A DNA stretch of 64,000 nucleotides from assembly GCA_030646915.1 (NCBI GenBank), contig JAUSKT010000021.1:19707-83706 (forward strand), in the 5' to 3' direction. The stretch comes from a bacterium. GTDB taxonomy: Bacteria; Patescibacteriota; Minisyncoccia; UBA6257; 02-FULL-45-10c. The notes beneath the pieces were generated by a model. That model saw nothing but the letters and a program-made list of their open reading frames with translations. It was not told the origin of the DNA and ran no database searches. This document shows positions 1 to 64,000 of the stretch, in pieces. Within the stretch, counting starts at the first letter, position 1; every line of letters starts with the position of its first letter. The translations under genes and the position numbers were made by a program.

Positions 1-295
1 GCTTTTCTTCAATGTCATCAAGAATATCAATATTATCGATAGAATTTAAATTTATTTTTAAATGTTTATTTAAAATAGGAAGATCAAACCGATTGATGCT
101 GAAGCCGATGATTAATCCGGTATTTTGAAGCAGAGTTTTTAATTTATCCAGCTCGTGTTCAAAAAAAGATAAATAAGCACCTTGCTTATAAGAATAAACG
201 CCGACAAAAGAAATTTTTAAATCAGTTAAATATTCCTGCCCGCCAACGTCAGCAAAAGAATTTTTAGTTTCTATATCTATGACTAATTTATCCAT
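1..295 (-). CDS. DEDD-type 3'-5' exonuclease-like protein (N-terminal part; continues beyond window start)
   Basis: Reverse-complement of 236-295 reads MDKLVIDIETKNSFADVGGQEYLTDLKISFVGVYSYKQGAYLSFFEHELDKL. VIDIET is an Exo I-type motif. The ORF is not in the supplied track because it runs off the edge. Confidence 0.5.
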   Translation of the reverse strand, partial: MDKLVIDIETKNSFADVGGQEYLTDLKISFVGVYSYKQGAYLSFFEHELDKLKTLLQNTGLIIGFSINRFDLPILNKHLKINLNSIDNIDILDDIEEK

Positions 296-404
296 GCTAA
301 TTTTATATAATTTTCTAGCTAATTAATGTATCCCGACTAATGTCGGGATGTAGGTTTGGCAGCCAATCGCGCTACGCTTTCGGCTTGCGCTCTTGGGCCA
401 AGCC

Positions 405-887
405 CTACACATGCCGGTCTGCTACTTTACTTGCTGCATAGCTATTCGGCTTAGTTTTTGCTTCAAAGTTATTAGCTCGGACTACGCCGACTAATTCCTG
501 GATCATGGTCCGGGTTTCGCCGTTTTCTCCGATATCTACATGGATTTCAAATCCGCATTTTTCCAGCCCGGCATCTTTTAAAATATTTACTAATCCTTTG
601 CTGATTTCTAAAGATAATAAAACTTCCTGCCACATCCGGTCGCGAAGAGTGTGAATTTCAGTTTTTTCAATATGGCGCCAAAAATACCGTCCGCCATTGC
701 CAACGCGCTGGACTACGATAGCGGTTACAAAATCCGCTTTATCTCCTGGCCGTTTTTCTGAGTCTGTTCCAACGATGATTTTATATTCCCGCTTAGGATC
801 GGCATTGATATATTCAGAGATTGTCTGGACAATTTGAGCTGGATTTAGTTTCAATCCAAATGAACTATTAAATAAATACTTTTCCAT
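405..887 (-). CDS. DUF458/YkuK-like protein (predicted RNase H-fold)
   Basis: 160-aa ORF with a GTDS motif (IIVGTDSEK) and a size typical of the YkuK family. Family assignment is from memory. Confidence 0.5.
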   Translation of the reverse strand: MEKYLFNSSFGLKLNPAQIVQTISEYINADPKREYKIIVGTDSEKRPGDKADFVTAIVVQRVGNGGRYFWRHIEKTEIHTLRDRMWQEVLLSLEISKGLVNILKDAGLEKCGFEIHVDIGENGETRTMIQELVGVVRANNFEAKTKPNSYAASKVADRHV

Positions 888-947
888 TTGCTAGTTAGAG
901 TAGCTTATTTTCATTCATATTTCAAGTTACTATATAATAGTAATAAT

Positions 948-2153
948 ATGCAGAGATATTATTTTGATTATGCGGCGGGTACGCCGGTAGATCCGATTGT
1001 GGAAAAAGCCATGCGTCCGTATTGGGCGGAAAAATCCGGAAATCCCGGATCACTTCATTTTTTCGGCCAAGAAGCATCTGCTGGAGTTTTTAATGCGCGC
1101 GATACGATAGCAAAAGCCTTAGGATGCAATTATAAGGAAGTTATTTTTACTGGCTCTGCAACGGAGGCGAATAATTTGGCGGTCAGGGGAGTTGTAAGAA
1201 GCTTCAGGCTTAAATTTCCAGGTATTAAGCCGAAAATTATAGTTTCAACAATTGAACATGAATCAGTTTTAGAAACTGCAAGAGACCTAGAAAGAGATGG
1301 TGTGGAAGTAGTTTATTTGCCAGTAGATAAAAATGGATTGGTGGATTTAAAGAAGTTAAAAGACGCACTGGATGAGCGGACAATTTTGGTTTCAGTAATG
1401 TATGTGAATAATGAAGTTGGGAGTATTCAGCCAATTAAAATGATTTCAGACATGGTTAAGAATTTCCGCGGCAGCAATAATTATCCATTATTTCACACTG
1501 ACGCAGTCCAAGCTTTTAATTATTTGAATTGTAATGTGAATGATTTGGGGGTGGACTTACTTACGCTTTCTTCCCAAAAAATTTACGGGCCGAAAGGATG
1601 TGGACTTCTTTATATAAGAAGTCAAAAGTTAAATGTCAAAAGTCAAATGTTGGGGCGAAATTTTATTTCGCCGATCATAACTGGCGGTTCGGCTCAAGAA
1701 TACGGGCTTCGCGCCGGAACGGAAAACGTGCCGGCAATTGTCGGATTTGGAAAAGCCATAGAACTTGTCTCTAATTCGCGCGAATTAGAGAATAAGAGAT
1801 TAAGGAAACTGCAGGAATATTTTTTGGCGCAGATGAAAAAAATTGCGCCTAAGGCAAAATTAAATGGCCCGGAAAATTTAAAAAATCGCATTCCCAATAA
1901 TTTAAATTTTTATTTTCCATCCCGCGAAAACGAATCAGGAACAGCCCAAGATTTACTGATTAAATTGGATTTAGCCGGTTTTGCGGTTTCGCCAGGCGCG
2001 GCTTGCACTGCCCGCACTTGCCAGCCATCGCATGTGCTGAAAGCTATGGGCTATTCAGATGAGCGCGCCACCAGCAGTTTACGGTTTACTTTTGGCAGGC
2101 CGATTTTTAAGAGTGATATTGATAAATTATTAAATGAGATAAAGAAATTTTGA
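948..2153 (+). CDS. iscS: cysteine desulfurase (class V aminotransferase, IscS/NifS)
   Basis: YFDYAAGTPVDP; SSQKIYGPKGCGLLYIR; GLRAGTENVPAIVGFG; C-terminal PGAAC active-site cysteine loop. Start set at MQRYYFDY (948). Stop is TGA. Confidence 0.9.
   Translation: MQRYYFDYAAGTPVDPIVEKAMRPYWAEKSGNPGSLHFFGQEASAGVFNARDTIAKALGCNYKEVIFTGSATEANNLAVRGVVRSFRLKFPGIKPKIIVSTIEHESVLETARDLERDGVEVVYLPVDKNGLVDLKKLKDALDERTILVSVMYVNNEVGSIQPIKMISDMVKNFRGSNNYPLFHTDAVQAFNYLNCNVNDLGVDLLTLSSQKIYGPKGCGLLYIRSQKLNVKSQMLGRNFISPIITGGSAQEYGLRAGTENVPAIVGFGKAIELVSNSRELENKRLRKLQEYFLAQMKKIAPKAKLNGPENLKNRIPNNLNFYFPSRENESGTAQDLLIKLDLAGFAVSPGAACTARTCQPSHVLKAMGYSDERATSSLRFTFGRPIFKSDIDKLLNEIKKF
1621..1648 (+). repeat. 4 x heptamer block GTCAAAA GTTAAAT GTCAAAA GTCAAAT, in frame inside iscS (encodes KLNVKSQML)
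   Basis: Direct read of the sequence. It coincides with roughly 10 extra residues relative to the IscS/NifS sequences I recall (LYVRxxxxLEPxxHGGG). Confidence 0.8.
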
Positions 2154-2236
2154 TATGATCAAGATATTGGCGGATATGTTATATTTAAATAAGCTCGTAA
2201 TTAATAATTAAAAAGTCGTAAAAATAAAATAATCTT

Positions 2237-3208
2237 ATGAAGAAAATCATTATAAATAGTATTATTGCAGCCAGTTTGGTTGCAGGCAGCAATTTGGCAG
2301 TTTTTGCCCAGACTACAGCTAGTCCGTTAAAGGAGGCAGTAAAAGAGAGAACAGAAACCAAGAAAGAAGCAGTTACGGAAAAAAGAGAGGCGGTTAAAAC
2401 AGCAGTGGAAGAAAGGAATGTGGCGGTAAAAAATGCCCAAGAGCAGAGAAAAACTGCAGCCCAAGAAATTAAGATTGAAAGAAAAGACGCGGTAAAAGCC
2501 GTGACGGCGGAAAGGGAAGCGGCAATGAAAACCGTCAAAGAAGCTTTACAAAAAGCTAATGAAGAAAGGAAAGTAGTTCTAGAAAAAACTCGTGAGGAAT
2601 TTAAAGTTAAAATGGAGGCGGCTAAAACCGAATTTGAAAAAAAGCGGGAAGCAGCTAAAACAGAATTAAAAACTCGGCTGGAAAAAGTTAAAGATGAAAA
2701 GAAAAAAGCAACAGTAGAAAGATTAGATAATCGATTTACAGAAATCAATACTAAGGAAACTAACCATTTATTAAATACCTTAACTCGTTTAGAGGAATTG
2801 CTTGGAAAAGTTTCTGCGCGAGCTGATAAAGCTGCTTCTAATGGCAAGGACGTTTCCGTAACAAGAACAGCGGTAGAAAAAGCTAAAACTTCCATTGCTT
2901 CAGCAAGAACTGCTTTGGAAGCTCAATTAAAGAAAACTTATCCAATCCAGATTAACGATGAAGCGCAATTAAAATCTGCAGTCGCAGCTGCCCGGGAAGC
3001 TTTAAATAAAGATTTGAAAGCTGCCAGGGAATTAGTAAGAACTGCGCATAAAGCAGTAGTGGATGCCACTAGGAATTTAAAAGCAGTTCCAGAAGTTAAT
3101 AAAGAGCCGGAAACAACGGCTGCCGTTACTGAAACAACTGCGCCAGCCCCAACGACAGAATCTTCAGCTGAAACCGAGTCGACAACAGAAACCTCAACTA
3201 ATAATTAA
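2237..3208 (+). CDS. secreted Lys/Glu/Ala-rich coiled-coil repeat protein with Thr/Ser/Glu-rich C-terminal tail
   Basis: Signal peptide MKKIIINSIIAASLVAGSNLAVFAQ. Repeated EAVKE/REAVK amphipathic segments. TTESSAETESTTETSTNN tail. Confidence 0.7.
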   Translation: MKKIIINSIIAASLVAGSNLAVFAQTTASPLKEAVKERTETKKEAVTEKREAVKTAVEERNVAVKNAQEQRKTAAQEIKIERKDAVKAVTAEREAAMKTVKEALQKANEERKVVLEKTREEFKVKMEAAKTEFEKKREAAKTELKTRLEKVKDEKKKATVERLDNRFTEINTKETNHLLNTLTRLEELLGKVSARADKAASNGKDVSVTRTAVEKAKTSIASARTALEAQLKKTYPIQINDEAQLKSAVAAAREALNKDLKAARELVRTAHKAVVDATRNLKAVPEVNKEPETTAAVTETTAPAPTTESSAETESTTETSTNN

Positions 3209-3219
3209 TCAAAAATAAT

Positions 3220-3453
3220 ATGGAACAAAATTCTTCAAAAACTTTAGTTTTGGCAGTAGTCGGAGTAGTTGTATTGGTAGTTGGCGCTTGGTTATTGATG
3301 GGATCCAGGCAGGCGGCAGCTCCGGAAATTTCTGGACCGGCTTTAAGCCAGGAAGATACCACTTCTGCAATTGAAGCAGAATTGGATGCAACGGACTTCG
3401 GAAATTTAGAAGCCGAACTCCAGGCAACTGACGCAGATTTAAATAGTTTGTAG
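3220..3453 (+). CDS. small single-pass membrane protein with acidic C-terminal tail
   Basis: LVLAVVGVVVLVVGAWLLMG transmembrane segment. Followed directly by an intrinsic terminator. Confidence 0.5.
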   Translation: MEQNSSKTLVLAVVGVVVLVVGAWLLMGSRQAAAPEISGPALSQEDTTSAIEAELDATDFGNLEAELQATDADLNSL

Positions 3454-3460
3454 AAAATAA

Positions 3461-3492
3461 AAAAACCACCAACTTGTTTGGTGGTTTTTTTA
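3461..3492 (+). terminator. rho-independent terminator
   Basis: aaaaaaaccaccaacttgtttggtggttttttta: stem accaccaa/ttggtggt followed by a U-run. Confidence 0.8.
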
Positions 3493-3510
3493 TATGCTCA
3501 ATGTAGGAAA

Positions 3511-3620
3511 ACCACGGCCTTTAGGCCGTGGATAGTTGGCATATTCGGCACTACACCTAGGTGTAGTGCCGGGCAAGCGAAGCTTGAAATATAAAGAAAC
3601 CCCGGCCTTCAGGCTGGGGA
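3511..3620. ncRNA. three tandem perfect GC-rich hairpins (candidate structured sRNA or REP-like array)
   Basis: ccacggcc-ttta-ggccgtgg (3511-3530); ggcactacac-ctag-gtgtagtgcc (3549-3572); ccccggcc-ttca-ggctgggg (3601-3620). Sits in an AT-rich intergenic region. Confidence 0.3.
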
Positions 3621-3683
3621 GTTTCATTTGCATTTTTTGAAGATCATGTTAATCTCTTAACAGAAATAAAAGTTTCAAGATCA

Positions 3684-3971
3684 TTGAAAAACGGGGCAAG
3701 AATGGAAAAAGTGTTCAAGACGTCTAATATGGTTAAAAAAATGAAACCAGTTTGGGCAGGCTTTATTATTAGTTTGGGTTATACAAAGAGACAAGGAAAA
3801 GCATTCGCTGAAGGATATGCTGCTGGAGTTGCTAAATTGCCAATTTTGGGCAAACTTAAGGCATTAGAAAATCAGGATGATCGCTGTATGAAAGTAGGTT
3901 TTAAAGCCTCTGGCATTAATGAAGAAGAGGCCTTAAAAAGATTTAATAGTAAACAACACCGTTCAATTTGA
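3684..3971 (+). CDS. hypothetical small protein
   Basis: 95-aa ORF with no recognisable motifs. An alternative start is MEKVFK at 3702. Confidence 0.3.
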   Translation: MKNGARMEKVFKTSNMVKKMKPVWAGFIISLGYTKRQGKAFAEGYAAGVAKLPILGKLKALENQDDRCMKVGFKASGINEEEALKRFNSKQHRSI

Positions 3972-3984
3972 GCGGTTTTTTGTT

Positions 3985-4011
3985 TTAGCACTCGGGTTGA
4001 CAGAGTGCTAA
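3985..4011 (+). promoter_or_regulatory. CIRCE operator (HrcA binding site), perfect match TTAGCACTC-N9-GAGTGCTAA
   Basis: ttagcactc gggttgaca gagtgctaa read directly from the sequence. It overlaps the -35 of the clpB promoter. Confidence 0.85.
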
Positions 4012-4026
4012 AACGTCTGCTATAAT
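3997..4026 (+). promoter_or_regulatory. sigma70-type promoter: TTGACA, 18-nt spacer, TATAAT (upstream of clpB)
   Basis: Consensus -35 (3997-4002) and -10 (4021-4026) hexamers. Confidence 0.7.
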
Positions 4027-4052
4027 GTAAATGTTATAATAAAAGTAATGAA

Positions 4053-4156
4053 TCCCGTTAGAAAATTAATAAATATGTTTAATAATAACCAAAATTTTAT
4101 AGAGCAGTATCGGAAATCTTCAGTCGGCAAGACGTTTAATTTAATTTTCTAACGGG
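4053..4156 (+). promoter_or_regulatory. clpB leader bracketed by a 16-nt inverted repeat atcccgttagaaaatt ... aattttctaacgggat; the right arm ends at the ATG
   Basis: Perfect inverted arms at 4053-4068 and 4141-4156. Same arm sequence as the hairpin at 8548-8599. Confidence 0.5.
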
Positions 4157-6820
4157 ATGAAGAACTTTAACCGTTTTACGATTAAAGCCCAGGAAGCTCT
4201 TCAAAATGCGCAGGATTTAGCGAGCCAAAAAAATCACGGTGAATTTAAGGCCCTGCATCTTTTGTCTGCTTTAATTTCCGATGAACAATCTTTAGTCCGC
4301 CCGCTTTTAACCCATTCCGGGGTGGATTTGGAAAAATTAGACGGGACAATTGAAGAAGAACTGAAAAAACTTCCAAAGATTTTTACAACCGCGACTGTCG
4401 GCCAGCTTTATTTATCCCAGGAATTGATGCAGGTGCTTGATAAGGCGGCAAAAATCGCCCAAATGCAAAAAGATGAATTTATTTCCTGTGAGCATTTGCT
4501 TTTAGGAATCTTGGAAACTTCATCCGCGGCCCAAATTTTATTGGAGCGGGCAGGTTTTCGCCGGGAGACCGCGCTTCGGAATTTAGCCCAGCTCCGCGGT
4601 TCAACTCGGGTTACTGATGAGACTCCGGAAAGTAAATTCCAAGTTTTGGATAAATATGCGATTAATCTTACTGATCAGGCTCGAGATGGGAAATTAGATC
4701 CGGTTATCGGCAGAGATGAAGAATTGCGGAGAGTAATTCAGGTTTTATCCCGCCGGACAAAAAACAACCCGATTTTAATTGGGGAACCGGGCGTGGGAAA
4801 AACCGCGATTGTTGAGGGTTTGGCGCAGAGAATTGTTTCCGGAGACGTGCCAGAACCGCTTAAAAATAAAGAAATTATAATGCTTGATTTAGGGTCGCTT
4901 ATTGCCGGAACTAAGTTTCGTGGTGAATTTGAAGACCGACTGAAAGCTTTTATAAAAGAAATCCAGAATTCCGCCGGCAGACTGATTCTTTTTATAGATG
5001 AGATACATATGATAGTAGGCGCTGGCGCAGCCGAGGGGGCAATTGACGCTTCTAATTTATTAAAGCCGGCATTGGCGCGAGGCGAACTTCACGCGATTGG
5101 CGCGACAACTTTAAAGGAATATCAAAAGCATTTTGAAAAAGATATGGCCTTAGTCCGGCGTTTCCAGCCGATTTTCGTGGAAGAGCCTTCATTGGAAGAC
5201 AGTGTTACTATTTTACGCGGATTGAAAGAAAAATATGAAATTCATCATGGTCTTAGAATCAGCGACGAAGCGCTTATAGCGGCCGTGAATTTATCGGCTC
5301 GTTATATTTCCGACCGATTTTTGCCCGATAAAGCAGTGGATTTAATTGATGAGGCATCGGCTGCCCGAAGATTAGAAACAGAAAGCTTGCCTTCAGAAAT
5401 TGATAAGATTCGAAGAGAACTTACTAGTTTGGAAGTGGAAAAATCGGCTTTAAATAAAGAGACTAATCCGAAAAGCAAAAAACGGCTGAAAGAAATAGCA
5501 AAAGCAATTATAGAATTAAAAGAAAAGAATGATGAACTTTCCGCCCAATGGCATGCGGAAAAACTGGCTTTTGAGAATTTGCATAATTTGCGGAAGAAAA
5601 TTGAAGATTTAAAGCGGGAAGTGGAAGTGGCGGAGCGGGAAGGGAATTTGGAGCGGGTAGCGCAGATTTTTTATGGCCAGTTGCCATTAGCGGAAAAAGA
5701 TTTTAATAATTTTGAGAAAAAATATTTTATTAAAAGCCAAAAGTCCCTGGCTGGGCAGATAAAATCTAAAAAAGATAAATTTTTGAAGGAATCGGTTGAT
5801 GAAGAAGATATTGCTTCTGTTGTTTCCCGCTGGACCGGCATTCCGGTTACTAAAATGCTTGAATCTGAAGGAGAAAAGCTAATGAAAATTGATGAAGTGC
5901 TTTCTAAAAGAGTAATCGGCCAAAAAGAAGGAATTTCTGCGGTTTCTAACGCCTTAAGGCGGGCACGAGCCGGGCTTTCGGATGAAAATCGGCCGCTTGG
6001 ATCTTTTATGTTTCTCGGCCCTACCGGAGTCGGCAAGACTGAACTCGCTAAAACTTTGGCGGAATTTATGTTTAATGATGAAAAAGCTTTAGTGAGGATT
6101 GATATGTCGGAATATATGGAAAAATATTCGGTATCCCGATTAATCGGTTCTCCTCCCGGATATGTCGGTTATGAAGAAGGCGGACAATTAACCGAGATAG
6201 TCCGCCATCGGCCGTATAGCTTGATTCTTTTTGATGAAATTGAGAAAGCCAATCCGGAAGTGTTCAATATTCTCTTACAAGTACTGGATAACGGCAGATT
6301 AACCGATGGAAAGGGCAGAGTAGTGAATTTCAAAAATACTATTATTATCATGACTTCTAATGTCGGCGGCCACTATATAAAGGAAATGGCTAATTTGGGA
6401 TTTGCTTCCGGGATTGAAGACGGCAATCGGGAAATGGAGGCTAGCCGCTTTAAAGAAAAAGTCCACGAGGAATTAAAAGAACGTTTCCGGCCGGAATTTT
6501 TAAACCGGATAGACGACATAATTATTTTTAATCCTCTTAAAAAGAGCGATATTGGGTTGATTATTGACAAGCAGATTGAAGAGGTAAGGCTAAAAGTGGA
6601 AAGCAAGGGAATGAAATTAATCATTGATTCTTCGGTTAAAAATTACCTGATTGAGCATGGCTATAGCGCGGAATATGGCGCCCGTCCGATTAAACGCTTG
6701 ATTCAAAAAACCATTCTCGATAAAATGGCCGATAAGATGATTAAGGGAGAGCTTAAACATGGTGGAAAAGTTAAAATTAGTTTTTCAAAATCACCGGAGC
6801 CAGTTATTGCTGTATCTTAA
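4157..6820 (+). CDS. clpB: ATP-dependent chaperone ClpB (two AAA+ modules with a coiled-coil middle domain)
   Basis: Clp N-domain; Walker A GEPGVGKT and GPTGVGKT; long coiled-coil insert; 887 aa. Confidence 0.97.
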
Positions 6821-7514
6821 AACGCTTATTTTCAGCCTGGTCTTGCTGATAGTTTTTTTAGGCAACTTTAATTTTATTTATATAGGGTTATTTGTTTTGA
6901 CGGCGTTTTTCCTTTATGCCCGCCCGCTTTTTGAGCATTACTATAATATTTATTCCTTTTTGATTTTAATCGCGGTTGCTCTTTTGGGGGTCTGGTCCGC
7001 GGCTGGATCTTCCTTGGTCTGGCTGAATTGGATTATTTTTTCCTGCCTTTTTTATCTTATTTTAGGAATTAAAGATTATCTTTTTATAAAAAGAAGCCGG
7101 CTTTATTATTCAGCGGCTCTGGTTTTGTCCTATTATATTTTTACCCTGTTTTTTTTATCGGATAAATCAGATTGGTTTTTATTGAAATATGGTTTGGCAG
7201 TTTTGGCGGTTTTTTTATTAATTCGCGAGTGGCTTGCCATTTTAACCAGCTTTAATTTTCCAAAAAGGGAATTACTAGCCGCTTCTGTCGCCGCTTTTTT
7301 GATGGCCCAAATTTTATGGGGCATTGCGCTTTTGCCTATTGGTTTTATTAATTCCGCTAATTTCGCGCTTTTATCCTTTTTTATAATCGGCGAATTTTTA
7401 TATAAGCATTTTACCGGCGGAATTTCCAAAGAATTTTTATGGCAGCATGCGGCCTTATTCATATTTTTATCGGCAATTATTTTTTGGACTTCTAATTGGA
7501 GCTTGAGTTTTTAA
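6759..7514 (+). CDS. hypothetical polytopic membrane protein
   Basis: Multiple hydrophobic helices. The ATG start overlaps the clpB 3' end by 62 nt, so the true start is uncertain. Confidence 0.5.
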
Positions 7515-7530
7515 CTTAACAATTTTTATT

Positions 7531-7559
7531 AACCGCTATTAAGCGGTTTTTTCTTTTTT
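7531..7559 (+). terminator. rho-independent terminator
   Basis: aaccgct-att-aagcggtt followed by a T-run. Confidence 0.75.
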
Positions 7560-7570
7560 AAAATCTAATA

Positions 7571-7773
7571 AAGCGAGTTTTTATTTACTTGAGAACATTG
7601 CGTAGGAATAGTTACAAAAATTTAAGCGAGCAGTCATCCCTACGGGAGATCTCTCGAAGGGAGAGAAAAATTCCGGGATACCCAGGAGGAATGACTAGGG
7701 TAGAATTTTTCCGTTAAGCGAGCGAATTATTTTTGTCTATTCTGAAGCAGCGTTCAAAAGAAATAAGAAGCGA
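7571..7773 (+). promoter_or_regulatory. four spaced AAGCGAG boxes (7571, 7624, 7706, 7767) plus a TTGACA(7783)-N17 promoter-like element upstream of the wHTH gene
   Basis: The heptamer is repeated four times within a 260-nt intergenic region. The inner segment 7630-7690 is GC-rich and partly self-complementary. Confidence 0.3.
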
Positions 7774-7818
7774 GCTAAAAGTTGACACATAGTTGAGGAT
7801 TGTAATAAAATAATCCCT

Positions 7819-8535
7819 ATGTCGCCTGATTTTGTGAAACAAAAAGCTCGTGAAATTTCTTACGCCCTTTTGAGGGTGGCTTTTTATATAAAGAGGGTAG
7901 AATTCCGATCCCGTTTGGAAGTTTTAGCAGTAGAGCTTTTAGAAAATGCTTCAAGGATAAGCGTTGATGCTAGTTTAGAAAATACCAATAAGGCCGTGGA
8001 AACAGTTTCGGTCTTAGATGGATTAATCCGTTTGGCGCACTCTATTTATGAAATAGAACCGGTGAACGCGACTATATTAGTTAGAGAATTAGATGGTCTT
8101 AGTTCGGCAATTCGGCAAGTATCGGAAAATTCTCAAAATCAATCCGGCAACCCAGTCTTTAATTCTGAATTGCCGAATTTGGAGAGCTTATTTTCTAAGG
8201 TTCCAGTAGCCGTTACTTCTTCAGTTAAACCGGTTTCTAGTTATGAAACTGTAAATTTGAATTCTTTTGAGAATAATCAGGAACCGACCTTATCAGATAA
8301 TAAGGCAAACGGCAACGGTAATAGTTTAAATACGGCAATTCGGCAATCGGCAATTATAAATAGGGTTAGATCCGGCAATGGGAATGGTTGTCGGTTAAAA
8401 GAATTAATTACAGATTTTTCCGATGTTAGCGAAAGAACCCTAAGATATGACCTCCAAAGGCTTTGTGATCAGGGCGTTATAGAAAGGGTGGGTAATGGGG
8501 GACCAGCCAGCTATTATAGGTATAAGAAGGAATAA
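7819..8535 (+). CDS. putative transcription regulator with C-terminal DeoR-type winged HTH
   Basis: C-terminal SERTLRYDLQRLCDQGVIERVGNGG matches the DeoR HTH pattern S-RT-R-DL--L---G-I-R--GG. Helical N-terminal domain. NGNG low-complexity linker. Confidence 0.55.
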   Translation: MSPDFVKQKAREISYALLRVAFYIKRVEFRSRLEVLAVELLENASRISVDASLENTNKAVETVSVLDGLIRLAHSIYEIEPVNATILVRELDGLSSAIRQVSENSQNQSGNPVFNSELPNLESLFSKVPVAVTSSVKPVSSYETVNLNSFENNQEPTLSDNKANGNGNSLNTAIRQSAIINRVRSGNGNGCRLKELITDFSDVSERTLRYDLQRLCDQGVIERVGNGGPASYYRYKKE

Positions 8536-8547
8536 GTCAGTAGATCA

Positions 8548-8599
8548 GTTGGGTGTAATCCCGTTAGAGGCAGCGAGGGCTCGCAGCTCGCCTCGGCCT
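8548..8599 (+). terminator. long perfect hairpin atcccgttagaggc...gcctctaacgggat with no U-run
   Basis: 14-bp perfect arms around a self-complementary 24-nt interior. Lies directly after the stop of the wHTH gene. Confidence 0.4.
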
Positions 8600-8860
8600 C
8601 TAACGGGATGTAATAAAAATAGGGCAATTTCGTTATATATTAGGTACCCCTTGAAAAGCCTATGAGTGTGTGATAAATTAGACACTTATCCACATAAGCA
8701 GATTTTGATGGGTATAAAATTCGTAGTAAAATAAACATATAGATTAAGATTCAGAAGTGAGGCTGAATCCAATCGATATCGCAGTTATTGTTATTTTGCG
8801 ATATTGGAATTATTAGCTTCACCGCCATTTGGCGGTTGTTGCTTTAATAGGATTCTTTTG

Positions 8861-8885
8861 CCTCGCTCACAGCGAGTTTTTTCTT
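8861..8885 (+). terminator. terminator-like hairpin ctcgct-cac-agcgag followed by a T-run, inside the long leader of the surface-protein gene
   Basis: Stem plus ttttttcttt. Could terminate a short transcript or act as an attenuator. Confidence 0.35.
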
Positions 8886-9077
8886 TAAATATCGGGAAAT
8901 TATTCTTTTGCTGAGGTCGATCCTTTGAATAGCGAAAGCGAAACAGGGGATAAGCAAAAAGGAGTAATTTTTTAAAAAGATTAACAAAATTAATAAATAA
9001 TATAAATTTTCTTCTTAGGTTTGAACGTCGATAATTTAGATCTAAAGAGAAAAAGGTCAAATAAAAATAAATTAAAT

Positions 9078-12000
9078 ATGAGTAAAAAATTAATACAAAA
9101 AGTTTCTACAACTGTAGTATCTATTGCTACAGTCGTTTCGCTTTCAGGCGCAGGAGCTTTGCTTCCAATGACAGTTAGTGGCGCAACCACAGCTGACTTG
9201 CAAGCACAGATTACTGCTTTGTTAGCGTCAGTAGCAGCTTTGCAAGCTCAATTAGGTTCAGCAACTTCTGGAACTTCCAGCGCTGCTTCAGCTACCTTAT
9301 TGTCTTCCGGGAACCTCACTCTCGGCAGCAAAGGAGCAGCAGTTATGGATTTACAGAAATTTTTGAATGCTAGTGGCGCGCAAGTTTCTGCTAGTGGCGC
9401 TGGCTCTCCTGGAAATGAAACTTCTTTCTTTGGTCCTGCGACCAGAGCAGCTCTTGCCAAGTGGCAGGCGGCTAATGGCGTTTCCCCAGCGGTTGGATAT
9501 TTTGGCGCGATCTCTCGTGCAAAAATGGCTTCTGTTGGTGGAACAACTGGCGGAACAACTGGCGGAACAACTGGCGGAACAACTGGAACAACTCCAGCCC
9601 CAGTAGTCCCAGCAGGCACTGGTTTGACGGTTACTTTAGCCGCAGATCAGCCAGCTCCAACATTAGCTCCTCGTTCAGCCGCCCGAATTCCATTCACTAA
9701 AATTCAATTAACCGCATCTGCCGACGGCGATGTAACGGTTAGTTCCTTAGTTGTGGAAAGAAAGGGTTTAGCTGAAGACGGCGCTCTTACTGGAATTCTT
9801 TTAGTAGATGAGAATGGAATTCAATTGGGCCTCAAAAAGACCTTGAATTCTTCCCATCAGGCTACTGTCGGTGAATCAATTGTGGTAAAAGCCGGTCAAA
9901 CTAGAACTTTGACTGTTGCCGCAAATAGAGACACTGCAGGCAGCCGTGGCGGTCAAACCGTTATGTTATCTGTTGTTGGAGTGAATACTTCAGCCGCAGT
10001 TAATGCAACCTTGCCGTTAAATGGAACCACTCAGACCATCAACGAAACCTTAACAATTGGTGACGTTACTATGGCTCGGGGCGGTAATGACCCAGGCACT
10101 AGCCGGACTAAGGAAATCGGTACTACCGGTTATACTTTTTCTTCGGTTAGAGTAACTGCTGGTTCAGCGGAAAAAGTTATTTTGAAGTCTATCCGATGGA
10201 ACCAGACTGGTTCTGCCGGCTCCGGTGATTTAAAGAACATCAAGTCTCTTGTTGATGGTGTTTCTTATGACACTGTGGTCAGCACTGACGGTAAATACTA
10301 CACTTCAACTTTTGGAGTCGGTATTTTAATGGACAAAGGTTCAATTAAAGATGTTTCTATTAAGGGTGATATTGAGGGGGGTTCTTTAAGAACTGTTGAC
10401 TTTGATATCGCGAAGATGACTGATCTCTTTGTAACCGGAGAAAACTTCGGCTACGGCATTGTTCCTCCACAAACTGGAACATCAGCTGCGACAGCTGACT
10501 CAGCCAATTTTAATAACACGGAAGATCCGTGGTATGATGCGGCTCAAGTTACTGTCAGTTCCGGGACTATGTCGGTAAGCAACTGGGCGGGCGTTCCGTC
10601 TCAGAATCTCGCCATTAATCTCGGCGGCCAGCCATTGGCTGGTTGGACGGTTGATGCAAAAGGCGAGCCAATCAGTGTTAGTAGTTTAAAGGTTACTTTA
10701 TACGGAGTTGGCACTACTAATGGAGTAGATGACTTAACTACCATATATTTGCAAAATGAAGCAGGAAAAATCTTAGCTGGTCCGATTGACGTTGCCAGCA
10801 CTGCCACAAATAATGCAATTATTACCTTTACTGACACTATTACTTTCCCAGTTGGAATAACTAACCTTACTTTAAAAGGTAAGCTGGGAACTGGTTTTAG
10901 CAATAATGACACCATTGCTGCTTCTACCACTCCAGGCGGTTGGACGACTACTGGTCAGACAACTGGATACTCAATTACTGCGACTCCGAGTACTGCTTTA
11001 GAGGGTCAGACAATGACTGCTAAGGGCTTAGCGCTGACTATCAGCGTTCAATCCACTCCAGCAGCTCAATCGATTGTCGGCGGAGCTCAAGGATTTGAGT
11101 TTACCCGATACACCTTTGATGCTTCTCAATCAGGCGAAGATGCCAAAATGAGCAGCGTTAATCTTGCAATTGACTACTCTGGCACAACTTCGGATAAACT
11201 ATCCGGTTGCCAGTTATGGGATGGCGTAACCGCTCTTAATACCGGCGGAAGCAATGTAGTAGACCCTACCGCAACTGCTTCTTCAACGGCATTTACTTTT
11301 GACACGCCATTAGTAGTTCCAAAAGGGACATCTAAGACGCTTTCTCTTAAATGCAATACGGAAACAGTTTCCGCTACTACGAATTATCGTTGGGGCATTG
11401 ATACCGATGCTTCATACACAGTAACAGGCTTAACTTCTGGACAATCAATTACTGACACGACTGTTGTGCCAGCCGCTAATAATAGCATTGGCCAATTAAT
11501 GTCTTTGACTACCGGCGGTTCTTACACCGTTACTGATGAAGATACCCCGGCTTACAGAATTGTAACGCCTGGCGCAGAAGAAACTTTGGGAAGATTGGCA
11601 TTCCAAGCCTCAACCGAGGCGATTGATGTCAGGGCAGTAGCGCTTAAATTAACCGGCGGTGCTTCTAATACCCCTAAAGATCTTCTTAACTTAAAGGTTA
11701 AGTTCTATGATGCGGCTAATCCTTCGGTTTCGATTGGTGAAGCTAATTTCGTAAATGAAGGGGATACTGCTACCGGCACGCTTGCCGTAGGAAGCTTTAA
11801 GGTGGAAAAAGGATACGGCGCGAGAAAGATACTTCTTATAAAAGGCACTATTGCTGACATCAGCGATGTTGCTTATGGGAATTATCAACTTACTGCGTCC
11901 GGCGACCTTCTTAAGGTTGATTACGATGGCGCTGCGGTTGGTTTGGCAAACGGCAACTACGGTGTTGGTTCGGCTGGCAATGTTTCCGGTCCGACCACTA

Positions 12001-12680
12001 ATACTACGTTAGCCGGCGTAAGGATAATGAAAGCAAAACCTGTTTTTGCTAAATTATCTTTGCCGAAAAATACCATCGCTGGCAACGCGGACCAGAGTGT
12101 GTACCGATTCTCTGTAGCAGCCACTAATGGAAATGTGGATCTTTATAAGGTCACATTCACTGTTGGCTCTTCAACGGTTTCGGCAACCACATCAGATTAT
12201 AAACTGTATGCCTTTACTGGTGCTGGCTTTAGCGGAGCGCTTCCGGGCTGGGCTGATTCTACTGGCTTATTGAATGCTGGCGGTTGCACGGATGGTTTAT
12301 CCGACACTTCTCCACAACGTTTAACTCTGAATGTTTATATGGATCAAACTGGCTGTGCTCAGGGTACTACTACCTTGAAGATTCCGATGGGGTCAACGTA
12401 TTACTTTGACTTGCATGCAACATTTGGCTCTGTTAGGACCACTACTGGATCTGAAAATATCAGCTTCCAATTAGAAGGCGATAGCGCTTTCCCAGTGAAT
12501 TCTTCTAACTTGATGCAACAAGCAAGTGGAGTTGATGGTGATGTTAGTGATGACCTTATCTGGTCACCGCGTTCAACAACCAGTCCTTCAGTTAGTAATC
12601 TTGACTTTACGAACGGAAATGGCGTTGATGGCTTGCCAGCTTCTAACATGAATCAGGAGACCCTAACGTTCACTCTGTAA
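9078..12680 (+). CDS. large cell-surface (S-layer-like) protein: signal peptide, peptidoglycan-binding domain, GGTT repeat linker, roughly 1000-aa Thr/Ser/Gly/Ala-rich beta-rich region
   Basis: Signal peptide MSKKLIQKVSTTVVSIATVVSLSGAGALLPMTVSGA. PG_binding_1-like segment LGSKGAAVMDLQKFLNASG...FGPATRAALAKWQAANGV. (GGTT)4. Almost no Cys. 460-nt upstream leader. Start moved from the track value (9021) to the ATG at 9078 in the same frame. Confidence 0.8.
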   Translation: MSKKLIQKVSTTVVSIATVVSLSGAGALLPMTVSGATTADLQAQITALLASVAALQAQLGSATSGTSSAASATLLSSGNLTLGSKGAAVMDLQKFLNASGAQVSASGAGSPGNETSFFGPATRAALAKWQAANGVSPAVGYFGAISRAKMASVGGTTGGTTGGTTGGTTGTTPAPVVPAGTGLTVTLAADQPAPTLAPRSAARIPFTKIQLTASADGDVTVSSLVVERKGLAEDGALTGILLVDENGIQLGLKKTLNSSHQATVGESIVVKAGQTRTLTVAANRDTAGSRGGQTVMLSVVGVNTSAAVNATLPLNGTTQTINETLTIGDVTMARGGNDPGTSRTKEIGTTGYTFSSVRVTAGSAEKVILKSIRWNQTGSAGSGDLKNIKSLVDGVSYDTVVSTDGKYYTSTFGVGILMDKGSIKDVSIKGDIEGGSLRTVDFDIAKMTDLFVTGENFGYGIVPPQTGTSAATADSANFNNTEDPWYDAAQVTVSSGTMSVSNWAGVPSQNLAINLGGQPLAGWTVDAKGEPISVSSLKVTLYGVGTTNGVDDLTTIYLQNEAGKILAGPIDVASTATNNAIITFTDTITFPVGITNLTLKGKLGTGFSNNDTIAASTTPGGWTTTGQTTGYSITATPSTALEGQTMTAKGLALTISVQSTPAAQSIVGGAQGFEFTRYTFDASQSGEDAKMSSVNLAIDYSGTTSDKLSGCQLWDGVTALNTGGSNVVDPTATASSTAFTFDTPLVVPKGTSKTLSLKCNTETVSATTNYRWGIDTDASYTVTGLTSGQSITDTTVVPAANNSIGQLMSLTTGGSYTVTDEDTPAYRIVTPGAEETLGRLAFQASTEAIDVRAVALKLTGGASNTPKDLLNLKVKFYDAANPSVSIGEANFVNEGDTATGTLAVGSFKVEKGYGARKILLIKGTIADISDVAYGNYQLTASGDLLKVDYDGAAVGLANGNYGVGSAGNVSGPTTNTTLAGVRIMKAKPVFAKLSLPKNTIAGNADQSVYRFSVAATNGNVDLYKVTFTVGSSTVSATTSDYKLYAFTGAGFSGALPGWADSTGLLNAGGCTDGLSDTSPQRLTLNVYMDQTGCAQGTTTLKIPMGSTYYFDLHATFGSVRTTTGSENISFQLEGDSAFPVNSSNLMQQASGVDGDVSDDLIWSPRSTTSPSVSNLDFTNGNGVDGLPASNMNQETLTFTL
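9541..9590 (+). repeat. 12-nt tandem repeat (GGCGGAACAACT) x4 encoding a GGTT linker
   Basis: Direct read of the sequence. The LAEQLAEQ ORF at 9367-9606 is the out-of-frame shadow of this repeat. Confidence 0.9.
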
Positions 12681-12705
12681 TCTAATATCTTGAGACTATT
12701 AGTAC

Positions 12706-12738
12706 AAAAACTCCCCTTTTGGGGAGTTTTTGTTTTTG
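12706..12738 (+). terminator. rho-independent terminator
   Basis: aaaaactcccc-tttt-ggggagttttt followed by a T-run. Confidence 0.8.
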
Positions 12739-12762
12739 CTAATATGATGTATGATATAAATT

Positions 12763-13485
12763 ATGAAAAAATTATTTATTCTACTATTATTAATTATTAT
12801 CACTGGAGCCGCCTGGTTTATTTTTAAAGATTTTCAATTAACAAATCAACCCAAGACAAATGCGCCTAGTGAACTTATTAACCCAGTATCATCAGAGGTT
12901 CAAAACCAAACATCTGCGATTCCCGATCTTAATCGTTCTATTGCTGTTTCAGCAGACCTTTCCGCAGATTCTAAAAAGAAATCTATTGAGGTTATCAAGA
13001 ATGTTTCCGAACAATTAAAAAAGAACCCCGATGTTCTTGATGGCTGGCTGATTCTTGGTTTGTACAGGCGGGAAATAGGAGACGCGGAAGGCGCGGCCGA
13101 GGCGTGGAAATATCTGACAACGATCCGCCCTAAGGATGCCAGAGCTTTTAGCAATCTTGCCGGTCTTTATTCTCACGAACTTAAAGATTATCCAAAAGCA
13201 GAGGAGTGGTATAACCAAGGCATCAAAGCCGACTCCAATGCAGTTTATCTTTATTTTTCTTTAGCCGAATTTTATCAATATTTTACAAAAGAAATAGAAA
13301 AAGTTGACGACGTATTTTTATTGGGCTTAAAAAATAATCCGGGCGATCTTAGCCTGATTTCCCAATTAGCTTACTTTTATAAAAGTATCGGAGAAAAAGA
13401 AAAAGCTCTAGATTATTTTAAAAAATTGGTTGCCTTAGATCCTTCTAATGATAAGGCAAAACAAGAGCTTGAGAATTTGAGATAG
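12763..13485 (+). CDS. membrane-anchored TPR-repeat protein
   Basis: N-terminal transmembrane segment. TPR-like AEAWKYLTTIRPKDARAFSNLAGLY and KAEEWYNQGIKADSNAVYLYFSLAEFY. Confidence 0.7.
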   Translation: MKKLFILLLLIIITGAAWFIFKDFQLTNQPKTNAPSELINPVSSEVQNQTSAIPDLNRSIAVSADLSADSKKKSIEVIKNVSEQLKKNPDVLDGWLILGLYRREIGDAEGAAEAWKYLTTIRPKDARAFSNLAGLYSHELKDYPKAEEWYNQGIKADSNAVYLYFSLAEFYQYFTKEIEKVDDVFLLGLKNNPGDLSLISQLAYFYKSIGEKEKALDYFKKLVALDPSNDKAKQELENLR

Positions 13486-13564
13486 GTTCTAGATATTCTT
13501 TATAATCGTCCAAATCCCGATAAACCCGTCTTTAAAAGAATCTTTTTTGATCAAAAGATAAAAT

Positions 13565-15271
13565 ATGAATAAAATAGGAAAATATTTTTTAGGGATTCAG
13601 CCATTTAAAATTTTAATTTTTATTATTTTGATTCTTGCCTTTTTGTTAAGATTTTGGAATGTTTGGAATCAAGATTTGTTCGGAGATGAAGCGCCGGACG
13701 CTTTTCGGGCAATTGGATATATAGATTATTTAGGCACTAGTTTTCAGACTCAGCCGATTGATTGGTACAAAAATACCGCTTTGCCCTGGTGGACCAGCCT
13801 TTCCTTCCACGATTTTCCGCCGCTGGCGATGATAATTCAGCACGCTTTTTTTGCGGTTTTTGGAGATTCGCTTTTAGTTGCCCGGTTGCCGGCGATAATT
13901 TTAGGAGTAATTTCGGTTTTTTTACTCTATTTAATCGCTAAAAAGTTTTTCGAAAATGAGATTTTGGCTTTATTTTCGGCCTTATTTTTCGCCATTAATA
14001 GCGAGATGGTATGGATTTTTCGTACTAGCATGCTAGAACCTATATTGCTATTTTTTATTTTGCTTAATATTTATTTTTTTTATCAGTTTATTTATGAAAA
14101 TAAATCCGGGCATTACTGGTGGCTTTTTGGAATAAGCTTGGGGCTGGTAACCTTGACTAAATACACAGGGGTTTTTTTGCTCCCGGTTTATATTCTTTAT
14201 ATTTTGATAACTAAAAGAGAAATTTTTAAAAATTGGAGATTGTATGCCGCTTTCCTTTTGGCCATCCTTTTATTTTTGCCGGTAATTATTTATAATATTT
14301 ATCTTTATAAAGCTACCGGGCATTTTGATTTGCAGATTTCCTATTTTCTTGGACAGGAGACGCCGGAATGGACGGGTTTAGTGGGGAAGATTCAATCGCC
14401 TTTTTCTGACATTCTTAAAAATTTGATGTTTCAGCAAAAAGATTCTGCCCCAAATTCCGTATGGCCGGTAGGTTATTATGGTTTGCCAGCTATTTTAGCT
14501 GTTTTGGGCGGAATAGTTTATTCCCTCCAAGATTTTCTTAAAAAGAAATTTAAAGGATTTGTATTTTTCAGCTTATATTTTATTTTTGTGACTTTGCTTT
14601 TGTTTAAAATCGGATCAGCGCATCGGTTTTTGGCCCTATATGGCCCCGCTTTTGCTATTTTTGCCGGTTATCTAGTGAATTCCCTATGGAATTTAAAAAT
14701 AAAAAAAGGAGTTGGTTTAGCATTTAAGGCGCTAATATTCATATTTTTTATTTGGGAATTATCTCATTCAATAAATACCAATTTTATTCAATATCCGAAT
14801 TATGGCATGGCTAATCTGGATAATTTTTTTAGAAATGAATTTCGAGGTAGAGAATCCGCGGTAGTTCCAGAATCGGATAATCCGCATTTAAATGACGTGA
14901 TTGGGGAATTTGTTGACAAAAAATCAGCTAATGCGCCGCGCGCCCTATGGCTGGTCATTTATAATGATAATGTCGCCCTGCCTACTTTGGAGTGGATTTA
15001 TTATAAAATGTTTTTTTATCACAGTATCCCGGCCATGTATGTTGAGAATTTTAATAAAGCAGTGAGTATTCAGGGTTCAGATTATTTTAAGGGCTTTGAT
15101 ATTTATTTTGTCCAAAGCACGGAAAATACTCCTTTGAATCAATTTAAAAAAGAGAAAACTGCCGGCTTGGAGTTTGAGAATCGCCTGCAAAAAATGGGAT
15201 TGCAGCCGATGAAAATTATTCACGGTCAAAATAATCTGCCGATGTTCAGAATCTATAAATTTTCTTTATAG
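13565..15271 (+). CDS. polytopic membrane glycosyltransferase, GT-C fold (ArnT/PMT-like, GT39/GT83-type)
   Basis: FGDEAPD acidic motif in the first extracytoplasmic loop. More than 10 predicted transmembrane helices. 568 aa. Confidence 0.7.
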   Translation: MNKIGKYFLGIQPFKILIFIILILAFLLRFWNVWNQDLFGDEAPDAFRAIGYIDYLGTSFQTQPIDWYKNTALPWWTSLSFHDFPPLAMIIQHAFFAVFGDSLLVARLPAIILGVISVFLLYLIAKKFFENEILALFSALFFAINSEMVWIFRTSMLEPILLFFILLNIYFFYQFIYENKSGHYWWLFGISLGLVTLTKYTGVFLLPVYILYILITKREIFKNWRLYAAFLLAILLFLPVIIYNIYLYKATGHFDLQISYFLGQETPEWTGLVGKIQSPFSDILKNLMFQQKDSAPNSVWPVGYYGLPAILAVLGGIVYSLQDFLKKKFKGFVFFSLYFIFVTLLLFKIGSAHRFLALYGPAFAIFAGYLVNSLWNLKIKKGVGLAFKALIFIFFIWELSHSINTNFIQYPNYGMANLDNFFRNEFRGRESAVVPESDNPHLNDVIGEFVDKKSANAPRALWLVIYNDNVALPTLEWIYYKMFFYHSIPAMYVENFNKAVSIQGSDYFKGFDIYFVQSTENTPLNQFKKEKTAGLEFENRLQKMGLQPMKIIHGQNNLPMFRIYKFSL

Positions 15272-16395
15272 ACCGATTCAGTTTTAGATACCATTTTCTC
15301 TAAGCTGAATTTTTCCAATACTGCTTTTTGAGCCATTTTTCCCAATTCGTTGCCAATAGTTTTGTTAGTTATTAATCCATTGATGGCCCCTGCGAGTATC
15401 GCCGAATCTTTTTGCGCTACCATTAATCCATTCTCATGATTTTTAATCATTTCCGGTATACCGCCAGCTTCCGTAACCACAATTGGCAATTCCGCCGCCA
15501 TCGCTTCCAGTAATATATAGGGCAGTCCCTCTTTGATTGAAGACATAACGAAAATATCAAAAGCTTTTAGGTATTCGGCGTCATTTCCAGTCGGATTAAT
15601 AAAGAAAAATCTACTATTGACATTTGACATTTGACATTTGACGTTCAACTTTTTTAATTCTGGTCCTTCGCCGATTATAAAAAAATAAGCATTAGGAATT
15701 AGGGCGGCGGATTGAATGAGGGTTTCGTAATTTTTTTCTTTAACTAATCGGCCAATGGAGCCAATCCACGGATAATTGGAATTAGGAATTAGGAATTTGG
15801 AATTTGGAATTTTATTTGCTATTTCTTTCCGTGCTTCTTCTTTGGATAAAAATTTCATATTTGGATCAATGCCATTATGGATTGTAGTTAATTTATTTTT
15901 CGGCGCAATTTTGTATTTTAAGGCCAAATTATAGTCATATTCTGAAACGCAGATGATTTTATCTTGGAATAATGCGGAAAATTTATGAAGCAGAATATAA
16001 AACCAGCGGATTGGGAAAGATAATTCATTAGTTGGATTAAAAACCCAGCCATGGGCGGTGAAGACCACCTTCGGCGGCGAACATTTGACATTTAACATGT
16101 GACATTTGACTTTATAGATTTTGGCGGCCAAAGAGCCAAGAACTCCGGCCTTAGAACTATTCAGATGAATGATGTCCGGACGTTCTTTTTTGTATAATTT
16201 AATTAATTCTATTATTGCCAGCCAGTCATTTATAAAAAACGGCCAGATTTTATTGGAAAGCCAGCGGAGGTCTTTTTGGCCAAAAATAATTTTAGAATCA
16301 AATTGATTCTTATCTAAATTAGCAGACAAATCATGGACATATTTTTGAGCTCCGCCAATATCAGCCTTTGTAATTATATAGAGAACTTTTATCAT
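15253..16395 (-). CDS. glycosyltransferase family 4 (GT-B)
   Basis: EX7E motif EGLPYILLEAMAAELPIVVTEAGGIPEMI. Contains three in-frame heptamer blocks. Confidence 0.9.
   Translation of the reverse strand: MIKVLYIITKADIGGAQKYVHDLSANLDKNQFDSKIIFGQKDLRWLSNKIWPFFINDWLAIIELIKLYKKERPDIIHLNSSKAGVLGSLAAKIYKVKCHMLNVKCSPPKVVFTAHGWVFNPTNELSFPIRWFYILLHKFSALFQDKIICVSEYDYNLALKYKIAPKNKLTTIHNGIDPNMKFLSKEEARKEIANKIPNSKFLIPNSNYPWIGSIGRLVKEKNYETLIQSAALIPNAYFFIIGEGPELKKLNVKCQMSNVNSRFFFINPTGNDAEYLKAFDIFVMSSIKEGLPYILLEAMAAELPIVVTEAGGIPEMIKNHENGLMVAQKDSAILAGAINGLITNKTIGNELGKMAQKAVLEKFSLEKMVSKTESVYKENL
15617..15644 (-). repeat. 4 x heptamer block (TTGACAT x3 + TTGACGT on the top strand; GTCAAAT on the sense strand), encoding NVKCQMSNV
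   Basis: Direct read of the sequence. Confidence 0.85.
15781..15815 (-). repeat. 5 x heptamer block ATTAGGA ATTAGGA ATTTGGA ATTTGGA ATTTTAT (encodes IPNSKFLIPNS); a further ATTAGGA ATTAGGG pair lies at 15691-15704
   Basis: Direct read of the sequence. Confidence 0.85.
16081..16108 (-). repeat. 4 x heptamer block ACATTTG ACATTTA ACATGTG ACATTTG (encodes HMLNVKCSP)
   Basis: Direct read of the sequence. Confidence 0.85.
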
Positions 16396-16427
16396 TTTAT
16401 TAGTTATATAATATAATTATAACTCGT

Positions 16428-17612
16428 ATGTTTAATAAAAATCCTCAAATAGCCGTTTTCTCGTTTGCTTATCATCCTTTTGAGGGGGGCGCTGAAATAG
16501 CCATAAGAGAGGTAATAAAGCGGCTTTTGGGTCTTAATTTTACTATTTTTACCTATAAATTTAATCGAAGCTGGTCCCCAAAAGAACGAAATGGCAATGT
16601 CGAAATTTTTCGGCTAGGGAGGGGAAGCAGATCTGGCAAATTATATGGCCGAATTTGGAGCAAGATTTTTTATATTTTTAAAGCTTTAGCTGAAGCAGAA
16701 AATTTGCATCAGCGGGAACGTTTTGACGCAATTTGGGCAGTCATGGCTTCTTATGGCGGTGTTGCAGCTTTATTTTTTAAATTAAAGCATCCAAAAGTGC
16801 CATTATTTTTAACTATTCAAGAAGGCGATTCGGAGCGGCATATGGTTTTGGGAAAATTTGGATTGGTGGGATTTTTAGGAAAAAGAATTATTAAAAATGC
16901 TGATTATATACAAGTAATCAGCAATTATTTAAAAGAGTTTGTAAAAAAAAGAGGCGCTGAATCGCCCATAGAGGTTATTCCTAATGGAGTAGATTTGGAA
17001 TTATTCAGCACCAAATATAGCAATGCGGAATTAAAGGCAATCCGTGAAAATTTAGGATTGAAAGATGAGTATGTCGTCATTACTACTTCCCGGCTGGTTT
17101 ATAAAAATGCAGTGGATGTTTTGATTGAAGCTATTGCGATTTGTAAAAGTAAAATGTTGAATATTAAATGTTTGGTTATCGGAGGCGGGCCGGAAAAAGA
17201 TAAGCTGAAATCCCAATGTAAAAAGTTAAAAGTTGATAACGATGTTATTTTTTTGGGGCAGATTCCCCAGCGGGACTTGCCCTTGTATTTGAAAGTTTCA
17301 GATCTCTTTGCAAGGCCTTCGCGTTCTGAGGGATTGGGGAGTTCTTTTTTAGAGGCGATGGCTGCCGGAATTCCGGTAATTGGTACTCCAGTAGGCGGAA
17401 TAGTGGATTTTTTAAAGGATGGCGAAACTGGTTTTTATGTGAAAGTTAATGATCCAAAAGATTTGGCAGATAAAATTTCTAAGGCTTTACGGGATCCGGA
17501 ACTTCGAAAGAAGGTTATCCATAACAGCCAGGTTTTAATCAGAGAAAATTATTCTTGGGATAAAATTGCGATTTTATTTAAAAATATTTTTGATCGCTTA
17601 ATCAATTTTTAA
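16428..17612 (+). CDS. glycosyltransferase family 4 (GT-B)
   Basis: EGLGSSFLEAMAAGIPVIGTPVGGIVDFL. A degenerate 7-nt periodic stretch at 17143-17175 encodes KSKMLNIKC. Confidence 0.9.
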   Translation: MFNKNPQIAVFSFAYHPFEGGAEIAIREVIKRLLGLNFTIFTYKFNRSWSPKERNGNVEIFRLGRGSRSGKLYGRIWSKIFYIFKALAEAENLHQRERFDAIWAVMASYGGVAALFFKLKHPKVPLFLTIQEGDSERHMVLGKFGLVGFLGKRIIKNADYIQVISNYLKEFVKKRGAESPIEVIPNGVDLELFSTKYSNAELKAIRENLGLKDEYVVITTSRLVYKNAVDVLIEAIAICKSKMLNIKCLVIGGGPEKDKLKSQCKKLKVDNDVIFLGQIPQRDLPLYLKVSDLFARPSRSEGLGSSFLEAMAAGIPVIGTPVGGIVDFLKDGETGFYVKVNDPKDLADKISKALRDPELRKKVIHNSQVLIRENYSWDKIAILFKNIFDRLINF

Positions 17613-17618
17613 TAATTT

Positions 17619-18734
17619 ATGTCAAAAAGAATTTTAATTGCAACTGGAATTTTCCCGCCGGATATAGGCGGTCCCGCGCTTTACAGCCAGAAATTGGCAG
17701 AAGAATTTTTAAAATTCGGAAAAAAAGTTACGGTACTTACTTACGGCAAAGGGTTTTTAAAAAGCAGCGATTATAAAATATTTGGCGTTTCCCGGTTGTG
17801 GCCTTCTGGAATTCGGCAGTTAATTTATCTTTTTAAATTATTGATTCAAGTTAAGGAATCAGACGCTTTATTAGCTATGGATTCTTTGGGTGCTGGTTTG
17901 CCAGCAGTTATAGCAGGAATTTTATTTAATAAAAAAGTGATTATTCGGATGGGGGGGGATTTTTTATGGGAAAAATTCGTTGAGTTTGGGCAAGGCAATG
18001 TTACTTTGACTGAATTTTATAAAAAAAATCTTCATAAAAGATTTCCTTTTTTGAATCGCTTGATAACTTTTACTTTAAAAGGGGCGAGTGCGGTTGTTTT
18101 TACCACCGATTTTCAAAAAGAAATATTTTTAGCCCATTACGGATTAAATCCCGACAAAACTTTTGTAGCGAGCAATGTTTTTAAAAAAGAAGCGGGCAAG
18201 ATCCAGCCCGAAAATATTGCAAAAACCATTTTGTGGGCAGGGCGTTTTTTAAAACTGAAGAATTTAGATTTTTTGTTGAAAATTTTTAAGCGCCTGCTGC
18301 CTTATAATCAAAACCTATCTTTAGAATTAGTTGGCGACGGTCCGGAAAAAAAGCGGATTGAAAAAATGGTTAAATCGGAAAAATTAGATGGGAAAGTTAA
18401 GATAAGCCCCGTAGCAGACAAATCGGCTGTAGCTGCTAAAATTATAAGCTCTTATTTTTGCATTTTGCCTTCTTTATCTGAAGTTAGCCCTAATTTTGCC
18501 CTGGAGTGTTTAGGCGCAGACAAGCCCGTCATTATTACCCAAGAAACCGGAATAAAAGAACAATTTCCCGGACTTATGTATGCCGATCCGAAGAAAGAAG
18601 ACAGTTTTTTTTCGGCCGCCCTTAGGCTGCTAGATAAAAATACATATTACAACTATCAAAAATTTATTTCTGAGATTTCTTATCAAAAGACCTGGCAGGA
18701 TTTAGCCAGTGAATATTTAAATTTATTAAAATGA
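17619..18734 (+). CDS. glycosyltransferase, GT-B fold (GT4-like, divergent)
   Basis: Two Rossmann-like halves. LVGDGPEKKRIEKM linker. C-terminal SEVSPNFALECLGADKPVII. Confidence 0.65.
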   Translation: MSKRILIATGIFPPDIGGPALYSQKLAEEFLKFGKKVTVLTYGKGFLKSSDYKIFGVSRLWPSGIRQLIYLFKLLIQVKESDALLAMDSLGAGLPAVIAGILFNKKVIIRMGGDFLWEKFVEFGQGNVTLTEFYKKNLHKRFPFLNRLITFTLKGASAVVFTTDFQKEIFLAHYGLNPDKTFVASNVFKKEAGKIQPENIAKTILWAGRFLKLKNLDFLLKIFKRLLPYNQNLSLELVGDGPEKKRIEKMVKSEKLDGKVKISPVADKSAVAAKIISSYFCILPSLSEVSPNFALECLGADKPVIITQETGIKEQFPGLMYADPKKEDSFFSAALRLLDKNTYYNYQKFISEISYQKTWQDLASEYLNLLK

Positions 18735-19870
18735 AAATTTTAACAATTGGTTCTGAAAGGAATCTTTTTAAAGATAATTCGGAAGCTCAAAAAAGAATTA
18801 AAGAATATGGGCAGCTTTATGACGAGTTAAGAATTATTGTTTTTAGTAATGCCGCAGATGAAAATAGCAATCTTCAATTGGGCGGGAACATTTTTATTTA
18901 TCCTACAAATCACAAAGTTAAATTATTTTATCTTTGGGATATTTATAAAATTGTAAATTCATGGAATTCATGGAAACCAGATATGATTACTTGCCAGGAT
19001 CCTTTTGAATCTGGTTTGGCTGGCTGGCTGTTGAAATTTTTTTTAAAAACCTCGCTTCAGCTGCAAGTTCACACTGATATTTTCAGCCCTTATTTTGGGC
19101 AAGAGTCGTTAAAAAATAAAATTCAATTGATGCTGGCTAAATTTTTATTACCGAAGGCAGATGGCATTCGCGTTGTTTCGGAAAGGATAAAACAGTCACT
19201 TAAGTCGAATGTCAAAGGTCAAATGTCAAATGTTATTGTATTGCCGATTTTTGTTGATATTAAGAAAATCCAATCTGCCAAAATAAAAGCTGATCTCCAT
19301 AAAAAATATCCGGATTATGATTTTATAATTCTAATGGCATCTAGGCTAAGTAAAGAAAAAAATATTGGAATGGCGATTGAGGCAATGAAAGAACTAAGTT
19401 TAAAGTCAAAAGTAAAAAGTAAAATGCTATTGTTGATTGTCGGTGATGGGCCAGAAAAAGAAAAGTTAATAGTTAAATGTCGAATGTTAAATGTTGTTGA
19501 TAATGTAAAGTTTGAGCCATGGACAGATGATTTGGTTTCTTACTATAAAACCTCTGATTTATTTTTGCTTATTTCCAATTATGAGGGATATGGCCGGACA
19601 GCAATAGAAGCAATGGCAGCTGGATTGCCGGTTGTTATGACTGATGTTGGTTTGGCTGGAGAAATATTAGTTGATGATTTAGATGGCAGAATAGTGCCGG
19701 TTGGAGATGCAAAAGCGCTTATAGAAGCAATTCTGCAATTACTAGAAAATCCTCTTAAAAGAGAAGAATTTAAGCAAAATAGCTTAAAATCGTTGAAAAA
19801 ATGGCCCACAAAAAAGGAATATTTGGAAAGATACAAAAATTCATTGAGTTTTAATAAGATGTTAAAATAA
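18731..19870 (+). CDS. glycosyltransferase family 4 (GT-B)
   Basis: EGYGRTAIEAMAAGLPVVMTDVGLAGEIL. Three heptamer blocks at 19204-19231, 19398-19425 and 19465-19499. Confidence 0.9.
   Translation: MKILTIGSERNLFKDNSEAQKRIKEYGQLYDELRIIVFSNAADENSNLQLGGNIFIYPTNHKVKLFYLWDIYKIVNSWNSWKPDMITCQDPFESGLAGWLLKFFLKTSLQLQVHTDIFSPYFGQESLKNKIQLMLAKFLLPKADGIRVVSERIKQSLKSNVKGQMSNVIVLPIFVDIKKIQSAKIKADLHKKYPDYDFIILMASRLSKEKNIGMAIEAMKELSLKSKVKSKMLLLIVGDGPEKEKLIVKCRMLNVVDNVKFEPWTDDLVSYYKTSDLFLLISNYEGYGRTAIEAMAAGLPVVMTDVGLAGEILVDDLDGRIVPVGDAKALIEAILQLLENPLKREEFKQNSLKSLKKWPTKKEYLERYKNSLSFNKMLK
19204..19231 (+). repeat. 4 x heptamer block GTCGAAT GTCAAAG GTCAAAT GTCAAAT (encodes KSNVKGQMSNV)
   Basis: Direct read of the sequence. 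Confidence 0.85.
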
Positions 19871-19876
19871 ATTCAT

Positions 19877-21529
19877 ATGAAAGAGACTTTGGGAAAGATT
19901 TTTCAGCCAAAACTAATTCTTCTTTATATATTAGTTTTTGCTTTTTTAGTTAGGGTTGTGGGCATTAGCTACGGCTTGCCGCTTTGGTTGATTGATGACG
20001 AACCACCGTTTACTTTGGCAGCGCTAAAAATGATCCAGTTAAAAACTTTATTGCCAGTTTTTCATTTAGAGGAATTTCGAACAGTTTTATACTATCCGCC
20101 ATACCTTTCTTATTTATATCTTCTACCATTCTCAATTTTATTGGGGATAAAATATCTTTTTTTTAGCGGCGGACGAGACCAATTTATTTATTATCTTACC
20201 AGTGATTTATCCCAGTTTTTTTTGATTGCCCGTTTTTTAAATGTAGTGCTAGGCGTTTTTTCCGTGGCAATGCTTTATAAAGTCGCTAAAAATATTTTTA
20301 AAAGTGAATTTGTTGGTTTATTGTCCGCCTTTTTTTTATCTACTAGTTTATTCCATATTCTTATGTCGGCTAATGGCAGGCATTGGTTGCCAGTATCCTT
20401 TTTTATTATATTAGTGCTTTGGCTTTTAAATTTAGATTGGGAATTTCGGAAAAGGTATTTCGCTGCGATTTTGGCTGTTGGTATTGGAATGGGCGTGAGC
20501 ATGATTAATATTTTATTGTTATTATTAATTGCCTGCTGGTACGTATTTTATGAACGAAGGCGCTTATCGGATTTAATTAAGGAAAAGTATTTTTATTTTG
20601 GAATACTACTTTTTATTTTATTGGCAATTTTGCCGGGAATTTTGTATCCGCAAAGCTTTGGATTCCGTGGAGATGTAACTTTTAAGGAGGGTAAATCAAT
20701 TTTGGGAATTGCCGCCAGCCCATTTTTATTTTTAAAACCGGCGGCATTATCTGAGCCAATTTTAATTATTTTTGCGGTTTTGGGACTGATGTTCTCTTTC
20801 TTTTATTTAAAAAACTTTTTTTGGCCGGTATTTATTTTCTTGTACGCATATAGCGGAATTTTTTATTTATTTTTCCGGTACGAGCATAGGTTTACCCTTC
20901 CACTTTTCCCATTATTGGCAATAATGTCAGCTTATGGATTTACGGAAGTTTATAAAAGAATCAGCGGACGGTTCCCATCATTTTTTTTAATGCTTATTTT
21001 GGCGCTGCCCCTGATTTTTTCTTTAAGATTAAGCTATTTAATGTATCAGAATGATTCGCGCAATCATTTAATAAATTGGATTAAGGATAATATTCCAACC
21101 AATTCCAAAATTTTAGTTTATGCGAGGCTGGCTCGCTTGCCGGCTACTCCAGAAGCCGTCAAAGAACAAAGAGCAATTGATTCGGGATCATTAAGAAAAG
21201 TAGATTTAGCAGAAGAAAGTTTACCTAAGCAATTGAGTTTTCACGCCTTAAATTTATACGATGTGAATAATCAGGAATTTTATAATAATATTGAACAATA
21301 TATCCATGATCACCAATATAATTATCTTTTTATAGGAGGAATTAATATCCAAGAGTCAGCTTATTTGGAGCAATTGCAAAAAATTGCGGATACTGGCATA
21401 TTATTAAAATCTTTTGGGAGATTTCAAGAAGACTATTCTCCTTCAATTGGCCAATTATTCGGCAACCCTTTTTATCTTTTTCAACTAAAAGAATTTGGTC
21501 CGCCCATAGCAATTTATAAATTACCATAA
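19877..21529 (+). CDS. polytopic membrane glycosyltransferase, GT-C fold (PMT/ArnT-like)
   Basis: LIDDEPPFTL acidic loop motif after TM1. About 12 predicted transmembrane helices. Confidence 0.65.
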   Translation: MKETLGKIFQPKLILLYILVFAFLVRVVGISYGLPLWLIDDEPPFTLAALKMIQLKTLLPVFHLEEFRTVLYYPPYLSYLYLLPFSILLGIKYLFFSGGRDQFIYYLTSDLSQFFLIARFLNVVLGVFSVAMLYKVAKNIFKSEFVGLLSAFFLSTSLFHILMSANGRHWLPVSFFIILVLWLLNLDWEFRKRYFAAILAVGIGMGVSMINILLLLLIACWYVFYERRRLSDLIKEKYFYFGILLFILLAILPGILYPQSFGFRGDVTFKEGKSILGIAASPFLFLKPAALSEPILIIFAVLGLMFSFFYLKNFFWPVFIFLYAYSGIFYLFFRYEHRFTLPLFPLLAIMSAYGFTEVYKRISGRFPSFFLMLILALPLIFSLRLSYLMYQNDSRNHLINWIKDNIPTNSKILVYARLARLPATPEAVKEQRAIDSGSLRKVDLAEESLPKQLSFHALNLYDVNNQEFYNNIEQYIHDHQYNYLFIGGINIQESAYLEQLQKIADTGILLKSFGRFQEDYSPSIGQLFGNPFYLFQLKEFGPPIAIYKLP

Positions 21530-22266
21530 TGAAAATCGTTATTATTATCCCAACTTATAATGAAAAAGAATCTATTGGCGAACTGATAGATGCGCTGGAA
21601 AGCGAATTTTTACTAATTTCCTCTCATGAAATGCATATCTTAATTGTGGATGGAAATTCTCCGGACGGCACGGCAGAAGCAATAAAGCAAAAACAGAAAA
21701 TTTATCACAATGTAGATCTAATAATAGAAAAAGAAAAGCGGGGATTAGGAATGGCATATATAGCGGGAATGAAATATGCAGTAAATCACTTGAATGCTGA
21801 TGCTTTTATAGAATTTGATGGAGATTTTCAACACGATCCAAAAGATATCAAACGCTTAATCGCAGAATTGGACAATGGGTATGACTATGTTATCGGTTCT
21901 AGATATGTTGCGGGGGGCGGTGTCCCCGGAGATTGGGCATTTCATAGGAAATTACTTAGTAAATTTGGTAGCTTATTTATTAAATTAGTTTTATCCCTAC
22001 CAACCAATGATAATACTTCGGGATTGAAATTATCCAGAGTAAAAGGATTTTTTGATAAGTTGCCATTAGATGAAAATAAAATTTTATCCAAGCGCCACGC
22101 TTATAAAATTCATCTTTTATATGAAATGATGCGTTTAGGAGTGAAAGTAAAAGAAATCCCAATTGTTTTTTTAGAGCGGGAAAGCGGCAATTCAAAAAGT
22201 TCATTTGAGGATATTATTGAGTCTCTAAAAGTAACCCTATCTTTATTTTTTAAAAAGAAATTTTAA
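21529..22266 (+). CDS. GT2 polyprenyl-phosphate glycosyltransferase (Dpm1/ArnC/GtrB-like)
   Basis: IIIPTYNEKESI; ILIVDGNSPDGT; DGDFQHDP (DXD-like motif). Confidence 0.88.
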   Translation: MKIVIIIPTYNEKESIGELIDALESEFLLISSHEMHILIVDGNSPDGTAEAIKQKQKIYHNVDLIIEKEKRGLGMAYIAGMKYAVNHLNADAFIEFDGDFQHDPKDIKRLIAELDNGYDYVIGSRYVAGGGVPGDWAFHRKLLSKFGSLFIKLVLSLPTNDNTSGLKLSRVKGFFDKLPLDENKILSKRHAYKIHLLYEMMRLGVKVKEIPIVFLERESGNSKSSFEDIIESLKVTLSLFFKKKF

Positions 22267-22267
22267 T

Positions 22268-22834
22268 ATGCTTGAATACCCTGATAAATTAGTTTTAAGA
22301 ATAAATGAGCTTTATTATACTTTAGGAGGAGAAGATTATGATTGTTCTCATGAAGAAATCTTAATATTGGAACCACCTCGCTGGAAAAGAGTTGCTGGAG
22401 CTTTAGTCGCTAATTCAGCACATCAGAAAAAGACTATACTAGACGTTGGTTCCGGTACGGGATTTGTAGCAACAGTTCTTGGCCCGTATTTAACTGATAA
22501 GGATCAGTTTATTTGCTTAGACATTTCTCAAAAGTTCTTAGATCAATGCAAATTAAATTTAGAAAATAAAAAATTTAAGTGTCAATTAGTCTATAAACAA
22601 TATAATGGAATGCTTTTACCCTTTGAAGATAAATCTATTGATATTTTGACTTTGAATTCTGTTTTGCATCATATTCCCAATACAGAATTATTTCTTGGCG
22701 AGGTGGACAGAGTTTTAAAAAGAGGAGGATATTTAGTAATTGGCCATGAAGCAAATCGGAGATTTTATAAAAATAAAGCCGTTTGGACCTTATATCGAAT
22801 TTTATATGTTTTTTTAATCCGTCATCCATTATAG
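22268..22834 (+). CDS. class I SAM-dependent methyltransferase (possibly the 5' part of a frameshifted gene)
   Basis: ILDVGSGTGFVATVL motif I. The ORF stops just after a T7 tract. Confidence 0.75.
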   Translation: MLEYPDKLVLRINELYYTLGGEDYDCSHEEILILEPPRWKRVAGALVANSAHQKKTILDVGSGTGFVATVLGPYLTDKDQFICLDISQKFLDQCKLNLENKKFKCQLVYKQYNGMLLPFEDKSIDILTLNSVLHHIPNTELFLGEVDRVLKRGGYLVIGHEANRRFYKNKAVWTLYRILYVFLIRHPL

Positions 22835-23205
22835 ATATATTAACAAGGCGAGGATTTTTAAAAATAAAAAATAACCCTTTTTCGGATTCTAAAAATAAAT
22901 ATGATGAGATATCCAATAGAATAAATGAAATATTATTGTCCGAGGGTTTAATTAAAGAAAAATTTTCTAAACTTAAAATTGATAGCATAGTGGAATATTA
23001 TGTGCATAGGGGATTTGATATAGATGATATAAACAAAAGTTTAAACTATAAATTATTATACATTGAAACATATAATCACCTATGGTGGGTAATGAATAAG
23101 CATTATAAAAATCCACTAATTATTTTTTTAAATAAGATTTTGGGCATTTTATATCCATTGGATGGCAAAAATATGTTTTTAGTATTAGAGAAACCAAAAA
23201 TTTAA
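22783..23205 (+). pseudogene. 140-aa ORF overlapping the methyltransferase 3' end in the +1 frame; a single T insertion in the T7 tract (22810-22816) fuses the two ORFs into one protein of about 315 aa
   Basis: Checked by hand: gtt ttt tta atc (VFLI...stop) becomes gtt ttt ttt aat ccg (VFFNPSSIID...) with one extra T. Confidence 0.45.
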
Positions 23206-23223
23206 TTAAGAGTTTTATTGATT

Positions 23224-24369
23224 ATGAGCAGTTCAAAAATTAAAATTGCTATTATGTCTGATGTGATTGACCGTCGTCCGGAGCGTGCGGTTTATGGGCG
23301 GCGGTTAGTGGAAAATTTACTGAAACATCCGGAGTTGGATATTTACCTTATTCATTATAAGAAAATGCCGGATGATCCGCTTTATGACCGTGTGCACGAA
23401 ATTTTAATACCTTTAATGCCACTACCATGGGCATCGCATTTTTTCTCTTTTATTTGGTTTTGTCTGACTACTAAGGAAAAATTTGATATAGTACATTGGC
23501 TGGTAAATCGCCCATATCCATTTTTTTGGTGGATACCGACAAAGAAGACTGTGGTTACCGTTCATGGAGGAACTGGGGAGCGGGCGCCCCACATTTTTAC
23601 GATTCCTAATTTATTTTTTAATTTTTTTCTACGCCATTTTAATCATCATATGGATGCAGCTATCGCAGTCTCTGAATATGGAAATAAAGAGGCGATTTAC
23701 GATTATCATATTTTACCGGAAAAAGTTTTTACAATTTATAACGGCATTGATCCGATTTACCGCCAGTTGTCGGAAAATGTTGTGCGTCAAACGCTTAAAA
23801 AATATAATGTTAATTTTGAAAAATATTTTCTTTATCTTGGGGGATTGCAAACGCATAAGAATGTTAAACGTTTAGTTGAGGCTTATATTTTATTACGCGA
23901 TTCCCGTTCAATTAAAGAAAAATTAATAATTATCGGAAGGACTTCTTATGGAGCCAAAGAAGTCCATGGAACAGCGCTTAATTCAAAATATTCCAGTGAT
24001 ATTTTATTCATTAATTATGTGTCATTGGAAGATTCGCCAGCTTTTTATTGCGGAGCAACCGCTTTGGTATTCCCTTCTTTAAATGAAGGTTTCGGTTTAC
24101 CAGTTGTGGAAGCGATGAGTTGCGGTATTCCAGTAATTACTTCTGATTCGACTTCCTTGCCAGAAGTTTCCGGAGGAGCGGCAATATTAATAAATCCGTA
24201 TAAAGTTGAAGAAATAATGAATGCAATGAGAAAAATAGTAGAAAATGAGAATTTAAGAAAAGAGATGGTGGTTAAGGGGATAATTAGAGCAAAAATTTTC
24301 ACCTGGGAAAAGCATGTGGAAGAAACCCTCATCTTATATAAGAAGATTTTAAATACGGATCAGTCATAA
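23224..24369 (+). CDS. glycosyltransferase family 4 (GT-B)
   Basis: EGFGLPVVEAMSCGIPVITSDSTSLPEVSGGAAILINP. The first ATG is at 23224; the track start at 23218 is a TTG. Confidence 0.9.
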   Translation: MSSSKIKIAIMSDVIDRRPERAVYGRRLVENLLKHPELDIYLIHYKKMPDDPLYDRVHEILIPLMPLPWASHFFSFIWFCLTTKEKFDIVHWLVNRPYPFFWWIPTKKTVVTVHGGTGERAPHIFTIPNLFFNFFLRHFNHHMDAAIAVSEYGNKEAIYDYHILPEKVFTIYNGIDPIYRQLSENVVRQTLKKYNVNFEKYFLYLGGLQTHKNVKRLVEAYILLRDSRSIKEKLIIIGRTSYGAKEVHGTALNSKYSSDILFINYVSLEDSPAFYCGATALVFPSLNEGFGLPVVEAMSCGIPVITSDSTSLPEVSGGAAILINPYKVEEIMNAMRKIVENENLRKEMVVKGIIRAKIFTWEKHVEETLILYKKILNTDQS

Positions 24370-24469
24370 AAATATCCACGCGATAGGTTATTTAATTTTT
24401 GACATTTTTTTAAAAAAATAGTAAGCTATACCCAGTTCATTTACTTACAAAATAATAAAGGAGCGACCA

Positions 24470-26299
24470 ATGCAGAAGCGCATAATTCTCGTGATGAAAA
24501 AATACATTATTGAGCCGCTTGGCGTAATGCATTTAGCAGGCATCGCAAAAGAGCTTGGATTAGACGTAAGGATCTTCTTGCATGAAGATTTCAATTTCCA
24601 GCCGCTTTTTGAAGAAATAGAATCTTTTAAGCCTGACTGGGTTGGTTTTTCCACCTGGACAGGGGCGCATCTCCAGACTTTCAGAGCAGCGGACATAATC
24701 CGCAAAATGGGCGTTAAGGTCGCAATCGGCGGTCCTCACGCAACTTATTTTTCTGAAGAGTGCGCGGGGCATGCTGATGCAGTTGCAAAAGGAGAAAGCT
24801 TCAGGATTTTACGGCAGATACTTACCGGAGTTTCATTGCCAGGAATTGTTGAAGCATCGCCGCGGATTTTTTTTGACACACAGCCTAGGGTGGAAGACTT
24901 TCCTCTGCCATCTGCGGGGCGCGATATTGTTTATCACCGCTATCCAGATCTAGGCGCAAGTCCGATCAAGAGCATTATGGGTTCAACTGGATGCCCCTTT
25001 CACTGCAGCTACTGTAATTCGCCTCACTTAAATGAGATGTATGGCGGATTTGAGAAAGTTTTCCGCGTGCGTCCGATAGATGACATCATACGAGAGGCGG
25101 TGCATGTGCGGGATGAATGGGGTGCAGAGATGTTTTATTTTCAGGATGATATTTTCGGGTATAGGATAGATTGGCTAACCGAATTTTCCCGTCGCTGGAA
25201 AAAAGAAGTTGGAATACCTTGGCACTGCCAAATCCGCTTGGAACTTATAAAGGGAGATGTCGGTTTGCGCAGGCTAGAACTTTTCCGTGAAGGGCTTTGT
25301 AGCGGCATTACACTTGCTATTGAGTCTGGCGATGATTTCTTGCGGGAGTTTGTCCTTTTGCGTCCGATGCCCCATGAATTGATTGTAGAGGGGTGTAAGA
25401 AGATCATGGATTTCGGATTGACTCTTAGGACAGAACAGATTTTACAGATTCCATTCTCAAATCTAAAAACAGACCTTTCAACTTTGAAACTGAACTGCGA
25501 GATTTGCCCACAAATGAGCTGGTCGTCAATTCTCGCTCCCTTTGGAGAAACTAATATGGGTAAAATTGCCCATAACTTCGGTTTCTATACTGGGAATAAT
25601 GATGACTTGGATGAAGTATTCTATTTTGACTACAGTCAGCTTCGGCATTCAGAAACAGCAAAATCCGTTATTGAACCTATAGCAAGAAAGATATCTGAAG
25701 AGAAAAAGACACAACGTTTTGAAAGCCCGCTTCTTAAGATGTTCGCCAAGCCAGGAGAGAATGAATCTCTTGTTTCTGATGTTTATTACCGAGATGAAAG
25801 CTTGATCGGCATAAAGCCGGAATCGCTTTGTAAAATTCAATTCATGAATGATGAAGAAAATACCCGTTATTGTGATCAGACTTCCCGCCTGCAGAGACTC
25901 TTCAACTGGCTTTCTAAAGTTCCGCAAGGCTGGAAACTTGGAGAAAAATGGACAAGTCTTCCTAAAGAAGATTGGACATTTGCCAAGCTTGGAGAACTTA
26001 CTGAGGCGCACTTAAAAGAGTGTGGCTATGGAGAGCGGGCAGAAAAATGGAAAATAGAATTTGCAGCTCGTTTAGGATGTTCGGCGGATAATCTTCCGCC
26101 GGGAATCCGCGACAATCCTCTTTACTTCTGTTTTTTCCCGTCCAGCGATGAATTCGCGAAACGAATACAGGAGAAAAAAATCTTTGATTTGGATTCCTGG
26201 AAGTTCTTTAATGCATTAGGCGGAGAAGCGCGTCGATGGCTATTTAGTAGATTCGTTTATAAGACTGATGCTGCCACGCCTCCAATTGCGAAAGCTTAA
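24470..26299 (+). CDS. cobalamin-binding (class B) radical SAM enzyme with a roughly 250-aa C-terminal extension of unknown function
   Basis: N-terminal B12-binding-like Rossmann segment (VMHLAGIAKELGLDVRIF...VGFST). CPFHCSYC = Cx3Cx2C. Strong AAAGGAG Shine-Dalgarno at 24455. GC visibly higher than the neighbouring genes. Confidence 0.8.
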   Translation: MQKRIILVMKKYIIEPLGVMHLAGIAKELGLDVRIFLHEDFNFQPLFEEIESFKPDWVGFSTWTGAHLQTFRAADIIRKMGVKVAIGGPHATYFSEECAGHADAVAKGESFRILRQILTGVSLPGIVEASPRIFFDTQPRVEDFPLPSAGRDIVYHRYPDLGASPIKSIMGSTGCPFHCSYCNSPHLNEMYGGFEKVFRVRPIDDIIREAVHVRDEWGAEMFYFQDDIFGYRIDWLTEFSRRWKKEVGIPWHCQIRLELIKGDVGLRRLELFREGLCSGITLAIESGDDFLREFVLLRPMPHELIVEGCKKIMDFGLTLRTEQILQIPFSNLKTDLSTLKLNCEICPQMSWSSILAPFGETNMGKIAHNFGFYTGNNDDLDEVFYFDYSQLRHSETAKSVIEPIARKISEEKKTQRFESPLLKMFAKPGENESLVSDVYYRDESLIGIKPESLCKIQFMNDEENTRYCDQTSRLQRLFNWLSKVPQGWKLGEKWTSLPKEDWTFAKLGELTEAHLKECGYGERAEKWKIEFAARLGCSADNLPPGIRDNPLYFCFFPSSDEFAKRIQEKKIFDLDSWKFFNALGGEARRWLFSRFVYKTDAATPPIAKA

Positions 26300-26305
26300 G
26301 TTAAT

Positions 26306-26334
26306 CGCCCCAACTAAGGTTGGGGCGTTTTTAT
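26306..26334 (+). terminator. rho-independent terminator
   Basis: cgccccaac-taag-gttggggcg followed by ttttt. Confidence 0.8.
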
Positions 26335-26379
26335 TGGATATTTTATAAAATATGGACCAGTATAAGAGATTAATTCCTC

Positions 26380-26856
26380 TTGAGTCGTAAGGATATGATA
26401 TTCTTTGAGAAGTATCTAAATGCATTAATTCCTTGTTTTAAATATATGGAAATGCCGCTTTCTGAAATATTAGACCGCCATTCAATTGTACGATTAAAAA
26501 TCGAGCGGCTTTCTCCTGTCCAAAAAAATGCTGAACCGTTATTACAGAGGGAATTTGCGGCTTATAGCGCTGCTATTGAAGATTTTCATAAAAAAAATAT
26601 TGAGGTTAAAAAAGAATGGCTGGAAGGCCTTTATAAGATTAATGGGCGTTGTTGGGATTTAGAAGCGGATATTCGCCAGGGAAAGGAGAAGAAATTGGGT
26701 TTGGAAGAAGTGGGTAGGAGGGCTTTATTGCTACGAGATATCAATAGCGAACGGGTAGCTTTAAAAAATAAAATTACTAAAGAAAGCGGCTTGGGTTTTC
26801 CAGAAATTAAAACTAATCATGCTTCCGCAAATCCAAATGAGGATTTTTCCAAATGA
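26380..26856 (+). CDS. hypothetical protein
   Basis: 158-aa ORF with no motif I can name. 4-nt overlap with the next gene suggests translational coupling. Confidence 0.4.
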   Translation: MSRKDMIFFEKYLNALIPCFKYMEMPLSEILDRHSIVRLKIERLSPVQKNAEPLLQREFAAYSAAIEDFHKKNIEVKKEWLEGLYKINGRCWDLEADIRQGKEKKLGLEEVGRRALLLRDINSERVALKNKITKESGLGFPEIKTNHASANPNEDFSK

Positions 26857-27965
26857 AATTAGTTTACCTTGCGAACTTCCGTATTCCGACTAAAAGAGCG
26901 CACGGAGTACAGATCATGAAAATGGCTGAGGCATTTGCCAAAAGAGGAATTGAAGTGGAACTGCTGATCCCTTGGCGTTTTGACGGTTTAAATGAAGATC
27001 CATTTGTTTATCATCAGGCCAAAAAAATTTTTAAAATTCGGACTTTGCCCAATTTAGATTTACTTCAATGGCCGGTTGGTAAGCTGGGATTTGTAATTAC
27101 TACCATCAGTTTTTTATTGTCGGCAAAATTTTATTTATTTTTTAAAAGATACGACGTTTTATACACTCGAGAGCCGTTATCTGGATTATTTTTTTCTAAT
27201 TTTATTTTAGAAATACATCACTTGCCTGAAAAAATCAGTTCTACCTATAAATATTTTTTTAAGAAAGCAAAGTTGATTGTAATGCTCAATAATTTTTTGA
27301 AAAAGGAAATAGCCGGCGCCGGAGTTCCCGGAAATAAAATTTTGGTATTTCCGGACTGTGTAGATTTGGAAGAATTTGACCAGAATATTTCCAAGGAAAC
27401 CGCCAGAAAAAAAATAGATTTGCCATTGGATAAAAAAATAGTAGTTTATACCGGAAGTTTTTCTATTTATGATTGGAAGGGGGTTGATGTTCTATTGGAA
27501 GCAGCTAAGTCTTTTGGGAATGATTATCTTTTTGTAGGTGTCGGCGCCCATAACGAAGAGGAGATGAAGCAATTAGAAGATCGGTATCCGCTTAAGAATA
27601 TTTTATTAAAATATTTCATACCTCATCAATCGGTGATTTGGTATTTAAAAGCAGCGGATATTTTGGTTTTACCTAATAAATCCGGGAATGCTATATCTGT
27701 ATGGCATACTTCACCGCTAAAATTATTTGAATATATGGCGGTTCAGCGACCCATTATAAGTTCGGATTTGCCATCGATCCGAGAGGTAGTAGGCGAGGAA
27801 GAAGTTTTTTTAGTAAAACCGAATAAGCCAGAGGATTTGTCTAAAGCGATATCTTTTCTTTCTGGAGAGAAAGATTTACAGCTAAAATTAGCTGCAAATG
27901 CTTATAATAAAGTAAAAAATTATACATGGGATAAAAGAGTAGCGGCAATTTATGAAAAATTTTAA
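26853..27965 (+). CDS. glycosyltransferase, GT-B fold (GT4-like)
   Basis: C-terminal KLFEYMAVQRPIISSDLPSIREVVG; two-domain architecture. Confidence 0.7.
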   Translation: MKLVYLANFRIPTKRAHGVQIMKMAEAFAKRGIEVELLIPWRFDGLNEDPFVYHQAKKIFKIRTLPNLDLLQWPVGKLGFVITTISFLLSAKFYLFFKRYDVLYTREPLSGLFFSNFILEIHHLPEKISSTYKYFFKKAKLIVMLNNFLKKEIAGAGVPGNKILVFPDCVDLEEFDQNISKETARKKIDLPLDKKIVVYTGSFSIYDWKGVDVLLEAAKSFGNDYLFVGVGAHNEEEMKQLEDRYPLKNILLKYFIPHQSVIWYLKAADILVLPNKSGNAISVWHTSPLKLFEYMAVQRPIISSDLPSIREVVGEEEVFLVKPNKPEDLSKAISFLSGEKDLQLKLAANAYNKVKNYTWDKRVAAIYEKF

Positions 27966-29283
27966 TAATCAAAAAATAATTTTATCGGGCCTTTTGGCAA
28001 TTACCTTTTTCATTTCTCTGGGTTATTCTTTTTATTTTCGAATTCCGACCGCCGCAGATGCGCGCGCTTATGACAGCATAGCTTGGAATATTGTCCGTGG
28101 AAATGGTTATTTAGAAGTTTCGGGCGTTTCGCCCGAGAAAGATAATTCTATTATTCGAGTTGGGCCGGGATATGAAATTTTCTTGGCGGCTATTTATTAT
28201 ATTTTTGGCCATAGCTATGAAGCAGTTTGGATTATTCAGGCATTGCTTATGGCGATGACAGCTTTATTGATTTTTTTAACTACTAAGGAGATTTTTCAGA
28301 ATCATTGGAATTTTCTTATTGGAATAATTGCCGCAGCTTTAGTCGGTTTTTCTCCTGATTTAATTACAATGCAGGGAATGTTAATGACTGAAACTTTGGG
28401 AATTTTTCTTATCGTTTTAACCAGCTATTTATTTTGCCGATATTATAATGCTGAAGAAAAATCTTGGATTTCGGCTATATTGCTGGGATTAGCTATCGGA
28501 TTAGCCACTTTAGTGCGAGCGCCGGCCTTGTTCTTGTTTTTTCCAGTTGCCGCTTATTTTTTAATATCTAAAAATTGGAAACATTTTTTATTGGCAGGCA
28601 TTACGATTATTGCGTTATTTTTGCCATGGATTATAAGAAATTATCAAGTTTATGGCGTTTTTTTACCGACTAATGCCGCTGCCGGATTTAATTTATTGAC
28701 TGGCAATCATTTGGGAGCAAGCGGAGAACAGGGCGATTTTTCGGTTTTGAATCATTATCCAGCGGGATTAAATGGAGTTCAGATCAATAAGCTAGCTACG
28801 GATGATGCTATAAAATTTATCCTAAATAATCCGCTAGAATTTTTAAAATTGACCATTTATCGAATTTCTATTTATTTCAGCTTTGCCCGGCCGACCGGAT
28901 TTTGGTTCCATCTTCGGGGATGGGATAAAATTATCACTTTAGTTTTATCGGCAATTTATTCAATTGCGCTTTTTATCTTTGGATTTTGGGGAATTAGCCA
29001 GATTAAAAATTTGGAGGTTAGGGAAAAGAACTTAGCCAAATTTTTTCTGACAATGCTTGTAATGATGCCACTCGCAATTATTGGCATTATTGTGGAAACA
29101 AGATATCGAATGTTAGTCTATCCATTTTTTGCAGTTTTCGCCGGTTATGGATTCAGCGAATTTTTAAATAAGCGTATATATTGGAAACCGGCTTTATATT
29201 TAGCATTGTTATTGTTTGTAAACAGCACTTTTGACATATTAAGAAATTTTGGCCGGATTATTGATAAAGTTAATAATTTCTAA
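27952..29283 (+). CDS. polytopic membrane protein, GT-C-like glycosyltransferase
   Basis: About 12 transmembrane helices. ADARAYDSIAWN loop after TM1. Confidence 0.6.
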   Translation: MKNFNNQKIILSGLLAITFFISLGYSFYFRIPTAADARAYDSIAWNIVRGNGYLEVSGVSPEKDNSIIRVGPGYEIFLAAIYYIFGHSYEAVWIIQALLMAMTALLIFLTTKEIFQNHWNFLIGIIAAALVGFSPDLITMQGMLMTETLGIFLIVLTSYLFCRYYNAEEKSWISAILLGLAIGLATLVRAPALFLFFPVAAYFLISKNWKHFLLAGITIIALFLPWIIRNYQVYGVFLPTNAAAGFNLLTGNHLGASGEQGDFSVLNHYPAGLNGVQINKLATDDAIKFILNNPLEFLKLTIYRISIYFSFARPTGFWFHLRGWDKIITLVLSAIYSIALFIFGFWGISQIKNLEVREKNLAKFFLTMLVMMPLAIIGIIVETRYRMLVYPFFAVFAGYGFSEFLNKRIYWKPALYLALLLFVNSTFDILRNFGRIIDKVNNF

Positions 29284-29284
29284 T

Positions 29285-30316
29285 ATGCCCACTTTAAATA
29301 AATTTTTAGAAAATAAAACAATTTTAGTCTGCGGCGGATGTGGTTTTATGGGTTCTAATTTCATCCGTTTTATTTTGGATAATTTTAAAAAAACTAAAAT
29401 TATTAATTTAGATCTTTTAACTTATGCCGGAAATAAAGATAATTTAAAGGAGATTAATCTTAAAAATTACAGCTTTATAAGGGGGGATATCAATAACACT
29501 AAGCTTGTTGCAGGATTAATGAAAAAGGCTGATTTAGCGGTCAATTTCGCCGCAGAAACTCATGTAGACAAGTCTATCCACGGCGGCGCTCCAGATTTTG
29601 TCCGCACTAATATTTTAGGGGTTCAGTCTTTGCTGGAGGCGTTGCGCCAGTCGCCAAAAATTTTAAAATTTATACAGATTTCTACTGATGAAGTTTGGGG
29701 AGATTTAAGCCTTAATTCTAAAATTAAATTTACTGAAAAATCAGCATTTAAACCAAATTCTCCATATGCGGCTTCTAAGGCGGCCGGCGATCTTTTAGTT
29801 CGGTCTTACTTTAGGACTTATGGGTTGCCGATGATTGTTTCCCATTCGGTAAATAATTTCGGTCCAAGGCAATTTCCAGAAAAGCTGATTCCTTTTTTTG
29901 CTTTAAGGGCAATGCAAAATAAGCCCCTGCCTCTTTATGGCGATGGGAAAAATGTCCGTGACTGGCTTTATGTAGATGACCATAGTTCAGCTATTTTAAC
30001 TCTTTTTCAGAAAGCTAAGACAGGGGAGGTTTATGCGATTTCTCGAAGCGAAGAATATTCTAATTTAGAAATTGCTGATAGAATACTAAAGATATTAGAT
30101 AAATCCAATAATTTAATAACTTTTGTTAAAGACCGGCCAGGACACGATCGGAGATATTCCGTCGATTCTTCAAAATTAAGGCTTTTGGGTTGGCAGCCCA
30201 AATTTTCATTTGAAAAGCAGTTGAAAAAAACAATAAGTTGGTATAAAGAAAACCTGCAATGGTTTAATAATGTTCTAAAGAAGAGTAGCGAAATTAATAA
30301 GCATATTAAGATATAA
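29285..30316 (+). CDS. rfbB: dTDP-glucose 4,6-dehydratase
   Basis: ILVCGGCGFMGSNF; YAASKAAGD (YxxxK); GDGKNVRDWLYVDDH. Start set at MPTLNK. Confidence 0.9.
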   Translation: MPTLNKFLENKTILVCGGCGFMGSNFIRFILDNFKKTKIINLDLLTYAGNKDNLKEINLKNYSFIRGDINNTKLVAGLMKKADLAVNFAAETHVDKSIHGGAPDFVRTNILGVQSLLEALRQSPKILKFIQISTDEVWGDLSLNSKIKFTEKSAFKPNSPYAASKAAGDLLVRSYFRTYGLPMIVSHSVNNFGPRQFPEKLIPFFALRAMQNKPLPLYGDGKNVRDWLYVDDHSSAILTLFQKAKTGEVYAISRSEEYSNLEIADRILKILDKSNNLITFVKDRPGHDRRYSVDSSKLRLLGWQPKFSFEKQLKKTISWYKENLQWFNNVLKKSSEINKHIKI

Positions 30317-30322
30317 AATAAA

Positions 30323-31042
30323 ATGAAAGGTGTAATTCTTGCCGGCGGAAACGGCACAAGGCTAAGCCCCCTTACTTTAGTTACTAATAAGCATCTTTTG
30401 CCGGTGTATAAAAAACCGATGATTTATTGGCCGCTGGAAACATTGATCCAATGCGGAATTAAAAATATTCTTATTATTTCTGGACGGGGGCATGCCGGGC
30501 ATTTTGTAAATTTACTTGGTTCTGGAAAAAAATTTGGAGTAAATCTGTCTTATGAGGTACAGGAAAATGCCGGTGGCATTGCCCATGCGCTGGCTATAGC
30601 CGATGATTTTGCTGATAACGGAAAAATTGCTGTTATTTTAGGGGATAATGTTTTTATGGATTCTAAAGAAATTCAAAAGGGAGTTAAAGATTTTAAACAA
30701 CAAAAAAATGGATCAAAAATATTTTTAAAATCAGTTCTAGATGCTAACCGATTTGGCGTGGCAGAAATTAATAAAAAGAAAGTAGCCAGAATAGAAGAGA
30801 AGCCAGCTAAGCCGAAATCCAATTTGGCGGTTACCGGTATATATCTTTATGACGAGCAGGTATTTAATATTATCCGAAAAATTAAACCATCCCGAAGGGG
30901 GGAGTTGGAAATAACTGACGTTAATAATTCTTATATTAAGAAGAATCAGATGACTTTTCAGATTTTAAAATCAGAATGGACCGATGCTGGAACTTTTGAT
31001 TCTCTTTTGCGTGCGAATTTACTTGCAGCTGAAATGGCTTAG
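30323..31042 (+). CDS. rfbA: glucose-1-phosphate thymidylyltransferase (short form)
   Basis: MKGVILAGGNGTRLSPLT...KHLLPVY nucleotidyltransferase signature. Confidence 0.85.
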   Translation: MKGVILAGGNGTRLSPLTLVTNKHLLPVYKKPMIYWPLETLIQCGIKNILIISGRGHAGHFVNLLGSGKKFGVNLSYEVQENAGGIAHALAIADDFADNGKIAVILGDNVFMDSKEIQKGVKDFKQQKNGSKIFLKSVLDANRFGVAEINKKKVARIEEKPAKPKSNLAVTGIYLYDEQVFNIIRKIKPSRRGELEITDVNNSYIKKNQMTFQILKSEWTDAGTFDSLLRANLLAAEMA

Positions 31043-31054
31043 AATTTTTATATT

Positions 31055-31753
31055 ATGCATAAATTATCAATAGTTATTCCGGCATATGATGAAAAAAATA
31101 CCATTGAAGAAATTATCCGACGAGTTAAGGCTGTGAATCTCAATGGCGTAGTAAAAGAAATTATTGTGGTGGATGATGGTTCTAAAGATGGCACTAGGGA
31201 AATACTCAAGAAAATTACGGATATTCGCTATATTTTCCACGAAAAAAATCTTGGCAAGGGCGGAGCGATGAAAACTGGATTTAAAGCTGCGACTGGAGAC
31301 TTACTAATACCCCAAGATGCAGATTTAGAATATGATCCCAATGATTATGGGGCTATGATCGCGCCGATTTTACGGGGCGAAACAGAGGTTACTAATGGAG
31401 TCCGTATTCAGCCAAAAAATGATTCTCGCCGAACCACAGTCGCTTATTGGCTGCATTGGCTTGGCAATAATGCAATTACTTGGACGACGAATTGGCTTTA
31501 TTGGAATAATGCCGAAGAGTATGAGGGGTGTTATAAGGCCATTACCAAAAGACTACTTGATTCAATTAATATAAAAACGAATAATTTTGATTATGACAAT
31601 GAGCTTTTTTGTAAGTTTTTAAAACAAGGCTATAAAATTATTGATGTGCCAATTAAATACTATCCAAGAGATTACGAGCAGGGTAAAAAAATCAATTGGA
31701 AGCACGGTTTTTTGATTTTATGGACGATTATTAAAACCCGATTTATTGATTAG
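31055..31753 (+). CDS. GT2 family glycosyltransferase
   Basis: SIVIPAYDEKNTI; IIVVDDGSKDGT; QDADLEYDP. Confidence 0.8.
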   Translation: MHKLSIVIPAYDEKNTIEEIIRRVKAVNLNGVVKEIIVVDDGSKDGTREILKKITDIRYIFHEKNLGKGGAMKTGFKAATGDLLIPQDADLEYDPNDYGAMIAPILRGETEVTNGVRIQPKNDSRRTTVAYWLHWLGNNAITWTTNWLYWNNAEEYEGCYKAITKRLLDSINIKTNNFDYDNELFCKFLKQGYKIIDVPIKYYPRDYEQGKKINWKHGFLILWTIIKTRFID

Positions 31754-31777
31754 GAATTAACTCAAAACACCCATATT

Positions 31778-32845
31778 TTATTTTTGTGCTTGAAGGACGG
31801 AGCGGTAGGCAACCAAGGTTCTTGCTAATCCAGTTTCTAAATCTACGGTGGGGTTAAAACCCAAATCTCTTTTTATTTTTGTAATATTTGGGCATCGGCG
31901 TTTTGGCTCTCCGGCTGGGTAGGATTCTGGATAATTAATAAGCTGTACTTTAGAATTAGTCGCCGCTAATTTAGTTATGATATTTCCTAAATCATTCATA
32001 TTGATTTCTTCATTATCCCTACCTACGTTATAAACCTCGCCATTTTTACCAGAAACTAATATTTTAAAGAATCCTTGGATGGCATCAGTTATATAGCAAA
32101 AAGTCCGAGTTTGATTTCCCTTGTCATGAACTGGTAAATTTTCTCCGTTAATAGCCTTAACCATAAAAGTTGGTATTACCCTGTAATCATTCACTTTCAT
32201 TCCTGGACCATAGACATTGAATGGACGGACTATTTTAACTGGAAGATTATATAGTTGGTGGTAAGTTACGCAAAGAGTTTCGCCTAAGCGCTTGGATTCA
32301 TCGTAGCAAGCTCGGGGTCCGATAGGAGAAATATTTCCGGAATACTCCTCGGGTGTAGGAATAAATTTAGGATCTGGATCCCCATAAATTTCACTGGAAC
32401 TGAAATAAAGCATACTTTTAACTTTCTTTTCTTTTGTATATTCCAAAAAATTTTTAGTGCCGTTTACAGCCACCTCAATAGTTTCGATTGGAAATTTTTT
32501 ATAGTAAAAAGGGGAGGCTAAACCAGCGGCATGAATTACGTAATCGGCATCAATATTCGTTGGAATAGGTTTCCTGACATCGTGTTCAATAAGTTTAAAA
32601 TTAGGATTATTTTCAGAGGCGAAAATTAAATTTTTTTGGGAGCCAGTGATAAAATTATCCATAATTATCACTTTGCAGGGATTTTTTAAAACTTCCTTAT
32701 TTAATTGAAGAAATGTGGCGACTAAATAATTCCCCAAGAAGCCCGCGCCGCCAGAAATCAGAATAGTTTTTCCATCAAAAGCAGGTGCTTCCCTTTTGAT
32801 AGAATCAATGATATTTTTAATGTCTTCTTGTATAAGAGCATCCAT
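31778..32845 (-). CDS. NAD-dependent sugar-nucleotide decarboxylase/dehydratase (UDP-glucuronate decarboxylase / UXS-ArnA C-terminal-like SDR)
   Basis: ILISGGAGFLGNYL; YDESKRLGE (YxxxK). 355 aa. Confidence 0.75.
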   Translation of the reverse strand: MDALIQEDIKNIIDSIKREAPAFDGKTILISGGAGFLGNYLVATFLQLNKEVLKNPCKVIIMDNFITGSQKNLIFASENNPNFKLIEHDVRKPIPTNIDADYVIHAAGLASPFYYKKFPIETIEVAVNGTKNFLEYTKEKKVKSMLYFSSSEIYGDPDPKFIPTPEEYSGNISPIGPRACYDESKRLGETLCVTYHQLYNLPVKIVRPFNVYGPGMKVNDYRVIPTFMVKAINGENLPVHDKGNQTRTFCYITDAIQGFFKILVSGKNGEVYNVGRDNEEINMNDLGNIITKLAATNSKVQLINYPESYPAGEPKRRCPNITKIKRDLGFNPTVDLETGLARTLVAYRSVLQAQK

Positions 32846-32916
32846 AAATTTAAAGCTTTTTATTTTAGAGATAGGTTGATTATAAATTATATATTATATT
32901 TGTAAATCGGGGAAAT

Positions 32917-34533
32917 TTGAATCATTATTATAACATGATAAATAATAAAAAAGTTATTGTGGTTTTGCCGGCTTATAATGCCGCTAAAACTTTAGAAAAG
33001 ACTTTATTTGCTATACCAAAAGATTGGGTAGACGATGTTATTTTAGTGGATGATTTGAGTCGCGATGACACAGTGGCAGTTGCAAAAAAAATGGGACTAA
33101 AAACTTTTGTTCATGAGAAAAATCTTGGTTATGGCGGAAATCAAAAGACTTGTTATAGAGAAGCTTTAAAATTAGGCGCTGATATCGTGGTAATGCTGCA
33201 TCCGGATTTCCAATATGACCCATCTTTTATTCCAGAAATGATTAAGCCAATTGCTATGGGTGAATGCGATGCAGTATTCGGTTCTCGGATGTATGTAAAG
33301 AGGAATGCTCTTTTGGGCGGCATGCCTTATTGGAAATTTTTTGCCAATATTTTTTTGACTTTACTGGAAAATTTAGTTTTGAAGATGAATTTAACTGAGT
33401 ATCACTCTGGCTTTCGAGCTTATAGTAAAAGAGTTTTAGAATTGCCGCTATATTTGAATTCTGACGGTTTTGTTTTTGATACGGAAATTATTGTTCAGAT
33501 GAAAGTAGCAGGAATGAAAATTAAAGAAATTCCTATCACAACCAGGTATTTTTCTGAAGCTTCTATGATTGGATTTTGGCGCAGCGTTCAATACGGACTT
33601 AATATTTTATCAGTAATGTTTCGTTATTTGCTGGGCCAATTTGAAATTCAATATTGTGAAAAATCTTGCCCGAATTGCCAAAAACAGCAGTCACTTATTT
33701 TTTTAAGGGGGTCTGATGATTTGATGGGGATATTAAAAAATACTAATTATCAGATTACTGAGTCTAATATTGGCCTTTATGGAAATATATATCACTGCGT
33801 TAATTGTGACTTATATTTTGTTGATCGTTTTAATATTGAAGCTGCGTTAAATAAATATTATGCTAGGCAGTCGTTGGATATTGTTTATTTAAGAGATGTA
33901 ATCGGAAGACGCAAGGCCTTTCGGCGAGTATTAGAAAAAATAATATATTTAAATCCGGATATGAAAAATTTATTGGATATCGGTTGCGGTCCAGGATTTT
34001 TCTTAGCTGAAGCAGAATCAGCAGGTTTGGATGTTTGGGGGTTGGAGATTTCCAATGAATCGGTTAAATTTGCCAAAGATAAATTAAATTTGCCTCAAGT
34101 TTTTCAAGACGAAGAGTCGCTTGAAGAAGCGGCTCCTAAACCATTTGGTGCAATCACCGCTTTTGATTTTATTGAGCATGCTTTAGACCCAAAGGAAATT
34201 TTTATAAAGGTGCATAAAAAACTTGAAACAGGAGGCCTGTTTGTATTTACTATTCCAATTATTGATTCGTTTGTGGCTAAATTACTTGGCAAAAGATGGC
34301 ATGCCTTGGTGCCCTCTCATTTGAATTATTTTACTTTTAAATCATTAGCGAATATTTATCTACCATTAGGATATTCATTAGTTAGAAAAAGATGGCATTG
34401 GAAATATTTATCTTTTTCTTATTTATTAAAGCGATTATTTAAAAAACCAGATTGGCGGCTTCCTAAGGTATTGGATTTTGTAATTCCAGTTAATTTTTTT
34501 GATGAAGCAGAGGTTTACTTAAGAAAAAATTGA
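32917..34533 (+). CDS. bifunctional GT2 glycosyltransferase / SAM-dependent methyltransferase fusion
   Basis: N-terminal VIVVLPAYNAAKT...VDDLSRDDT. Zinc-ribbon cysteines CPNCQ...CVNCD. C-terminal LLDIGCGPGFFLAEA methyltransferase motif I. Confidence 0.8.
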   Translation: MNHYYNMINNKKVIVVLPAYNAAKTLEKTLFAIPKDWVDDVILVDDLSRDDTVAVAKKMGLKTFVHEKNLGYGGNQKTCYREALKLGADIVVMLHPDFQYDPSFIPEMIKPIAMGECDAVFGSRMYVKRNALLGGMPYWKFFANIFLTLLENLVLKMNLTEYHSGFRAYSKRVLELPLYLNSDGFVFDTEIIVQMKVAGMKIKEIPITTRYFSEASMIGFWRSVQYGLNILSVMFRYLLGQFEIQYCEKSCPNCQKQQSLIFLRGSDDLMGILKNTNYQITESNIGLYGNIYHCVNCDLYFVDRFNIEAALNKYYARQSLDIVYLRDVIGRRKAFRRVLEKIIYLNPDMKNLLDIGCGPGFFLAEAESAGLDVWGLEISNESVKFAKDKLNLPQVFQDEESLEEAAPKPFGAITAFDFIEHALDPKEIFIKVHKKLETGGLFVFTIPIIDSFVAKLLGKRWHALVPSHLNYFTFKSLANIYLPLGYSLVRKRWHWKYLSFSYLLKRLFKKPDWRLPKVLDFVIPVNFFDEAEVYLRKN

Positions 34534-35975
34534 AGGATCAAATGATTGAAAACTTTTTAAAAAAATATTATTCAGAAATTATTTTTTGTTTATTGTTAAC
34601 TGGCATAGTAATTGTTTCCTTGCCGGCTTTAACCACTAAGCCTAGGCTTTGGTATGACGAGGGGATTAATATTGAATTTGCTAAGAATTTTCTTGATTTT
34701 GGAAAATTAGACACTTCAGTTGCTCCAGGAGAGTTTTCCGGATTAACTCGTTTTTATCAGGCATCTGGCTACCCACTTTCTCTTCCTCTGAGCATTTTTT
34801 TTAGTATTTTTGGATTTGGCTCAGTTCAAGCTAGGGCTTACATGCTTTGCTGGATAGCGATTGCGCTCACATCAATTTTTATTTTTGTTAAAAAAATGGC
34901 TGGAAAAGAAGCGGCTTTAGCTGCTTCAATTCTAATCGCTACTTTTGCATCGTTTCATGATAATGGCCGTACGGTTATGGGGGAAATTCCAGGATTTGTT
35001 TTCTTGCTTTGGGCGTTATATTGGATTTTCTGGAAAAATTCTTATTTTATCAGTGGTTTATTATTTGGCTTAGCGATTTCTGCCAAGCCGTCGGTTTATA
35101 TTTCAGCTTTACCGGCAATTTTAATTTTGCTTATTTTAGAGCGGGATAATTTTTGGAAGAACGGATTAAAAATTTTCGCCGGAATGCTCCCGCTGTTTTT
35201 ATTAAGAATTTGGTTTGTCATGCCAAATATTTTTTCTTTAGCGGACTGGCAAGGAGTGATTAATCTTTTTCAAAATCCTTTTGGCGCCAATATTTCTCCG
35301 GCAGTCAATTTTTTAGCTAATTTTTCCGCTATTCCAAGGACTTATACTATTATTTATTTTGGATTATTTACTGCAATTATTTTATTTGATTATTTCAGGC
35401 GGAACCCCAAAGATTTTATTTATAAGAAATTTTTTTGGTTTGCAATCATTTATAATTTTTTCGCCTTTTTATATTATCTTAAAAGTCCGGGCTGGCTCCG
35501 TTATTTAATAGCAGCTGATCTCCTTACCTTTATTCTTTTAGTTTTGGCCTTAAGAAATCTTCTATTAGAATCCATAAAAAAGAAAATACTTTTTTATTTG
35601 ATAATTTTCGGCTTAATTAGTTTTCAAACCTATTATTTATTTACTAGCGCCAAGATATTTTACTCGGATAGTGAGGAGGTAGTTATTAGTTTAGTAAATA
35701 CAGAATTTAAAAATAATACCATTGGCATTTTTAATGTTCCAGAAATTGGCGCTTTTGTGCCAGCCGAAAGGAAATATCAAACTTATCGCATGTTGGGTGT
35801 TCCTTTTATCGGGAAAAATCCTATTTTTTATAATCCATTTCCAAAATTTTTTATTCTAAGATCCGGAGAGGAAACATCCCATTTTTTATCGGGAGAAAAA
35901 GAAATTTTACTAAAGAATTACCAACTTTTACAAATAGTAGGACATTACAGTATTTATAAACGAATTGTGGATTAA
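34530..35975 (+). CDS. polytopic membrane glycosyltransferase, GT-C fold (ArnT-like)
   Basis: RLWYDEGINIEFA (YDEG loop motif). About 12 transmembrane helices. Confidence 0.65.
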   Translation: MKDQMIENFLKKYYSEIIFCLLLTGIVIVSLPALTTKPRLWYDEGINIEFAKNFLDFGKLDTSVAPGEFSGLTRFYQASGYPLSLPLSIFFSIFGFGSVQARAYMLCWIAIALTSIFIFVKKMAGKEAALAASILIATFASFHDNGRTVMGEIPGFVFLLWALYWIFWKNSYFISGLLFGLAISAKPSVYISALPAILILLILERDNFWKNGLKIFAGMLPLFLLRIWFVMPNIFSLADWQGVINLFQNPFGANISPAVNFLANFSAIPRTYTIIYFGLFTAIILFDYFRRNPKDFIYKKFFWFAIIYNFFAFLYYLKSPGWLRYLIAADLLTFILLVLALRNLLLESIKKKILFYLIIFGLISFQTYYLFTSAKIFYSDSEEVVISLVNTEFKNNTIGIFNVPEIGAFVPAERKYQTYRMLGVPFIGKNPIFYNPFPKFFILRSGEETSHFLSGEKEILLKNYQLLQIVGHYSIYKRIVD

Positions 35976-36006
35976 TCAAAGATAAATTATAATAAAATTC
36001 ATCTTA

Positions 36007-37221
36007 ATGAAAATTATAAAATATAAAAAACAACTAGGAGTGGGAGGATTTTCAGCAACTCCTATCACAAAAAAATATGTAAATGAGGTCTTAAAAACTG
36101 GCAGGCTTAGTTATGGCCCCTTTTTAAAATCTTTTGAAAAAAAATTTGCAGAAATCCACAATAGGCGATTTGGCATATCTGTAAATAGCGGTACCAGTGC
36201 TTTGCAGGTTGCAGTTCATGCCCTAAAATCGTTTGATGGCTGGCAGGATGGTGATGAGATTTTGGTTCCGGCGCTTACTTTTATTGCCACTTCTAATGTT
36301 GTTCTTTCAAATAATTTAAAGCCGGTTTTTGTTGATATAGACAAGCGTACTTATAATATTGATCCTAAAAATATTGAAAAAAAGATTACTAAAAAAACCA
36401 GGGCAATTATGCCGGTGAATCTTTGTGGCCTACCAGCGAATATGAAAGCAATAATGAAAATTGCAAAGAAGCATAAATTAAGAGTTATAGAAGATTCCTG
36501 CGAAACAATGTTTGTAAAGCGGGATGGCGAGATGGTTGGTTCTTTAAGCGATATTGCCTGTTTTTCTACTTATGTGGCCCATCTTTTGACTACGGGAGTG
36601 GGCGGGCTTGTGTTAACTAATGATAAAGAAATTGCTATAAAATTAAGGAGCTTAGTTAATCATGGACGAGATTCTATTTATCTTTCTATAGATGATGATA
36701 AAAATAAGAGCGGGGGGGAAATGAAAGAAATTATAAGCCGCCGCTTTTCTTTTATTGATATCGGATACAGTTATCGACTTACTGAATTTGAGGGCGCTTT
36801 AGGCTTAGCTGGATTGGCTCAATGGAAAGAAAATATTACAGCAAGAAAGAAGAATGCCAGAATGTTATTAAATGGCCTTGCTCAATTTAGCGATTTTTTG
36901 CAGCTGCCATATATACCACGTGGGGCAGAACATGCATTTATGATGTTTCCGATTACCGTAATTAATAAGAAAATTAATATGATTGAATTGGTAAATTGGC
37001 TGGAGAGCTGGAATATTGAAACTCGTCCATTATTCCCGCTTTTAAATCAGCCTATTTATCAAAAAATATTCGGAGATTTGGAGCCAAAATATCCAATTGC
37101 AACTTTTGTAAGGAAAAATGGATTTTATATAGGATGCCATCCTCAATTGAAGAGTGCTGATATAAGTTACATAATTTCAGTTTTTAAAGATTTTTTTAAA
37201 TTAAATAAGCTTCAAAAATAA
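36007..37221 (+). CDS. DegT/DnrJ/EryC1/StrS family PLP-dependent sugar aminotransferase
   Basis: Family-typical layout; SGTSALQVAV; 404 aa. Confidence 0.8.
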   Translation: MKIIKYKKQLGVGGFSATPITKKYVNEVLKTGRLSYGPFLKSFEKKFAEIHNRRFGISVNSGTSALQVAVHALKSFDGWQDGDEILVPALTFIATSNVVLSNNLKPVFVDIDKRTYNIDPKNIEKKITKKTRAIMPVNLCGLPANMKAIMKIAKKHKLRVIEDSCETMFVKRDGEMVGSLSDIACFSTYVAHLLTTGVGGLVLTNDKEIAIKLRSLVNHGRDSIYLSIDDDKNKSGGEMKEIISRRFSFIDIGYSYRLTEFEGALGLAGLAQWKENITARKKNARMLLNGLAQFSDFLQLPYIPRGAEHAFMMFPITVINKKINMIELVNWLESWNIETRPLFPLLNQPIYQKIFGDLEPKYPIATFVRKNGFYIGCHPQLKSADISYIISVFKDFFKLNKLQK

Positions 37222-37224
37222 AAT

Positions 37225-37944
37225 ATGCCCGCTCCAACATTTTCTTTCGTTTTTCCGACTTATAATGAAAAGGATAATATTAAAATTTTAATCCCGACTA
37301 TTATTAATATTTTTAAGGGATTAATTATAGAAATTATTATTGTAGACGACGGATCCACTGACGGCACCATTGAAGAAATACAAAAATTTCAAAAAGAACA
37401 CCTCAATATTTTTTTAGTTAAAAGAAATAGATTAGGGGGCATCGGATCCGCTTTGATTGCTGGCTATAACTCGGCCAAAGGAGAATATATAATTTCTTGC
37501 GATTCCGACCTGTCTTTTTCTTTTGATGGCATTAAAGAAATAGCAGATAAATTAATGCTCGGCACCTATGATTTAGTTTTAGGCTCCAGATATTTGAAGG
37601 GCTCTTATTACGAGGCGCCAAATTCCAATATTTTGAAAAAGAAATTAATCAGTAAATTCGGCAATATTTTTTTGCGTTTTGTTACTTTCATTCCAGTAAG
37701 TGATTTTTCAGCTGATTGCCGGGGTATAAAAAATTCGATTTGGAAAAATCTTGGCGTTAAAAGCAGGGATAATTTCATGCTTTTTGAGACTGTTTGGAGG
37801 GTTTATAGGGCTGGAGGATCTATAAGAGAGGTGCCGGTAAAATTTCACGATAGGAGGTTTGGCGTTTCAAAATTAAAATTAAGAAAAGAATTTTTTGTAT
37901 TTTTTTCGCAATTATTCAAATTATATTTTAGCCATGAAAAATAA
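37225..37944 (+). CDS. GT2 polyprenyl-phosphate glycosyltransferase (Dpm1-like)
   Basis: FSFVFPTYNEKDNI; IIVDDGSTDGT. Confidence 0.8.
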   Translation: MPAPTFSFVFPTYNEKDNIKILIPTIINIFKGLIIEIIIVDDGSTDGTIEEIQKFQKEHLNIFLVKRNRLGGIGSALIAGYNSAKGEYIISCDSDLSFSFDGIKEIADKLMLGTYDLVLGSRYLKGSYYEAPNSNILKKKLISKFGNIFLRFVTFIPVSDFSADCRGIKNSIWKNLGVKSRDNFMLFETVWRVYRAGGSIREVPVKFHDRRFGVSKLKLRKEFFVFFSQLFKLYFSHEK

Positions 37945-38830
37945 AAGAATACGAGTAGTAGTTTTCGGCAAATCCGGATTATTAGGGGGAGAATTTTTTA
38001 GTTATTTTATTTCAAAAAAAATTTCTGTTTTTGGATATGATTCCAAGAGCTGTGATATAACAAAATTTGATCAGATTTTTAAGATTATTAAAAAAATAAA
38101 ACCCGATATAGTAATAAATTGCTCGGGTAAAATAAATATTGATAAATGCGAGGAAGATCCGGTAGGCGCATATATGGTAAATTCTATTGGTCCAGGCAAC
38201 ATCGCCCGTGCTTTGAAACTTTTAAATAAAAAAACCGCTTTTTTTCATATAAGCACTGCTTATATTTTTGGCGGCAAGGCATCGGGGGGATATAAAGAGA
38301 ACTCGGACGTTAAGCCGGTTAATATTTATGGCTGGTCTAAATTTTTAGGAGAAAAAATCGTAGAACAGGAATTAAGAAAAAATAGCTTGGTTAAATATTT
38401 TATTATAAGAACTGGTTGGATGTATGGCGGATTTCGAAGGACTTTTATTGAAGACATTATTGATTCTTTGCGCACGAATAAAACTATGAAGTTAGTTACT
38501 GATAATTATAATGTTCCAACCTGGACAGGAGATTTGGTTAGGGGTGCGGTCGCTTTATTAAAAAATAAAAAATTAAAAAGCGGAATTTATCATTTGTTTA
38601 ATAGTTATAAAAAACCCGTGGCTAAATATGACATAGGAGTTTTTATGGCTGGTATCTTGAGAATCAACACTAAGAGGCTTGAGCCGTGCCGATATAAGGA
38701 TGTTTCTAAAATTGGCAAGCCGGGAAATACTATATTGATAAATTCAAAGGTCAAGAATCTGCCTGATTGGAAAAAATCTCTGGCTCGTTATTTAAAGCTT
38801 AAATACTGGAACAGTTTTAATTTGAAATAA
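37934..38830 (+). CDS. NAD(P)-dependent 4-keto-6-deoxyhexose reductase (RmlD/Rmd-like)
   Basis: [17 protein letters not shown]; RmlD-like length. Sits just upstream of gmd. Start set at MKNKRIR. Confidence 0.7.
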
Positions 38831-38856
38831 TCTTTGATTTGCCTTATATTTCATTT

Positions 38857-39840
38857 ATGAAAAAAAGAGCTTTTATAACCGGAATTACAGGGCAAGACGG
38901 TTCTTATTTAGCAGAACTGCTTTTATCAAAGGGATACGAAGTTCATGGACTGGTAAGAAGGTCTAGTACTTTTAACAGGGAAAGGATAGCTGATATATAT
39001 AAAAATCTTCAGAGTACGAAAAATATTTTTTTGCATTATGGCGATCTTTCCGATTCGAGTAATTTGGCGCGATTGATTGTTAAAATTGATCCTAATGAAA
39101 TATATAATCTTGGAGCGCAAAGTCACGTCGGGATTAGTTTTGATATGCCGGAATACACTTCGGATGTTGATGCGCTTGGAGCATTAAGGCTTCTTGAGGC
39201 AATAAAGGAATCCCATATTAAATGCAGATTTTATCAGGCTTCTTCTTCGGAAATGTTTGGAAATTCTCGCCAAAGAATTCAAAATGAAGAAACGCCATTT
39301 TCTCCAAGGAGTCCGTATGGAGTTGCAAAAGTTTTTGCTTATTTAATAACTAAAAACTTCAGGGAAGCTTACGGACTTTTTGCCTGCAATGGGATTTTAT
39401 TTAATCATGAATCTCCGAGAAGAGGTGAGAATTTTGTGACAAAAAAGATTTCTAGGGGCGTAGCTGAGATTGCTCTCGGTAAAAAGGATAAAATTTATTT
39501 AGGAAATTTGAATGCCAAGCGCGATTGGGGTTATGCCCCGGAATATGTTGAAGCAATGTGGCTTATGCTTCAGCAGAAAAAGCCGGATGATTATGTAATT
39601 GCAACTGGCGAAGCACATTCAGTCCGAGAATTTGCTGAGGAAGCATTTCGGTGTATAGGGATAAAGAATTGGAAAAAATATATAGAAATTGATAAGAGGT
39701 ACTATCGTCCGACAGAAGTTGATTCGCTTACTGGTGATGCTTCAAAAGCTAAAAAAATCTTGAAATGGCACCCAAAAACTAAATTTAAAGATTTAGTTAA
39801 AATAATGGTGGAAGCTGATTTAAATTTTCTAAAAAAGTAA
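38857..39840 (+). CDS. gmd: GDP-mannose 4,6-dehydratase (paralog 1)
   Basis: [28 protein letters not shown]; YGVAKV (YxxxK); NHESPRRG. Confidence 0.92.
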
Positions 39841-39845
39841 AATAA

Positions 39846-39876
39846 TAAAAAAGCCGCACTTTAGCGCGGCTTTTTC
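39846..39876. terminator. bidirectional intrinsic terminator (A-run, hairpin, U-run)
   Basis: aaaaagccgcactttagcgcggcttttt between convergent genes. Confidence 0.7.
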
Positions 39877-39880
39877 AATT

Positions 39881-40201
39881 TTAATCATTAAATGGTAGAT
39901 ATAAATCTCCAATTTGCCAATCTGCTACCCCTTTAATAATATCAGCCATTTCTTTATGTTTTGGATGCGCTTGGAATGCTTTAAAAGCATCATTATTTTC
40001 AAAGACAGCTATTTCTACTAAATCTACGTTTTTACGAAGATCCAAATTCCAATTAACTTTCCAAAAAATAATTCCAGCCTCTTCTCCGCCACAATCTTTA
40101 TCTAGCGTTTGATAACGATTACAAATTTCTTGTTTTACTGTCTCTGGAGTGTCTGGCTTGAATGAAATTAATACCACGTGCCATAGTTTATTTTGTTCCA
40201 T
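39881..40201 (-). CDS. Dabb-family stress-responsive alpha/beta-barrel protein (copy 1)
   Basis: WHVVLISFKP...VDLVEIAVFEN. 106 aa. Paralog of 45039-45368. Confidence 0.75.
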   Translation of the reverse strand: MEQNKLWHVVLISFKPDTPETVKQEICNRYQTLDKDCGGEEAGIIFWKVNWNLDLRKNVDLVEIAVFENNDAFKAFQAHPKHKEMADIIKGVADWQIGDLYLPFND

Positions 40202-40246
40202 AGTTTATTCATAAAACATAGATAAAATATCAGAAGTTTCATAGAT

Positions 40247-41365
40247 ATGGTTAATTTTAAAAAATCAGCGAAAGTTTGCTTTGTTATCCCTGAATACGAC
40301 CCAGATATCTCAACCCATTTTAATTATTTATATGATTTTATTAAAGTTTTATTTTCAGATTTTGATATTTTTTTATTGATAGAGAAAGGAGCTGGAATGC
40401 CGAATTTCGCGGATCCAAATAGGGTTTACATCCAGAAATTTAAATTTACTCCGTTAAGAATTATAGAGAATTTTTTAGTTATTTTTTATATCAGGCTGAT
40501 CGGCTATAGAGATTTTTACATCCACTATTCTTTTTTATCCGCCTTTAACGCCTCTTTAATTTCAAAGTTTGTAGGAGGAAGAACTTTTTATTGGAATTGC
40601 GGTTTACCGTGGCTTTACTCCAGAAATTATTTTCGGGAAAAATTTGAACGCGCAGCGTATCGTTTAGTTACTTTTTTAGTAACCGGTACAGAGGGATTAA
40701 AAAATCAATATGCCAAGCATTATCAATTGGGGCTTTCTAAAATTAAAGTGCTTCCAAATTGGATCAATGTTAACCAATTCCATAAGCAATTTGAGATTAT
40801 CCAAGATTTAAAATTAAAGCTAAACATTTCTCCGAAAGATAAGGTTATATTATTTGTCCATCGGTTATCCAATAGAAAAGGAGCTCATTATCTTCCTAGG
40901 ATTATACAGGGCCTGGAAAACGAGAAAGTAGTATTACTAATCGTCGGCGGGGGACCGGAAAGAGAAAAGATTGAATTGGAAATTAGGAAGTCTAGACTAG
41001 AAAAAAAAGTTCGTTTTTTAAATTCTATTCCTAATAAAGAAATCCAAAATTATTTTGGCATAGCAGATATATTTATTATGCCGTCAGAAGAAGAGGGTTT
41101 CCCGCATGTGCTTTTAGAGGCGATGGTCGTTGGCGTTCCTTTTGTGGCGTTTGATGTGGGGGGCGTAAAGGAAATTTCTCCGCCGGAATCTTTAGGATAT
41201 ATCGTAGCTCCTTATGATATAAAAAGTTTTTCTAACAAAATAAAAGAACTTTTGCATTATAATGGAGATCGGATTGCAAAATTGTCTGAAATTGAACAAA
41301 GTTGGGTAAAACAGTTTGATTTATCGATTACCCTTGATAAATTCAAGGATATAATATTAAAATAA
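40247..41365 (+). CDS. glycosyltransferase family 4 (GT-B)
   Basis: EEEGFPHVLLEAMVVGVPFVAFDVGGVKEI. Confidence 0.88.
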   Translation: MVNFKKSAKVCFVIPEYDPDISTHFNYLYDFIKVLFSDFDIFLLIEKGAGMPNFADPNRVYIQKFKFTPLRIIENFLVIFYIRLIGYRDFYIHYSFLSAFNASLISKFVGGRTFYWNCGLPWLYSRNYFREKFERAAYRLVTFLVTGTEGLKNQYAKHYQLGLSKIKVLPNWINVNQFHKQFEIIQDLKLKLNISPKDKVILFVHRLSNRKGAHYLPRIIQGLENEKVVLLIVGGGPEREKIELEIRKSRLEKKVRFLNSIPNKEIQNYFGIADIFIMPSEEEGFPHVLLEAMVVGVPFVAFDVGGVKEISPPESLGYIVAPYDIKSFSNKIKELLHYNGDRIAKLSEIEQSWVKQFDLSITLDKFKDIILK

Positions 41366-41387
41366 ATAATTTGGAATAATATAATTT

Positions 41388-42386
41388 ATGGCGAACAAGA
41401 AAACAGCTTTAATTACCGGCATAACCGGCCAGGACGGATCATATCTAGCCGAACTGCTTTTATCAAAGGGATATGAAGTTCATGGAGTTATGAGGCGGTC
41501 AAGCTCCCTTAATATCGGGAGAATAGAACATATTTTTGATTTTAATGATGTTAGAGAAAAAACCCATTTGCATTATGGAGATTTAGCAGAAGGAATTGAT
41601 CATTTACTTTATGAATTGCAGCCAGATGAAGTTTATAATCTTGGTGCTATGAGCCATGTTAAGATTTCTTTTGATATCCCAATTTATACTGGGGACATCA
41701 CTGGATTGGGAGCAGCCAGAATTTTAGAAGGTATCCACAAGCTTGGTTTGACTCAAAAAACTAAATTTTATCAGGCTTCGTCTAGCGAAATGTTTGGCAT
41801 TACTCCGCCTCCTCAATCAGAAACTAGCCCATTTAATCCAGTTTCGCCTTATGGATGTGCAAAGCTTTATGCTTACTATATGACTAAAGCTTACCGTACT
41901 GGCTATGGAATTTTTGCGGCTAATGGAATTCTTTTTAATCATGAAAGCGAGAGAAGGGGTATGAATTTTGTAACTAGGAAAATAACTCGTGGAGTAGCAA
42001 GAATAAAACTGGGATTGCAGGATAAGCTGATTCTTGGAAACTTGGATGCTAAAAGGGATTGGGGGCATAGCCGCGATTATATGGAAGCTATATATATGAT
42101 TATGCAGCACGATAAACCAGAAGATTGGGTGGTGGCGACCGGCGAATATCATACTGTCAGAGAATTTATGGAAGAAGTTTTTAAATATTTCGGATTGGAT
42201 TGGGAAAAACATGTTGTCATTGATAAGGTTTATAATCGGCCTAATGAAGTGCCCGCGCTTTTAGGCGATGCTGCCAAGATTAAAAAAGTTTTAGGCTGGA
42301 AGCCGAAAGTTTCTTTTAAGGAATTGGTCAAAGTGATGTGTGACAGTGATTTTGAAAAAGAAAAAAAGGATTCTCATATAGCATAA
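41388..42386 (+). CDS. gmd: GDP-mannose 4,6-dehydratase (paralog 2)
   Basis: [28 protein letters not shown]; NHESERRG. A run of about 35 nt (gaactgcttttatcaaagggata[c/t]gaagttcatgga) is near-identical to paralog 1. Confidence 0.92.
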
Positions 42387-43601
42387 ATGAAAGTTTTTTT
42401 AATCACTTCCAAATTAAGTTTTAAAACTGGCGGCGGCTCAATCATAGAAATGGATCTTACGGCCCGCGAACTTCAGCGGCTTGGCAATGACGTCACGGTC
42501 ATAACTATTTTTTCTCAGCATAATGAGATACTAAAACCTCTGCCTTATAAAGTAATTGAAGAACAGATTAAATCTGGAAAACAACTAGATATCTTATTTG
42601 GTCTTTTAAGAATACTCAGAAAATATTCTAATAAGGCGGATGCATTTCACATTGACGGCTTTATGCTTTATGGCGGCGGATTGTATCGGCGACTTGGCGG
42701 CAAAGTGCCGATCCTCTGTTTCATCAACCGGGAGCTGACCGCTTGGCCGGATGAAACGAATTCTTTTTTTCAAAATTCTGCGGCTAGCTCATTTCTTAAC
42801 GGCCTTAAAAGAAAAATCCGCTGGTATATTGAACGCCATATTTTTATTTATTTTGCCAACGGATTGGATTTCGCCACATTTGAAAATCCTTTTTTGGAAC
42901 AAAAATACGTGGATTTCGGTTTGAAATTAAAATCCGTCGGGAAGACCCTCATCATCGGCGGCCCGTATCCTTTCAGTAAAGTCATGAAGGAAAACGGCAT
43001 CACCGAAGATTCTTACCGCAAGCGGAACAAAAAGACCGGCAAAATAACTCTCTTATTTTCCGGAAGAATGGTGGCGGGAAAAGGATTTGATTTTATCATC
43101 ACGGCATTTTCTAAAATCAAAAATAAGGATAATTTTCGCCTGGTTTTGACTGGAAGCGGCCCGGAAGAGAATCTAGTTCGGCAATTAATCAAGGATTTAA
43201 ATCTTGATTCTTACGTGGAATTGCCTGGTTGGATTTCTAGGGCAGAACTGAATGATATTCTGAAAAAAACTGACATATTTATTCAGCCTCTTTGGCGACC
43301 ATTTTTATCTTCATTGGCACTTTCAGAGGCTATGGCATTCGGCATACCATCTATTGTTCCTAGTGGAGGTGGATTGGCTTTTGTAGCTGGAGACAGTTGC
43401 TTAACCTTCAAGCCAGGGAATGTGGATGATCTGGCTGCTCAGCTTGAGAAACTCGGTTCCGATTACGATCTGCGCGCGGAGCTTTCGCACCAATGTTATA
43501 TTCGGCTTAATAAAGAAGATGTCAGTTATGAAAAAACTATGCCCAAGATAAGTAAAATTTTACAGGATTTGGCAGCTAAATCGAAAAAGAAACATCTTTA
43601 A
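42387..43601 (+). CDS. glycosyltransferase, GT-B fold (GT4-like)
   Basis: LSEAMAFGIPSIVPSGGGLAFVAGD. Patchy higher GC. Confidence 0.7.
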   Translation: MKVFLITSKLSFKTGGGSIIEMDLTARELQRLGNDVTVITIFSQHNEILKPLPYKVIEEQIKSGKQLDILFGLLRILRKYSNKADAFHIDGFMLYGGGLYRRLGGKVPILCFINRELTAWPDETNSFFQNSAASSFLNGLKRKIRWYIERHIFIYFANGLDFATFENPFLEQKYVDFGLKLKSVGKTLIIGGPYPFSKVMKENGITEDSYRKRNKKTGKITLLFSGRMVAGKGFDFIITAFSKIKNKDNFRLVLTGSGPEENLVRQLIKDLNLDSYVELPGWISRAELNDILKKTDIFIQPLWRPFLSSLALSEAMAFGIPSIVPSGGGLAFVAGDSCLTFKPGNVDDLAAQLEKLGSDYDLRAELSHQCYIRLNKEDVSYEKTMPKISKILQDLAAKSKKKHL

Positions 43602-43643
43602 TTTTATTTTGGAAATTGGAGTATGTGTGATAAATTATAAAAT

Positions 43644-44936
43644 ATGAAAAATCCGAATTATACAACTATAAAAAAATGCCGGATTTGCGGCAATTCTAAT
43701 TTAGTTAAAGTTTTAGATTTTGGCAGGCGGCATATAGGATGCACTCCTGTTAAAAGCAATAAAAATAATAAACTGGCAAAAATAAAAATCCCGCTAGTTG
43801 CTGTTCTTTGTGATCGACGGAAGAATAAATCCGCTTGCGGCGCCGTGCAATTATTGAACACGGTGAACGGAGACCTGGTATACCGGAATATCTTTTATAG
43901 GACGGCGACTAATCCCATGATGCGTGATGCCATGAATAATGTAGTGAAAGATTGCATGGGAAAATTAAATCTGAAGAAGGATGATTATGTTCTGGATATC
44001 GGTTCCAATGACGGCACCCTGTTGACTTATTATCCGAGTTATCTGAAAAGGATCGGCATAGATCCGACTCTGAATATTGATTTCAGTAAATTAGACCCTT
44101 CTATAAAAACCGTAACAGATTATTTTTCCAAAAAAGCCGCTCTCAAAGCCAGTGATGGCACTCTTTATAAAGCAATCACCGCAATCGCTATGTTTTATGA
44201 TTTGGATGATCCTCTCGCCTTCCTTTCGGAAATAGAATCTTCCTTGGCACTAGACGGAATTTTCTGCGTACAAATGAGTTACTTGCCAACTTCTCTTAAA
44301 ACGCTGAATTTTTATGATGTTATTCATGAGCATCTTTTGTATTATACGCTCAGTGTATTTAATCACTTAGTGGAAAAAAGTAATCTTTATATTTTTGATG
44401 TTTCTTTTAATGATGTAAATGGTGGAAGTATCAGGGTTTTTCTGACCCATAAAAACAATGTCCGGCCAGTTTCTTCGGAGGTCAATAAAATTCTCAAAAC
44501 CGAAAGTTCGATGAAGTTATCTGATATTTCTACTTATAAAGAATTTTCTAAAAAAATCCAAAATCTTAAGAAAGTTACCCGCCAGGTGATTTTAAATGAA
44601 ATAAAGAATGGCAGTTTAATGATCGGTCTTGGCTCTTCCAATAAAGGCAATACTCTTCTTGAATTTTTTGATATTGATAAGAAATTATTGCCTTACATCG
44701 GCGACAGGAATCCGGAAAAATTTGGCCTGAGAACCGTAGGAACGGATATTGAATTAATTTCTGAAGAAGATGCGAGAAAGTTAAACCCTTCTTGTATGTT
44801 GGTATTAATCTGGTTTTTTAAGGATGAAGTTTTAAAGCGGGAGAAGGAATATCTAGAAAAAGGAGGGAAATTATTATTTCCAATGCCATATCCTTATTTT
44901 GTTACTAAAGATGGAGAGAAAAAAATTGATTGGTAG
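43644..44936 (+). CDS. SAM-dependent NDP-hexose C-methyltransferase-like protein (TylCIII/EryBIII-type with N-terminal zinc ribbon)
   Basis: N-terminal CRICGNS...LDFG ribbon. LDIGSNDGTL methyltransferase motif. About 430 aa, as in this family. Confidence 0.65.
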   Translation: MKNPNYTTIKKCRICGNSNLVKVLDFGRRHIGCTPVKSNKNNKLAKIKIPLVAVLCDRRKNKSACGAVQLLNTVNGDLVYRNIFYRTATNPMMRDAMNNVVKDCMGKLNLKKDDYVLDIGSNDGTLLTYYPSYLKRIGIDPTLNIDFSKLDPSIKTVTDYFSKKAALKASDGTLYKAITAIAMFYDLDDPLAFLSEIESSLALDGIFCVQMSYLPTSLKTLNFYDVIHEHLLYYTLSVFNHLVEKSNLYIFDVSFNDVNGGSIRVFLTHKNNVRPVSSEVNKILKTESSMKLSDISTYKEFSKKIQNLKKVTRQVILNEIKNGSLMIGLGSSNKGNTLLEFFDIDKKLLPYIGDRNPEKFGLRTVGTDIELISEEDARKLNPSCMLVLIWFFKDEVLKREKEYLEKGGKLLFPMPYPYFVTKDGEKKIDW

Positions 44937-45009
44937 GTGAAATAATTTTGTAAAATTAATTATTGAACTTGATTTTAAAGTTAATTATCCTAAATATTTT
45001 TTAAAATAA

Positions 45010-45038
45010 AAAAAGCCGCATGTAAGTGCGGCTTTTTG
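45010..45038. terminator. bidirectional intrinsic terminator
   Basis: aaaaaagccgca-tgtaag-tgcggcttttt. Confidence 0.7.
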
Positions 45039-45368
45039 TTACAATTTACGCGATAATTGAAAATAAATATCGCCAACCTGCCAATCAGCGGCATTTTTAA
45101 GAATATCAGTCAGTTCTTTATGTTTTGGGTGCGTTCTAAATGCCTGTAGAGCATTATTATTTTCAAAAGCAGCTATTTCTACTAAATCTACGTTTTTGCG
45201 AAGATCCAGATTCCAGTCAACTTTCCAAAAGATGATTCCAGCTTTTTCTCCACCACAATCCTTATCAAGAGTTTGATATCGATCGTAAATTTCTTGTTTG
45301 AATATTTCTGAGGCCCCTGGTTTAAATGAAATTAATACTACGTGCCATAATTTATTTTGTTCCACCAA
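45039..45368 (-). CDS. Dabb-family stress-responsive alpha/beta-barrel protein (copy 2)
   Basis: About 75% aa identity to copy 1. A near-identical nucleotide stretch includes gctatttctactaaatctacgttttt. Confidence 0.75.
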   Translation of the reverse strand: MVEQNKLWHVVLISFKPGASEIFKQEIYDRYQTLDKDCGGEKAGIIFWKVDWNLDLRKNVDLVEIAAFENNNALQAFRTHPKHKELTDILKNAADWQVGDIYFQLSRKL

Positions 45369-45550
45369 ACCGCCTCTTCAATTCTCTTTATCTTTCTGGT
45401 AAAAAGATTATCACAAAAATAATATTTTTGTCAATTAATAAAAATAGATTTTTAACTGTTGTAACCCCCACTTCTCGTTTTAAGTTAAATGGGTGTATAG
45501 AATTCAAGTATTATTGAGATAAGCCCTATATAAGTGCTAAAATTATTCAT

Positions 45551-46264
45551 ATGTTAAATAAGCAAAAACTATCTTTATCCATATTTTTTCCTTGTTATAA
45601 CGATAAGGGCACCATTGCTTTTATGGTTTTGGAGGCTAAAAAAGTTGCTCAGCAGCTTACGAATGATTTTGAAATTATTGTAATAGATGACGGATCAACA
45701 GATGGAAGCCGGGAATTGCTTTCTGCTCTTAAGGAACAAGTTCCTGAATTAAAATTGGTTTTTCATGAAAAAAATGGCGGCTATGGCGCTGCATTGCGAA
45801 GCGGTTTTAAAGCGGCTACGAAAGAACTGGTTTTTTACACTGACGGAGACGCGCAATATGACGTGAGAGAATTGCCATTATTGCTTTCAAAATTAACTCC
45901 AGATGTTGATATTGTAAATGGCTACAAGATTAAAAGATCCGATCCTTTGCACCGCATTATTGTCGGATATATTTATCAATATGTAATGAAATTGGTTTTT
46001 TGGCTACCGATCAAGGATCCTGATTGTGATTTTCGGCTTATTCGGAGAAAAGTCTTTGATAAAGTAAGCCTACAAAGCTCAACCGGAACTATTACTATAG
46101 AACTTGTTAAAAAGATCCAGCAAGCCGGTTTTCGTTTTAGCGAAGTTGGGGTTCATCATTATTTTCGCATTTACGGCAAATCACAATTTTTTAATTTTAA
46201 GCGCGTATTCAAGACTTTATGGAAATTGATGTTTTTATGGCTTGAGCTTATGATTTTATCATAA
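45551..46264 (+). CDS. GT2 polyprenyl-phosphate glycosyltransferase (Dpm1-like)
   Basis: LSIFFPCYNDKGTI; IVIDDGSTDGS; TDGDAQYD. Confidence 0.85.
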   Translation: MLNKQKLSLSIFFPCYNDKGTIAFMVLEAKKVAQQLTNDFEIIVIDDGSTDGSRELLSALKEQVPELKLVFHEKNGGYGAALRSGFKAATKELVFYTDGDAQYDVRELPLLLSKLTPDVDIVNGYKIKRSDPLHRIIVGYIYQYVMKLVFWLPIKDPDCDFRLIRRKVFDKVSLQSSTGTITIELVKKIQQAGFRFSEVGVHHYFRIYGKSQFFNFKRVFKTLWKLMFLWLELMILS

Positions 46265-46266
46265 TT

Positions 46267-46860
46267 ATGAACATATTACTTAAGGCATTGGCGTCTCGGC
46301 CAGAAATTTCTATTTTTCTCCGTAAAATCGTGGAGATTAATTTTCGAAATCAGAAAAAAATTATAAGACAGAACTTTGAGGCTAATCCAAGCGATCGCGT
46401 GCTAGATATTGGCTGCGGCACGGGCGAGTTTTCTCCCAGCTTTTCAAAAAGCAAATACGTTGGCATTGATATTGATCAAAAAAACATAACCTACGCGAAA
46501 AAACATTATAAAGGCGATTTTCGGGTTGCTGATGGCACGCAATTGCCATTTGAAAATGGAAGCTTTGATAAGATTTTAATAGTTGGAGTATTCCATCATC
46601 TTTCAACTGCGGACTGCAAATTAGTTTTTGGTGAGATGAAGCGAGTATTAAAAAAAGGAGGACAGATTTTGATTATGGAAGATACCAAGTCTGATAGATT
46701 TCTTGTTAAATTTATGCAGTCAGTTGATCAGGGAGCTTATATAAGGAATTTTTCTGAATGGAATTCTTTATTATCCAATAATTTCTATATTCAAAAATCA
46801 GGCTCTTTTAATAACGGCGCCTGCTTCTATTCCTATTTTTTGATCAAGGATTCTTCTTAG
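46267..46860 (+). CDS. class I SAM-dependent methyltransferase
   Basis: VLDIGCGTGEFS motif I. Confidence 0.75.
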   Translation: MNILLKALASRPEISIFLRKIVEINFRNQKKIIRQNFEANPSDRVLDIGCGTGEFSPSFSKSKYVGIDIDQKNITYAKKHYKGDFRVADGTQLPFENGSFDKILIVGVFHHLSTADCKLVFGEMKRVLKKGGQILIMEDTKSDRFLVKFMQSVDQGAYIRNFSEWNSLLSNNFYIQKSGSFNNGACFYSYFLIKDSS

Positions 46861-46906
46861 ATTTGATGAATTCGGCAAATAATGAGAATATTTAAATACT
46901 ATTTTT

Positions 46907-47335
46907 ATGATAAAAAATATAAAAGTAAAAAATTCAGGCATAGTTAAATTGCAATTTTTTGATGATTTTCCTGATGGTAATTTAGTTATTGGCGAGTCTG
47001 AAAGAAATATACCCTTTAAAATTAAAAGATTTTACTTTATTGATTATTTATTTAACCCTAAGGCTAACCGAGGTTTCCATGCTCATAAAAAGACTGAACA
47101 AATAATTTTCTGCATTAACGGCTCTTTTGAACTTAATTTGGATGATGGCCATGATAAGCAAAAAATTGTTATGACCGATCCGCATATTGGCATCCGATTA
47201 GGGCCGAAACTTTGGCATACCATGAAGAAATTTTCTCGGGATTGCGTTATTTTAGTTGTTGCAAATGATTTTTATAAAAAGTCTGATTATATACGGGATT
47301 ATCAAGAATTTTTAAGGTACATTAAAACCAAGTAG
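46907..47335 (+). CDS. dTDP-4-dehydro-6-deoxyglucose 3,4-ketoisomerase (FdtA/QdtA, WxcM-like cupin)
   Basis: RGFHAHKKTEQIIFCINGSFELNLDDG is characteristic of the FdtA cupin. 142 aa. Confidence 0.75.
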   Translation: MIKNIKVKNSGIVKLQFFDDFPDGNLVIGESERNIPFKIKRFYFIDYLFNPKANRGFHAHKKTEQIIFCINGSFELNLDDGHDKQKIVMTDPHIGIRLGPKLWHTMKKFSRDCVILVVANDFYKKSDYIRDYQEFLRYIKTK

Positions 47336-47338
47336 TTT

Positions 47339-48085
47339 ATGGAAAAACCGGTTTATGAAAGCATGTATCTGCACGAAGAGGATTTTTGGTGGTTTTTAGG
47401 AATGAGAAAAATTTCTGAAATTTTTCTGAGGAACTATATAATGCCTTCTGTTGATAATAAAATTTTAGATGCCGGTTGCGGCGGAGGCGGGAAATTTAAG
47501 ATGCTCAGTCAATATGGAAAAGTTTATGGAATTGATATTTCACAAGAGGCATTGAAATATTCAAGATTAAGAAATATTGCTGAAGTATCTTATGGATCGG
47601 TAGAAAAAATACCCATGGGGAATAATGAATTTAATCTGGTAAATTGTAATGATGTTTTATATCATAGTGAAGTCGGCAATGACGTTCTGGCAATGCAGGA
47701 ATTTGCCAGAGTACTCAAACCAGGTGGAATACTTTTTATCCGGGAGGCAGCATATGATTGGCTTCGCGGGCATAATGATAAAGTAGTATGGGTAAAGCAC
47801 CGATATTCAAAAAGAGAAATTATTTCAAAGTTAGAAGCAAATGGTTTTGAAATATTAAGGATCAGTTATGTCAATTGTTTCCTTTTCCCCATTGCTTTAA
47901 TTGTCAGGCTTTTTGAGCGGGCGATTAATCGGAATGACATCCCTGAAGATATTTATAATCCGCCTTTTTTATTGAATTCATTATTTACGCGCATACTTAA
48001 TGCCGAAGCAACTGTATTATCATTTATGAATTTGCCCTTCGGTCTATCCATTGCCTGTGTAGCTAGAAAGAAAAAAACGGTTTAA
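47339..48085 (+). CDS. class I SAM-dependent methyltransferase
   Basis: ILDAGCGGGGKFKML motif I. Confidence 0.75.
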   Translation: MEKPVYESMYLHEEDFWWFLGMRKISEIFLRNYIMPSVDNKILDAGCGGGGKFKMLSQYGKVYGIDISQEALKYSRLRNIAEVSYGSVEKIPMGNNEFNLVNCNDVLYHSEVGNDVLAMQEFARVLKPGGILFIREAAYDWLRGHNDKVVWVKHRYSKREIISKLEANGFEILRISYVNCFLFPIALIVRLFERAINRNDIPEDIYNPPFLLNSLFTRILNAEATVLSFMNLPFGLSIACVARKKKTV

Positions 48086-48107
48086 GATTGAAACAAGTTC
48101 TATTATT

Positions 48108-49193
48108 ATGATTCCATTTGTAGACTTTACCCGAGAATATAAGGAAATAGGGAAGGAAATCGATGTCGCCATTAAGGAAGTTTTGGAACGGGGTTTTTTT
48201 ATTTTGGGTCCGGAATTAGAAAATTTTGAGAAAAAATTTGCAGAATATTGCGACGCCAAATATTGCGTGGGCGTAAATTCTGGAACTGACGCTTTATATC
48301 TGAGTTTGTTATGCGCAGGCATAGGTCCGGGGGATGAGGTGATAGTGCCGGTTAATACTGCCGTGCCTACGGCTATGGCCGTTTCCATGAGTGGAGCTAA
48401 GCCGGTTTTTGCAGATTGCGACGAGAATTTTTTGATTGATATTGATAAAATTCCCCAGCTTTTGACAAAAAAAACCAAAGCAATCATGCCAGTGCATCTT
48501 TATGGCCGGGCTTGCGACATGGGCCGTTTAAAAAAGTTGGCGGTTGCCAATAAATTATTTTTAATTGAAGATTGCGCCCAGTCTGCCGGCGCGGAATGGG
48601 ACGGAAAAAAAGTAGGAACTTTGGGAGATTTCGGATGCTTCAGTTTTTATCCGACAAAAAATCTCGGAGCTTACGGAGACGGAGGAGCGGTAATTATAAA
48701 TAATGAAGATTATTACAAAAAATTGCTCGCCTCCCGTTTTTATGGGCAGGCTGACCGGGTCCATTGTTCTGGATTCGGCATTAACAGCAGGCTGGATGAA
48801 ATCCAAGCCGCTATTTTAAATGCCAAACTTAAGCATCTTGATATTTGGAATAATGCAAGGCAAAAAATTGCCGATTTATATAGGAAATTAATAACCAATC
48901 CAAAAATTATTTTGCCGGCTGCCAGTAACGATAATAATCATATTTATCATCTTTTTGTCATAAGAGCTCCCAAAAGAGATTCGCTTAAAAAAATCCTTGA
49001 AGATAAAGGTATTAAAACAGCAATTCATTATCCCGCACCCCTTTCTCGGCATTCTTTTTTTGCCGGCGCAAAACAAGAATTATTTCCTATGGCGGACCAA
49101 TATGCTGGAGAAATACTTTCGTTGCCTATGCATCCTTTCTTAGAAGAATCTGAAATCAGGGAAATCGCCGACGTTTTAAATAATTATGCATAA
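48108..49193 (+). CDS. DegT-family PLP-dependent aminotransferase (FdtB/QdtB-like, dTDP-3-keto-6-deoxyhexose 3-aminotransferase)
   Basis: FVDFTREYKEIGKEIDVAIKEVLERGFFILGPELENFEKKFAEY. Adjacent to the FdtA-like gene. Confidence 0.8.
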   Translation: MIPFVDFTREYKEIGKEIDVAIKEVLERGFFILGPELENFEKKFAEYCDAKYCVGVNSGTDALYLSLLCAGIGPGDEVIVPVNTAVPTAMAVSMSGAKPVFADCDENFLIDIDKIPQLLTKKTKAIMPVHLYGRACDMGRLKKLAVANKLFLIEDCAQSAGAEWDGKKVGTLGDFGCFSFYPTKNLGAYGDGGAVIINNEDYYKKLLASRFYGQADRVHCSGFGINSRLDEIQAAILNAKLKHLDIWNNARQKIADLYRKLITNPKIILPAASNDNNHIYHLFVIRAPKRDSLKKILEDKGIKTAIHYPAPLSRHSFFAGAKQELFPMADQYAGEILSLPMHPFLEESEIREIADVLNNYA

Positions 49194-50889
49194 AAATACA
49201 GTTGTTAAGCCAGTATTCATAATACTGTTATTAAGCGTTCTTTTTACGGTTATAATCCAACTGGATCTTACTCGGGCTATTTTTTTTGATAATTATTTGA
49301 ACACTAGGCAGATCAGCGGCGTTAATTATTATTTGTCTTTAATTAATGAAAGTTCCAAGGGTAATTGGCAATTGGGAAGCCCTTATATTTTAGAATGGCG
49401 TTATGCGCCTTATTTATATCCCGCTTTAAATATTAACGCGCCGGGGCTGTTTAAAAGAGTTTTGGGCTTGGATATAAAATTATATGCTGCAATTATGGGG
49501 TATTTGTCTGTTTTTTCTATTATGGCCTTGATGTTAATGGCCTTTTCTTACATCTTTAGTTCTAATTATTTTGGTTATTTATTGGCAACAGTCTTTATTT
49601 TCTTTCCTAGGGTAATTATGTGGAATCGAACTTTGAGTCCAGAAATAAATTTTATACCTTTAGCGTTATTTTTAATTTTTTATTTCTCTAATTTTAAATT
49701 TTGGAAACGAGAAATAGGCTTAGCGCTTTCAACTGGAATTTTATTTTATATATATCCATATTATTGGACCTTTGCTTTAGTGCTTTTGGGAATAAGCGAT
49801 TTCTGGAAATTTTGGGATGAGAAGAAGATTATTTGGAATTATTTATATAAATATTTGCTTACTATGGGGCTTGCCTCATGGTATTTAGCCCATCTTTGGC
49901 AAATACAGCACCTTTCTTATTATCGCGAGACCATGGCAAGGATAGGTTTTCTTTATAGCCGTTTGCCGGCAGGCTGGTATACTCAAGCAGTTTTATTATC
50001 ATCTCTGATTATTTATTTCTTTTTAAAGAAATATATCTTTCCAAGATTAGATATAAAGATGATTGCTGATGGCGCCTTAAATAAGATTGTTGCCGGCTTG
50101 GTGGCTAGCTTAGTTGTCCTTAATCAGCAGCTTATTACTAATGTGCAAATGGAATTTAATTCCCATTATTTCCCGGTCATTCTGGTTTTTCTGGTTGCTT
50201 TTTGGGGAAGCTTAACTTTTATCTTAATTAGTAATTTTAATTTTTATAAAAAGAGCATTTTGATTTTTTTATCTTTTCTCCTGGTGACAGGATTAGTCGC
50301 GGTTAGAATATATCAGATATCTGCAAGCTTTGGCCCAGATGGTTATATCGGGGGCAAGGCAGATGGGGTAGTTGAATGGCTTTTAAAAAATCAGATTCAA
50401 GATAAGGTGGTATATGCGCCCGAAGATCTTGGCGATGAGATTAATTTGTGGACCAATAATTATTTAGTTTGGAATGACAACCAGGCATTGCAATTGACAC
50501 CGACCAATGAACTCATTGATCGTTTTACTTATTTTGATATTACCAACCAGAATATCACTAATCATCTTTTTGACCGGCAAACGGCAATTTTCGGACAAAC
50601 CTTTATTTCTTCAATGCAAAAAGACAATGTGATAAATAATATTAAGGCCAAGCTTTCAGGCAAGAATTTTGTGCCAGCCACTTTAGCGGAATATACAAAG
50701 TATGATTTTGAACCAATGTATAAAAAAAGGATTCAGCCAGACAGCGCTGAATTTAATAAATACTTGGAAAAATTCCATGTTAGTTATTTGGTATACAGGC
50801 AAAAAGATAGGAATAGCATTTACAAATCCGTACCGGGAAAAATTGTTTTTGAAAGCGAGTCTTATTTGATTAAAAAACTGGCGCCATAA
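49186..50889 (+). CDS. large polytopic membrane protein, putative GT-C-fold glycosyltransferase (1 of 3 in tandem)
   Basis: About 12 transmembrane helices. ISGVNYY motif in the first loop. 567 aa. Confidence 0.55.
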   Translation: MHKNTVVKPVFIILLLSVLFTVIIQLDLTRAIFFDNYLNTRQISGVNYYLSLINESSKGNWQLGSPYILEWRYAPYLYPALNINAPGLFKRVLGLDIKLYAAIMGYLSVFSIMALMLMAFSYIFSSNYFGYLLATVFIFFPRVIMWNRTLSPEINFIPLALFLIFYFSNFKFWKREIGLALSTGILFYIYPYYWTFALVLLGISDFWKFWDEKKIIWNYLYKYLLTMGLASWYLAHLWQIQHLSYYRETMARIGFLYSRLPAGWYTQAVLLSSLIIYFFLKKYIFPRLDIKMIADGALNKIVAGLVASLVVLNQQLITNVQMEFNSHYFPVILVFLVAFWGSLTFILISNFNFYKKSILIFLSFLLVTGLVAVRIYQISASFGPDGYIGGKADGVVEWLLKNQIQDKVVYAPEDLGDEINLWTNNYLVWNDNQALQLTPTNELIDRFTYFDITNQNITNHLFDRQTAIFGQTFISSMQKDNVINNIKAKLSGKNFVPATLAEYTKYDFEPMYKKRIQPDSAEFNKYLEKFHVSYLVYRQKDRNSIYKSVPGKIVFESESYLIKKLAP

Positions 50890-50947
50890 CAATAATAGCC
50901 TTTCGAGGTGTTCTAATATAAAATAGGATAATTAGCAAAATAAACTT

Positions 50948-52687
50948 ATGCTCAGCTTTATTTATTCTCGGGAAAAATACACTCTAGTCTTATTAAGTGT
51001 TGCGATTGGAATTTTAATTTCCGCTCCGGCAATTTATTTCCGTTATTTTGACGGCGGATATAAAGGCATAGATTTTTTTGGTTCGGACGCGGAAAATTAT
51101 TATTTAGGGCAAATTCAAGAAATTTATGATGGCCATTGGTTTTCGGGGAACATTTATGTAGAGGAGGGTAAAAATGACCCTTACGTGCAGCAGCCATTGC
51201 CAGCGATGATAATCGCTTTCTTGGGGCAATCTTTAGGAATATCTGCCAGAGACGTTAATGTCCTGACAAAATTTTTATTTCCAGCGCTTTTAACCGTCAT
51301 AGTTTATCTGTTTTTTTCTGCTTTAACTGGCCGTAAAGATTTTGCAATTTTGATGACGATTTTTGTGATGCTGATTCAGGCAAGCTGGATATTTTTTGAT
51401 CCTGGGTCTTGGCTGCCATTTTTATTGAAGGGAGAGTTCAGGGGCACTGATTATAATTTTATCAGCTATGCACGGCCTATTAATCCGCAGATCAGCTCCA
51501 TTTTCTTTTTTGGATATTTATTATGCGCTTGGAAATTTTTCTTCAGCCGTCTTTCTGAAAAAATGGAAAAGATATATGGGATCGCCAGCGCTGTTATTTT
51601 AGGATTGTCTTTTTATATATATTTTTTCACTTTTTCATTTTTATCAGTATTTAACGCGGTTTTATTTTTTTGGTTCTTATATTCCAGGGATTGGATCCGC
51701 CTGAAAAAGACTTTTCTTGTTTCAATCGGCGCCCTGGCCATTGCAGTGCCTTATTTTGCCAATGTTCTGGAAATGATGAAATCGCCGAATTACAGCCAGC
51801 TGGCCCATCGGACGAACATCCTCGAAACTCACAGATTTATTTTCAGCAAAGTGTGGTGGGGGGTGACCGCGCTTTTTCTGCTGTTATATCGCGGATCCCG
51901 CAAGGTAAAAATTTTTACTTTAGCCTTTCTAGCCACGGCATTTTTAGTCACCAATCAGCAGTTAATCACCGGGAAAACTTTACCGCTTCCAGCCCATTAT
52001 CATTGGTATTACATTGCTCCAATTGGGGGCGCGATTCTTGTTTACCTTTTTTTTATGTATTTTGAAAAGTTAGCCGGTCTTTTTGTATCGCGTTTGGCAA
52101 TGTTATTTTTTATTTTAATATCTTTTTATGCTGGTTTTTTGTATCAAAAAATTTCTTATACAAAACAGTGGGACTATTTTATTTATCAGCAAAGGTATGC
52201 CCCGATATTGTCTTGGTTAGATCTGGATATTAAGAAAGAAAGTGCTATTTTTACTAACGAAGATTTATCAGGGCTTATTCCTGCCTATACCCGCCATAAT
52301 GTTTATTATTCAGGTCTTTTAACTGATTCCCTGATAAGCGAAGAAAGGATTAGGCATTCTCTTTATGTTTATTTTTTTCTTAATGGCGTCACTGAAGATT
52401 CGGCTAGGGATTTTTTTTACGATAATCGGGATTGGGTGGGCAGCCAAATTTTCAGCGACTATTATCGGCAAAAAAGTGGCTGCCATGGATGTTTCCCGGA
52501 TTCTATTTTAGACGGATTTATCCAGGAATATCGGAAATTCCTTAAAAAGGGTTTTTTGGAACAGATTAAAAAATATCAGGTTGATTACGCCGTCTGGGAT
52601 AAAGAGAAAAATCCGGAATGGCGATTGGACCGTTTTTTTAATGAAAAAGTATATGAGAAAGATAATATTATCGTTTATAAATTTTAA
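50948..52687 (+). CDS. large polytopic membrane protein, putative GT-C-fold glycosyltransferase (2 of 3)
   Basis: FGSDAENYYLGQ loop motif after TM1. 579 aa. Confidence 0.55.
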   Translation: MLSFIYSREKYTLVLLSVAIGILISAPAIYFRYFDGGYKGIDFFGSDAENYYLGQIQEIYDGHWFSGNIYVEEGKNDPYVQQPLPAMIIAFLGQSLGISARDVNVLTKFLFPALLTVIVYLFFSALTGRKDFAILMTIFVMLIQASWIFFDPGSWLPFLLKGEFRGTDYNFISYARPINPQISSIFFFGYLLCAWKFFFSRLSEKMEKIYGIASAVILGLSFYIYFFTFSFLSVFNAVLFFWFLYSRDWIRLKKTFLVSIGALAIAVPYFANVLEMMKSPNYSQLAHRTNILETHRFIFSKVWWGVTALFLLLYRGSRKVKIFTLAFLATAFLVTNQQLITGKTLPLPAHYHWYYIAPIGGAILVYLFFMYFEKLAGLFVSRLAMLFFILISFYAGFLYQKISYTKQWDYFIYQQRYAPILSWLDLDIKKESAIFTNEDLSGLIPAYTRHNVYYSGLLTDSLISEERIRHSLYVYFFLNGVTEDSARDFFYDNRDWVGSQIFSDYYRQKSGCHGCFPDSILDGFIQEYRKFLKKGFLEQIKKYQVDYAVWDKEKNPEWRLDRFFNEKVYEKDNIIVYKF

Positions 52688-54304
52688 ATGTCATTCTCTT
52701 TTTTAAAAGAAAATAAAGTTTTTTTGGCAATTTTATTTTTAATTTTTTCTACTTATCTTTGGCTGGCCTGGCAGCCGATAGAAAAATTACTTTCCGGATT
52801 TTTAGTAGATGATGCCTTTTATTATTTTAAGTCGGCGGCTAATTTAGCAAATAGATTAGGCCCGACTTTTGATGGGGAACATCTGACTAATGGCTACCAT
52901 CCTTTGTGGATGGGGATTAATGCAGTTATTTATTATTTATTCCCCAATAATAAAATATTGCCCATTCATTTAATTCTGACTTTGGCGGTTTTATTTTTTG
53001 CTGGCGGCACATTGCTTTGTTGGAAGATTATTTCCCAGCTTGTCCAAGACAGGACTATGCAGATTCTTTTACTGCTTGCTTACGCCTTGAATCCTTGGAA
53101 TATCAGTAATATTTTGAATGGATTAGAAACTTCACTGGCGCTTTTTCTTCTTATATTGCTTTTCTGGCTTTTTTTAAGGATTTTGAATGGTAAAGATAGA
53201 ATCACGGATTTTTTGTTGTTGGGCATGGTGGGAGGCCTGACTGTTTTGGCAAGATTAGATTATGGATTATTTTTAGCGGCTATTCTTATTTTTTTCCTCT
53301 TTAAGAAAAAGTATTCTTGGCCGTCTTTACTTGCTTTTTCTTTGACCGCTTTTCTTTTGGCGGTGCCCTGGTTTTTATATAATTATTTTTATTTTGGTTC
53401 GTTAATTCCGGCGAGCGGCTTAGCTTATACATTAATTAATCACCGTCTATGGTTTTATAAGGATCGGAATTTAACTCAAATTCTGCTTTGGTCTTTGTAT
53501 AATTTTATTGGCACTATTACTTTTACTCTAAAGACCATCGGTCTGCCAAATTTTTATTCCGCTTCCAATCTATGGAAATCTTTTTGGTCTCTTGGAGTTA
53601 TTTTTTTTCCGATTATTGCAGGCATAATTTATTTTTATACAGTAAAGAGAGATCAATTTAAAGAATATTTAAGAAAGCTTATGGCTTCTAATGAATGGAT
53701 AGTCTTTATCATTTTTTTTATTGCTTACTTTGGCTTGATTGTTGTCCATGGGGCAATTCGATGGTCTAGTCGAGAATGGTATTTTGCGAGCTTTCCTTTT
53801 TTGGTTGTTATTTTTCTTGCCTTGCTTTTAAGTAGATCCTCTATGGAAATTTATTGTAAAAGAATATTACTGGCACTTGCCTTATTATTGGGCATTTCTT
53901 TTGGCATATCTTGGGCGGGCATTTTTACCCAATATAACGGCCAATTGGAAGCGTATAACGCTGCTTTGTGGGCTCGGGATAATCTTCCAGCTAATGTGCG
54001 TATTGCCGCTTTTAATAGCGGGGTTTTAGGCTATTTTAGCGAACGCTTTATCATGAATTCCGACGGGCTTATAAATAACAGCGCTTTTGAGGCGTTGAAA
54101 GAAAATCGTTTATGGGAATTATTTAAAAAGGAGCGCATTGATTATCTGATGGATTATGAAATCACCTTAACTTACCGCTTTAAATCTTTTTTGGGGATAG
54201 AAAATCCAATGGCAGAAGTTAACAGAATAAATATTCCTATTGTTTTAGCCCCTTCGTCGGAGAGTTATGCAGGTTCGCATATCGGTATTTTCCAGCTGAA
54301 GTAA
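52688..54304 (+). CDS. large polytopic membrane protein, putative GT-C-fold glycosyltransferase (3 of 3)
   Basis: FLVDDAFYYFKS loop motif after TM1. 538 aa. Confidence 0.55.
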   Translation: MSFSFLKENKVFLAILFLIFSTYLWLAWQPIEKLLSGFLVDDAFYYFKSAANLANRLGPTFDGEHLTNGYHPLWMGINAVIYYLFPNNKILPIHLILTLAVLFFAGGTLLCWKIISQLVQDRTMQILLLLAYALNPWNISNILNGLETSLALFLLILLFWLFLRILNGKDRITDFLLLGMVGGLTVLARLDYGLFLAAILIFFLFKKKYSWPSLLAFSLTAFLLAVPWFLYNYFYFGSLIPASGLAYTLINHRLWFYKDRNLTQILLWSLYNFIGTITFTLKTIGLPNFYSASNLWKSFWSLGVIFFPIIAGIIYFYTVKRDQFKEYLRKLMASNEWIVFIIFFIAYFGLIVVHGAIRWSSREWYFASFPFLVVIFLALLLSRSSMEIYCKRILLALALLLGISFGISWAGIFTQYNGQLEAYNAALWARDNLPANVRIAAFNSGVLGYFSERFIMNSDGLINNSAFEALKENRLWELFKKERIDYLMDYEITLTYRFKSFLGIENPMAEVNRINIPIVLAPSSESYAGSHIGIFQLK

Positions 54305-54307
54305 AGA

Positions 54308-54790
54308 TTGATTATGAACCCTATTCTTTTTGAAGAATTAAATCTAAATTTAGAAGGCCGGATAATTTTTTTGGATATTGATGGAACTTTAATTGCTGAC
54401 GGCAGCCAATTGGATTTTGAGCCAAAAATTTTAAATAAAATTAATTTTTTACGTCAGAAAAATCAGATCTTTCTTTGTACGAATTCCAGTGATAGAATCA
54501 GGAGTAATAAAATTGAAAGGGCGCTGAGTCTTCCAATTGCGACTTATAATCATAAAAAACCAAGCTCAAAGATAATAAAGGAACTCGGCATCGGCAAAGA
54601 AAATAAAAATTTCTTAGTGATTGGCGATAAAGTTTTAATTGACGGGCTTTTTGCTTTAAATATCGGCGCTGAATTTATAAAGGTTAAGAGGAAAATTTCT
54701 GGCCAAGAATCTTTAGTGATAAAGTTAATTAACTTGGCAGATGATTTAATATGCCAGGTAGTGAAACTTCGGTGGTTTCTCAAAAATTAA
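54308..54790 (+). CDS. HAD-superfamily phosphatase
   Basis: FLDIDGTLIAD motif I (DxDGT). LVIGDKVLIDG motif IV. Confidence 0.6.
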   Translation: MIMNPILFEELNLNLEGRIIFLDIDGTLIADGSQLDFEPKILNKINFLRQKNQIFLCTNSSDRIRSNKIERALSLPIATYNHKKPSSKIIKELGIGKENKNFLVIGDKVLIDGLFALNIGAEFIKVKRKISGQESLVIKLINLADDLICQVVKLRWFLKN

Positions 54791-54886
54791 TCAAGGCTAT
54801 AACTATAGACTTAGTCATTACAGAAATAATAATTAATTATAATTCAGAGCTTCGAAACTAATAATGCCGAAGTTCTACTACCTGGT

Positions 54887-55942
54887 ATGGCATATCGCGA
54901 AAATTCTAAAACTTATTTAATTACCGGCGGTTCGGGGTTTTTGGGAATTAATTTAGTCCGCTATTTATTGGCAAGGGGACAGCGGGTGCGTTCTTTAGAC
55001 GCCATTCCATTTGATTATCCGGAAAAAGATAAAATTGAGTGGCTAGCTGGAGATGTTCGGGATAAAGCTGCAGTAGATAAAGCCATGAAGGGAATTGATA
55101 TTGTTGTTCATTGCGCAGCGGCTCTTCCGCTTTATTCTAAAGAAGATATTTTAAGCACTGAAGTTGATGGAACTAGAAATGTTTTGGAAAGCGCTAAAAA
55201 TAATAATGTAGATCGATTCATTCATATTTCTTCGACAGCGGTTTATGGAATTCCGGACCATCATCCGATTTATGAAAATGATAAGCTGGTAGGCGTAGGG
55301 CCTTATGGAGAGGCAAAAATAAAAGCGGAAGAGCTTTGTTTGGCAGCTAGGAAAAATGGAATGTGTGTTTCGATTATCCGGCCGAAATCTTTTGTCGGCC
55401 CGGAGCGGCTGGGAGTTTTTGCGCTTTTTTATGATTGGGCGAAAAATGGTCATAATTTTCCAATGATCGGCAACGGCAAAAACCGTTATCAGCTTTTGGA
55501 TGTGGAAGATTTATGTGAAGCGATTTATTTGTGCAGTACTAAGCCAAAAGAGTCGGTGAATGATACTTTTAATGTGGGCGCCAAGGAATTTACCACCATG
55601 AAAGAAGATTATCAGGCAGTTTTAGATGAGGCGGGATTTGGCAAGAAAATTATCGGTTTTCCCGCAGCCCCGATGATCTGGACTCTCAGGTTTTTGGAAT
55701 TATTAAAATTATCGCCTTTATATAAATGGGTTTATGAAACTGCCGCTAAAGATTCTTTTGTATCCATAGAAAAAGCAGAGAAAAAATTAGATTGGCATCC
55801 GAAATATTCCAATAAACAAGCTTTGCTCCGGAATTATAAATGGTATTTGAAAAATCTTTATAAATTTGAAGGCAAGAGCGGCGTTTCCCACCGGGTTCCT
55901 TGGAAACAGGGTATACTGAAATTAGCTAAATTTTTCTTTTAG
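54887..55942 (+). CDS. NAD-dependent epimerase/dehydratase family SDR (UDP-hexose 4-epimerase-like)
   Basis: TYLITGGSGFLGINLVRYL; YGEAKIKAEE (YxxxK). Confidence 0.8.
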   Translation: MAYRENSKTYLITGGSGFLGINLVRYLLARGQRVRSLDAIPFDYPEKDKIEWLAGDVRDKAAVDKAMKGIDIVVHCAAALPLYSKEDILSTEVDGTRNVLESAKNNNVDRFIHISSTAVYGIPDHHPIYENDKLVGVGPYGEAKIKAEELCLAARKNGMCVSIIRPKSFVGPERLGVFALFYDWAKNGHNFPMIGNGKNRYQLLDVEDLCEAIYLCSTKPKESVNDTFNVGAKEFTTMKEDYQAVLDEAGFGKKIIGFPAAPMIWTLRFLELLKLSPLYKWVYETAAKDSFVSIEKAEKKLDWHPKYSNKQALLRNYKWYLKNLYKFEGKSGVSHRVPWKQGILKLAKFFF

Positions 55943-55944
55943 TT

Positions 55945-56808
55945 ATGAATATTTTTAAAAATTTATTAATTTCAATGCGGCCGAAGCAGTGGACGAAAAA
56001 CCTGTTTCTTTTTACTGCTTTGTTTTTTGTCAAAGCTTTTACGGATTTAGATAAGGTGCTTTTGGCAACTGAAGCTTTTGCTTTATTTTGTTTGGCATCC
56101 AGCGCAGTTTATTTATTGAACGATATTGCAGATTTGCCGAAAGATCGTGAACATCCGTTTAAAAGACTTCGACCTTTAGCCGCTGGCAAGATTAATGCAG
56201 CGCTGGTTGCAGTGATGGCAGTATTATTGGGGGCATCAGCAATAATTGGCGGATTTTATTTAAATTTTTGGTTTGGTCTTACTGTTGTCGGATATATTTT
56301 ATTGAATATTGCTTATTCATTGCTTTTAAAAAATCTGATTATCCTCGATGTTTTTACAATTGCCATTGGTTTTGTAATCCGGGTTGTTGCCGGAGCAGTT
56401 GCGATTAATGTACCTTTTTCTTCCTGGCTGATTTTATGCACTTTTTTCCTTACCTTGTTTCTTGCAATCAATAAAAGGAAAGGCGAATTGTTATTTAATT
56501 CTGCCAGTGGCAACAGGTCAGTTTTGCGGAATTATTCTGCGGGATTTTTAGACCAGATGAGTTTGATTGCGTTATCGGCAACTATTATCAGCTATACTTT
56601 TTATACTTTTAGTTCGGAACACAGCAAGCTTTTGATGCTGACAGTTCCAATCGTGCTTTACGGGCTTTTTAAATATCTTTTTATCGTAAATGAAAGCCAA
56701 GGCGCTGATGACGGCCCGAGTGATATTTTTTTGAGGGAATTCAGTTTACAGCTTACAGTTCTAGTTTGGATTGCGGCAGTGGCGTTAGTTTTACTTTACG
56801 GGAAGTAA
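55945..56808 (+). CDS. UbiA-family prenyltransferase resembling decaprenyl-phosphate 5-phosphoribosyltransferase (DPPR synthase)
   Basis: NDIADLPKD (NDxxDxxxD); RPLAAGKI; about 8 transmembrane helices; 287 aa. Confidence 0.75.
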   Translation: MNIFKNLLISMRPKQWTKNLFLFTALFFVKAFTDLDKVLLATEAFALFCLASSAVYLLNDIADLPKDREHPFKRLRPLAAGKINAALVAVMAVLLGASAIIGGFYLNFWFGLTVVGYILLNIAYSLLLKNLIILDVFTIAIGFVIRVVAGAVAINVPFSSWLILCTFFLTLFLAINKRKGELLFNSASGNRSVLRNYSAGFLDQMSLIALSATIISYTFYTFSSEHSKLLMLTVPIVLYGLFKYLFIVNESQGADDGPSDIFLREFSLQLTVLVWIAAVALVLLYGK

Positions 56809-58296
56809 CCCAACTTTTTTTGCTATCAATCTGGCTAAGTCGTCAAATCCTTTTTCGTGTTTAATTGCCTCAAGACTTTCCGCTCCTTCTCTGATTTTAG
56901 TGAGATTGGCATTTACAGAGTCTTCCAAAATTGCCCCGATAAAATTTATTAATTCTCGATCGTCATGGCGGAAGTTTTCTAACTGCTCTTTTACTAAATA
57001 AGGCAGTTTTTCAATATTGTCAGATCTTTTTACCATAGAAAGTTTATTAAACCAAACATCGGCGAAAGTAATGGTTGGTTTTTTGAGGAATATTGCTTCC
57101 CAAATTGCGCCTCCGCTAATAGAAAATACCAGTTTGGCATTTTTTATTAAATTTAGCCCTGCAATATTCGGATTGATCAACTGGATATTGGGTATTTTTA
57201 ATAATTCCTTATAATATTTCCTTGGCCTGTAGCCGACCATGGAAGGATGCTCTTTTACCAGAAGCTTAAAATTAATTGGAAGAGATTTGGCAATTTGCTT
57301 GATCAGATTTATTTGGTCGTTCCAAAAAGGCGCGTAAAGAAATAAGGCAATTTCCGGTTCATAGTGAAGTCCATAGAAGGCGTAATCTCCTTGAGTATCG
57401 GGCGCGGAATAGAGATCTGAATATCCGCGGAGCATTCTTACTTTTCTTTTAATTTTATCCCAAATTGAATACCAGAAGATTTCATCTGTGTAGTCCTTTT
57501 CTTTTTTTTGCAGATTTTTCCAAAAGAAATTAGATAACCAGGTCGCCAATTTAACAAACCGATGCGGCAAAAGGAACCGAAATTGTTTGAGGGTTGTAAG
57601 CGCGAGGTTGTCCGGCGAATAGGCGTCATAATACGACTGTGGATTATTTCTAAATTCTTCTAAAAATTGTTTTGCTTCTTTTTCTTTAGGATTAGGAATT
57701 TTACCTGATTGTATTTCATCAAATATTTTATTTGCCCAGCTGAAAGTCCTATAATCTTCGGTCAGAATAATCCCATTTTTAATCCGGCTGTAATTAAGGC
57801 TAAGGATTTTAACCCCCATTTTTTTACAAATATGATAAAGCAGCAGGGATGCCGTTGATCCAACGACTGAAGTAAATAAGAAATCAGGTTTTTCTTCTTT
57901 AAGAAATTTAATAATTTCTTTGGAAGTCACCTGAAGAACCCGGAGCATGTCTTCATAAGATAGTAATGGCTGATCGTGGGGATATTCTCTGATGAGCTGG
58001 CTATGCATTATTACTCGGTCTATGTATAAGTAATGCCAGAGGTTAGGAAGGCCATATTCTTTTTCCAGCCATTTTAAGTATTCAAAATCTAACTTTTCAT
58101 TCTTATATTTTTTATAAATATCTTCGTCTAAAAGAATTTTGGTTATTGGCAAGTCTTTTTGAGAACTCAAAAATTGATACGCGGTCCTTGGAGTAGTATA
58201 GATGCAAAATTCATCTACGCCATATTTCATAAGTTGTTTGGCAATATGGCAGCCTATTGGCGCAAATCTACGTTGTAAGAAGAAGCATCCTTTCAT
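56791..58296 (-). CDS. capsule polysaccharide biosynthesis protein family (KpsS/KpsC-like Capsule_synth)
   Basis: Rossmann-like layout. WNDQINLIKQIAKSLPINFKLLVKEHP pattern typical of this family. Assignment tentative. Confidence 0.45.
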   Translation of the reverse strand: MKGCFFLQRRFAPIGCHIAKQLMKYGVDEFCIYTTPRTAYQFLSSQKDLPITKILLDEDIYKKYKNEKLDFEYLKWLEKEYGLPNLWHYLYIDRVIMHSQLIREYPHDQPLLSYEDMLRVLQVTSKEIIKFLKEEKPDFLFTSVVGSTASLLLYHICKKMGVKILSLNYSRIKNGIILTEDYRTFSWANKIFDEIQSGKIPNPKEKEAKQFLEEFRNNPQSYYDAYSPDNLALTTLKQFRFLLPHRFVKLATWLSNFFWKNLQKKEKDYTDEIFWYSIWDKIKRKVRMLRGYSDLYSAPDTQGDYAFYGLHYEPEIALFLYAPFWNDQINLIKQIAKSLPINFKLLVKEHPSMVGYRPRKYYKELLKIPNIQLINPNIAGLNLIKNAKLVFSISGGAIWEAIFLKKPTITFADVWFNKLSMVKRSDNIEKLPYLVKEQLENFRHDDRELINFIGAILEDSVNANLTKIREGAESLEAIKHEKGFDDLARLIAKKVGLLPVK

Positions 58297-58379
58297 AATT
58301 TTTTATCGATATTTTAATATCACTTAATATAACACCTTATTTTTTCCTTGGTAACCCATAATTTTCCTATGTTACAATC

Positions 58380-58408
58380 TTGACTTTCATCAAGTTATAA
58401 TCTAAAAT
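58380..58408 (+). promoter_or_regulatory. putative sigma70 promoter TTGACT-N17-TAAAAT upstream of pseB
   Basis: Sits in the 145-nt divergent intergenic region. Confidence 0.3.
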
Positions 58409-58441
58409 ATAGCTATTAATTATATATAAGCGTTAATTTTT

Positions 58442-59419
58442 ATGAATTACGATTTTCTAAATGGGAAAACTGTTTTAGTCACCGGAGGCACCGGTTCTTT
58501 TGGGAATAAATTTATTGAAACATTATTAACTAAAGCTGATTGTAAAAAAATTATAGTATTAAGCAGAGATGAGTTTAAGCAGCACGAAATGAAGCAGAGG
58601 TTCCCTAATTCAGAAAAGAAACTAAGATTTTTTTTAGGGGATATTAGGGACGTTTCCCGCCTCCAGCGCGCTTTTCAGGGCGTGGACATAGTAGTGCATG
58701 CCGCTGCTTTAAAGCAGGTTCCGGCTTTGGAATTTAATCCATTGGAAGCAGTTAAAACTAATGTTCTTGGCACTCAGAATGTTATTGACGCAGCTTTAGA
58801 CAATAAGGTTCAAAAAGTTTTATTTGTTTCTACTGATAAAGCAGTTAACCCAATTAATCTTTATGGCGCTACTAAGCTTTGCGCTGAAAAGCTTTGGATT
58901 GCCGCTAATGCTTATCGCCCAAATAGAGAAGCTACTTCTTTCAGTTTAGTTCGCTATGGGAATGTCGTCGGCAGCCGCGGCAGCATAGTTGAAGTTTTAA
59001 ATAATCAAAAAAAGAATGGCGTAGTTACTTTGACTCATGAAGATATGACTCGTTTTTGGATCAGCCTGGATCAGGGCGTGGAATTAGTTTTATACGGCTT
59101 AAAAAAAATGAAGGGCGGTGAAATTTTCTTGCCAAAACTTCCAGCTATGAAAATCAGCGATCTGATTTCTTCAATGGCTCCGGGATGCGAGGTGAAAGTT
59201 GTAGGAATCCGGCCGGGAGAAAAATTGCACGAAGCTCTTATGACTGAGGATGAAGTTCGGAGAGCAAAAGATGTGGGGGATTATTATTTGGTTGAGCCAA
59301 ATCATGATTGGTGGGATGGATCGCATTTGAAAGAATTCCAGGCATTGCCGGAAGATATGTCTTATGTAAGCGATAGAGTTGATCGGCTTACTCATGAAGA
59401 TTTTATAAGATTGGTTTAA
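58442..59419 (+). CDS. pseB: UDP-N-acetylglucosamine 4,6-dehydratase (inverting), PseB/FlaA1/CapD family
   Basis: TVLVTGGTGSFGNKF; KAVNPINLYGATKLCAEKL; RYGNVVGSRGS. Very close to the H. pylori FlaA1 pattern as I recall it. Confidence 0.9.
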   Translation: MNYDFLNGKTVLVTGGTGSFGNKFIETLLTKADCKKIIVLSRDEFKQHEMKQRFPNSEKKLRFFLGDIRDVSRLQRAFQGVDIVVHAAALKQVPALEFNPLEAVKTNVLGTQNVIDAALDNKVQKVLFVSTDKAVNPINLYGATKLCAEKLWIAANAYRPNREATSFSLVRYGNVVGSRGSIVEVLNNQKKNGVVTLTHEDMTRFWISLDQGVELVLYGLKKMKGGEIFLPKLPAMKISDLISSMAPGCEVKVVGIRPGEKLHEALMTEDEVRRAKDVGDYYLVEPNHDWWDGSHLKEFQALPEDMSYVSDRVDRLTHEDFIRLV

Positions 59420-59441
59420 ATTTGAATCAGTATTTTTTGAA

Positions 59442-60584
59442 ATGATACCTTACGGACATCAATCTATAGATGACTCTGATATAAAAGCGGTTATAAAGGT
59501 TTTAAAATCAGATTGGCTTAGCCAGGGCCCTAAGATTGCTGAATTTGAAGAGGCTTTAGCTAAATATTGCGGCGCCAAATACGCTGTGATTTTTTCCAGC
59601 GGTACTGCGGCGCTTCATGCAGCTTATTTTTCAGCAGGATTGAAATCGGGAGATGAATTCATTACTACTCCATTAACTTTTGCCGCAACTGGCAATGCCG
59701 GTCTTTATTTAGGCGCAAAGCCGGTTTTTGCCGATATTGGAGAAGATTTGAATTTGGATCCTGAAGAAACGGTTAAAAAAATAAACTCCAAGACCAAACT
59801 TATTTCTGTGGTGGATTTTGCTGGGTTGCCGGCTAAATTGGATGAATTGAAAAAAATCGCCCGTAAACATAATTTAGTTTTAGTGGAAGACGGATGCCAT
59901 GCGCTGGGAGCAAGCTATAAGGGTAAAAAAATCGGTTCCGTCGCTGATATGACGGCATTTAGTTTTCATCCGGTAAAATCCATTACTACAGGAGAAGGCG
60001 GCGCGGTGCTTACTGACAATAAAGATTACTATGAAAAAATGAAAGTTTTCCGCCATCATGGAATCGTGCGCGACCCATCCAAATTCAAAAATAAATCAGA
60101 TGGCGATTGGTATCATGAAATGCAGGAGCTTGGATTCAATTATCGGATTACTGATATCCAGGCGGCTCTGGGAATTTCCCAGCTGAAAAGACTGGATAAA
60201 TTTATAAAGGCAAGAAAGAAAATTGCATCAGCTTATAACCAAGCTTTCAAGAAATTTTCTGATAAAATAAAACTTCCGTCAGACAGCAAAGATTTTTCTT
60301 CATCTTGGCATATTTATATTTTAAGATTAAAAGGAAAATTAGAAAAAAAACGCGCAGAGGTTTTCAAAAAATTAAGAGAAGCAGGAATTGGAGCGCAGGT
60401 CCATTATTTGCCGGTTTATCTGCATCCGTATTATCAGTCTTTGGGCTATAAAAAGGGTTTATGCCCGAAAGCGGAAGAATATTATGAAACAGCCATTTCT
60501 TTACCGATTTTCCCAGATCTAAAATTAAAAGACCAGCAATTTGTAATTAAAAAACTCAATGAAATCCTTAAAAGTTATTTGTGA
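59442..60584 (+). CDS. pseC: UDP-4-amino-4,6-dideoxy-N-acetyl-beta-L-altrosamine transaminase (PseC, DegT family)
   Basis: FSFHPVKSITTGEGGAVLTDN; KMKVFRHHG; GAQVHYLPVY. Confidence 0.88.
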   Translation: MIPYGHQSIDDSDIKAVIKVLKSDWLSQGPKIAEFEEALAKYCGAKYAVIFSSGTAALHAAYFSAGLKSGDEFITTPLTFAATGNAGLYLGAKPVFADIGEDLNLDPEETVKKINSKTKLISVVDFAGLPAKLDELKKIARKHNLVLVEDGCHALGASYKGKKIGSVADMTAFSFHPVKSITTGEGGAVLTDNKDYYEKMKVFRHHGIVRDPSKFKNKSDGDWYHEMQELGFNYRITDIQAALGISQLKRLDKFIKARKKIASAYNQAFKKFSDKIKLPSDSKDFSSSWHIYILRLKGKLEKKRAEVFKKLREAGIGAQVHYLPVYLHPYYQSLGYKKGLCPKAEEYYETAISLPIFPDLKLKDQQFVIKKLNEILKSYL

Positions 60585-61077
60585 AGTTTCCAATAAACAT
60601 TGCCATTTGACTGAAGAAGCTTTAAAAAAATCCGGACTGAATTTAACGAAATTAAAGGACTTATCTCAACCAGGACAGTGGGTCAGTAAAGAATATTATA
60701 ATGATGGTCAGGATAATTTTCGGGTTATTTTGCCTTCGAGAGAAACGGATCAATTTGAGCTTTCTTTAACTGATTGGATTAAGCGTTTTGGCCGAGATGC
60801 AGAACCAAAATGGAAAAGAAATAAAGAGTCCGGATATGTAGTAACTTTGCGCCACCTCCATATTTCCGATTTGCAAGCTGAAGAGCTTGGCCTTAAAGAT
60901 GGAGATTTTGTTTCTATCAGAAATATCGGAATAAGAGCGGGTCAGTTCGATAAAGTTTTAGTTCGAGTGAATTCCAATTTTGATTTTCGAGTGCATTTAG
61001 ATACTGATGAAGCCAATGCGCTTTATATAAAAAATGGAGATGAGGTAGAATTAGTTTTATCTAATAAAAGAACCTAA
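60559..61077 (+). CDS. PduL-type phosphate acyltransferase (phosphotransacylase)
   Basis: Two PduL repeats: VSNKHCHLT and VTLRHLHIS. LSQPGQW. HLDTDEANA (compare Salmonella PduL HIDTDEANA). Overlaps the pseC 3' end by 26 nt. Confidence 0.75.
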   Translation: MKSLKVICEVSNKHCHLTEEALKKSGLNLTKLKDLSQPGQWVSKEYYNDGQDNFRVILPSRETDQFELSLTDWIKRFGRDAEPKWKRNKESGYVVTLRHLHISDLQAEELGLKDGDFVSIRNIGIRAGQFDKVLVRVNSNFDFRVHLDTDEANALYIKNGDEVELVLSNKRT

Positions 61078-61095
61078 ATATTTCAAGTAATATAT

Positions 61096-62058
61096 ATGCA
61101 CAATAAAAAATTAAACTCTATTATGATTGTTGGGCTTGGTTCTATTGGCCGGCGGCATCTTAAAAATGTTTTGGCATTGGGGTATCGCAACGTGAGCGGT
61201 GTAGAGCCGAATAAAAAAAATGCTACAGCTGTGCAGGAAGAATTTTCTATTTCTGTGTATAATTCTTTGCAATTTGGTTTAAAGCAGGCGAAACCAGATG
61301 CAGTTTTTATATGCTCTCCTACAAATTTTCATATTTTAAACGCAATGGCTGCCCTTCGCGCTGGCTCGCACATTTTTATTGAAAAACCGTTATCAGTAAA
61401 TTTAAAAGGCGTTGATAATCTTATTCATTTGGCAAAACAAAAGAAAAAAATAGCAATGGTAGCTTGCAATTATCTTTTTCATCACGGATTTCAAAAATTG
61501 CAAAAAATTTTAGCGCAAAAAATTTACGGAAAACCGCTTTTTTGCCGGGTTACGGTTAGTTATTACTTGCCAACAGCCCGGAAAAATTCTAATTATAAAA
61601 ATCTTTATGCGGCGAGAAAAAATCAAGGCGGGGGAGTGGTTTTAGATTCCGGCAGCCATACAGTTAATTATTTACAGAATCTTTTCGGAAAAATAAAAAA
61701 AAGCGAGATAATTACTAGCAAACTTCATTCTTTAGGAATTCAAAGCGAAGAAGCTGCAGTTTTGGTATTGGAACATGCCAATGGGATTTTGAGCACTATT
61801 TCTCTAGATTATTTAAGTAAAAAACCTATTCATCGGCTGGAAGTAGTTACTGATCGAGGGTTGTTGATTTTAGATATCAAAGATGACTTCCTAGTATTTA
61901 AAGACGGTAAAAATAAAAAAGTGATTTATAAAGGCAATGGGGGTGCGAACCAGATGTTTCTTGATGAATTGAAATATTTTTTTCACTCTCTTAAAGAGAG
62001 AAAAAAACCGCTACAAGATTTAGAAGAGGCAAAAGAAATATTAAAAATTTTGGTTTAA
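61096..62058 (+). CDS. Gfo/Idh/MocA-family NAD(P)-dependent oxidoreductase
   Basis: IMIVGLGSIGRRHL N-terminal Rossmann; EKPLS motif. Confidence 0.85.
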   Translation: MHNKKLNSIMIVGLGSIGRRHLKNVLALGYRNVSGVEPNKKNATAVQEEFSISVYNSLQFGLKQAKPDAVFICSPTNFHILNAMAALRAGSHIFIEKPLSVNLKGVDNLIHLAKQKKKIAMVACNYLFHHGFQKLQKILAQKIYGKPLFCRVTVSYYLPTARKNSNYKNLYAARKNQGGGVVLDSGSHTVNYLQNLFGKIKKSEIITSKLHSLGIQSEEAAVLVLEHANGILSTISLDYLSKKPIHRLEVVTDRGLLILDIKDDFLVFKDGKNKKVIYKGNGGANQMFLDELKYFFHSLKERKKPLQDLEEAKEILKILV

Positions 62059-62070
62059 CTTAGTTATAAG

Positions 62071-63411
62071 TTGGTTAGTTCTAATAATATGGCTATCAAA
62101 AACCAAAAAGGGATTGCTTTATGGAATAGAGCAAAAAAAATTATTCCCGGCGGGAGCCAGCTTTTATCTAAGCGTTCGGAAATGTTTTTGCCGGATCAAT
62201 GGCCTTCTTATTATAAAAAAGCTAAAGGCATTGAAATTCTAGATTTAGACGGTAAAAAATATATGGATTTTTCTATTATGGGCGTCGGTTCCTGCGCGCT
62301 TGGTTATGCTGATCCGGATGTGAATAAGGCAGTAAAATCTGCGATAGATAACGGTTCAATGTCAACTCTTAATTGTCCAGAGGAAGTGGAATTAGCAGAG
62401 CTTTTAATTAAATTGCACCCTTGGGCAAAAATGGCCCGCTATGCAAGGACTGGCGGGGAAGCAATGGCAGTGGCGGTGAGAATTGCCCGCGCTTACAGCG
62501 GCAAGGAAAAGGTAGTTTTTTGCGGCTATCATGGCTGGTCAGATTGGTATTTGGCCGCGAATTTAGCCGATCAGAAAAATTTAGACGGGCATTTGCTTCC
62601 AGGCTTGGAACCTGCAGGAGTTCCTCGTTCTCTTAGAGGAACAACGCTGGCTTTTTCATATAACCATATTGATGAATTAGAGAAGCTTGTAAAAGAAAAT
62701 AACGATATAGGCGTTATTGTAGTTGAACCATTTAGGCATCAACAGCCCCAAAATGATTTTTTAAAAAAGGTAAAAAAGATTGCCGAAAAAATCGGGGCAG
62801 TATTGATTTTTGATGAAGTTACCATTGCTTGGCGACTGAATGCCGGCGGCGTGCATCTTTTATATCGAGTTAATCCGGATATTGCTGTTTTGGGCAAAGC
62901 TATGAGTAATGGCTATCCGATGGCGGCGATTATTGGGCGGGAGGAAGTCATGCAGGCAGCCCAAAAAACTTTTATTAGTAGTACTTATTGGACGGAGAGG
63001 ATCGGGCCGACTGCATCTTTGGCAACGATTAAAAAAATGCAAAAAGTTAATCTACCAAGGCATTTAAAGAAAATTGGCAAGATGATCGGTGATGGCTGGC
63101 AAAAATTAGCAAAAAAACATCAATTAAAATTAAATGTTATCGGACCAGAAGCTTTAATCACTTTTTCTTTTGATTATAAAGATGATAGCCAGGCGATCAG
63201 GACTTTATTTACCCAAGAAATGCTGAAGCGGGGATTTTTAGCTTCTTCCAGTGTTTACGTTTCTTATGCGCATAAGCCTTATCATGTGAAAAAATATTTG
63301 AAAACAGTTGATGAAGTATTTGGAATTATTAAAAAAGCGATTTCAGATAAAAGAATCACTACCATTCTTAACGGTCCGGTTTCTCATACTGGATTTAAGC
63401 GTCTTACTTAA
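62071..63411 (+). CDS. class III (glutamate-1-semialdehyde aminomutase-like) PLP-dependent aminotransferase
   Basis: GGSQLLSKR; IFDEVTIAWRLNAGG; 446 aa. Confidence 0.85.
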   Translation: MVSSNNMAIKNQKGIALWNRAKKIIPGGSQLLSKRSEMFLPDQWPSYYKKAKGIEILDLDGKKYMDFSIMGVGSCALGYADPDVNKAVKSAIDNGSMSTLNCPEEVELAELLIKLHPWAKMARYARTGGEAMAVAVRIARAYSGKEKVVFCGYHGWSDWYLAANLADQKNLDGHLLPGLEPAGVPRSLRGTTLAFSYNHIDELEKLVKENNDIGVIVVEPFRHQQPQNDFLKKVKKIAEKIGAVLIFDEVTIAWRLNAGGVHLLYRVNPDIAVLGKAMSNGYPMAAIIGREEVMQAAQKTFISSTYWTERIGPTASLATIKKMQKVNLPRHLKKIGKMIGDGWQKLAKKHQLKLNVIGPEALITFSFDYKDDSQAIRTLFTQEMLKRGFLASSSVYVSYAHKPYHVKKYLKTVDEVFGIIKKAISDKRITTILNGPVSHTGFKRLT

Positions 63412-63417
63412 AATTTA

Positions 63418-64000
63418 TGGTTACCGCAATAATTCAAGCTCGGATGGGTTCTACTCGACTGCAGGGTAAGGTTTTGAAAAAGGTTTTGGGCAAGACAATG
63501 CTGGAATATCAAATTGAGAGAGTAAAACGAGCCAAGACTATTAATCAGATTATTCTTGCAACCACCACTAATTCAGAGAATAAAAAAATTATCCAACTTG
63601 CTCAAAAATTAAAAGTTAGGGCGTTTGCCGGTTCAGAAAACGATGTATTGGACCGTTATTATCAGGCAGCTACAAGATTCGGCATTGATGATGTAATCGT
63701 AAGATTAACTGGCGATTGTCCGCTAACCGATCCTAATATCATCGATAGGGTAGTCAGATTTTATCTAAAAAATAAAAAAAGCTGCCAATATGCAAATAAT
63801 GTCGATCCGCCGACTTTTCCGGATGGCATGGATGTAGAAGTTTTTTCATTTAATATATTAAAAGAAGCATGGCAAAAAGCGGATTTGCTTTCGGAACGAG
63901 AACACGTGACTCCTTATATCAGGAATCATCCGGAAAAATTCAAAATTAAAAATTTAAAAAGCAGAAAAGATTTATCTCGCCCACGCTTGGTACTTGATAA
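63418..64000 (+). CDS. acylneuraminate / nonulosonate cytidylyltransferase family (PseF/NeuA/SpsF-like), truncated at window end
   Basis: MVTAIIQARMGSTRLQGKVLKKVLGK. No stop codon before position 64000. Confidence 0.75.

Follow-up and report, generated by a model that had tools for sequence, protein, structure and literature searches.

A heptanucleotide array within a cysteine desulfurase gene of a CPR bacterium, a probable translated microsatellite sharing its unit with glycosyltransferase genes of the same genome

The window analysed here, a 64 000 nt stretch of contig JAUSKT010000021.1 from a Minisyncoccia bacterium, carries an intact gene for an IscS/NifS-type cysteine desulfurase that contains an in-frame run of four heptamers. 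The encoded protein was assigned to the class V aminotransferases through PF00266 (precomputed on the identical protein), matched solved cysteine desulfurases/IscS in a PDB search over residues 4–400 (E values of about 1e-81 to 7e-81) and keeps both the PLP-lysine motif (SSQKIYGPKG) and the Cys-loop motif (SPGAACTARTC). Only one assembly carries exactly this gene; the nearest database IscS is 73 % identical, and the databases hold no close relative of the window genome. The features of the gene, in window numbering, are as follows.

948–2153, forward strand: gene for an IscS/NifS-type cysteine desulfurase of 401 aa, the protein being identical to NCBI MDO8430293.1
1603–1623, forward strand: perfect 8 bp palindrome, GACTTCTT-TATAT-AAGAAGTC, in the conserved codons G-L-L-Y-I-R-S
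1621–1648, forward strand: heptanucleotide array of four units, GTCAAAA GTTAAAT GTCAAAA GTCAAAT, running on into the GTT of the next codon (TRF 1619–1650)
1629–1649, forward strand: net gain of 21 nt (three units; codons L228–M234, LNVKSQM) relative to the ortholog L001, its placement rotation-ambiguous within 1621–1651
1654–1672, forward strand: perfect 8 bp palindrome, GGCGAAAT-TTT-ATTTCGCC, just 3' of the array, in codons G-R-N-F-I-S-P

The initial annotation had described a heptamer block at 1621–1650, and this block is real. Read directly from the window, the segment is GTCAAAAGTTAAATGTCAAAAGTCAAATGT; TRF reported a period of 7 with 4.1 copies and 81 % matches (1619–1647), and the 29-mer of the block occurs once in the window where shuffles expect 0. 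The units are imperfect and alternating, and a period of 14 (2.1 copies, 93 % matches) fits better than a period of 7. With at least three head-to-tail copies of 7 nt, the array belongs among the heptanucleotide SSRs. An AlphaFold model of the protein (pLDDT 87, pTM 0.89) gave residues 227–237 a pLDDT of <50, directly after the beta-strand at 219–223, and the array-encoded loop aligns to a gap in the solved IscS structures. The insertion maps, as had been anticipated, to a low-confidence surface loop following a strand, which is disordered according to the model and should tolerate insertion, and the gain may well be neutral at the protein level.

The reference for measuring the gain was L001, the closest ortholog without the block, which is syntenic and shares 67 % amino acid identity. 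Against it the window gene has gained exactly 21 nt, or 7 residues. The insertion of about 10 extra residues originally proposed is thus present but of a different size, 7 residues relative to L001 and about 11 relative to the best-matching solved chains, 9wep and 4r5f. Unexpanded relatives carry the proto-unit AATCAAAAAT at the insertion site (the L001 sequence there is AAAAATCAAAAAT), as expected of an SSR that expands from local sequence, and the insertion junctions run continuous with the repeat itself. Three other lineages have likewise gained 21 nt at this codon, each upon the same proto-unit, L206 and L214 as a perfect (ATCAAAA) array of 4–5 copies and L213 as (GTWAAAA) with 4.4 copies. 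Between the window and L213, identity is 84 % in the array and 62 % over the whole gene, and the 21 kb locus of L206 holds no other strong heptamer array of similar unit. Homologs with the same extra residues encoded by non-periodic DNA would have spoken for a mere lineage-specific loop; instead L001 lacks the block, and the arrays of L206, L213 and L214, from three independent assemblies, are periodic. As the proto-unit pre-exists and three lineages gained 21 nt upon it, this instance is explicable by local slippage without import.

Our analysis also revealed arrays elsewhere in the window, in genes of the GT4 type.

15610–15653, reverse strand: GT4-A (gene 15253–16395) site 3, about four copies of GTCAAAT in coding orientation, translated as KLNVKCQMSNV
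15774–15814, reverse strand: GT4-A site 2, five copies of another unit, ATTCCAA or ATTCCTA, translated as IPNSKFLIPNS
16078–16121, reverse strand: GT4-A site 1, GTCAAAT GTCACAT GTTAAAT GTCAAAT, giving VKCHMLNVKC
17144–17238, forward strand: GT4-B (gene 16428–17612), two degenerate GTYAAAW-like stretches (17144–17173 and 17212–17238) flanking the GGGPE motif
19201–19238, forward strand: GT4-D (gene 18731–19870), GTCGAAT GTCAAAG GTCAAAT GTCAAAT, giving SNVKGQMSNV
19395–19497, forward strand: GT4-D, two more arrays (19395–19429 and 19459–19497) flanking the GDGPE motif, giving KSKVKSKM and IVKCRMLNV

Arrays of the GTCAAAT type number eight in the window, within four genes (IscS and three GT4), and all eight lie on the coding strand; the reverse complement of GTCAAAT contains the stop codon TGA. 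A search for the block in the manner of BLASTN, which the initial annotation had suggested, bore fruit at the scope of the window: beside the unique 29-mer, the relaxed family pattern GTCAAATGTCAAAT, allowing two mismatches at most, gave 15 hits where 1.2 were expected, and 14 of the hits lay in IscS and two GT4 genes. A degenerate three-unit scan found nine arrays, compared to 1–4 in simulations, and 7 was the only enriched repeat period in the window (6 vs 0.75 expected, with periods 8–11 at 0). Each of the eight sites has its own array length, register and flanks, and the coding density of the window is about 94 % by a greedy ORF call. An uptake-signal-like dispersed motif was ruled out, as GTCAAAT occurs outside arrays only 4 times, fewer than the roughly 13 single copies expected from an estimate based on composition. 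The IscS unit is identical to, or within one mismatch of, the units of the GT4 arrays; two of its four copies end in AAAT, and the array ends in AAATGTT, as do four GT4 arrays. The longest stretch shared between IscS and GT4, noted by eye, is about 13 nt, and no donor matching exactly over a greater length was seen. The likeness of the peptides KLNVKSQM (IscS) and KLNVKCQMSNV (GT4), pointed out at the start, is genuine and follows from the shared DNA unit.

Related loci were sampled through a metagenome scan with IscS alignment, giving an unbiased sample of about 1 Mb for repeat statistics in which the matches listed were mostly distant homologs of 40–55 % identity. Among these matches, 99 arrays of period 7 were counted, as against 10 of period 8 and 10 of period 9, and most lay in long ORFs. 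By TRF, 7 was the modal period and copy number peaked at 4–5. Period 7 is over-represented relative both to other periods and, in the window, to shuffles. In-frame GTYAAAW arrays occur in related CPR genomes in IscS (at three sites, in different lineages), phosphoglucomutase (PGM) and TsaE, and arrays of other units occur in TsaD, pilin and Avd-like genes, which bears out the earlier claim that the module is not GT-specific. Orthologs re-use the same permissive sites, often at equal length, with lineage-specific units. The orthologs of GT4-A, for example, carry arrays of near-constant length and differing units at three fixed sites, site 3 measuring 15 aa in 108 of 120 homologs, and amino acid identity at a lag of 7 was 0.19–0.29 at these sites across the 120, compared with 0.05–0.17 at other lags; at IscS site 3 the lag-7 value was 0.24. 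The DNA of L209 and L210 confirms that the GT4-A sites are conserved with different units, and the L209 array orthologous to GT4-A site 3 belongs to the same GTCAAAW family. Several unrelated units coexist in one genome, and L207 and L208 hold inverted-pair heptamer arrays that form palindromic inserts. A scan of a genome collection for (GTYAAAW)x3 found, among the matches listed, mainly filamentous cyanobacteria, Bacteroidota and CPR, with (GTCAAAA)n of the first two dominant. In the literature, we found nothing linking heptanucleotide repeats to CPR/Patescibacteria.

Sharing of units within a genome was quantified over all arrays. Unit pairs within one mismatch made up 21.7 % of within-genome pairs and 6.9 % of between-genome pairs (OR 3.7, p=9e-12), a difference that shared base composition could inflate. 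In three genomes the unit at IscS site 3 has a match in a further array of the genome itself, namely in the window genome (GT4 arrays) and L213 and L214 (IscS site 1). A random stop-free unit would lie within one mismatch of GTCAAAT in about 2 % of cases under a composition model, and 7 % of between-locus array pairs lie this close; given these expectations, the match between IscS and GT4 is by itself suggestive and not decisive. Many arrays replace sequence without a change of length (GT4 site 3 and the PGM site among them), and a 46 nt length-preserving replacement patch was found in otherwise identical contigs. Among two sets of near-identical (99.9 %) contigs, L001–L004 and L210–L212, a small sample of about 10 arrays, neither copy-number polymorphism nor presence/absence differences were seen. 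Our data therefore divide the original proposal of a mobile or templated short insertion: templating is supported at the level of the ensemble by the excess of within-genome sharing, whereas mobility of the transposon or MITE type is not. The defined termini, inverted repeats, target-site duplications and presence/absence alleles of a MITE-, REP- or RPE-like insertion element were not found, and the boundaries vary by site.

Taken together, this evidence suggests that the IscS block is probably a translated heptanucleotide microsatellite which evolves in concert with its like through slippage and inter-array templating. The polymerase would slip, or switch template, on the pre-existing proto-unit AATCAAAAAT, and selection would pass only the form observed, because the frame survives only if three units are gained, and a single orientation of GTCAAAT is free of stops. 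The array would then be one member of a genome-wide population of short (4–5 unit) heptamer arrays in permissive loops, which may persist for long periods at the same sites while their units change in concert. The IscS unit would have come to equal the GT4 unit by a length-preserving exchange between arrays of the same genome, through ectopic conversion or template switching, and such exchange is the most likely source of the match. Slippage alone leaves unexplained the sharing of units across sites of one genome and the length-preserving replacements, and the imperfect, alternating units of IscS are not what recent slippage of a single unit, acting alone, would produce.

A possible, though less probable, account is that the block was copied and pasted from a GTCAAAT array of the GT4 type, by microhomology-mediated template switching or short-patch ectopic conversion onto CAAAA, and is a templated insertion instead of a local expansion. 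The near-identity of the IscS and GT4 units, the AAAT and AAATGTT endings and the significant genome-specific sharing of units are all consistent with import, as is the match of the site-3 units of L213 and L214 to the site-1 units of the same gene. At IscS site 2, which shows no proto-unit in orthologs, L205 carries a GTYAAAW array, and the 46 nt patch demonstrates short templated replacement in these populations. However, the proto-unit was already present in the unexpanded ortholog, the same 21 nt was gained in L206, whose locus lacks a similar strong array, a unit match is expected by chance at 2–7 %, and the shared sequence does not extend beyond the stretch of about 13 nt.

The palindromes on either side of the array bear on two further ideas. 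That of 1603–1623 ends, in its 3' arm, with the first GTC of the array, and L001 has in the same place a 7/8 quasi-palindrome with three compensatory pair differences (from an alignment read by eye); the counterpart of 1654–1672 is a different palindrome in L206 and an imperfect one in L001. The IscS array of L205 is flanked by stems of 16 bp and 9 bp (z=-8), and 4 of the 5 IscS genes with a heptamer array at site 2 have a perfect palindrome of 12–16 bp directly 5' of it, compared to 0 of about 55 genes that lack an array there. Over all arrays the association with hairpins is weak (15 % vs 8 %), being strong only at IscS site 2. The block itself has no inverted partner within 1400–1900 and forms no pairs in the mRNA fold prediction, and a hairpin or palindromic element was ruled out on this basis. 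It is conceivable, if rather unlikely, that Paceibacteria-type CPR run an active templated process that writes and homogenizes arrays of 4–5 units at hairpin-marked hot spots in coding sequence. A dedicated machinery, either a hairpin-recognizing ssDNA enzyme (HUH/RAYT-like) or an RT with a short template, which writes or moves the arrays and of which the block would be a footprint or cargo, is very unlikely. The flanking palindromes, the narrow size range of the arrays and their genome-specific units would fit such an enzyme, but the palindromes consist of conserved coding sequence and not of imported DNA, the weak overall hairpin association and the lack of presence/absence polymorphism speak against it, and several unrelated units per genome argue against a single template. 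Furthermore, inspection of the translated starts of the window ORFs revealed no obvious transposase, RT or HUH gene and no other candidate enzyme.

We consider it most improbable that the block is a selected functional element, whether a phase-variation switch, a protein-binding site, an antisense promoter or an RNase site. Most of the window arrays do lie in GT4 genes for surface glycans, where phase-variable repeats are classically found, TTGACA recurs on the reverse strand, and the predicted mRNA fold leaves the array single-stranded between two hairpins. However, the consensus scan of 1300–2000 returned no promoter-like or terminator-like site, which excluded an antisense promoter, and there was no Rfam match in the window and no tRNA anywhere in it, which excluded a structured RNA. 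The units at orthologous sites differ wholly, leaving no place for a conserved sequence-specific binder, and the scarcity of GTCAAAT singletons points the same way. A phase-variable contingency locus was likewise rejected, since IscS is a housekeeping gene with four imperfect units in a short array and no frame-shifting variants of ±7 nt were found in population-level contigs of related arrays. Coincidental periodicity in an ordinary lineage-specific loop, or an assembly error, is barely credible: AT-rich loops abundant in Lys, Asn and Gln can look repetitive and the exact gene is in one assembly, but no shuffle reached the observed matches, the gain is exactly three units, three independent assemblies have equivalent arrays at the same codon, and the lag-7 signal extends over 120 homologs.

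The reading of the block as a translated microsatellite has consequences for work on these genomes. Orthologs supply a before-and-after comparison, comprising the 21 nt gain, the proto-unit, the length-preserving turnover of units and their sharing within genomes, with which comparative genomics can put the generating process directly to the test, be it slippage in steps of 7 nt, templating between arrays or a link to palindromes. The array process, and not functional innovation, may account for lineage-specific ‘insertions’ in CPR proteins and for some split genes, and annotators and structure predictors should expect disordered loop segments with a periodicity of 7 residues. If templated writing were true, the loops of many housekeeping and surface-glycan enzymes would be continually rewritten with genome-specific, 7-residue-periodic peptides, and protein loops would evolve in concert, or diversify, in a hitherto unrecognised way that is driven from the DNA and may involve a dedicated enzyme.

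Among known systems, the template-switch mutagenesis at quasi-palindromes and direct repeats that Ripley, and Lovett and co-workers, reportedly characterized in E. coli would give length-preserving patches, perfected palindromes and the spread of variants among neighbouring repeats, and all three are seen here. It is, however, a mutational mechanism and not a sequence family; it may act at these arrays, and it leaves the 7 nt step unaccounted for. The Rickettsia palindromic elements (RPE), said to have been described by Ogata et al. in 2000, are reportedly 100–150 bp long with defined ends and family-wide sequence identity. Like the present arrays, they are short repeated DNA that lies in frame in housekeeping genes of unrelated kinds and is translated, the product being tolerated at the protein surface, and the palindromic inserts of L207 and L208 add to the resemblance. 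The IscS block differs in being 21–28 nt long, without inverted partner or defined termini, and in growing on a local proto-unit. Phase-variable contingency SSRs occur in surface-structure genes of Haemophilus, Neisseria and Campylobacter. A heptanucleotide example is the hmw1A promoter (PMC8262952). Contingency loci share with our arrays the presence of non-triplet tandem repeats in glycosyltransferase genes, where a change of one unit would shift the frame. The tracts here are nevertheless short and often imperfect, their copy number is constant among orthologs and did not vary in population contigs, and they are found also in IscS, PGM, TsaE and TsaD.

Heptamers of the STRR kind were reportedly described in cyanobacteria by Mazel et al. 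in 1990. Heptanucleotides are the most abundant long SSR in most prokaryotic genomes and have been attributed to polymerase slippage (Mrazek 2007, as related in PMC4679880). A preference for four units has been reported for the GGGNATC repeats of Xanthomonas and Nostoc (PMC4692102), and TAACTGA repeats, whose orientation within genes is limited by stop codons, are known from Beggiatoaceae, Cyanobacteria and Bacteroidetes (PMC4679880). Our arrays resemble these prokaryotic SSRs in their tandem 7 nt units of 2–6 copies, the preference for about four, the excess of period 7, the genome-characteristic units and a similar phylogenetic spread (cyanobacteria, Bacteroidota and CPR among the matches listed); as with TAACTGA, stop codons limit their orientation inside genes. 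Published heptanucleotide SSRs are mainly intergenic and reported to be under-represented in coding sequence, whereas the CPR arrays lie mostly in long ORFs, in frame and in housekeeping enzymes; their positions are conserved and their length is constant, while the units are specific to the lineage. Repeats long noticed almost only in intergenic DNA are thus met here inside essential genes, at conserved loops.

The heptamer block in the cysteine desulfurase gene was confirmed by our analysis, with a correction to the size of the insertion. TRF resolved the sequence at 1621-1650 (GTCAAAAGTTAAATGTCAAAAGTCAAATGT) as period 7 with 4.1 copies, although period 14 with 2.1 copies fitted better, and the 29-mer of the block occurs once in the window and was never reached in shuffled sequences. 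The window has a G+C content of 36 % and, by our own greedy ORF call, approximately 94 % ORF coverage. The genes concerned are listed below.

Window genes carrying GTCAAAT-type arrays
948-2153, + strand, cysteine desulfurase (IscS) ORF, 401 aa, identical to NCBI MDO8430293.1 (an unclassified-MAG protein with the annotation 'cysteine desulfurase family protein')
15253-16395, - strand, glycosyltransferase gene GT4-A
16428-17612, + strand, glycosyltransferase gene GT4-B
18731-19870, + strand, glycosyltransferase gene GT4-D

The 401-aa protein contains PF00266, matches solved cysteine desulfurases over nearly its full length (E=7e-81) and retains the PLP-lysine motif as well as the cysteine loop. 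Its top homologs belong to Ca. Harrisonbacteria, Wolfebacteria and further Paceibacteria. Four contigs of one relative (L001-L004) share with the window the gene order RNaseH-like / IscS / apolipoprotein-like / small ORF / ClpB, and their IscS is 67 % identical to that of the window. The codons at the block site are as follows, with the extra 21 nt in brackets.

L001: TAT ATT AAA AAT CAA AAA TTA GGA AGT GAT TTT
Window: TAT ATA AGA AGT CAA AAG [TTA AAT GTC AAA AGT CAA ATG] TTG GGG CGA AAT TTT

Without the bracketed nucleotides the window reads SQKLG, compared to NQKLG in L001, and the net gain is exactly three units, or 7 residues; nearly two units, the proto-unit, are already present in the unexpanded L001 ortholog (AATCAAAAAT). 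The initial annotation had proposed an insertion of about 10 residues. The insertion is borne out by this gain and by alignment to close homologs, as the short, 10-residue form of the segment is found in most of the ten closest, but its size is 7 residues; against 9wep and 4r5f, the two best-matching solved IscS chains, the segment is approximately 11 residues longer, in line with the initial estimate. In an AlphaFold model (pLDDT 87) residues 227-237 (KLNVKSQMLGR), immediately past strand 219-223, have a pLDDT of <50 and are predicted to form a disordered surface loop. The E. coli IscS counterpart (about R220-R237) presumably belongs to the basic patch at which partner proteins dock.

Elsewhere in the window, the family pattern with two mismatches allowed gave 15 matches compared to 1.2 expected, and a degenerate three-unit scan gave nine arrays compared to 1-4 in simulations, eight of which lie within the four genes listed. 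Period 7 was the sole enriched period (6 vs 0.75). Lone GTCAAAT heptamers were not enriched, with four outside arrays, and this is therefore a tandem-repeat phenomenon with no dispersed signal. GT4-A carries an additional unit, (ATTCCAA) x 5. All eight arrays of the four genes have GTCAAAT on the coding strand, because every 21 nt of a heptamer array covers all three frames, and TGA is contained in ATTTGAC, the reverse complement of the unit; this stop-free orientation, together with the 21-nt increment, implies that the arrays are translated.

Nearly all sequence past 15 kb (15253-63411) appears to be one glycan-biosynthesis cluster of several GT4/GT2 genes, PMT-like membrane proteins, epimerases/dehydratases and aminotransferases, based upon ORF translations and Pfam calls on syntenic loci. 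Within it, heptamer arrays occur only in the first GT4 group (15.2-19.9 kb), the gene order of which is kept in Harrisonbacteria loci L209 and L210. The cluster also contains a paralogous ORF pair of about 106-109 aa (MEQNKLWHVVLISFKP...) in opposite orientation, at 39881-40201 and 45039-45368 (-). A 12-nt tandem repeat at 9536-9586 (TGGCGGAACAAC x 4.2, 97 % matches), in a 1219-aa ORF (9021-12680), is an ordinary in-frame triplet-multiple repeat, in contrast to the heptamer arrays.

Across 120 IscS homologs the length of the block site varies between 6 and 39 residues, and its inserts resemble translated heptamers, some as inverted pairs (IIPNSQFLIHP, IWDLGFGIWDL, GFRVKGLE...LYPNPYTLYP), with a lag-7 amino-acid identity of 0.24 compared to 0.06-0.09 at other lags. 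In about 1 Mb of loci gathered via IscS and GT4 homologs there were 99 period-7 arrays, mostly inside long ORFs, compared to 10 each of periods 8 and 9; TRF likewise found period 7 commonest, with copy number peaking at 4-5. In-frame arrays of the GTYAAAW family were found at the following sites.

In-frame GTYAAAW arrays in related loci
IscS, another site, Harrisonbacteria L205 (GTTAAAA GTCAAAA GTTAAAT GTTAAAA)
IscS, third site, L139
Phosphoglucomutase, one shared site, L001 and L205
TsaE, L170

In related loci, TsaD, pilin and Avd-like genes carry arrays built of further units, and the earlier suggestion that the module is not glycosyltransferase-specific therefore holds.

Among the matches listed (genome-contig loci L005-L124), filamentous cyanobacteria (Nostoc, Scytonema, Aerosakkonema, Okeania) and Bacteroidota often have (GTCAAAA)n of at least three units, there mostly intergenic or in short ORFs; such arrays lie in 250-940-aa ORFs in the candidate-phyla-radiation (CPR) loci L037, L041, L042, L045, L051, L062, L081, L084 and L121. 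In L208 (7005-7028) and likewise in L001 (2721-2746), phosphoglucomutase is encoded by two ORFs that meet at the domain I/II junction. The L208 break falls exactly within a (GAATTAT)n array, from which come both the TAA stop and the ATG restart; the L205 gene is unbroken, with a long insert at that junction. The plant-telomere-like unit (GGGTTTA)n and its complement form inverted pairs in at least six genes over 12 kb (L207 2354-4625 and 10579-10819; L208 6756-6834 and 10246-10873), with units modified just enough to escape in-frame TAG.

Array sites persist while their units change. All three GT4-A sites carry arrays of nearly constant length across 120 orthologs (site 3 is 15 residues in 108), with lag-7 identity of 0.19-0.29 and lineage-specific, 7-residue-periodic peptides: VKCQMSNVKC, VACRMSHVTC, LRPTTYDLRP, LYPKPSTLYP; LSTFDFRLST, LQTTNYKLQT, IPNSKFQIPNS; and LKVKSEKLKV, LQLTTYNLQL. 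This is confirmed by the DNA of two syntenic clusters, in which the same codons are occupied by perfect arrays that differ in unit, e.g. (CTACGAC) x 4 and (CTACAAA) x 4. Units at orthologous sites differ from genome to genome, yet within a genome two sites carry an almost identical unit: GTCAAAT at sites 1 and 3 of the window GT4-A, ACGACCT / ACGACTT in L209 and ACAAACT / ACAAATT in L210. With all arrays pooled and within-locus pairs counted only if >100 nt apart, 21.7 % of pairs within one locus had ≤1 mismatch compared to 6.9 % between loci (Fisher p=9e-12).

A +21-nt array occurs at IscS site 3, that of the block, in four lineages, three of which have a unit variant that agrees with that of a second array in their own genome: GTCAAAW in the window GT4 genes, GTWAAAA at IscS site 1 of L213, and ATCAAAA compared to TTCAAAA at IscS site 1 of L214. 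The site-3 array of L206 is perfect, (ATCAAAA) x 5, and the 21 kb of this locus revealed no second strong heptamer array with a similar unit. Taken together, site 3 can be explained by expansion in place on a proto-unit, and sequence exchange or templating between arrays of one genome is likely. The initial annotation had argued for a mobile or templated insertion; the templating part is thus retained as likely from within-genome unit sharing, but the mobile element is not.

Perfect 8-bp palindromes, made of conserved codons, flank the window block (1603-1623 and 1654-1672), and the predicted fold across it has z=-3.1. The L001 counterpart of the first is a 7/8 version with three compensatory differences (by eye, codon alignment). 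Immediately upstream of the IscS site-2 array, perfect 12-16-bp palindromes of constant position and differing sequence occur in four lineages (L205 10611-10647, L136, L126 2450-2478 and L207 10549-10577), within the conserved stretch (E/K)I(S/A)(E/N)IIRNFR, where the lineage differences are compensatory. Stems of ≥12 bp were found in none of about 55 IscS genes lacking a site-2 array; when every array is counted, palindromes and arrays are weakly associated (15 % vs 8 %). These palindromes could reflect hairpin-induced stalling with template switching (quasi-palindrome correction), or they could mark a hairpin-recognising enzyme.

Other readings are disfavoured. In two contig sets, each of 99.9 % identity and drawn from different samples, array lengths did not differ, which, in this small sample, speaks against a hypermutable switch and a phase-variation locus. 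A conserved binding site is disfavoured, and a conserved sequence-specific reader is ruled out by the completely different units at orthologous sites; promoter-like and terminator-like sites were absent from the block region, and Rfam and tRNA searches of the window gave no matches. An inverted partner, defined ends and a target duplication were all looked for at the block and none was found, so a transposon-like origin is disfavoured and the block is apparently not a mobile element.

From the three-unit gain on a proto-unit, the loop position, the translation constraints, the site persistence, the concerted unit change and the within-genome sharing, we infer that the arrays may be generated and homogenized in 7-nt steps by slippage of the polymerase or by template switching, partly through length-preserving templated patches, and that selection would act as a mere filter for frame, stop absence and permissive loops. 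All 14 differences between the 13,149-nt contigs of L210 and L211/L212 (one population) lie in one length-preserving 46-nt patch (L210 10385-10430) inside a PG_binding_1 gene, which resembles a short templated or recombination patch.

The proposed process agrees with published accounts: as relayed in PMC4679880, Mrazek 2007 describes heptanucleotide repeats as the most abundant long SSRs of prokaryotes, perhaps because 7 nt matches the polymerase contact length, and a four-unit preference has been reported (PMC4692102). Our literature search found no account of in-frame heptamer arrays in CPR. The block is a heptanucleotide SSR, an already known kind of repeat; however, published examples (PMC4679880, PMC4692102) are intergenic and said to be under-represented in genes, whereas those described here lie in frame within CPR housekeeping genes, at conserved sites, and evolve in concert.

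Follow-up and report, generated by a model that had tools for sequence, protein, structure and literature searches.

The 64,000-nucleotide window (the whole stretch of DNA analyzed here) encodes a 1,200-aa secreted envelope protein and S-layer candidate, BIG (positions 9078..12680, + strand), which by sequence comparison is a member of a family that is conserved over its full length, and unannotated, in Paceibacteria. The near-universal partner of BIG is a TPR protein and not the glycosyltransferases encoded nearby. A large wall-anchored surface protein is common to hundreds of related species of ultra-small Paceibacteria/CPR bacteria, and the glycosylation enzymes that are encoded at very high density beside it in this window may decorate it, a link drawn from gene order. 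The explanation that we tentatively favor, and to which we give a little less than an even chance, is that BIG is an S-layer-candidate envelope protein that receives O-linked sugars outside the cell, with polyprenyl-phosphate sugars as donors.

The BIG open reading frame begins with an ATG at 9078, a start position shared by its homologues. A predicted signal peptide at aa 1 to 36 (9078..9185, +; MSKK, a hydrophobic core, and then VSGA, with a presumed cleavage site) includes a hydrophobic segment at aa 13 to 31 by hydropathy; this N-terminus is common to the aligned homologues, and aa 1 to 37 have a pLDDT of <50 in the AF2 model. A coiled-coil helix (aa 38 to 62) precedes a PG_binding_1 domain at aa ~72 to 154 (9291..9539, +), which is helical in the model, scores 25 bits against a cut-off of 23 for Pfam PF01471 (aa 86 to 136), and is recovered when the BIG family profile is matched to solved PG-binding domains (1lbu, 4.4e-7). 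The disordered Thr/Gly/Pro linker that follows (aa 155 to 180, GGTTGGTTGGTTGGTTGTTPAPVVP; 9540..9617, +; pLDDT <50) is a candidate O-glycosylation region. Across 46 aligned BIG sequences, linker length varies and almost every linker is rich in Thr/Ser, Pro, Gly, or Ala, with a Ser+Thr fraction spanning 0.10 to 0.69; those of the two closest homologues are Ser/Thr poor (0.10 to 0.14).

The remainder of BIG (aa 181 to 1200; 9618..12677, +) was modeled as ~9 beta-sandwich (Ig-like) modules, with Cys711 and Cys759 among the invariant alignment columns. The AF2 model has a mean pLDDT of 81.9 and is all-beta across the modules, some of which are distantly homologous to one another (hhalign probabilities of 96% and 88%). 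Ser plus Thr account for 23.7% of BIG, compared to 8 to 11% of eight other proteins in the window; Gly accounts for 11.8%, and the protein is acidic with 4 Cys. This composition is S-layer-like and makes BIG a candidate for that assignment. The signal peptide, PG-binding domain, and Thr/Ser/Gly-rich beta region (~1,000 aa of modeled beta-sandwich domains) described in the first-pass annotation were recovered. The cytoplasmic location that it named as a refutation does not apply to BIG, which is clearly extracytoplasmic and wall anchored, with an all-beta multidomain model.

Foldseek matched the BIG model to multi-Ig proteins, including the Nitrosopumilus maritimus S-layer protein (8c8m), and also to adhesins and Ig-array proteins, PrgB and integrins among them. 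The latter matches raise the alternative that BIG is an episymbiont adhesin rather than a lattice protein, with PG_binding_1 or the Ig-like array binding the host surface and glycans, if any, modulating attachment. CPR bacteria are commonly episymbionts, and a study of three Paceibacteria proposed a host attachment role for their highly expressed proteins with PG-binding domains (PMC10936435); the protein compared from that study has 692 aa, however, and therefore probably belongs to a family other than that of BIG. In BIG, the PG-binding domain immediately follows the signal peptide at the N-terminus and is succeeded by a spacer linker, which is the geometry of a self-anchor, and identity of 44 to 71% over the full length at near-constant size across candidate phyla with different hosts would be unusual for a host-contact protein. 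We therefore regard the adhesin explanation as highly improbable.

BIG is its own transcription unit, bounded upstream by a hairpin (see below) and separated from the glycan island downstream by a strong intrinsic terminator at its 3′ end (12704..12733, +; 13-bp stem and T-run; −25.9 kcal/mol, z = −7.2). Its bias toward C-ending codons (0.36 versus 0.165 for the rest; P = 4e-10; rank 2 of 50 genes) is a pattern typical of highly expressed genes. The gap between genes upstream of BIG is 542 nt; a transcribed leader of 460 nt, as had been proposed, was not demonstrated. The terminator-like hairpin placed by the same annotation at 8861-8885 was recovered in a terminator scan as a GC hairpin and T-run at 8862..8876 (+), and its role would most simply be to terminate or insulate transcription from upstream. 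The contigs of the two nearest relatives start exactly at the 3′ arm of this hairpin, and the conserved ~200-nt region from there to the start codon (8877..9077, +), presumably promoter and 5′ untranslated region, has 77% column identity with them. Weak promoter-like sites were found at 8972-9008, no Rfam family matched the region upstream of BIG, and no significant RNA fold was found in segment 8950-9090 (z = −1.16).

The BIG family comprises >1,225 clusters and is present in at least 390 GTDB species genomes; the best 120 of these clusters are 1,144 to 1,266 aa long, with 44 to 71% identity over 87 to 100% of the query. In 69 of 73 loci, BIG has downstream of it a homologue of the 240-aa TPR protein (12763..13485, +; assigned to TPR families and predicted to be membrane anchored by an N-terminal TM segment at aa 3 to 21 and extracytoplasmic). 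In comparison, a GT-C lies within 10 kb of BIG in 13 of 53 loci, any glycosyltransferase in 20, and none in the other 33. In the clade to which this BIG belongs, a GT-C occurs within 0 to 1 kb at every locus with enough sequence, and GTC1 (below) always lies between BIG and TPR or adjoins TPR. Synteny, which the first-pass annotation had proposed as a check, therefore holds for GTC1 throughout this clade but not for most BIG loci.

It is possible that this co-localization is without function, i.e., that a variable glycan island was inserted 3′ of a conserved envelope pair in one lineage and then inherited vertically. Adjacency is found mainly in one BIG clade and is absent from 33 of 53 loci, island gene content differs between relatives, and distant GTC1 relatives are solitary. 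We consider this explanation improbable, since a GT-C recurs beside BIG in a different arrangement, 1 kb upstream, in Niyogibacteria (loci L036 and L040), GT4 blocks recur 3′ of TPR in other clades (L007, L029, L057, L081, and L082), and the position taken by GTC1 paralogues is inside the BIG-TPR pair, not at its border. In at least seven related genomes, the gene order is BIG-GTC1a-miniBIG-GTC1b-TPR, where miniBIG denotes a small additional PG-binding paralogue that has a GTC1 paralogue of its own after it.

The four GT-C genes reported by the first-pass annotation, all on the + strand, exceed the Pfam PMT_2 gathering score of 26.1 in HMM searches: GTC1 (13565..15271; 568 aa; PMT_2, 87.1 bits; PMT, 62.9 bits), GTC2 (19877-21529; 37.3 bits), GTC3 (27952-29283; PMT_2, 52.3 bits; PMT, 44.3 bits), and GTC4 (34530-35975; 36.5 bits). 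Hydropathy predicts 7 to 10 TM segments in each. The acidic motifs attributed to all four follow TM1 in three of them, as GDEA (13565), IDDEPP (19877), and WYDEGI (34530); motif inspection found no DE pair after TM1 in the 27952 protein. In loop 1 of GTC1, D41 is invariant and E42 is at least 90% conserved, and the motifs SFHDxPP, KY, and HFD are also present. The AF2 model of GTC1 (pLDDT 91) has a GT-C fold with a C-terminal alpha/beta domain of ~160 aa; the PMT_4TMC domain of canonical GT39 enzymes was absent by Pfam. By its profile, GTC1 is a PMT/ArnT-clan GT-C, with yeast Pmt1 and Pmt4 (2e-7) as best sequence matches ahead of ArnT (2e-6), and Emb/Aft matched only weakly. Foldseek places GTC1 equally near OST/AglB, ArnT, Pmt4, ALG12, and AftD (TM-scores of ~0.5), and neither its sequence nor its fold identifies the acceptor.

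The island extends beyond 35975, where the first-pass annotation had ended it, to the end of the window. A block of four GT4s (15253-16395, −; 16428-17612, +; 17619-18734, +; 18731-19870, +; assigned by Pfam, with generic GT4 matches only in NCBIfam) is kept beside TPR in several lineages. GTC2 is followed by a Dpm1-like GT2 (21529-22266, +; 5mlz DPMS, 3e-26), a SAM methyltransferase (22268-22834, +), a GT4 (from 23218, +), a B12/radical-SAM enzyme (from 24470, +), a 158-aa protein without an assigned function (from 26380, +), and a further GT4 (from 26853, +). Beyond GTC3 lie RmlB (29249-30316; 421.6 bits against a cut-off of 365), an RmlA-like gene (30323-31042), a Dpm1-like GT2 (31055-31753), an SDR epimerase (31778-32845, −), and a GT2-methyltransferase fusion (32917-34533, +) that overlaps GTC4. 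The continuation (36007..64000, mixed strands) includes three DegT genes, two GT2s (37225 and 45551), two GT4s (40247 and 42387), RmlD, two 4,6-dehydratases, a C-methyltransferase, FdtA, methyltransferases, membrane proteins at 49186 and 50948, a weak PMT_2 match at 52688, a HAD, SDR, and DPPR synthase module (54308-56808), and PseB/PseC-like genes with a cytidylyltransferase from 58442 to the window end. Polyprenyl-phosphate sugar synthases match the small GT2s best, with Pyrococcus DPMS (5mlz, 3e-26) first and then ArnC, GtrB, AglJ, PgfS, and PpgS; PgfS is among the best NCBIfam matches.

While the features reported by the first-pass annotation were real, including the nucleotide-sugar pathways (RmlB, RmlA-like, epimerase, and DegT genes), its gene counts were inflated: positions 9078-35975 hold three Dpm1-like enzymes (21529, 31055, and 32917) rather than five, a number reached only in the whole window, and six GT4s rather than nine, with eight in the whole window. 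Its "self-contained" system also did not hold, as neither a flippase of the GtrA/Wzx type nor an ABC exporter or initiating phosphoglycosyltransferase is encoded in the 64-kb window. The proposal of an O-glycosylated S-layer system stands as regards an extracytoplasmic BIG, the GT2s, and the GT-C clan, but not as regards an assignable acceptor or a GT-C at most BIG loci.

The main alternative is that the island builds and decorates a cell wall glycopolymer (a secondary cell wall polymer [SCWP], teichoic acid- or arabinan-like) and that BIG is not the acceptor. The GT4s would assemble a lipid-linked chain, and the GT2/GT-C pairs and DPPR synthase module would add side-chain sugars outside the cell; the position of BIG beside the island would reflect either the clustering of envelope genes or binding of the decorated wall by the BIG anchor. 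A comparable arrangement is seen in Bacillus anthracis, where S-layer genes adjoin SCWP loci, and in Clostridioides difficile, where they adjoin a polymer locus. The eight GT4s, many nucleotide-sugar-modifying enzymes, and five to seven GT-C-like membrane proteins resemble polymer pathways, the DPPR synthase passes its curated cut-off and adjoins further membrane proteins, and Bacillus and Listeria use GT2/GT-C pairs to modify their teichoic acids (PMC12041528). The terminator that parts BIG from the island, the lack of adjacent transferases at most BIG loci, and a BIG Ser/Thr content independent of GT-C adjacency (0.244 in the GT-C-adjacent clade versus 0.242 in others, with no difference in clade-specific Ser/Thr columns) are also consistent with a glycopolymer. 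Nevertheless, the window lacks an initiating phosphoglycosyltransferase, Wzx/Wzy, ABC exporter, LCP ligase, and TagF-like polymerase; GTC1 paralogues are inserted in the otherwise tight BIG-TPR pair and follow each PG-binding paralogue; and the GTC1 profile fits protein O-mannosyltransferases slightly better than ArnT, and Emb/Aft weakly. We judge a glycopolymer to be rather unlikely, though a serious contender.

In the favored explanation, BIG would be the major envelope protein anchored to the wall of this Paceibacteria (Harrisonbacteria-like) cell and a candidate for its S-layer subunit, where we infer both high abundance and lattice formation. S-layers without an outer membrane have been seen on CPR/Parcubacteria cells, in which the protein was not identified (10.1101/2020.05.14.094862 and 10.1101/2022.04.20.488981). 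BIG would be exported by Sec and docked noncovalently on the cell's own peptidoglycan by PG_binding_1, with the linker keeping the array off the wall, the ~9 modules facing outward, and the outward-facing TPR protein serving as a putative dedicated assembly or presentation partner. The island would supply unusual dTDP-, GDP-, or UDP-type and CMP-activated sugars, which the small Dpm1/GtrB-like GT2s and one DPPR synthase would attach singly to polyprenyl phosphate at the inner face. Once these had been flipped by a factor whose gene lies elsewhere, the PMT/ArnT-clan GT-Cs would transfer the sugars at the outer face. At least GTC1 would O-glycosylate BIG on Ser/Thr, with the linker as the most likely site, and in relatives would likewise modify miniBIG. 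Weighing against BIG as acceptor are the 13 of 53 loci with a GT-C, the unchanged Ser/Thr content, the Ser/Thr-poor linkers of the closest homologues, the transcriptional separation of BIG, the lack of PMT_4TMC in GTC1, the small number of GTC1 relatives (~108 versus >1,225 for BIG), of which distant ones lie away from BIG and some among housekeeping genes, and eight GT4s with no flippase or initiating transferase, a set more in keeping with part of a polymer pathway.

Among known systems, glycosylated S-layer proteins with adjacent slg clusters occur in Geobacillus (SgsE/WsaB), Paenibacillus (SpaA), and Aneurinibacillus, and the first description of FdtA concerned an S-layer glycan. As in those systems, a secreted, acidic, Thr/Ser/Ala/Gly-rich wall-anchored protein with a long untranslated upstream region lies beside Rml, FdtA, and DegT genes. 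In slg systems, however, a lipid-PP-linked polymer is exported by an ABC transporter and transferred en bloc by a Wzy_C/PglL-type O-oligosaccharyltransferase, all of which the window lacks, and the anchors are SLH domains binding SCWP rather than PG_binding_1. GTC1 shares clan and fold with ArnT (GT83; TM-scores of 0.53 to 0.55), and ArnC is among the best GT2 matches, but the ArnT equivalog model gave only 24.9 bits (cut-off, 567); lipid A, on which ArnT and ArnC act by aminoarabinose modification, is unlikely to be present here, since CPR cells imaged so far have no outer membrane.

Actinobacterial Pmt (GT39; Mycobacterium tuberculosis Rv1002c) works with the polyprenyl-phosphate mannose synthase Ppm1 on Sec-exported proteins with Thr/Pro/Ala-rich disordered segments. 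The action of GTC1 on BIG would follow this logic and that of streptococcal GtrB/PgtC2 and Pgf. GTC1 shares with Pmt the Pfam PMT domain and the loop 1 acidic pair, its donor would come from a Dpm1-like GT2, and the BIG and miniBIG linkers resemble Pmt acceptor segments. Unlike Pmt, GTC1 has the ~160-aa alpha/beta domain in place of the C-terminal PMT_4TMC module, its profile similarity to Pmt1/Pmt4 is only ~2e-7, and the TPR protein that partners it is a separate polypeptide; mannose is also an improbable sugar here, because 6-deoxy and amino sugars are what the island makes.

In monoderms, GT2 and GT-C enzymes O-glycosylate extracytoplasmic Ser/Thr-rich disordered regions, Streptococcus mutans encodes substrate adhesins and glycosylation enzymes in one cluster, and the YfhO-type GT-C family serves either proteins or teichoic acids (PMC12041528). 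Streptococcal GtrB/PgtC2 and S. mutans Pgf (PgfS, PgfE, PgfM1, and PgfM2) likewise pair a GT2 synthase with an outside-acting GT-C in a monoderm (PMC12041528 and PMC5856776). Those GT-Cs are of the YfhO family, whereas those of the window are PMT_2 family; the window has four or five GT-Cs and five GT2s rather than one or two, and the target would be a 1,200-aa PG_binding_1-anchored protein. Eukaryotic TMTC1-4, O-mannosyltransferases of cadherins, combine a PMT-clan GT-C with luminal TPRs (PMC7801869 and PMC7001481). Here, TPR and GT-C are separate polypeptides, a search for a fused homologue found none, and DUF1736 was not detected by Pfam; TPR also follows BIG where no GT-C is near and may thus be unrelated to glycosylation. 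The likeness to TMTC1-4 lies in the combination of a GT-C and an extracytoplasmic TPR acting on Ig-like beta-sandwich proteins, which here would be provided by adjacent genes beside BIG.

The 1,200-amino-acid (aa) surface protein BIG (9078 to 12680, + strand, with its ATG at 9078) lies in a window that is nearly all coding, on the + strand. The signal peptide, PG-binding domain, and Thr/Ser/Gly-rich beta region that the first-pass annotation proposed for it were borne out by hydropathy, Pfam, composition, and an AlphaFold2 (AF2) model. By hydropathy, the N terminus (MSKK, a hydrophobic core, and then ..VSGA) is a typical Sec signal. The sole Pfam domain found was PG_binding_1 (aa 86 to 136; 25 bits against a cut-off of 23), and a BIG family profile searched against the PDB matched solved PG-binding domains exclusively (1lbu, 4.4e-7). 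With this signal segment and PG_binding_1, BIG combines secretion with a cell wall-anchoring module, as expected of an S-layer protein. The protein is rich in Thr (13.8%), Gly (11.8%), Ala (10.8%), and Ser (9.9%), has an acidic net charge, and contains four Cys residues; Ser and Thr together make up 23.7%, compared to 8 to 11% in eight other proteins of the window.

The AF2 model, built from 46 homologues (mean pLDDT, 81.9), divides BIG into a disordered signal region (aa 1 to 37), a long helix (aa 38 to 62), a helical PG-binding domain (up to ~aa 154), a disordered linker (aa 155 to 180; GGTTGGTTGGTTGGTTGTTPAPVVP), and an unbroken series of beta-sandwich modules extending from aa 181 to the C terminus. 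Several of the modules are distantly homologous among themselves (hhalign probabilities of 96% and 88%). Foldseek matched the model only to generic multi-Ig proteins (PrgB, integrins, alpha-2-macroglobulins, and mastigoneme), with a Nitrosopumilus S-layer at rank 21. An alpha-2-macroglobulin-like identity was dropped: matches to MG-domain proteins were low-TM only, there are only four Cys residues, and no thioester CxEQ motif was seen in the translation. Cys711 and Cys759 are invariant in the family, which would fit an extracellular disulfide. The linker is of variable length and is Thr/Ser-, Pro-, Gly-, or Ala-rich in nearly all homologues; its Ser-plus-Thr fraction spans 0.10 to 0.69, with low values in the two closest relatives.

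A strong terminator lies 3′ of BIG (12704 to 12733; z = -7.2), and a terminator scan placed a hairpin with a T-run 5′ of it (8862 to 8876). The hairpin had been taken, with a 460-nt leader, as a sign of regulated expression; it is present, and most simply it would be an upstream terminator with a promoter and 5′ untranslated region of BIG's own after it, while the regulated leader of 460 nt is unsupported. A riboswitch or leader RNA is unsupported, because an Rfam search of the window turned up no family and just a chance miRNA match upstream of BIG; the segment from 8950 to 9090 folds no better than shuffles (z = -1.16). The 200 nt between the hairpin and the ATG share 77% identity with the two nearest relatives. 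The contigs of these relatives (L001 and L088; same assembly) begin, at positions 1 to 20, precisely with the hairpin's 3′ arm (window 8869 to 8890), hinting at an assembly break that recurs there or at sequence that varies between strains. C-ending codons for Tyr, Phe, Asp, Asn, and His make up 0.36 in BIG compared to 0.165 for the remaining 49 genes (Fisher P = 4e-10); BIG ranks second of 50 genes in this measure, and its extra GC lies at codon positions 1 and 2. Such codon usage fits high expression and is no proof of it. The window maximum for both GC3 (0.42) and C-ending codon fraction belongs to a B12-binding radical-SAM gene (24470 to 26299), possibly a recent acquisition.

Upstream of BIG, a conserved block (888 to 8535) encodes a class-V aminotransferase, a secreted Lys/Glu-rich coiled-coil protein (2237 to 3208), ClpB, an 8-TM protein without family (6759 to 7514), and an HTH_DeoR-like protein (7819 to 8535). 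Many related genomes have this block ahead of BIG, which makes the HTH protein a candidate regulator. Directly 3′ of its gene is a GC-rich inverted repeat (8553 to 8610) with perfect 12-nt arms (8560 to 8571 and 8596 to 8607), which occurs once in the window and is possibly a terminator without a T-run.

BIG belongs to a large family. More than 1,225 clusters of homologues were found, the best 120 of which are 1,144 to 1,266 aa long and align at 44 to 71% identity over 87 to 100% of the query, and a scan with one genome per GTDB species confirmed 390 relatives. Named homologues come from Harrison-, Giovannoni-, Lloyd-, Sung-, and Niyogibacteria and other Paceibacteria and are annotated as "peptidoglycan-binding protein" at most. 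Neighborhoods were counted by profile searches of all open reading frames (ORFs) in 80 fetched BIG loci (L numbers). The most constant neighbor was TPR (12763 to 13485, + strand, in the window), a 240-aa protein with a predicted N-terminal membrane anchor and extracytoplasmic TPRs. Among the 73 loci with at least 1.5 kb of downstream sequence, a TPR homologue followed BIG in 69 and lay within 1.5 kb of it in 54. In lineages without adjacent transferases, two further proteins come after the BIG-TPR pair, a conserved one of ~160 aa and a second large protein of ~1,070 to 1,330 aa (L003 14907 to 19096, with homologues in 13 to 18 other loci), suggesting a larger conserved envelope-protein locus. 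A 730-aa fusion of Wzy_C (O-antigen-ligase/PglL-like) and TPR lies 6 kb downstream of BIG in L003 (19635 to 21827) and also occurs in L015, L019, and L022; such proteins were rejected as a general feature of BIG loci, being confined to Lloydbacteria (five loci).

S-layers have been imaged on Parcubacteria and other CPR cells, with the protein unnamed (10.1101/2020.05.14.094862, 10.1101/2022.04.20.488981). Our literature search returned no gene tied to CPR or Parcubacteria S-layers, CPR is outside the coverage of a recent survey of bacterial S-layer evolution, and nothing relevant was found on glycosylation in Parcubacteria or Patescibacteria. Because the imaging papers, the survey, and the glycosylation literature give no match, we consider BIG-TPR an undescribed family and an S-layer candidate. 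No equivalence to BIG could be established for the PG-binding-domain proteins of PMC10936435, of which the one checked has 692 aa.

Glycosyltransferases are a less constant neighbor. Among the 53 loci with at least 8 kb of downstream sequence, a GT-C lay within 10 kb of BIG in 13, a GT4 within 10 kb in 18, and any glycosyltransferase nearby in 20. On a neighbor-joining tree of BIG, the loci with an adjacent GT-C group together as the window's own clade, and wherever a member has enough sequence, a GT-C is present 0 to 1 kb downstream. Paralogues of GTC1, the first GT-C gene of the window (13565), lie either between BIG and TPR or directly after TPR in this clade. At least seven genomes have the order BIG-GTC1a-miniBIG-GTC1b-TPR, where miniBIG is a 330- to 370-aa paralogue comprising a signal peptide, a coiled coil, PG_binding_1, a linker rich in Thr, Pro, and Ala, and a single beta module (L002 15566 to 16360, L008 5988 to 7001, L011 8447 to 9490, L013 5650 to 6687, L020 15340 to 16461, L021 10492 to 11571, and L034 7305 to 8315); there is none in the window. 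Two Niyogibacteria loci (L036 and L040), separate on the tree, carry a GT-C 1 kb upstream of BIG, and other clades have GT4 blocks after TPR.

All four GT-C genes of the window (GTC1 to GTC4, at 13565, 19877, 27952, and 34530) pass the PMT_2 gathering score, with 7 to 10 predicted TM segments each. GTC1 and GTC3 also match Pfam PMT (PF02366), GTC1 with 62.9 bits (cut-off, 22.7) over model positions 2 to 242 of 245 and GTC3 with 44.3 bits. Because this model takes in GT83/ArnT too, the match leaves GT39 and GT83/ArnT unseparated. In 45 GTC1 homologues, D41 is invariant and E42 at least 90% conserved, directly after TM1 in the first extracytoplasmic loop; SFHDxPP, KY, and HFD motifs are likewise conserved. 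The AF2 model of GTC1 (pLDDT, 91.1; pTM, 0.92) has a GT-C fold of the GT-C_A class, and every one of its 38 Foldseek matches in the PDB at an E value of ≤1e-3 is a GT-C (AglB, ArnT, Pmt4, STT3, ALG12, DPY19, PglB, and AftD), with AglB/STT3, ArnT, Pmt4, ALG12, DPY19, and AftD about equally near. Against PDB sequences, the family profile matched yeast Pmt1 and Pmt4 (2e-7 each), ArnT (2e-6), and TMEM260 (0.05), while phmmer with GTC2 and GTC3 found nothing. The PMT-family assignment made earlier stands as regards the Pfam models, the Asp-Glu pair, and the Pmt1/Pmt4 matches and fails on PMT_4TMC (PF16192), which was absent from all four GT-Cs (Pfam, E ≤ 0.01) and appeared among GTC1 relatives only in one remote hit (P0225). 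GTC1 has ~108 detectable relatives, which carry the NCBI name "glycosyltransferase family 39 protein." Lacking PMT_4TMC and scoring far under the curated cut-offs of the ArnT and Agl23 models, GTC1 is a PMT/ArnT-clan GT-C of an uncharacterized subfamily. An LPS enzyme, which would have told against a protein acceptor, is not indicated by the ArnT equivalog (NF009784; 24.9 bits against a cut-off of 567). Imaged CPR cells have no outer membrane by cryo-TEM (10.1101/2020.05.14.094862, 10.1101/2022.04.20.488981), making lipid A unlikely as the GTC1 acceptor.

The small GT2s of the glycan gene cluster, or island, downstream of BIG have polyprenyl-phosphate sugar synthases as their nearest characterized relatives. 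The GT2 at 21529 matched Pyrococcus DPMS (5mlz) over its full length (3e-26) and ArnC at 1e-14, and the GT2 at 31055 matched ArnC at 5e-14. Top NCBIfam hits were AglJ, PgfS, and PpgS, with ArnC and GtrB also among the best, and none reached its equivalog cut-off. By hydropathy, these proteins have no C-terminal TM helices, as is the case for human DPM1. Five Dpm1-like synthases and nine GT4s had been counted between 9078 and 35975; that interval holds three of the former (21529, 31055, and a fusion at 32917) and six GT4s, and with two more synthases (37225 and 45551) and two more GT4s (40247 and 42387) beyond it the window totals are five and eight. Nor does the island end at 35975, as glycan genes run on to the end of the window. 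GT-Cs and GT2s are interleaved: a GT2 follows GTC2; RmlB, RmlA, and a GT2 come after GTC3; and GTC4 shares an overlap with the GT2-methyltransferase fusion.

RmlB exceeds its curated cut-off, and the other sugar-donor genes encode RmlA-like, RmlD, and FdtA proteins, three aminotransferases of the DegT type, methyltransferases (a C-methyltransferase among them), and a B12-radical-SAM enzyme, a set that points to modified 6-deoxy-amino sugars. A UbiA-family protein (55945 to 56808) scored 246.2 bits on NF008977 (decaprenyl-phosphate phosphoribosyltransferase; cut-off, 234). With a HAD phosphatase and an SDR, this DPPR synthase occupies 54308 to 56808, and the three form a predicted module for supplying polyprenyl-phosphate pentose (ribose/arabinose type) as a donor in a CPR genome. 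Adjoining it (49186 to 54304) are two unassigned multi-pass membrane proteins and a weak PMT_2 protein; in hhalign, the membrane proteins at 49186 and 50948 gave probabilities of <1% against the GTC1 profile. A 501-aa protein on the - strand (56791 to 58296) has a weak BFO_1060-family glycosyltransferase hit. A nonulosonic-acid-like CMP-sugar pathway is suggested by the genes from 58442 to 64000, which encode a PseB-like dehydratase, a DegT aminotransferase, a PTAC-domain protein, a GFO/IDH/MocA oxidoreductase, a class-III aminotransferase, and a cytidylyltransferase truncated where the window ends.

The island had been described as self-contained. No ORF of the window matched GtrA, Wzx, or other flippase families, and the gaps hold no small membrane ORF; the window likewise has no initiating phosphoglycosyltransferase, Wzy, ABC exporter, LCP ligase, or Wzy_C-type oligosaccharyltransferase. 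Since these genes are absent from the window, the locus is not self-contained, and the GtrA-like member of a three-component periplasmic glycosylation system (GtrA, GtrB, and GT-C) is missing there.

Under the mechanism that we propose, a GT2 would charge polyprenyl phosphate with a sugar, and a GT-C would use it outside the membrane to glycosylate Ser/Thr-rich disordered segments of exported proteins. We tentatively read BIG as such an O-glycosylated protein, with slightly less than even confidence. In favor of this, GTC1 is inserted within the near-universal BIG-TPR pair, relatives have one GTC1 paralogue per PG-binding paralogue, and GT-C adjacency recurs in a second, different arrangement; in addition, the BIG and miniBIG linkers resemble known bacterial O-glycosylation targets, and in Streptococcus mutans Pgf enzymes and their adhesin substrates share one cluster (PMC12041528). 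Against it, most BIG loci have no nearby transferase, and Ser/Thr richness is family-wide (0.244 in the GT-C clade versus 0.242 in others), with no gain of glycosites in the GT-C-adjacent clade (4 of 97 clade-specific Ser/Thr columns versus 4 of 129 for Val/Ile/Leu). Distant GTC1 relatives sit among housekeeping genes or beside a giant Ig-like protein other than BIG, the terminators make BIG a transcription unit of its own, and the eight GT4s suggest a lipid-linked oligo- or polysaccharide. It is possible, though we find it less likely, that the island instead decorates a cell wall glycopolymer, in which case the locus would encode a CPR pathway for such a polymer not described before. The sequence and fold tools applied to GTC1 do not distinguish a protein from a wall-polymer acceptor, and one GT-C family, YfhO, serves both kinds of acceptor (PMC12041528).

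BIG is one specific candidate for the S-layer protein of CPR and Parcubacteria: it occurs in at least 390 species genomes, shows full-length conservation, has a near-universal TPR partner, and in one clade has candidate dedicated PMT-like transferases. More than 50 kb here is given to predicted extracytoplasmic glycosylation from polyprenyl-phosphate donors, a large investment for a tiny genome that bears on how episymbionts present themselves to hosts and phages. The most far-reaching proposal, which we judge unlikely in its full form, is that BIG and TPR are the S-layer system of Paceibacteria, a new PG_binding_1-anchored family, and that in a Harrisonbacteria-like clade the linker (and possibly the Ig-like modules) would be O-glycosylated by a two-polypeptide machine of TPR and a PMT-clan GT-C, a bacterial counterpart of eukaryotic TMTC fed by several polyprenyl-phosphate sugars, including the pentose of the DPPR module.

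Like the eukaryotic TMTC enzymes, the locus places TPRs and a PMT-clan GT-C side by side, here next to an Ig-array protein; it differs in that the two are separate genes, with no Pfam hit to DUF1736, and in that TPR tracks BIG rather than the GT-C. A Rosetta-stone search for a TPR-GT-C fusion found all 17 detected TPR homologues to be stand-alone proteins of 199 to 250 aa. BIG itself differs from known S-layer proteins in its unusual conservation and in its anchor, PG_binding_1 instead of the classical SLH or CWB2. Classical S-layer glycosylation clusters have sugar pathways in common with the island, which is without their en-bloc transfer machinery. The mechanism proposed here, donor loading by a GT2 and transfer by a GT-C outside the membrane, is the one known from actinobacterial Pmt/Ppm1 and from the streptococcal systems GtrB/PgtC2 and Pgf (PMC12041528); past domain and family assignment, all our functional statements are inferred, among them that the island represents this known strategy in a new form.

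Follow-up and report, generated by a model that had tools for sequence, protein, structure and literature searches.

Tandem repeats of seven nucleotides lie inside the reading frames of several neighbouring glycosyltransferase genes in a Patescibacteria genome, which raises the question of what makes these repeats and whether they do anything for the cell. An earlier note on this DNA had proposed slipped-strand switching of surface-glycan genes, a tiny in-frame insertion module of common origin, or embedded promoter hexamers. We analyzed the window, that is, the whole 64-kb stretch of DNA, together with orthologous loci and other genomes carrying the motif. The arrays are a new form, embedded in coding regions, of the bacterial heptamer repeats, a known class that still lacks an explanation.

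Heptamer arrays in the window

The heptamer arrays in the window are real and lie far beyond chance expectation. Six period-7 arrays with at least 17 of 21 matches were seen, compared with 0.10 expected from 200 dinucleotide-preserving simulations of the window, and (GTCAAAT)3 with up to 3 mismatches matched 10 times versus 0 in 100 shuffles. Among periods 4-11, the enrichment was limited to period 7. The seven sites listed in the earlier note were present at, or a few bases from, the positions it gave, and the peptides it quoted were correct. They fall in three of four neighbouring GT4 glycosyltransferase genes and not, as had been stated, in all four: a scan of the window found no array in the GT4 gene at 17619..18734, nor in four more GT4-like genes elsewhere in the window. 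An eighth array, of the same unit family but outside the region covered by the note, is located in a cysteine desulfurase gene (Table 1). Most tracts identified with TRF are imperfect and have 3-5 units each, with several per gene. A single unit family is common to 5 or 6 of the 8 arrays. The description of every site as GTCAAAT-like fails at 15776..15812, where the unit (CCWAATT) belongs to another family. The window also contains one 12-nt array, unrelated to the heptamers.

Table 1 Heptamer arrays in the window and the genes that carry them.
Feature	Position	Strand	Sense unit	Peptide	Location and support
Cysteine desulfurase (class-V aminotransferase), 1 array	948..2153	+			Pfam Aminotran_5 1.3e-66; source records use the name cysteine desulfurase
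Array	1619..1650	+	GTCAAAA GTTAAAT GTCAAAA GTCAAAT	QKLNVKSQM	Cysteine desulfurase; TRF
GT-A, GT4 glycosyltransferase, 380 aa, 3 arrays	15253..16395	-			Pfam Glycos_transf_1 1.8e-32, Glyco_transf_4 8.4e-19
Array	15617..15644	-	GTCAAAT x ~4	NVKCQMSNV	GT-A residues ~250-259, helix C-alpha2 and loop preceding beta strand; TRF 3.7 copies (15617-15642, TTGACAT on forward strand), 100%
Array	15776..15812	-	CCAAATT/CCTAATT x ~5	KIPNSKFLIPNS	GT-A residues ~195-207, inter-domain linker loop (AF2 pLDDT 78-81); TRF 5.3 copies, 93%
Array	16081..16110	-	GTCAAAT/GTCACAT/GTTAAAT x ~4	VKCHMLNVKC	GT-A residues 96-105, end of helix 81-100 and loop ahead of strand 109-114; TRF 4.3 copies, 82%
GT-B, GT4 glycosyltransferase, 394 aa, 1 weak array	16428..17612	+			Pfam
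Weak degenerate array	17145..17172	+	GTAAAAT GTTGAAT ATTAAAT GTT	KSKMLNIKC	GT-B; 15/21 lag-7 matches
GT-D, GT4 glycosyltransferase, 379 aa, 3 arrays	18731..19870	+			Pfam
Array	19204..19233	+	GTCGAAT GTCAAAG GTCAAAT GTCAAAT	SNVKGQMSNV	GT-D, end of N-terminal domain; TRF 4.3 copies, 86%
Degenerate array	19398..19425	+	GTCAAAA GTAAAAA GTAAAAT	KSKVKSKM	GT-D; TRF 3.3 copies (19402-19424), 93%
Degenerate array	19461..19499	+	GTTAAAT GTCGAAT GTTAAAT GTTG	VKCRMLNV	GT-D; TRF 5.0 copies (19461-19495), 75%

The AF2 model of GT-A has the glycosyltransferase fold termed GT-B (pLDDT 90.5). In this confident model, the GT-A arrays map to predicted alpha-to-beta connections, i.e., helix ends or loops before a beta strand; around array 15617..15644, the modelled helix spans residues 247-256 and the strand residues 263-266. 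The GT-D array at 19461..19499 is structurally equivalent in position to this array, and residue ~250 is an array hot spot common to many GT4 paralogues.

Coding constraints on the arrays

Two regularities that had been read as signals, a shared codon phase and a constant sense strand, carry no information of their own. Because 7 and 3 are coprime (gcd(7,3)=1), the three frames of an array give one cyclic 7-residue peptide, and its codon phase is automatic. The orientation of GTCAAAT is forced because the complement, (ATTTGAC)n, has TGA in all frames; all 127 (GTCAAAT)n arrays found elsewhere were open on the GTCAAAT strand only.

The claim that the periodicity does not come from protein-level selection was borne out. 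In 30 of 75 coding arrays, the consensus unit would yield an in-frame stop, and the mismatch rate in coding arrays was 0.39 at would-be stop codons versus 0.08 elsewhere. In array 19398..19425, for example, the deviations fall where the idealised repeat would have TAA codons. In addition, both the units and the peptides they encode differ among orthologues at equivalent array sites. The patched stops and the different orthologue units together show that the periodicity is DNA-driven and that coding selection opposes it.

Orthologues carry arrays at the same sites with different units

Among the GT-A orthologues (~30 related Parcubacteria metagenomic loci, 120 proteins), periodic segments with other units were found at the same three sites. 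At 15776..15812, the orthologue units CAAACTA, CAACTTT, CGACTTC, CAATTAC and AAATTGG were related and in register. We compared the consensus units of orthologous arrays at each rotation offset. At offset 0, units matched at 4.3 of 7 positions for site 1 (1.3-3.5 at other offsets) and at 3.9 of 7 for site 3 (1.0-2.9 at other offsets). Offset 0 was uniquely best in 33 of 66 pairs at site 1 and in 26 of 55 pairs at site 3, compared with about 1/7 expected. This in-register similarity across genomes indicates that the arrays were inherited and evolve in concert. At many orthologous sites, the array is a perfect 4-unit tract though synonymous divergence is saturated. In some lineages, the array has decayed without loss of the gene.

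The proposed insertion module found partial support. The array at 1619-1647 (1619..1650 in Table 1) is an exact 21-nt insertion (LNVKSQM) when set against L159 and L160, two syntenic relatives that read AATCAAAAATTAGG there, and comparison with L159 shows that it was seeded on an AATCAAA-like unit already in place. The same cysteine desulfurase loop, which carries (AAGAGAC)3 in a third relative, is hypervariable and rich in heptamer-derived peptides across 120 homologues. At 16081..16110, array-less orthologues were shorter by ~7 or more residues. Other GT4 sites kept their length. In 96 of 113 orthologues, the segment at GT-A site 1 (residues 250-259) measures 23 residues irrespective of its unit, and the GT-B array at 17145..17172 is equal in length to the non-periodic FKEKQPNIKC of its relatives (alignment with L162, L164, L127 and L128). 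At 19204..19233, L121 and L162 carry the same unit as the GT-D array, L164 carries ATTACCN and L126 carries ACCCTAW, with no or almost no difference in length, so the GT-B and GT-D sites swap unit while length holds. As for a common origin, the arrays at each site are homologous in register and are not copies of one mobile module.

Arrays in other genomes

In 814 kb of other motif-carrying genomes, we found 240 period-7 arrays, and no other period from 4 to 12 exceeded 20. GT4 genes are enriched in arrays: density is highest in GT4 ORFs (0.56 per kb), followed by DNA outside ORFs (0.31) and the remaining ORFs (0.03). Most of the GT4 arrays are repeat counts of a few orthologous sites in many genomes. 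Runs of at least 3 GTCAAAT units occurred in >119 stretches from many phyla, often several in one genome, and perfect (GTCAAAT)3-4 was found within essential genes of other Patescibacteria (Pth, LeuRS, TsaD, PheT, UvrB and LepA). The Pth array, compared by eye with the E. coli sequence, appears to replace a native segment of equal length.

The same units reappear at unrelated sites and in distant phyla, and genomes with one GTCAAAT array contain more GTCAAAT-like arrays (33/165 versus 6/68 elsewhere, within one mismatch). These recurrences hint at templating or a restricted repertoire of units. Among related genomes, units within a locus were no more alike than units of different loci (16% versus 12% within one mismatch), and single loci contained up to 7 different units. 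Perfect-run lengths were flat to ~34 nt, with a sharp drop beyond. In one strain pair with 99.2% identity, an array was replaced wholesale between identical flanks; the same pair showed short-patch recombination also at non-array sites.

Proposed origin of the arrays

We put it at somewhat better than an even chance that the arrays are heptanucleotide microsatellites in coding DNA, kept periodic by a DNA-level process in a 7-nt register and filtered by selection. Misalignment or conversion in this register, for which slipped-strand mispairing or short-range template switching in replication or repair are candidates, would make and maintain the periodicity. Selection would permit the stop-free strand alone as sense and tolerate a length change of 21 nt (3 units, 7 residues) or zero, and point changes would patch would-be in-frame stops. 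Tolerance may be limited to segments off the catalytic cleft that lead into a beta strand, at helix ends or in loops. Arrays in structurally required segments (e.g., GT4 residues 247-262) could not be deleted and would persist "frozen" at ~4-5 units for very long times, and their continued homogenisation would leave orthologues differing in unit yet in register. What we infer is the misalignment or conversion step, why the period is 7, and that "frozen" arrays underlie the GT4 enrichment. As the evidence stands, the arrays are by-products (intragenic molecular drive) and neither switches nor regulatory sites.

Some observations run counter to the microsatellite explanation. Whole-unit slippage would cause frameshifts, and homogenisation at constant length (GT site 1, Pth) is not accounted for, nor is the choice of 7 over 6, 8 or 9. 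For a purely neutral by-product, a GT4 density above that of intergenic DNA is unexpected. The wholesale replacement in the 99.2% pair is not what stepwise slippage predicts, and the sharp fall past ~34 nt is not the geometric tail of free slippage.

Alternative explanations

A dedicated, horizontally spread activity could instead write or copy arrays of ~28-35 nt. Candidates are a polymerase or reverse transcriptase working from a template, a mobile module of very small size, or ectopic switching of template to another array. Such an activity would give genome-typical units, equal-length replacement and a ceiling near 5 units. The sharp fall in perfect-run length and the wholesale replacement between strains would suit it, as would the unit family shared by most arrays of the window, the modest within-genome excess of GTCAAAT-like arrays, the >119 stretches in many phyla with a sporadic distribution like that reported for TAACTGA repeats, and the preference for ~4 units in Xanthomonas/Nostoc and Geobacter too. 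We consider it unlikely, however, because the units of one locus resemble each other no more than units of different loci do and single loci mix many of them, while in-register homology at one site across genomes implies vertical descent. The arrays show neither a target duplication nor a terminal structure, we identified no candidate enzyme, and short-patch recombination can account for the difference in the 99.2% pair.

Phase variation is less likely still. Here, slippage of one unit (7 nt) would toggle surface-glycan glycosyltransferases, and concerted evolution would be the footprint of ON-OFF-ON cycles. GT4 genes are 20-fold richer in arrays than other ORFs, and perfect 4-unit orthologous tracts despite saturated synonymous divergence imply fast turnover. 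However, none of ~86 full-length GT4 genes, carrying ~60 arrays, was frameshifted. The 7-nt-step length polymorphism that the earlier note had suggested looking for was not found in near-identical assemblies: array length did not change among 31 near-identical (>=90%) proteins from 9 clusters and different samples, or between 99-100% identical contig pairs from different samples, in comparisons that, like that of frame, rest on consensus assemblies, which rare OFF subpopulations could escape. The tracts are also short, inside folded domains and mostly imperfect in the window, and identical arrays occur in the essential genes named above, with one in the cysteine desulfurase of the window.

There is only a slim chance that the arrays are DNA or mRNA binding sites, with one protein subunit per heptad (ribbon-helix-helix- or RNA-regulator-like), that regulate the glycosylation cluster. 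Periodicity is kept at fixed sites through deep divergence, the arrays are unstructured as RNA and hence accessible, and similar proposals exist for the Geobacter and Beggiatoaceae heptamer sets. On the other hand, the unit varies among orthologues and among sites of one gene, some lineages lose the periodicity and keep the gene, arrays are also found in unrelated housekeeping genes, and there is no Rfam family match and no known binder.

The remaining proposal, that complementary (TTGACAT)n provides the -35 hexamers of antisense or internal promoters, is highly improbable: TTGACA is the sigma-70 -35 consensus and recurs every 7 nt antisense to GTCAAAT arrays, but promoter-like sites are no commoner than in shuffles (11 in 15000-20000 versus 18.2 +/- 4.6), arrays are overlapped by a single weak match (9/12), a good -10 at 16-18 nt is missing throughout, and orthologous arrays and site 15776 use TTGACA-free units.

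Comparison with known repeats

Rickettsia palindromic elements are in-frame selfish DNA in coding genes, present as palindromic mobile insertions of 100-150 nt. They resemble the present arrays in being DNA-driven, in frame and in surface-exposed parts of conserved or essential proteins of a reduced genome. The present arrays, unlike them, are tandem heptamers of 28-35 nt and often equal-length replacements.

CAAACAA repeats in Neisseria pglE are phase-variable heptamers in a glycosyltransferase, and heptamer-based phase variation of such a gene would therefore not be new for bacteria in general. In H. influenzae, 7-bp repeats in the hmw1A and hmw2A promoters control the HMW adhesins, so such repeats do serve phase variation elsewhere (PMC8262952). 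Like our arrays, both have a 7-nt unit and are linked to surface or glycosylation genes. However, known heptamer switches have long perfect tracts (often >10 units), their copy number differs from strain to strain, and they are often found out of frame; our arrays showed none of these features.

Short sets are usual among heptamer repeats, with 2-6 or ~4 units (PMC4692102, PMC2700814). In Geobacter metallireducens, four tandem GGGACCG units occur in 49 intra- and intergenic copies (Aklujkar et al. 2009, PMC2700814); these have a single GC-rich unit with conserved flanks, were proposed to be a regulatory RNA element, and were described without orthologue comparison. The GGGNATC repeats of Xanthomonas and Nostoc are, as here, dispersed heptamer arrays that prefer ~four units (Rehm et al. 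2015, PMC4692102), a preference ascribed to G4 formation, which is inapplicable to GTCAAAT.

TAACTGA repeats of marine Beggiatoaceae, Cyanobacteria and Bacteroidetes have 2-6 copies and many sets per genome, as here, and are sporadically distributed, with horizontal transfer suspected and no mechanism found (MacGregor 2015, PMC4679880). One orientation likewise has stops in all frames, so that ORFs admit the other alone, and the same phyla are among the (GTCAAAT)n matches. Their sets lie mostly just upstream of start codons with one dominant unit per genome, whereas the present arrays are inside folded domains with many units per genome.

By the account of Mrazek (2007) summarised in PMC4679880, many prokaryotes have heptanucleotide repeats as their most abundant class of long SSR, and polymerase slippage was proposed as their origin. 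Prokaryotic 7-nt SSRs, including cyanobacterial STRR, are tandem direct heptamers sporadic over phyla, with period 7 far above its neighbours, like the present arrays (Mrazek et al. 2007, as summarised in PMC4679880; PMC4692102). In these summaries, they are mainly intergenic and from large genomes, with 7-nt units reported as disfavoured in coding DNA. The present arrays, in contrast, are nearly all in frame within genes of a small, AT-rich Patescibacteria genome and occupy orthologous sites with concerted evolution.

Period-7 arrays in the window

The 7-nt repeats are best read as heptanucleotide microsatellites of DNA-level origin that became frozen in frame where a protein segment is permissive or its structure fixed. 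They have been inherited and homogenised for long periods, and coding selection keeps them in check. Judging by the names of homologues in the sources, the host is a member of the Parcubacteria/Patescibacteria near Candidatus Harrisonbacteria.

Short tandem runs of 7-nt units (arrays) were called with Tandem Repeats Finder and by scanning for self-matches at lag 7. Eight arrays of 3.3-5.3 units were identified in the window, all (8/8) inside ORFs, and five or six of the eight belonged to the GTCAAAT family. Apart from the one perfect array, they had 75-93% matches. Ten matches to (GTCAAAT)3 with at most three mismatches were found, compared with none in 100 shuffles, and six arrays reached a lag-7 score of at least 17/21, compared with 0.10 in dinucleotide-preserving simulations. 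Periods 4-11 other than 7 were not enriched in the window. The earlier note had placed heptamer repeats in four adjacent GT4 glycosyltransferase genes (GT-A to GT-D). The repeats are real and statistically solid, but GT-C contains no array and the array at 15776-15812 has a different unit. The four further GT4-like genes in the window also contain none.

Genes and period-7 arrays in the window (coordinates of the window)
Feature	Position	Strand	Basis	Remark
GT-A, GT4 glycosyltransferase gene	15253..16395	minus	ORF; Pfam Glycos_transf_1, Glyco_transf_4	
GT-B, GT4 glycosyltransferase gene	16428..17612		ORF; Pfam Glycos_transf_1, Glyco_transf_4	
GT-C, GT4 glycosyltransferase gene	17619..18734		ORF; Pfam Glycos_transf_1, Glyco_transf_4	
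GT-D, GT4 glycosyltransferase gene	18731..19870		ORF; Pfam Glycos_transf_1, Glyco_transf_4	
Period-7 array	1619-1650			GTCAAAT family; cysteine desulfurase gene; outside the region of the earlier note
Period-7 array	15617-15642		Tandem Repeats Finder, lag-7 scan	Sole perfect array
Period-7 array	15776-15812			Sense unit CCWAATT, differing from GTCAAAT
Period-7 array	16081-16110		Tandem Repeats Finder, lag-7 scan	
Period-7 array	17145-17172		Tandem Repeats Finder, lag-7 scan	Weak
Period-7 array	19204-19233		Tandem Repeats Finder, lag-7 scan	
Period-7 array	19402-19424		Tandem Repeats Finder, lag-7 scan	
Period-7 array	19461-19495		Tandem Repeats Finder, lag-7 scan	

The window also holds a large glycosylation region (13565-27965 and 40226-43601) with eight GT4-like genes as well as PMT-family and GT2 genes. 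Among these eight GT4-like genes, arrays occur only in three clustered ones.

Arrays at equivalent sites are inherited and change in concert

We aligned 37 homologues of GT-A and retrieved 37 related metagenomic loci. Most GT-A orthologues are periodic at the same three sites but use different heptamers, as back-translated from the peptides: RPTTYDL corresponds to CGACCTA, NYKLQTT to AACTACA, NLQLTTY to AACTTAC, LSTFDFR to CTTTCGA, KLKVKSE to AAAGTGA and TLNPKPY to ACCCTAA. Arrays are missing from some distant orthologues.

The units at one site were found to be related in register, as at site 3, where the DNA reads CAAATTC, CAAACTA, CAACTTT, CGACTTC, CAATTAC or AAATTGG. With the six other rotations of each unit as an internal control, in-register matches reached 4.3/7 at site 1 (1.3-3.5 at other rotations) and 3.9/7 at site 3 (1.0-2.9). 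Offset 0 was uniquely best in 33 of 66 pairs at site 1 and 26 of 55 at site 3, where about 1/7 would be expected; the signal was weaker at site 2 (2.6/7). This in-register relatedness indicates that the arrays at sites 1 and 3 were inherited and that substitutions spread among the units. The alignments thus point to vertical inheritance followed by concerted evolution at these two sites, and it is concerted evolution that keeps the arrays perfect or nearly so despite protein divergence to 55-73% identity. Homogenisation at constant length could proceed by conversion during transient 7-nt misalignment, by paired gain and loss, or by import.

The related loci carry 1-7 arrays each, with up to seven different units per locus, and units from one locus did not resemble each other significantly more than units from different loci. 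A single genome-specific unit thus does not seem to be the general rule in this comparison.

Fixed lengths and exact gains

Site 1 (GT-A residues ~247-262) was found to span 23 residues in 96 of 113 orthologues, whatever the unit. Here the periodic sequence thus fills a structural element of fixed length rather than being an insertion. The GT-B site (CKSKMLNIKC in the window, FKEKQPNIKC in relatives) and GT-D site 5 (SNVKGQMSNV in the window, TQLPNYRLPI in relatives) likewise switch unit or become periodic while their length stays the same or nearly so. At sites 2 and 3, array-bearing orthologues are longer (25 versus 18 and 32 versus 25 residues, respectively), with length peaks of 18/25 and 25/32/39/46 residues. 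We considered a 7-residue length quantum at these two sites, but in our own count the excess was gone once the modal class was removed.

The only firm length step, and the clearest insertion, is the cysteine desulfurase array, an exact gain of 21 nt (three units) relative to the syntenic metagenomic loci L159 and L160. Those loci read AAT CAA AAA TTA GGA (NQKLG), whereas the window reads AGT CAA AAG [TTA AAT GTC AAA AGT CAA ATG] TTG GGG, with the insert adjoining a resident AATCAAA-like unit. The same loop carries (AAGAGAC)3 in another related locus, L157. Among 120 homologues, this loop varies between no insert and over 30 residues, with an abundance of heptamer-derived peptides such as IPNSKFLIP, NLKPSTYNLKP and IIHNSKFIIHP.

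The earlier note had also raised a tiny in-frame insertion module of common origin. The arrays do not behave as a mobile miniature in-frame element (RPE/MITE-like): they share no ends, their units vary by site and genome, and the length of site 1 is fixed.

Some arrays are themselves split in frame by GC-rich inserts. At site 3 of the related loci L134 (about 3412-4545) and L131, such inserts (30 nt in L134) could form hairpins, as read by eye from the DNA; the L134 array reads AAACTTA TAACTTA [CTTGCCCGTCCGAAGCCTTGCGAAGGAGGG] AAACTTA AAACTTA. Splitting inserts were seen, at the peptide level only, in the proteins P0253, P0030, P0036, P0037, P0039, P0057, P0061, P0067 and P0101 (e.g., PGRAGGQA, LPVRSLAKEGN), some of which are read-level variants of one population. 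These inserts could represent another type of tiny in-frame element, one with the arrays as its target.

Coding selection opposes the repeats

The shared codon phase of the arrays, which the earlier note had pointed out, is automatic because 7 and 3 are coprime: (GTCAAAT)n gives the cyclic peptide VKCQMSN in all three frames, so shared phase is no sign of common origin. Likewise, (ATTTGAC)n contains TGA in every frame, so that only sense-oriented arrays can survive in genes. Among the matches listed from other genomes, the 127 (GTCAAAT)n arrays with three or more units are all open on the sense strand only, a bias that for the same reason is not evidence of an RNA-level role.

We analyzed 75 arrays within ORFs of at least 600 nt. 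In 30 of them, the consensus unit predicts an in-frame stop once per three units, for example AAAGTTA (TAA) or CTAGAAT (TAG). The mismatch rate against the ideal repeat was 0.39 at would-be stop codons and 0.08 elsewhere, as in the patched array CTAGAAT CTAGAAT TCAGAAT CTAGAAT. Coding selection thus opposes the periodicity, and the patched stops show directly that the repeat belongs to the DNA level: the protein tolerates it, and it is not selected through the protein.

Position in the protein and enrichment in GT4 genes

GT-A was modelled confidently with AlphaFold2 on the basis of alignment A1 (mean pLDDT 90.5, pTM 0.89). The model predicts two Rossmann-like beta-alpha-beta halves, which fits the GT-B architecture that GT4 enzymes should have. 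In the model, all three GT-A arrays are located at alpha-to-beta connections: residues 96-105 form the end of helix 81-100 and the loop preceding strand 109-114; residues 195-207 form the loop from helix 185-195 to strand 210-214, an inter-domain linker with the lowest pLDDT (78-81); and residues 250-259 lie in helix 247-256 and the loop preceding strand 263-266. In Rossmann-like domains, alpha-to-beta connections lie opposite the substrate cleft. Among 86 GT4 paralogues, arrays clustered at residue-equivalents ~250 (28 cases), 200 (13 cases), 100, 160 and 40-60.

Pooling the window with the non-redundant related loci, we counted 60 arrays in 108 kb of GT4-like ORFs (0.56 per kb), 6 in 218 kb of other ORFs (0.03 per kb) and 7 in 22.5 kb of non-ORF DNA (0.31 per kb). 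The GT4 excess has a Poisson P of ~1e-55, although the counts are not independent, since most of them come from the same small set of orthologous or paralogous sites in different genomes. The enrichment could be explained by "frozen" arrays. An array that has taken over a structurally required segment would persist because it could not be removed in frame, while arrays in dispensable loops or intergenic DNA would be lost again.

Wholesale array differences and a possible dedicated activity

Two related loci syntenic with the GT cluster of the window, L161 and L162, are 99.2% identical over 7.2 kb, with 56 differences. Of these, 22 fall in the GT-A site-3 array, which belongs to another unit family, has identical flanks and differs by 3 nt in length. 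Substitutions cluster at 1204-1223, 3579-3624 and 6493-6523 (6, 22 and 9 changes within 20-46 nt); two of these short clusters (6-9 substitutions in 20-31 nt) lie outside arrays. As read from the two sequences, this suggests very short-patch recombination in these populations. Similar wholesale array differences were found in the proteins P0275 and P0271.

These replacements, together with other features of the arrays, keep alive a minority reading in which arrays are written or converted in place by a candidate horizontally distributed activity and, in this Parcubacteria clade, would serve as exchangeable cassettes at GT4 domain-boundary loops. The candidate writers would be a templated polymerase or reverse transcriptase, or an oligonucleotide-type short-patch replacement. 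If true, this would explain equal-length replacement, the limit of ~5 units, wholesale replacement between 99%-identical strains and the same units in unrelated genes and phyla. We consider it improbable.

Phase variation, promoters and RNA structure

The earlier note had proposed slipped-strand contingency switching of the glycosyltransferases. Phase-variable loci rely on long perfect tracts; where units are long, 5-6 units or more are typical, and the known cases far exceed this. The arrays in the window are short, at 3.3-5.3 units, and all but one are imperfect. In tblastn searches with full-length GT4 proteins against all non-redundant loci, none of ~86 genes was split between frames. No change in array length was found among 31 full-length proteins in nine clusters of at least 90% identity, and contig pairs 99-100% identical from different samples had identical arrays. 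The earlier note had named two observations that together would refute switching, namely uniform array lengths and orthologues encoding the same segments without the 7-nt period. We found no length heterogeneity in the accessible population data, whereas the orthologues keep the periodicity. Within the clusters of at least 90% identity, arrays account for 10% of the length and for 7 of 39 variable positions; hypervariability by point substitution was not significant (p=0.10).

Nor are the arrays restricted to dispensable surface genes: they are enriched in GT4 genes, yet the cysteine desulfurase and other housekeeping genes carry them. In other Patescibacteria MAGs, perfect (GTCAAAT)3-4 was found in frame in Pth (peptidyl-tRNA hydrolase), LeuRS and other class-I synthetases, as well as in MiaA, TsaD, UvrB, PheT, LepA and Dus. 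On/off switching is disfavoured because it would be lethal in Pth, LeuRS and similar genes.

In L159 (2348-3623), the phosphoglucomutase gene is broken and yields two products, of 132 and 300 aa, which may reflect an assembly error or a real frameshift. It was rejected as an OFF allele, the break being ~170 nt downstream of a GTCAAAT array, at T6/A6 runs.

Embedded -35 hexamers of sigma-70 promoters, another option of the earlier note, showed no excess over shuffles: with a promoter taken as a TTGACA-like hexamer and a TATAAT-like hexamer 16-18 nt further on, the region has 11 promoter-like sites compared with 18.2 +/- 4.6. The sole match overlapping an array (16092-16120) is weak, at 9/12, and most orthologous units lack TTGACA. 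Neither contingency switching nor promoter function is supported.

The arrays had no Rfam match at E<=1, and five array regions folded no differently from shuffles (z = -0.9 to +1.25). The cysteine desulfurase region gave z = -2.8, owing to a hairpin that flanks the array and takes in its first unit; this hairpin, GGACTTCTT...AAGAAGTC, is located directly upstream of the array at 1619-1650, first unit included. Inversion or recombination between the inverted GTCAAAT arrays of GT-A and GT-D was rejected, their longest common exact stretch being ~7-8 nt.

Comparison with known heptamer repeats

Exact (GTCAAAT)3 was found in more than 119 stretches of species-representative genomes, compared with an estimated chance expectation of ~0.3 for a random 21-mer. 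The matches listed come from Patescibacteria, Bacteroidota (including cultured Parabacteroides distasonis), Ignavibacteria, Acidobacteriota, Cyanobacteria (Lyngbya), Beggiatoaceae, Omnitrophota and archaea, often with several per genome. In 814 kb around these matches, period 7 accounted for 240 arrays and any other period for at most 20, and perfect-run lengths were flat to ~34 nt and then fell off. GTCAAAT-like arrays (at most one mismatch) were commoner in genomes having one GTCAAAT array (33/165 versus 6/68).

The prokaryotic excess of heptanucleotide repeats, on record since 2007, came without a mechanism and with mainly intergenic examples. As summarised in PMC4679880, heptanucleotide repeats are the most abundant long SSRs in many prokaryotes, and polymerase slippage was proposed (Mrazek 2007). 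Beggiatoaceae, Cyanobacteria and Bacteroidetes carry TAACTGA in sets of 2-6 copies, with "no mechanism evident" (PMC4679880), GGGNATC repeats prefer four units in Xanthomonas and Nostoc (PMC4692102), and Geobacter metallireducens has four tandem GGGACCG units at 49 sites, both intra- and intergenic (PMC2700814). Like this class (STRR, TAACTGA, GGGNATC and the Geobacter 4x7 repeats), the arrays are tandem 7-nt direct repeats far exceeding neighbouring periods and form short dispersed sets, eight in the 64-kb window. Unlike the mainly intergenic heptanucleotide SSRs, they lie mostly in ORFs (66 inside and 7 outside in the related loci). The arrays thus fit the known class, and their coding-embedded form is new; the literature searched yielded no paper on the GTCAAAT repeat or its peptide and no description of in-frame heptamer arrays in Patescibacteria.

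Since these repeats lie inside conserved proteins, orthologue alignments can be used as a ruler. The ruler reveals exact 21-nt gains seeded on a resident unit, a structural helix turned periodic at equal length, and unit-by-unit concerted evolution at fixed sites with selection patching repeat-made stops. It makes the question of why seven, and what writes them, more directly testable, and the main value of the coding-embedded arrays is as a system for dissecting the prokaryotic heptamer bias. Many odd low-complexity peptides in Patescibacteria proteins (VKCQMSN, RPTTYDL, IPNSKFQ, KLKVKSE and others) trace back to DNA repeats and have no standing as functional motifs. Read-level evidence is needed before such tracts are annotated as phase-variable switches.

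Other repeats

Three further repeats were observed in the window. A 12-nt tandem repeat, TGGCGGAACAAC (4.2 copies, 97% matches, 9536-9586), lies in frame in a 1219-aa ORF (9021..12680) whose orthologue in L160 has a PG_binding_1 domain. A 9-nt repeat, AATTCATGG (2.2 copies, 18956-18975), encodes NSWNSW in GT-D; near this position, the orthologue in the related locus L164 bears a heptamer array (LIGNWKLEIGN). The GC-rich palindrome CCCGTTAGAGGC...GCCTCTAACGGG, with 12-bp perfect arms (8560-8608, intergenic after ORF 7819..8535), is a candidate terminator or small palindromic element.

On the related metagenomic contig L142 (19377-19528), a CAGTTAC array of ~21 units in a short open frame far exceeds any in-gene array. 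In a Patescibacteria MAG (L056, 6190-6570), intergenic DNA holds four tandem copies of a 94-bp unit; (GTCAAAT)3-4 is present in every copy, and GC-rich inverted repeats come next.
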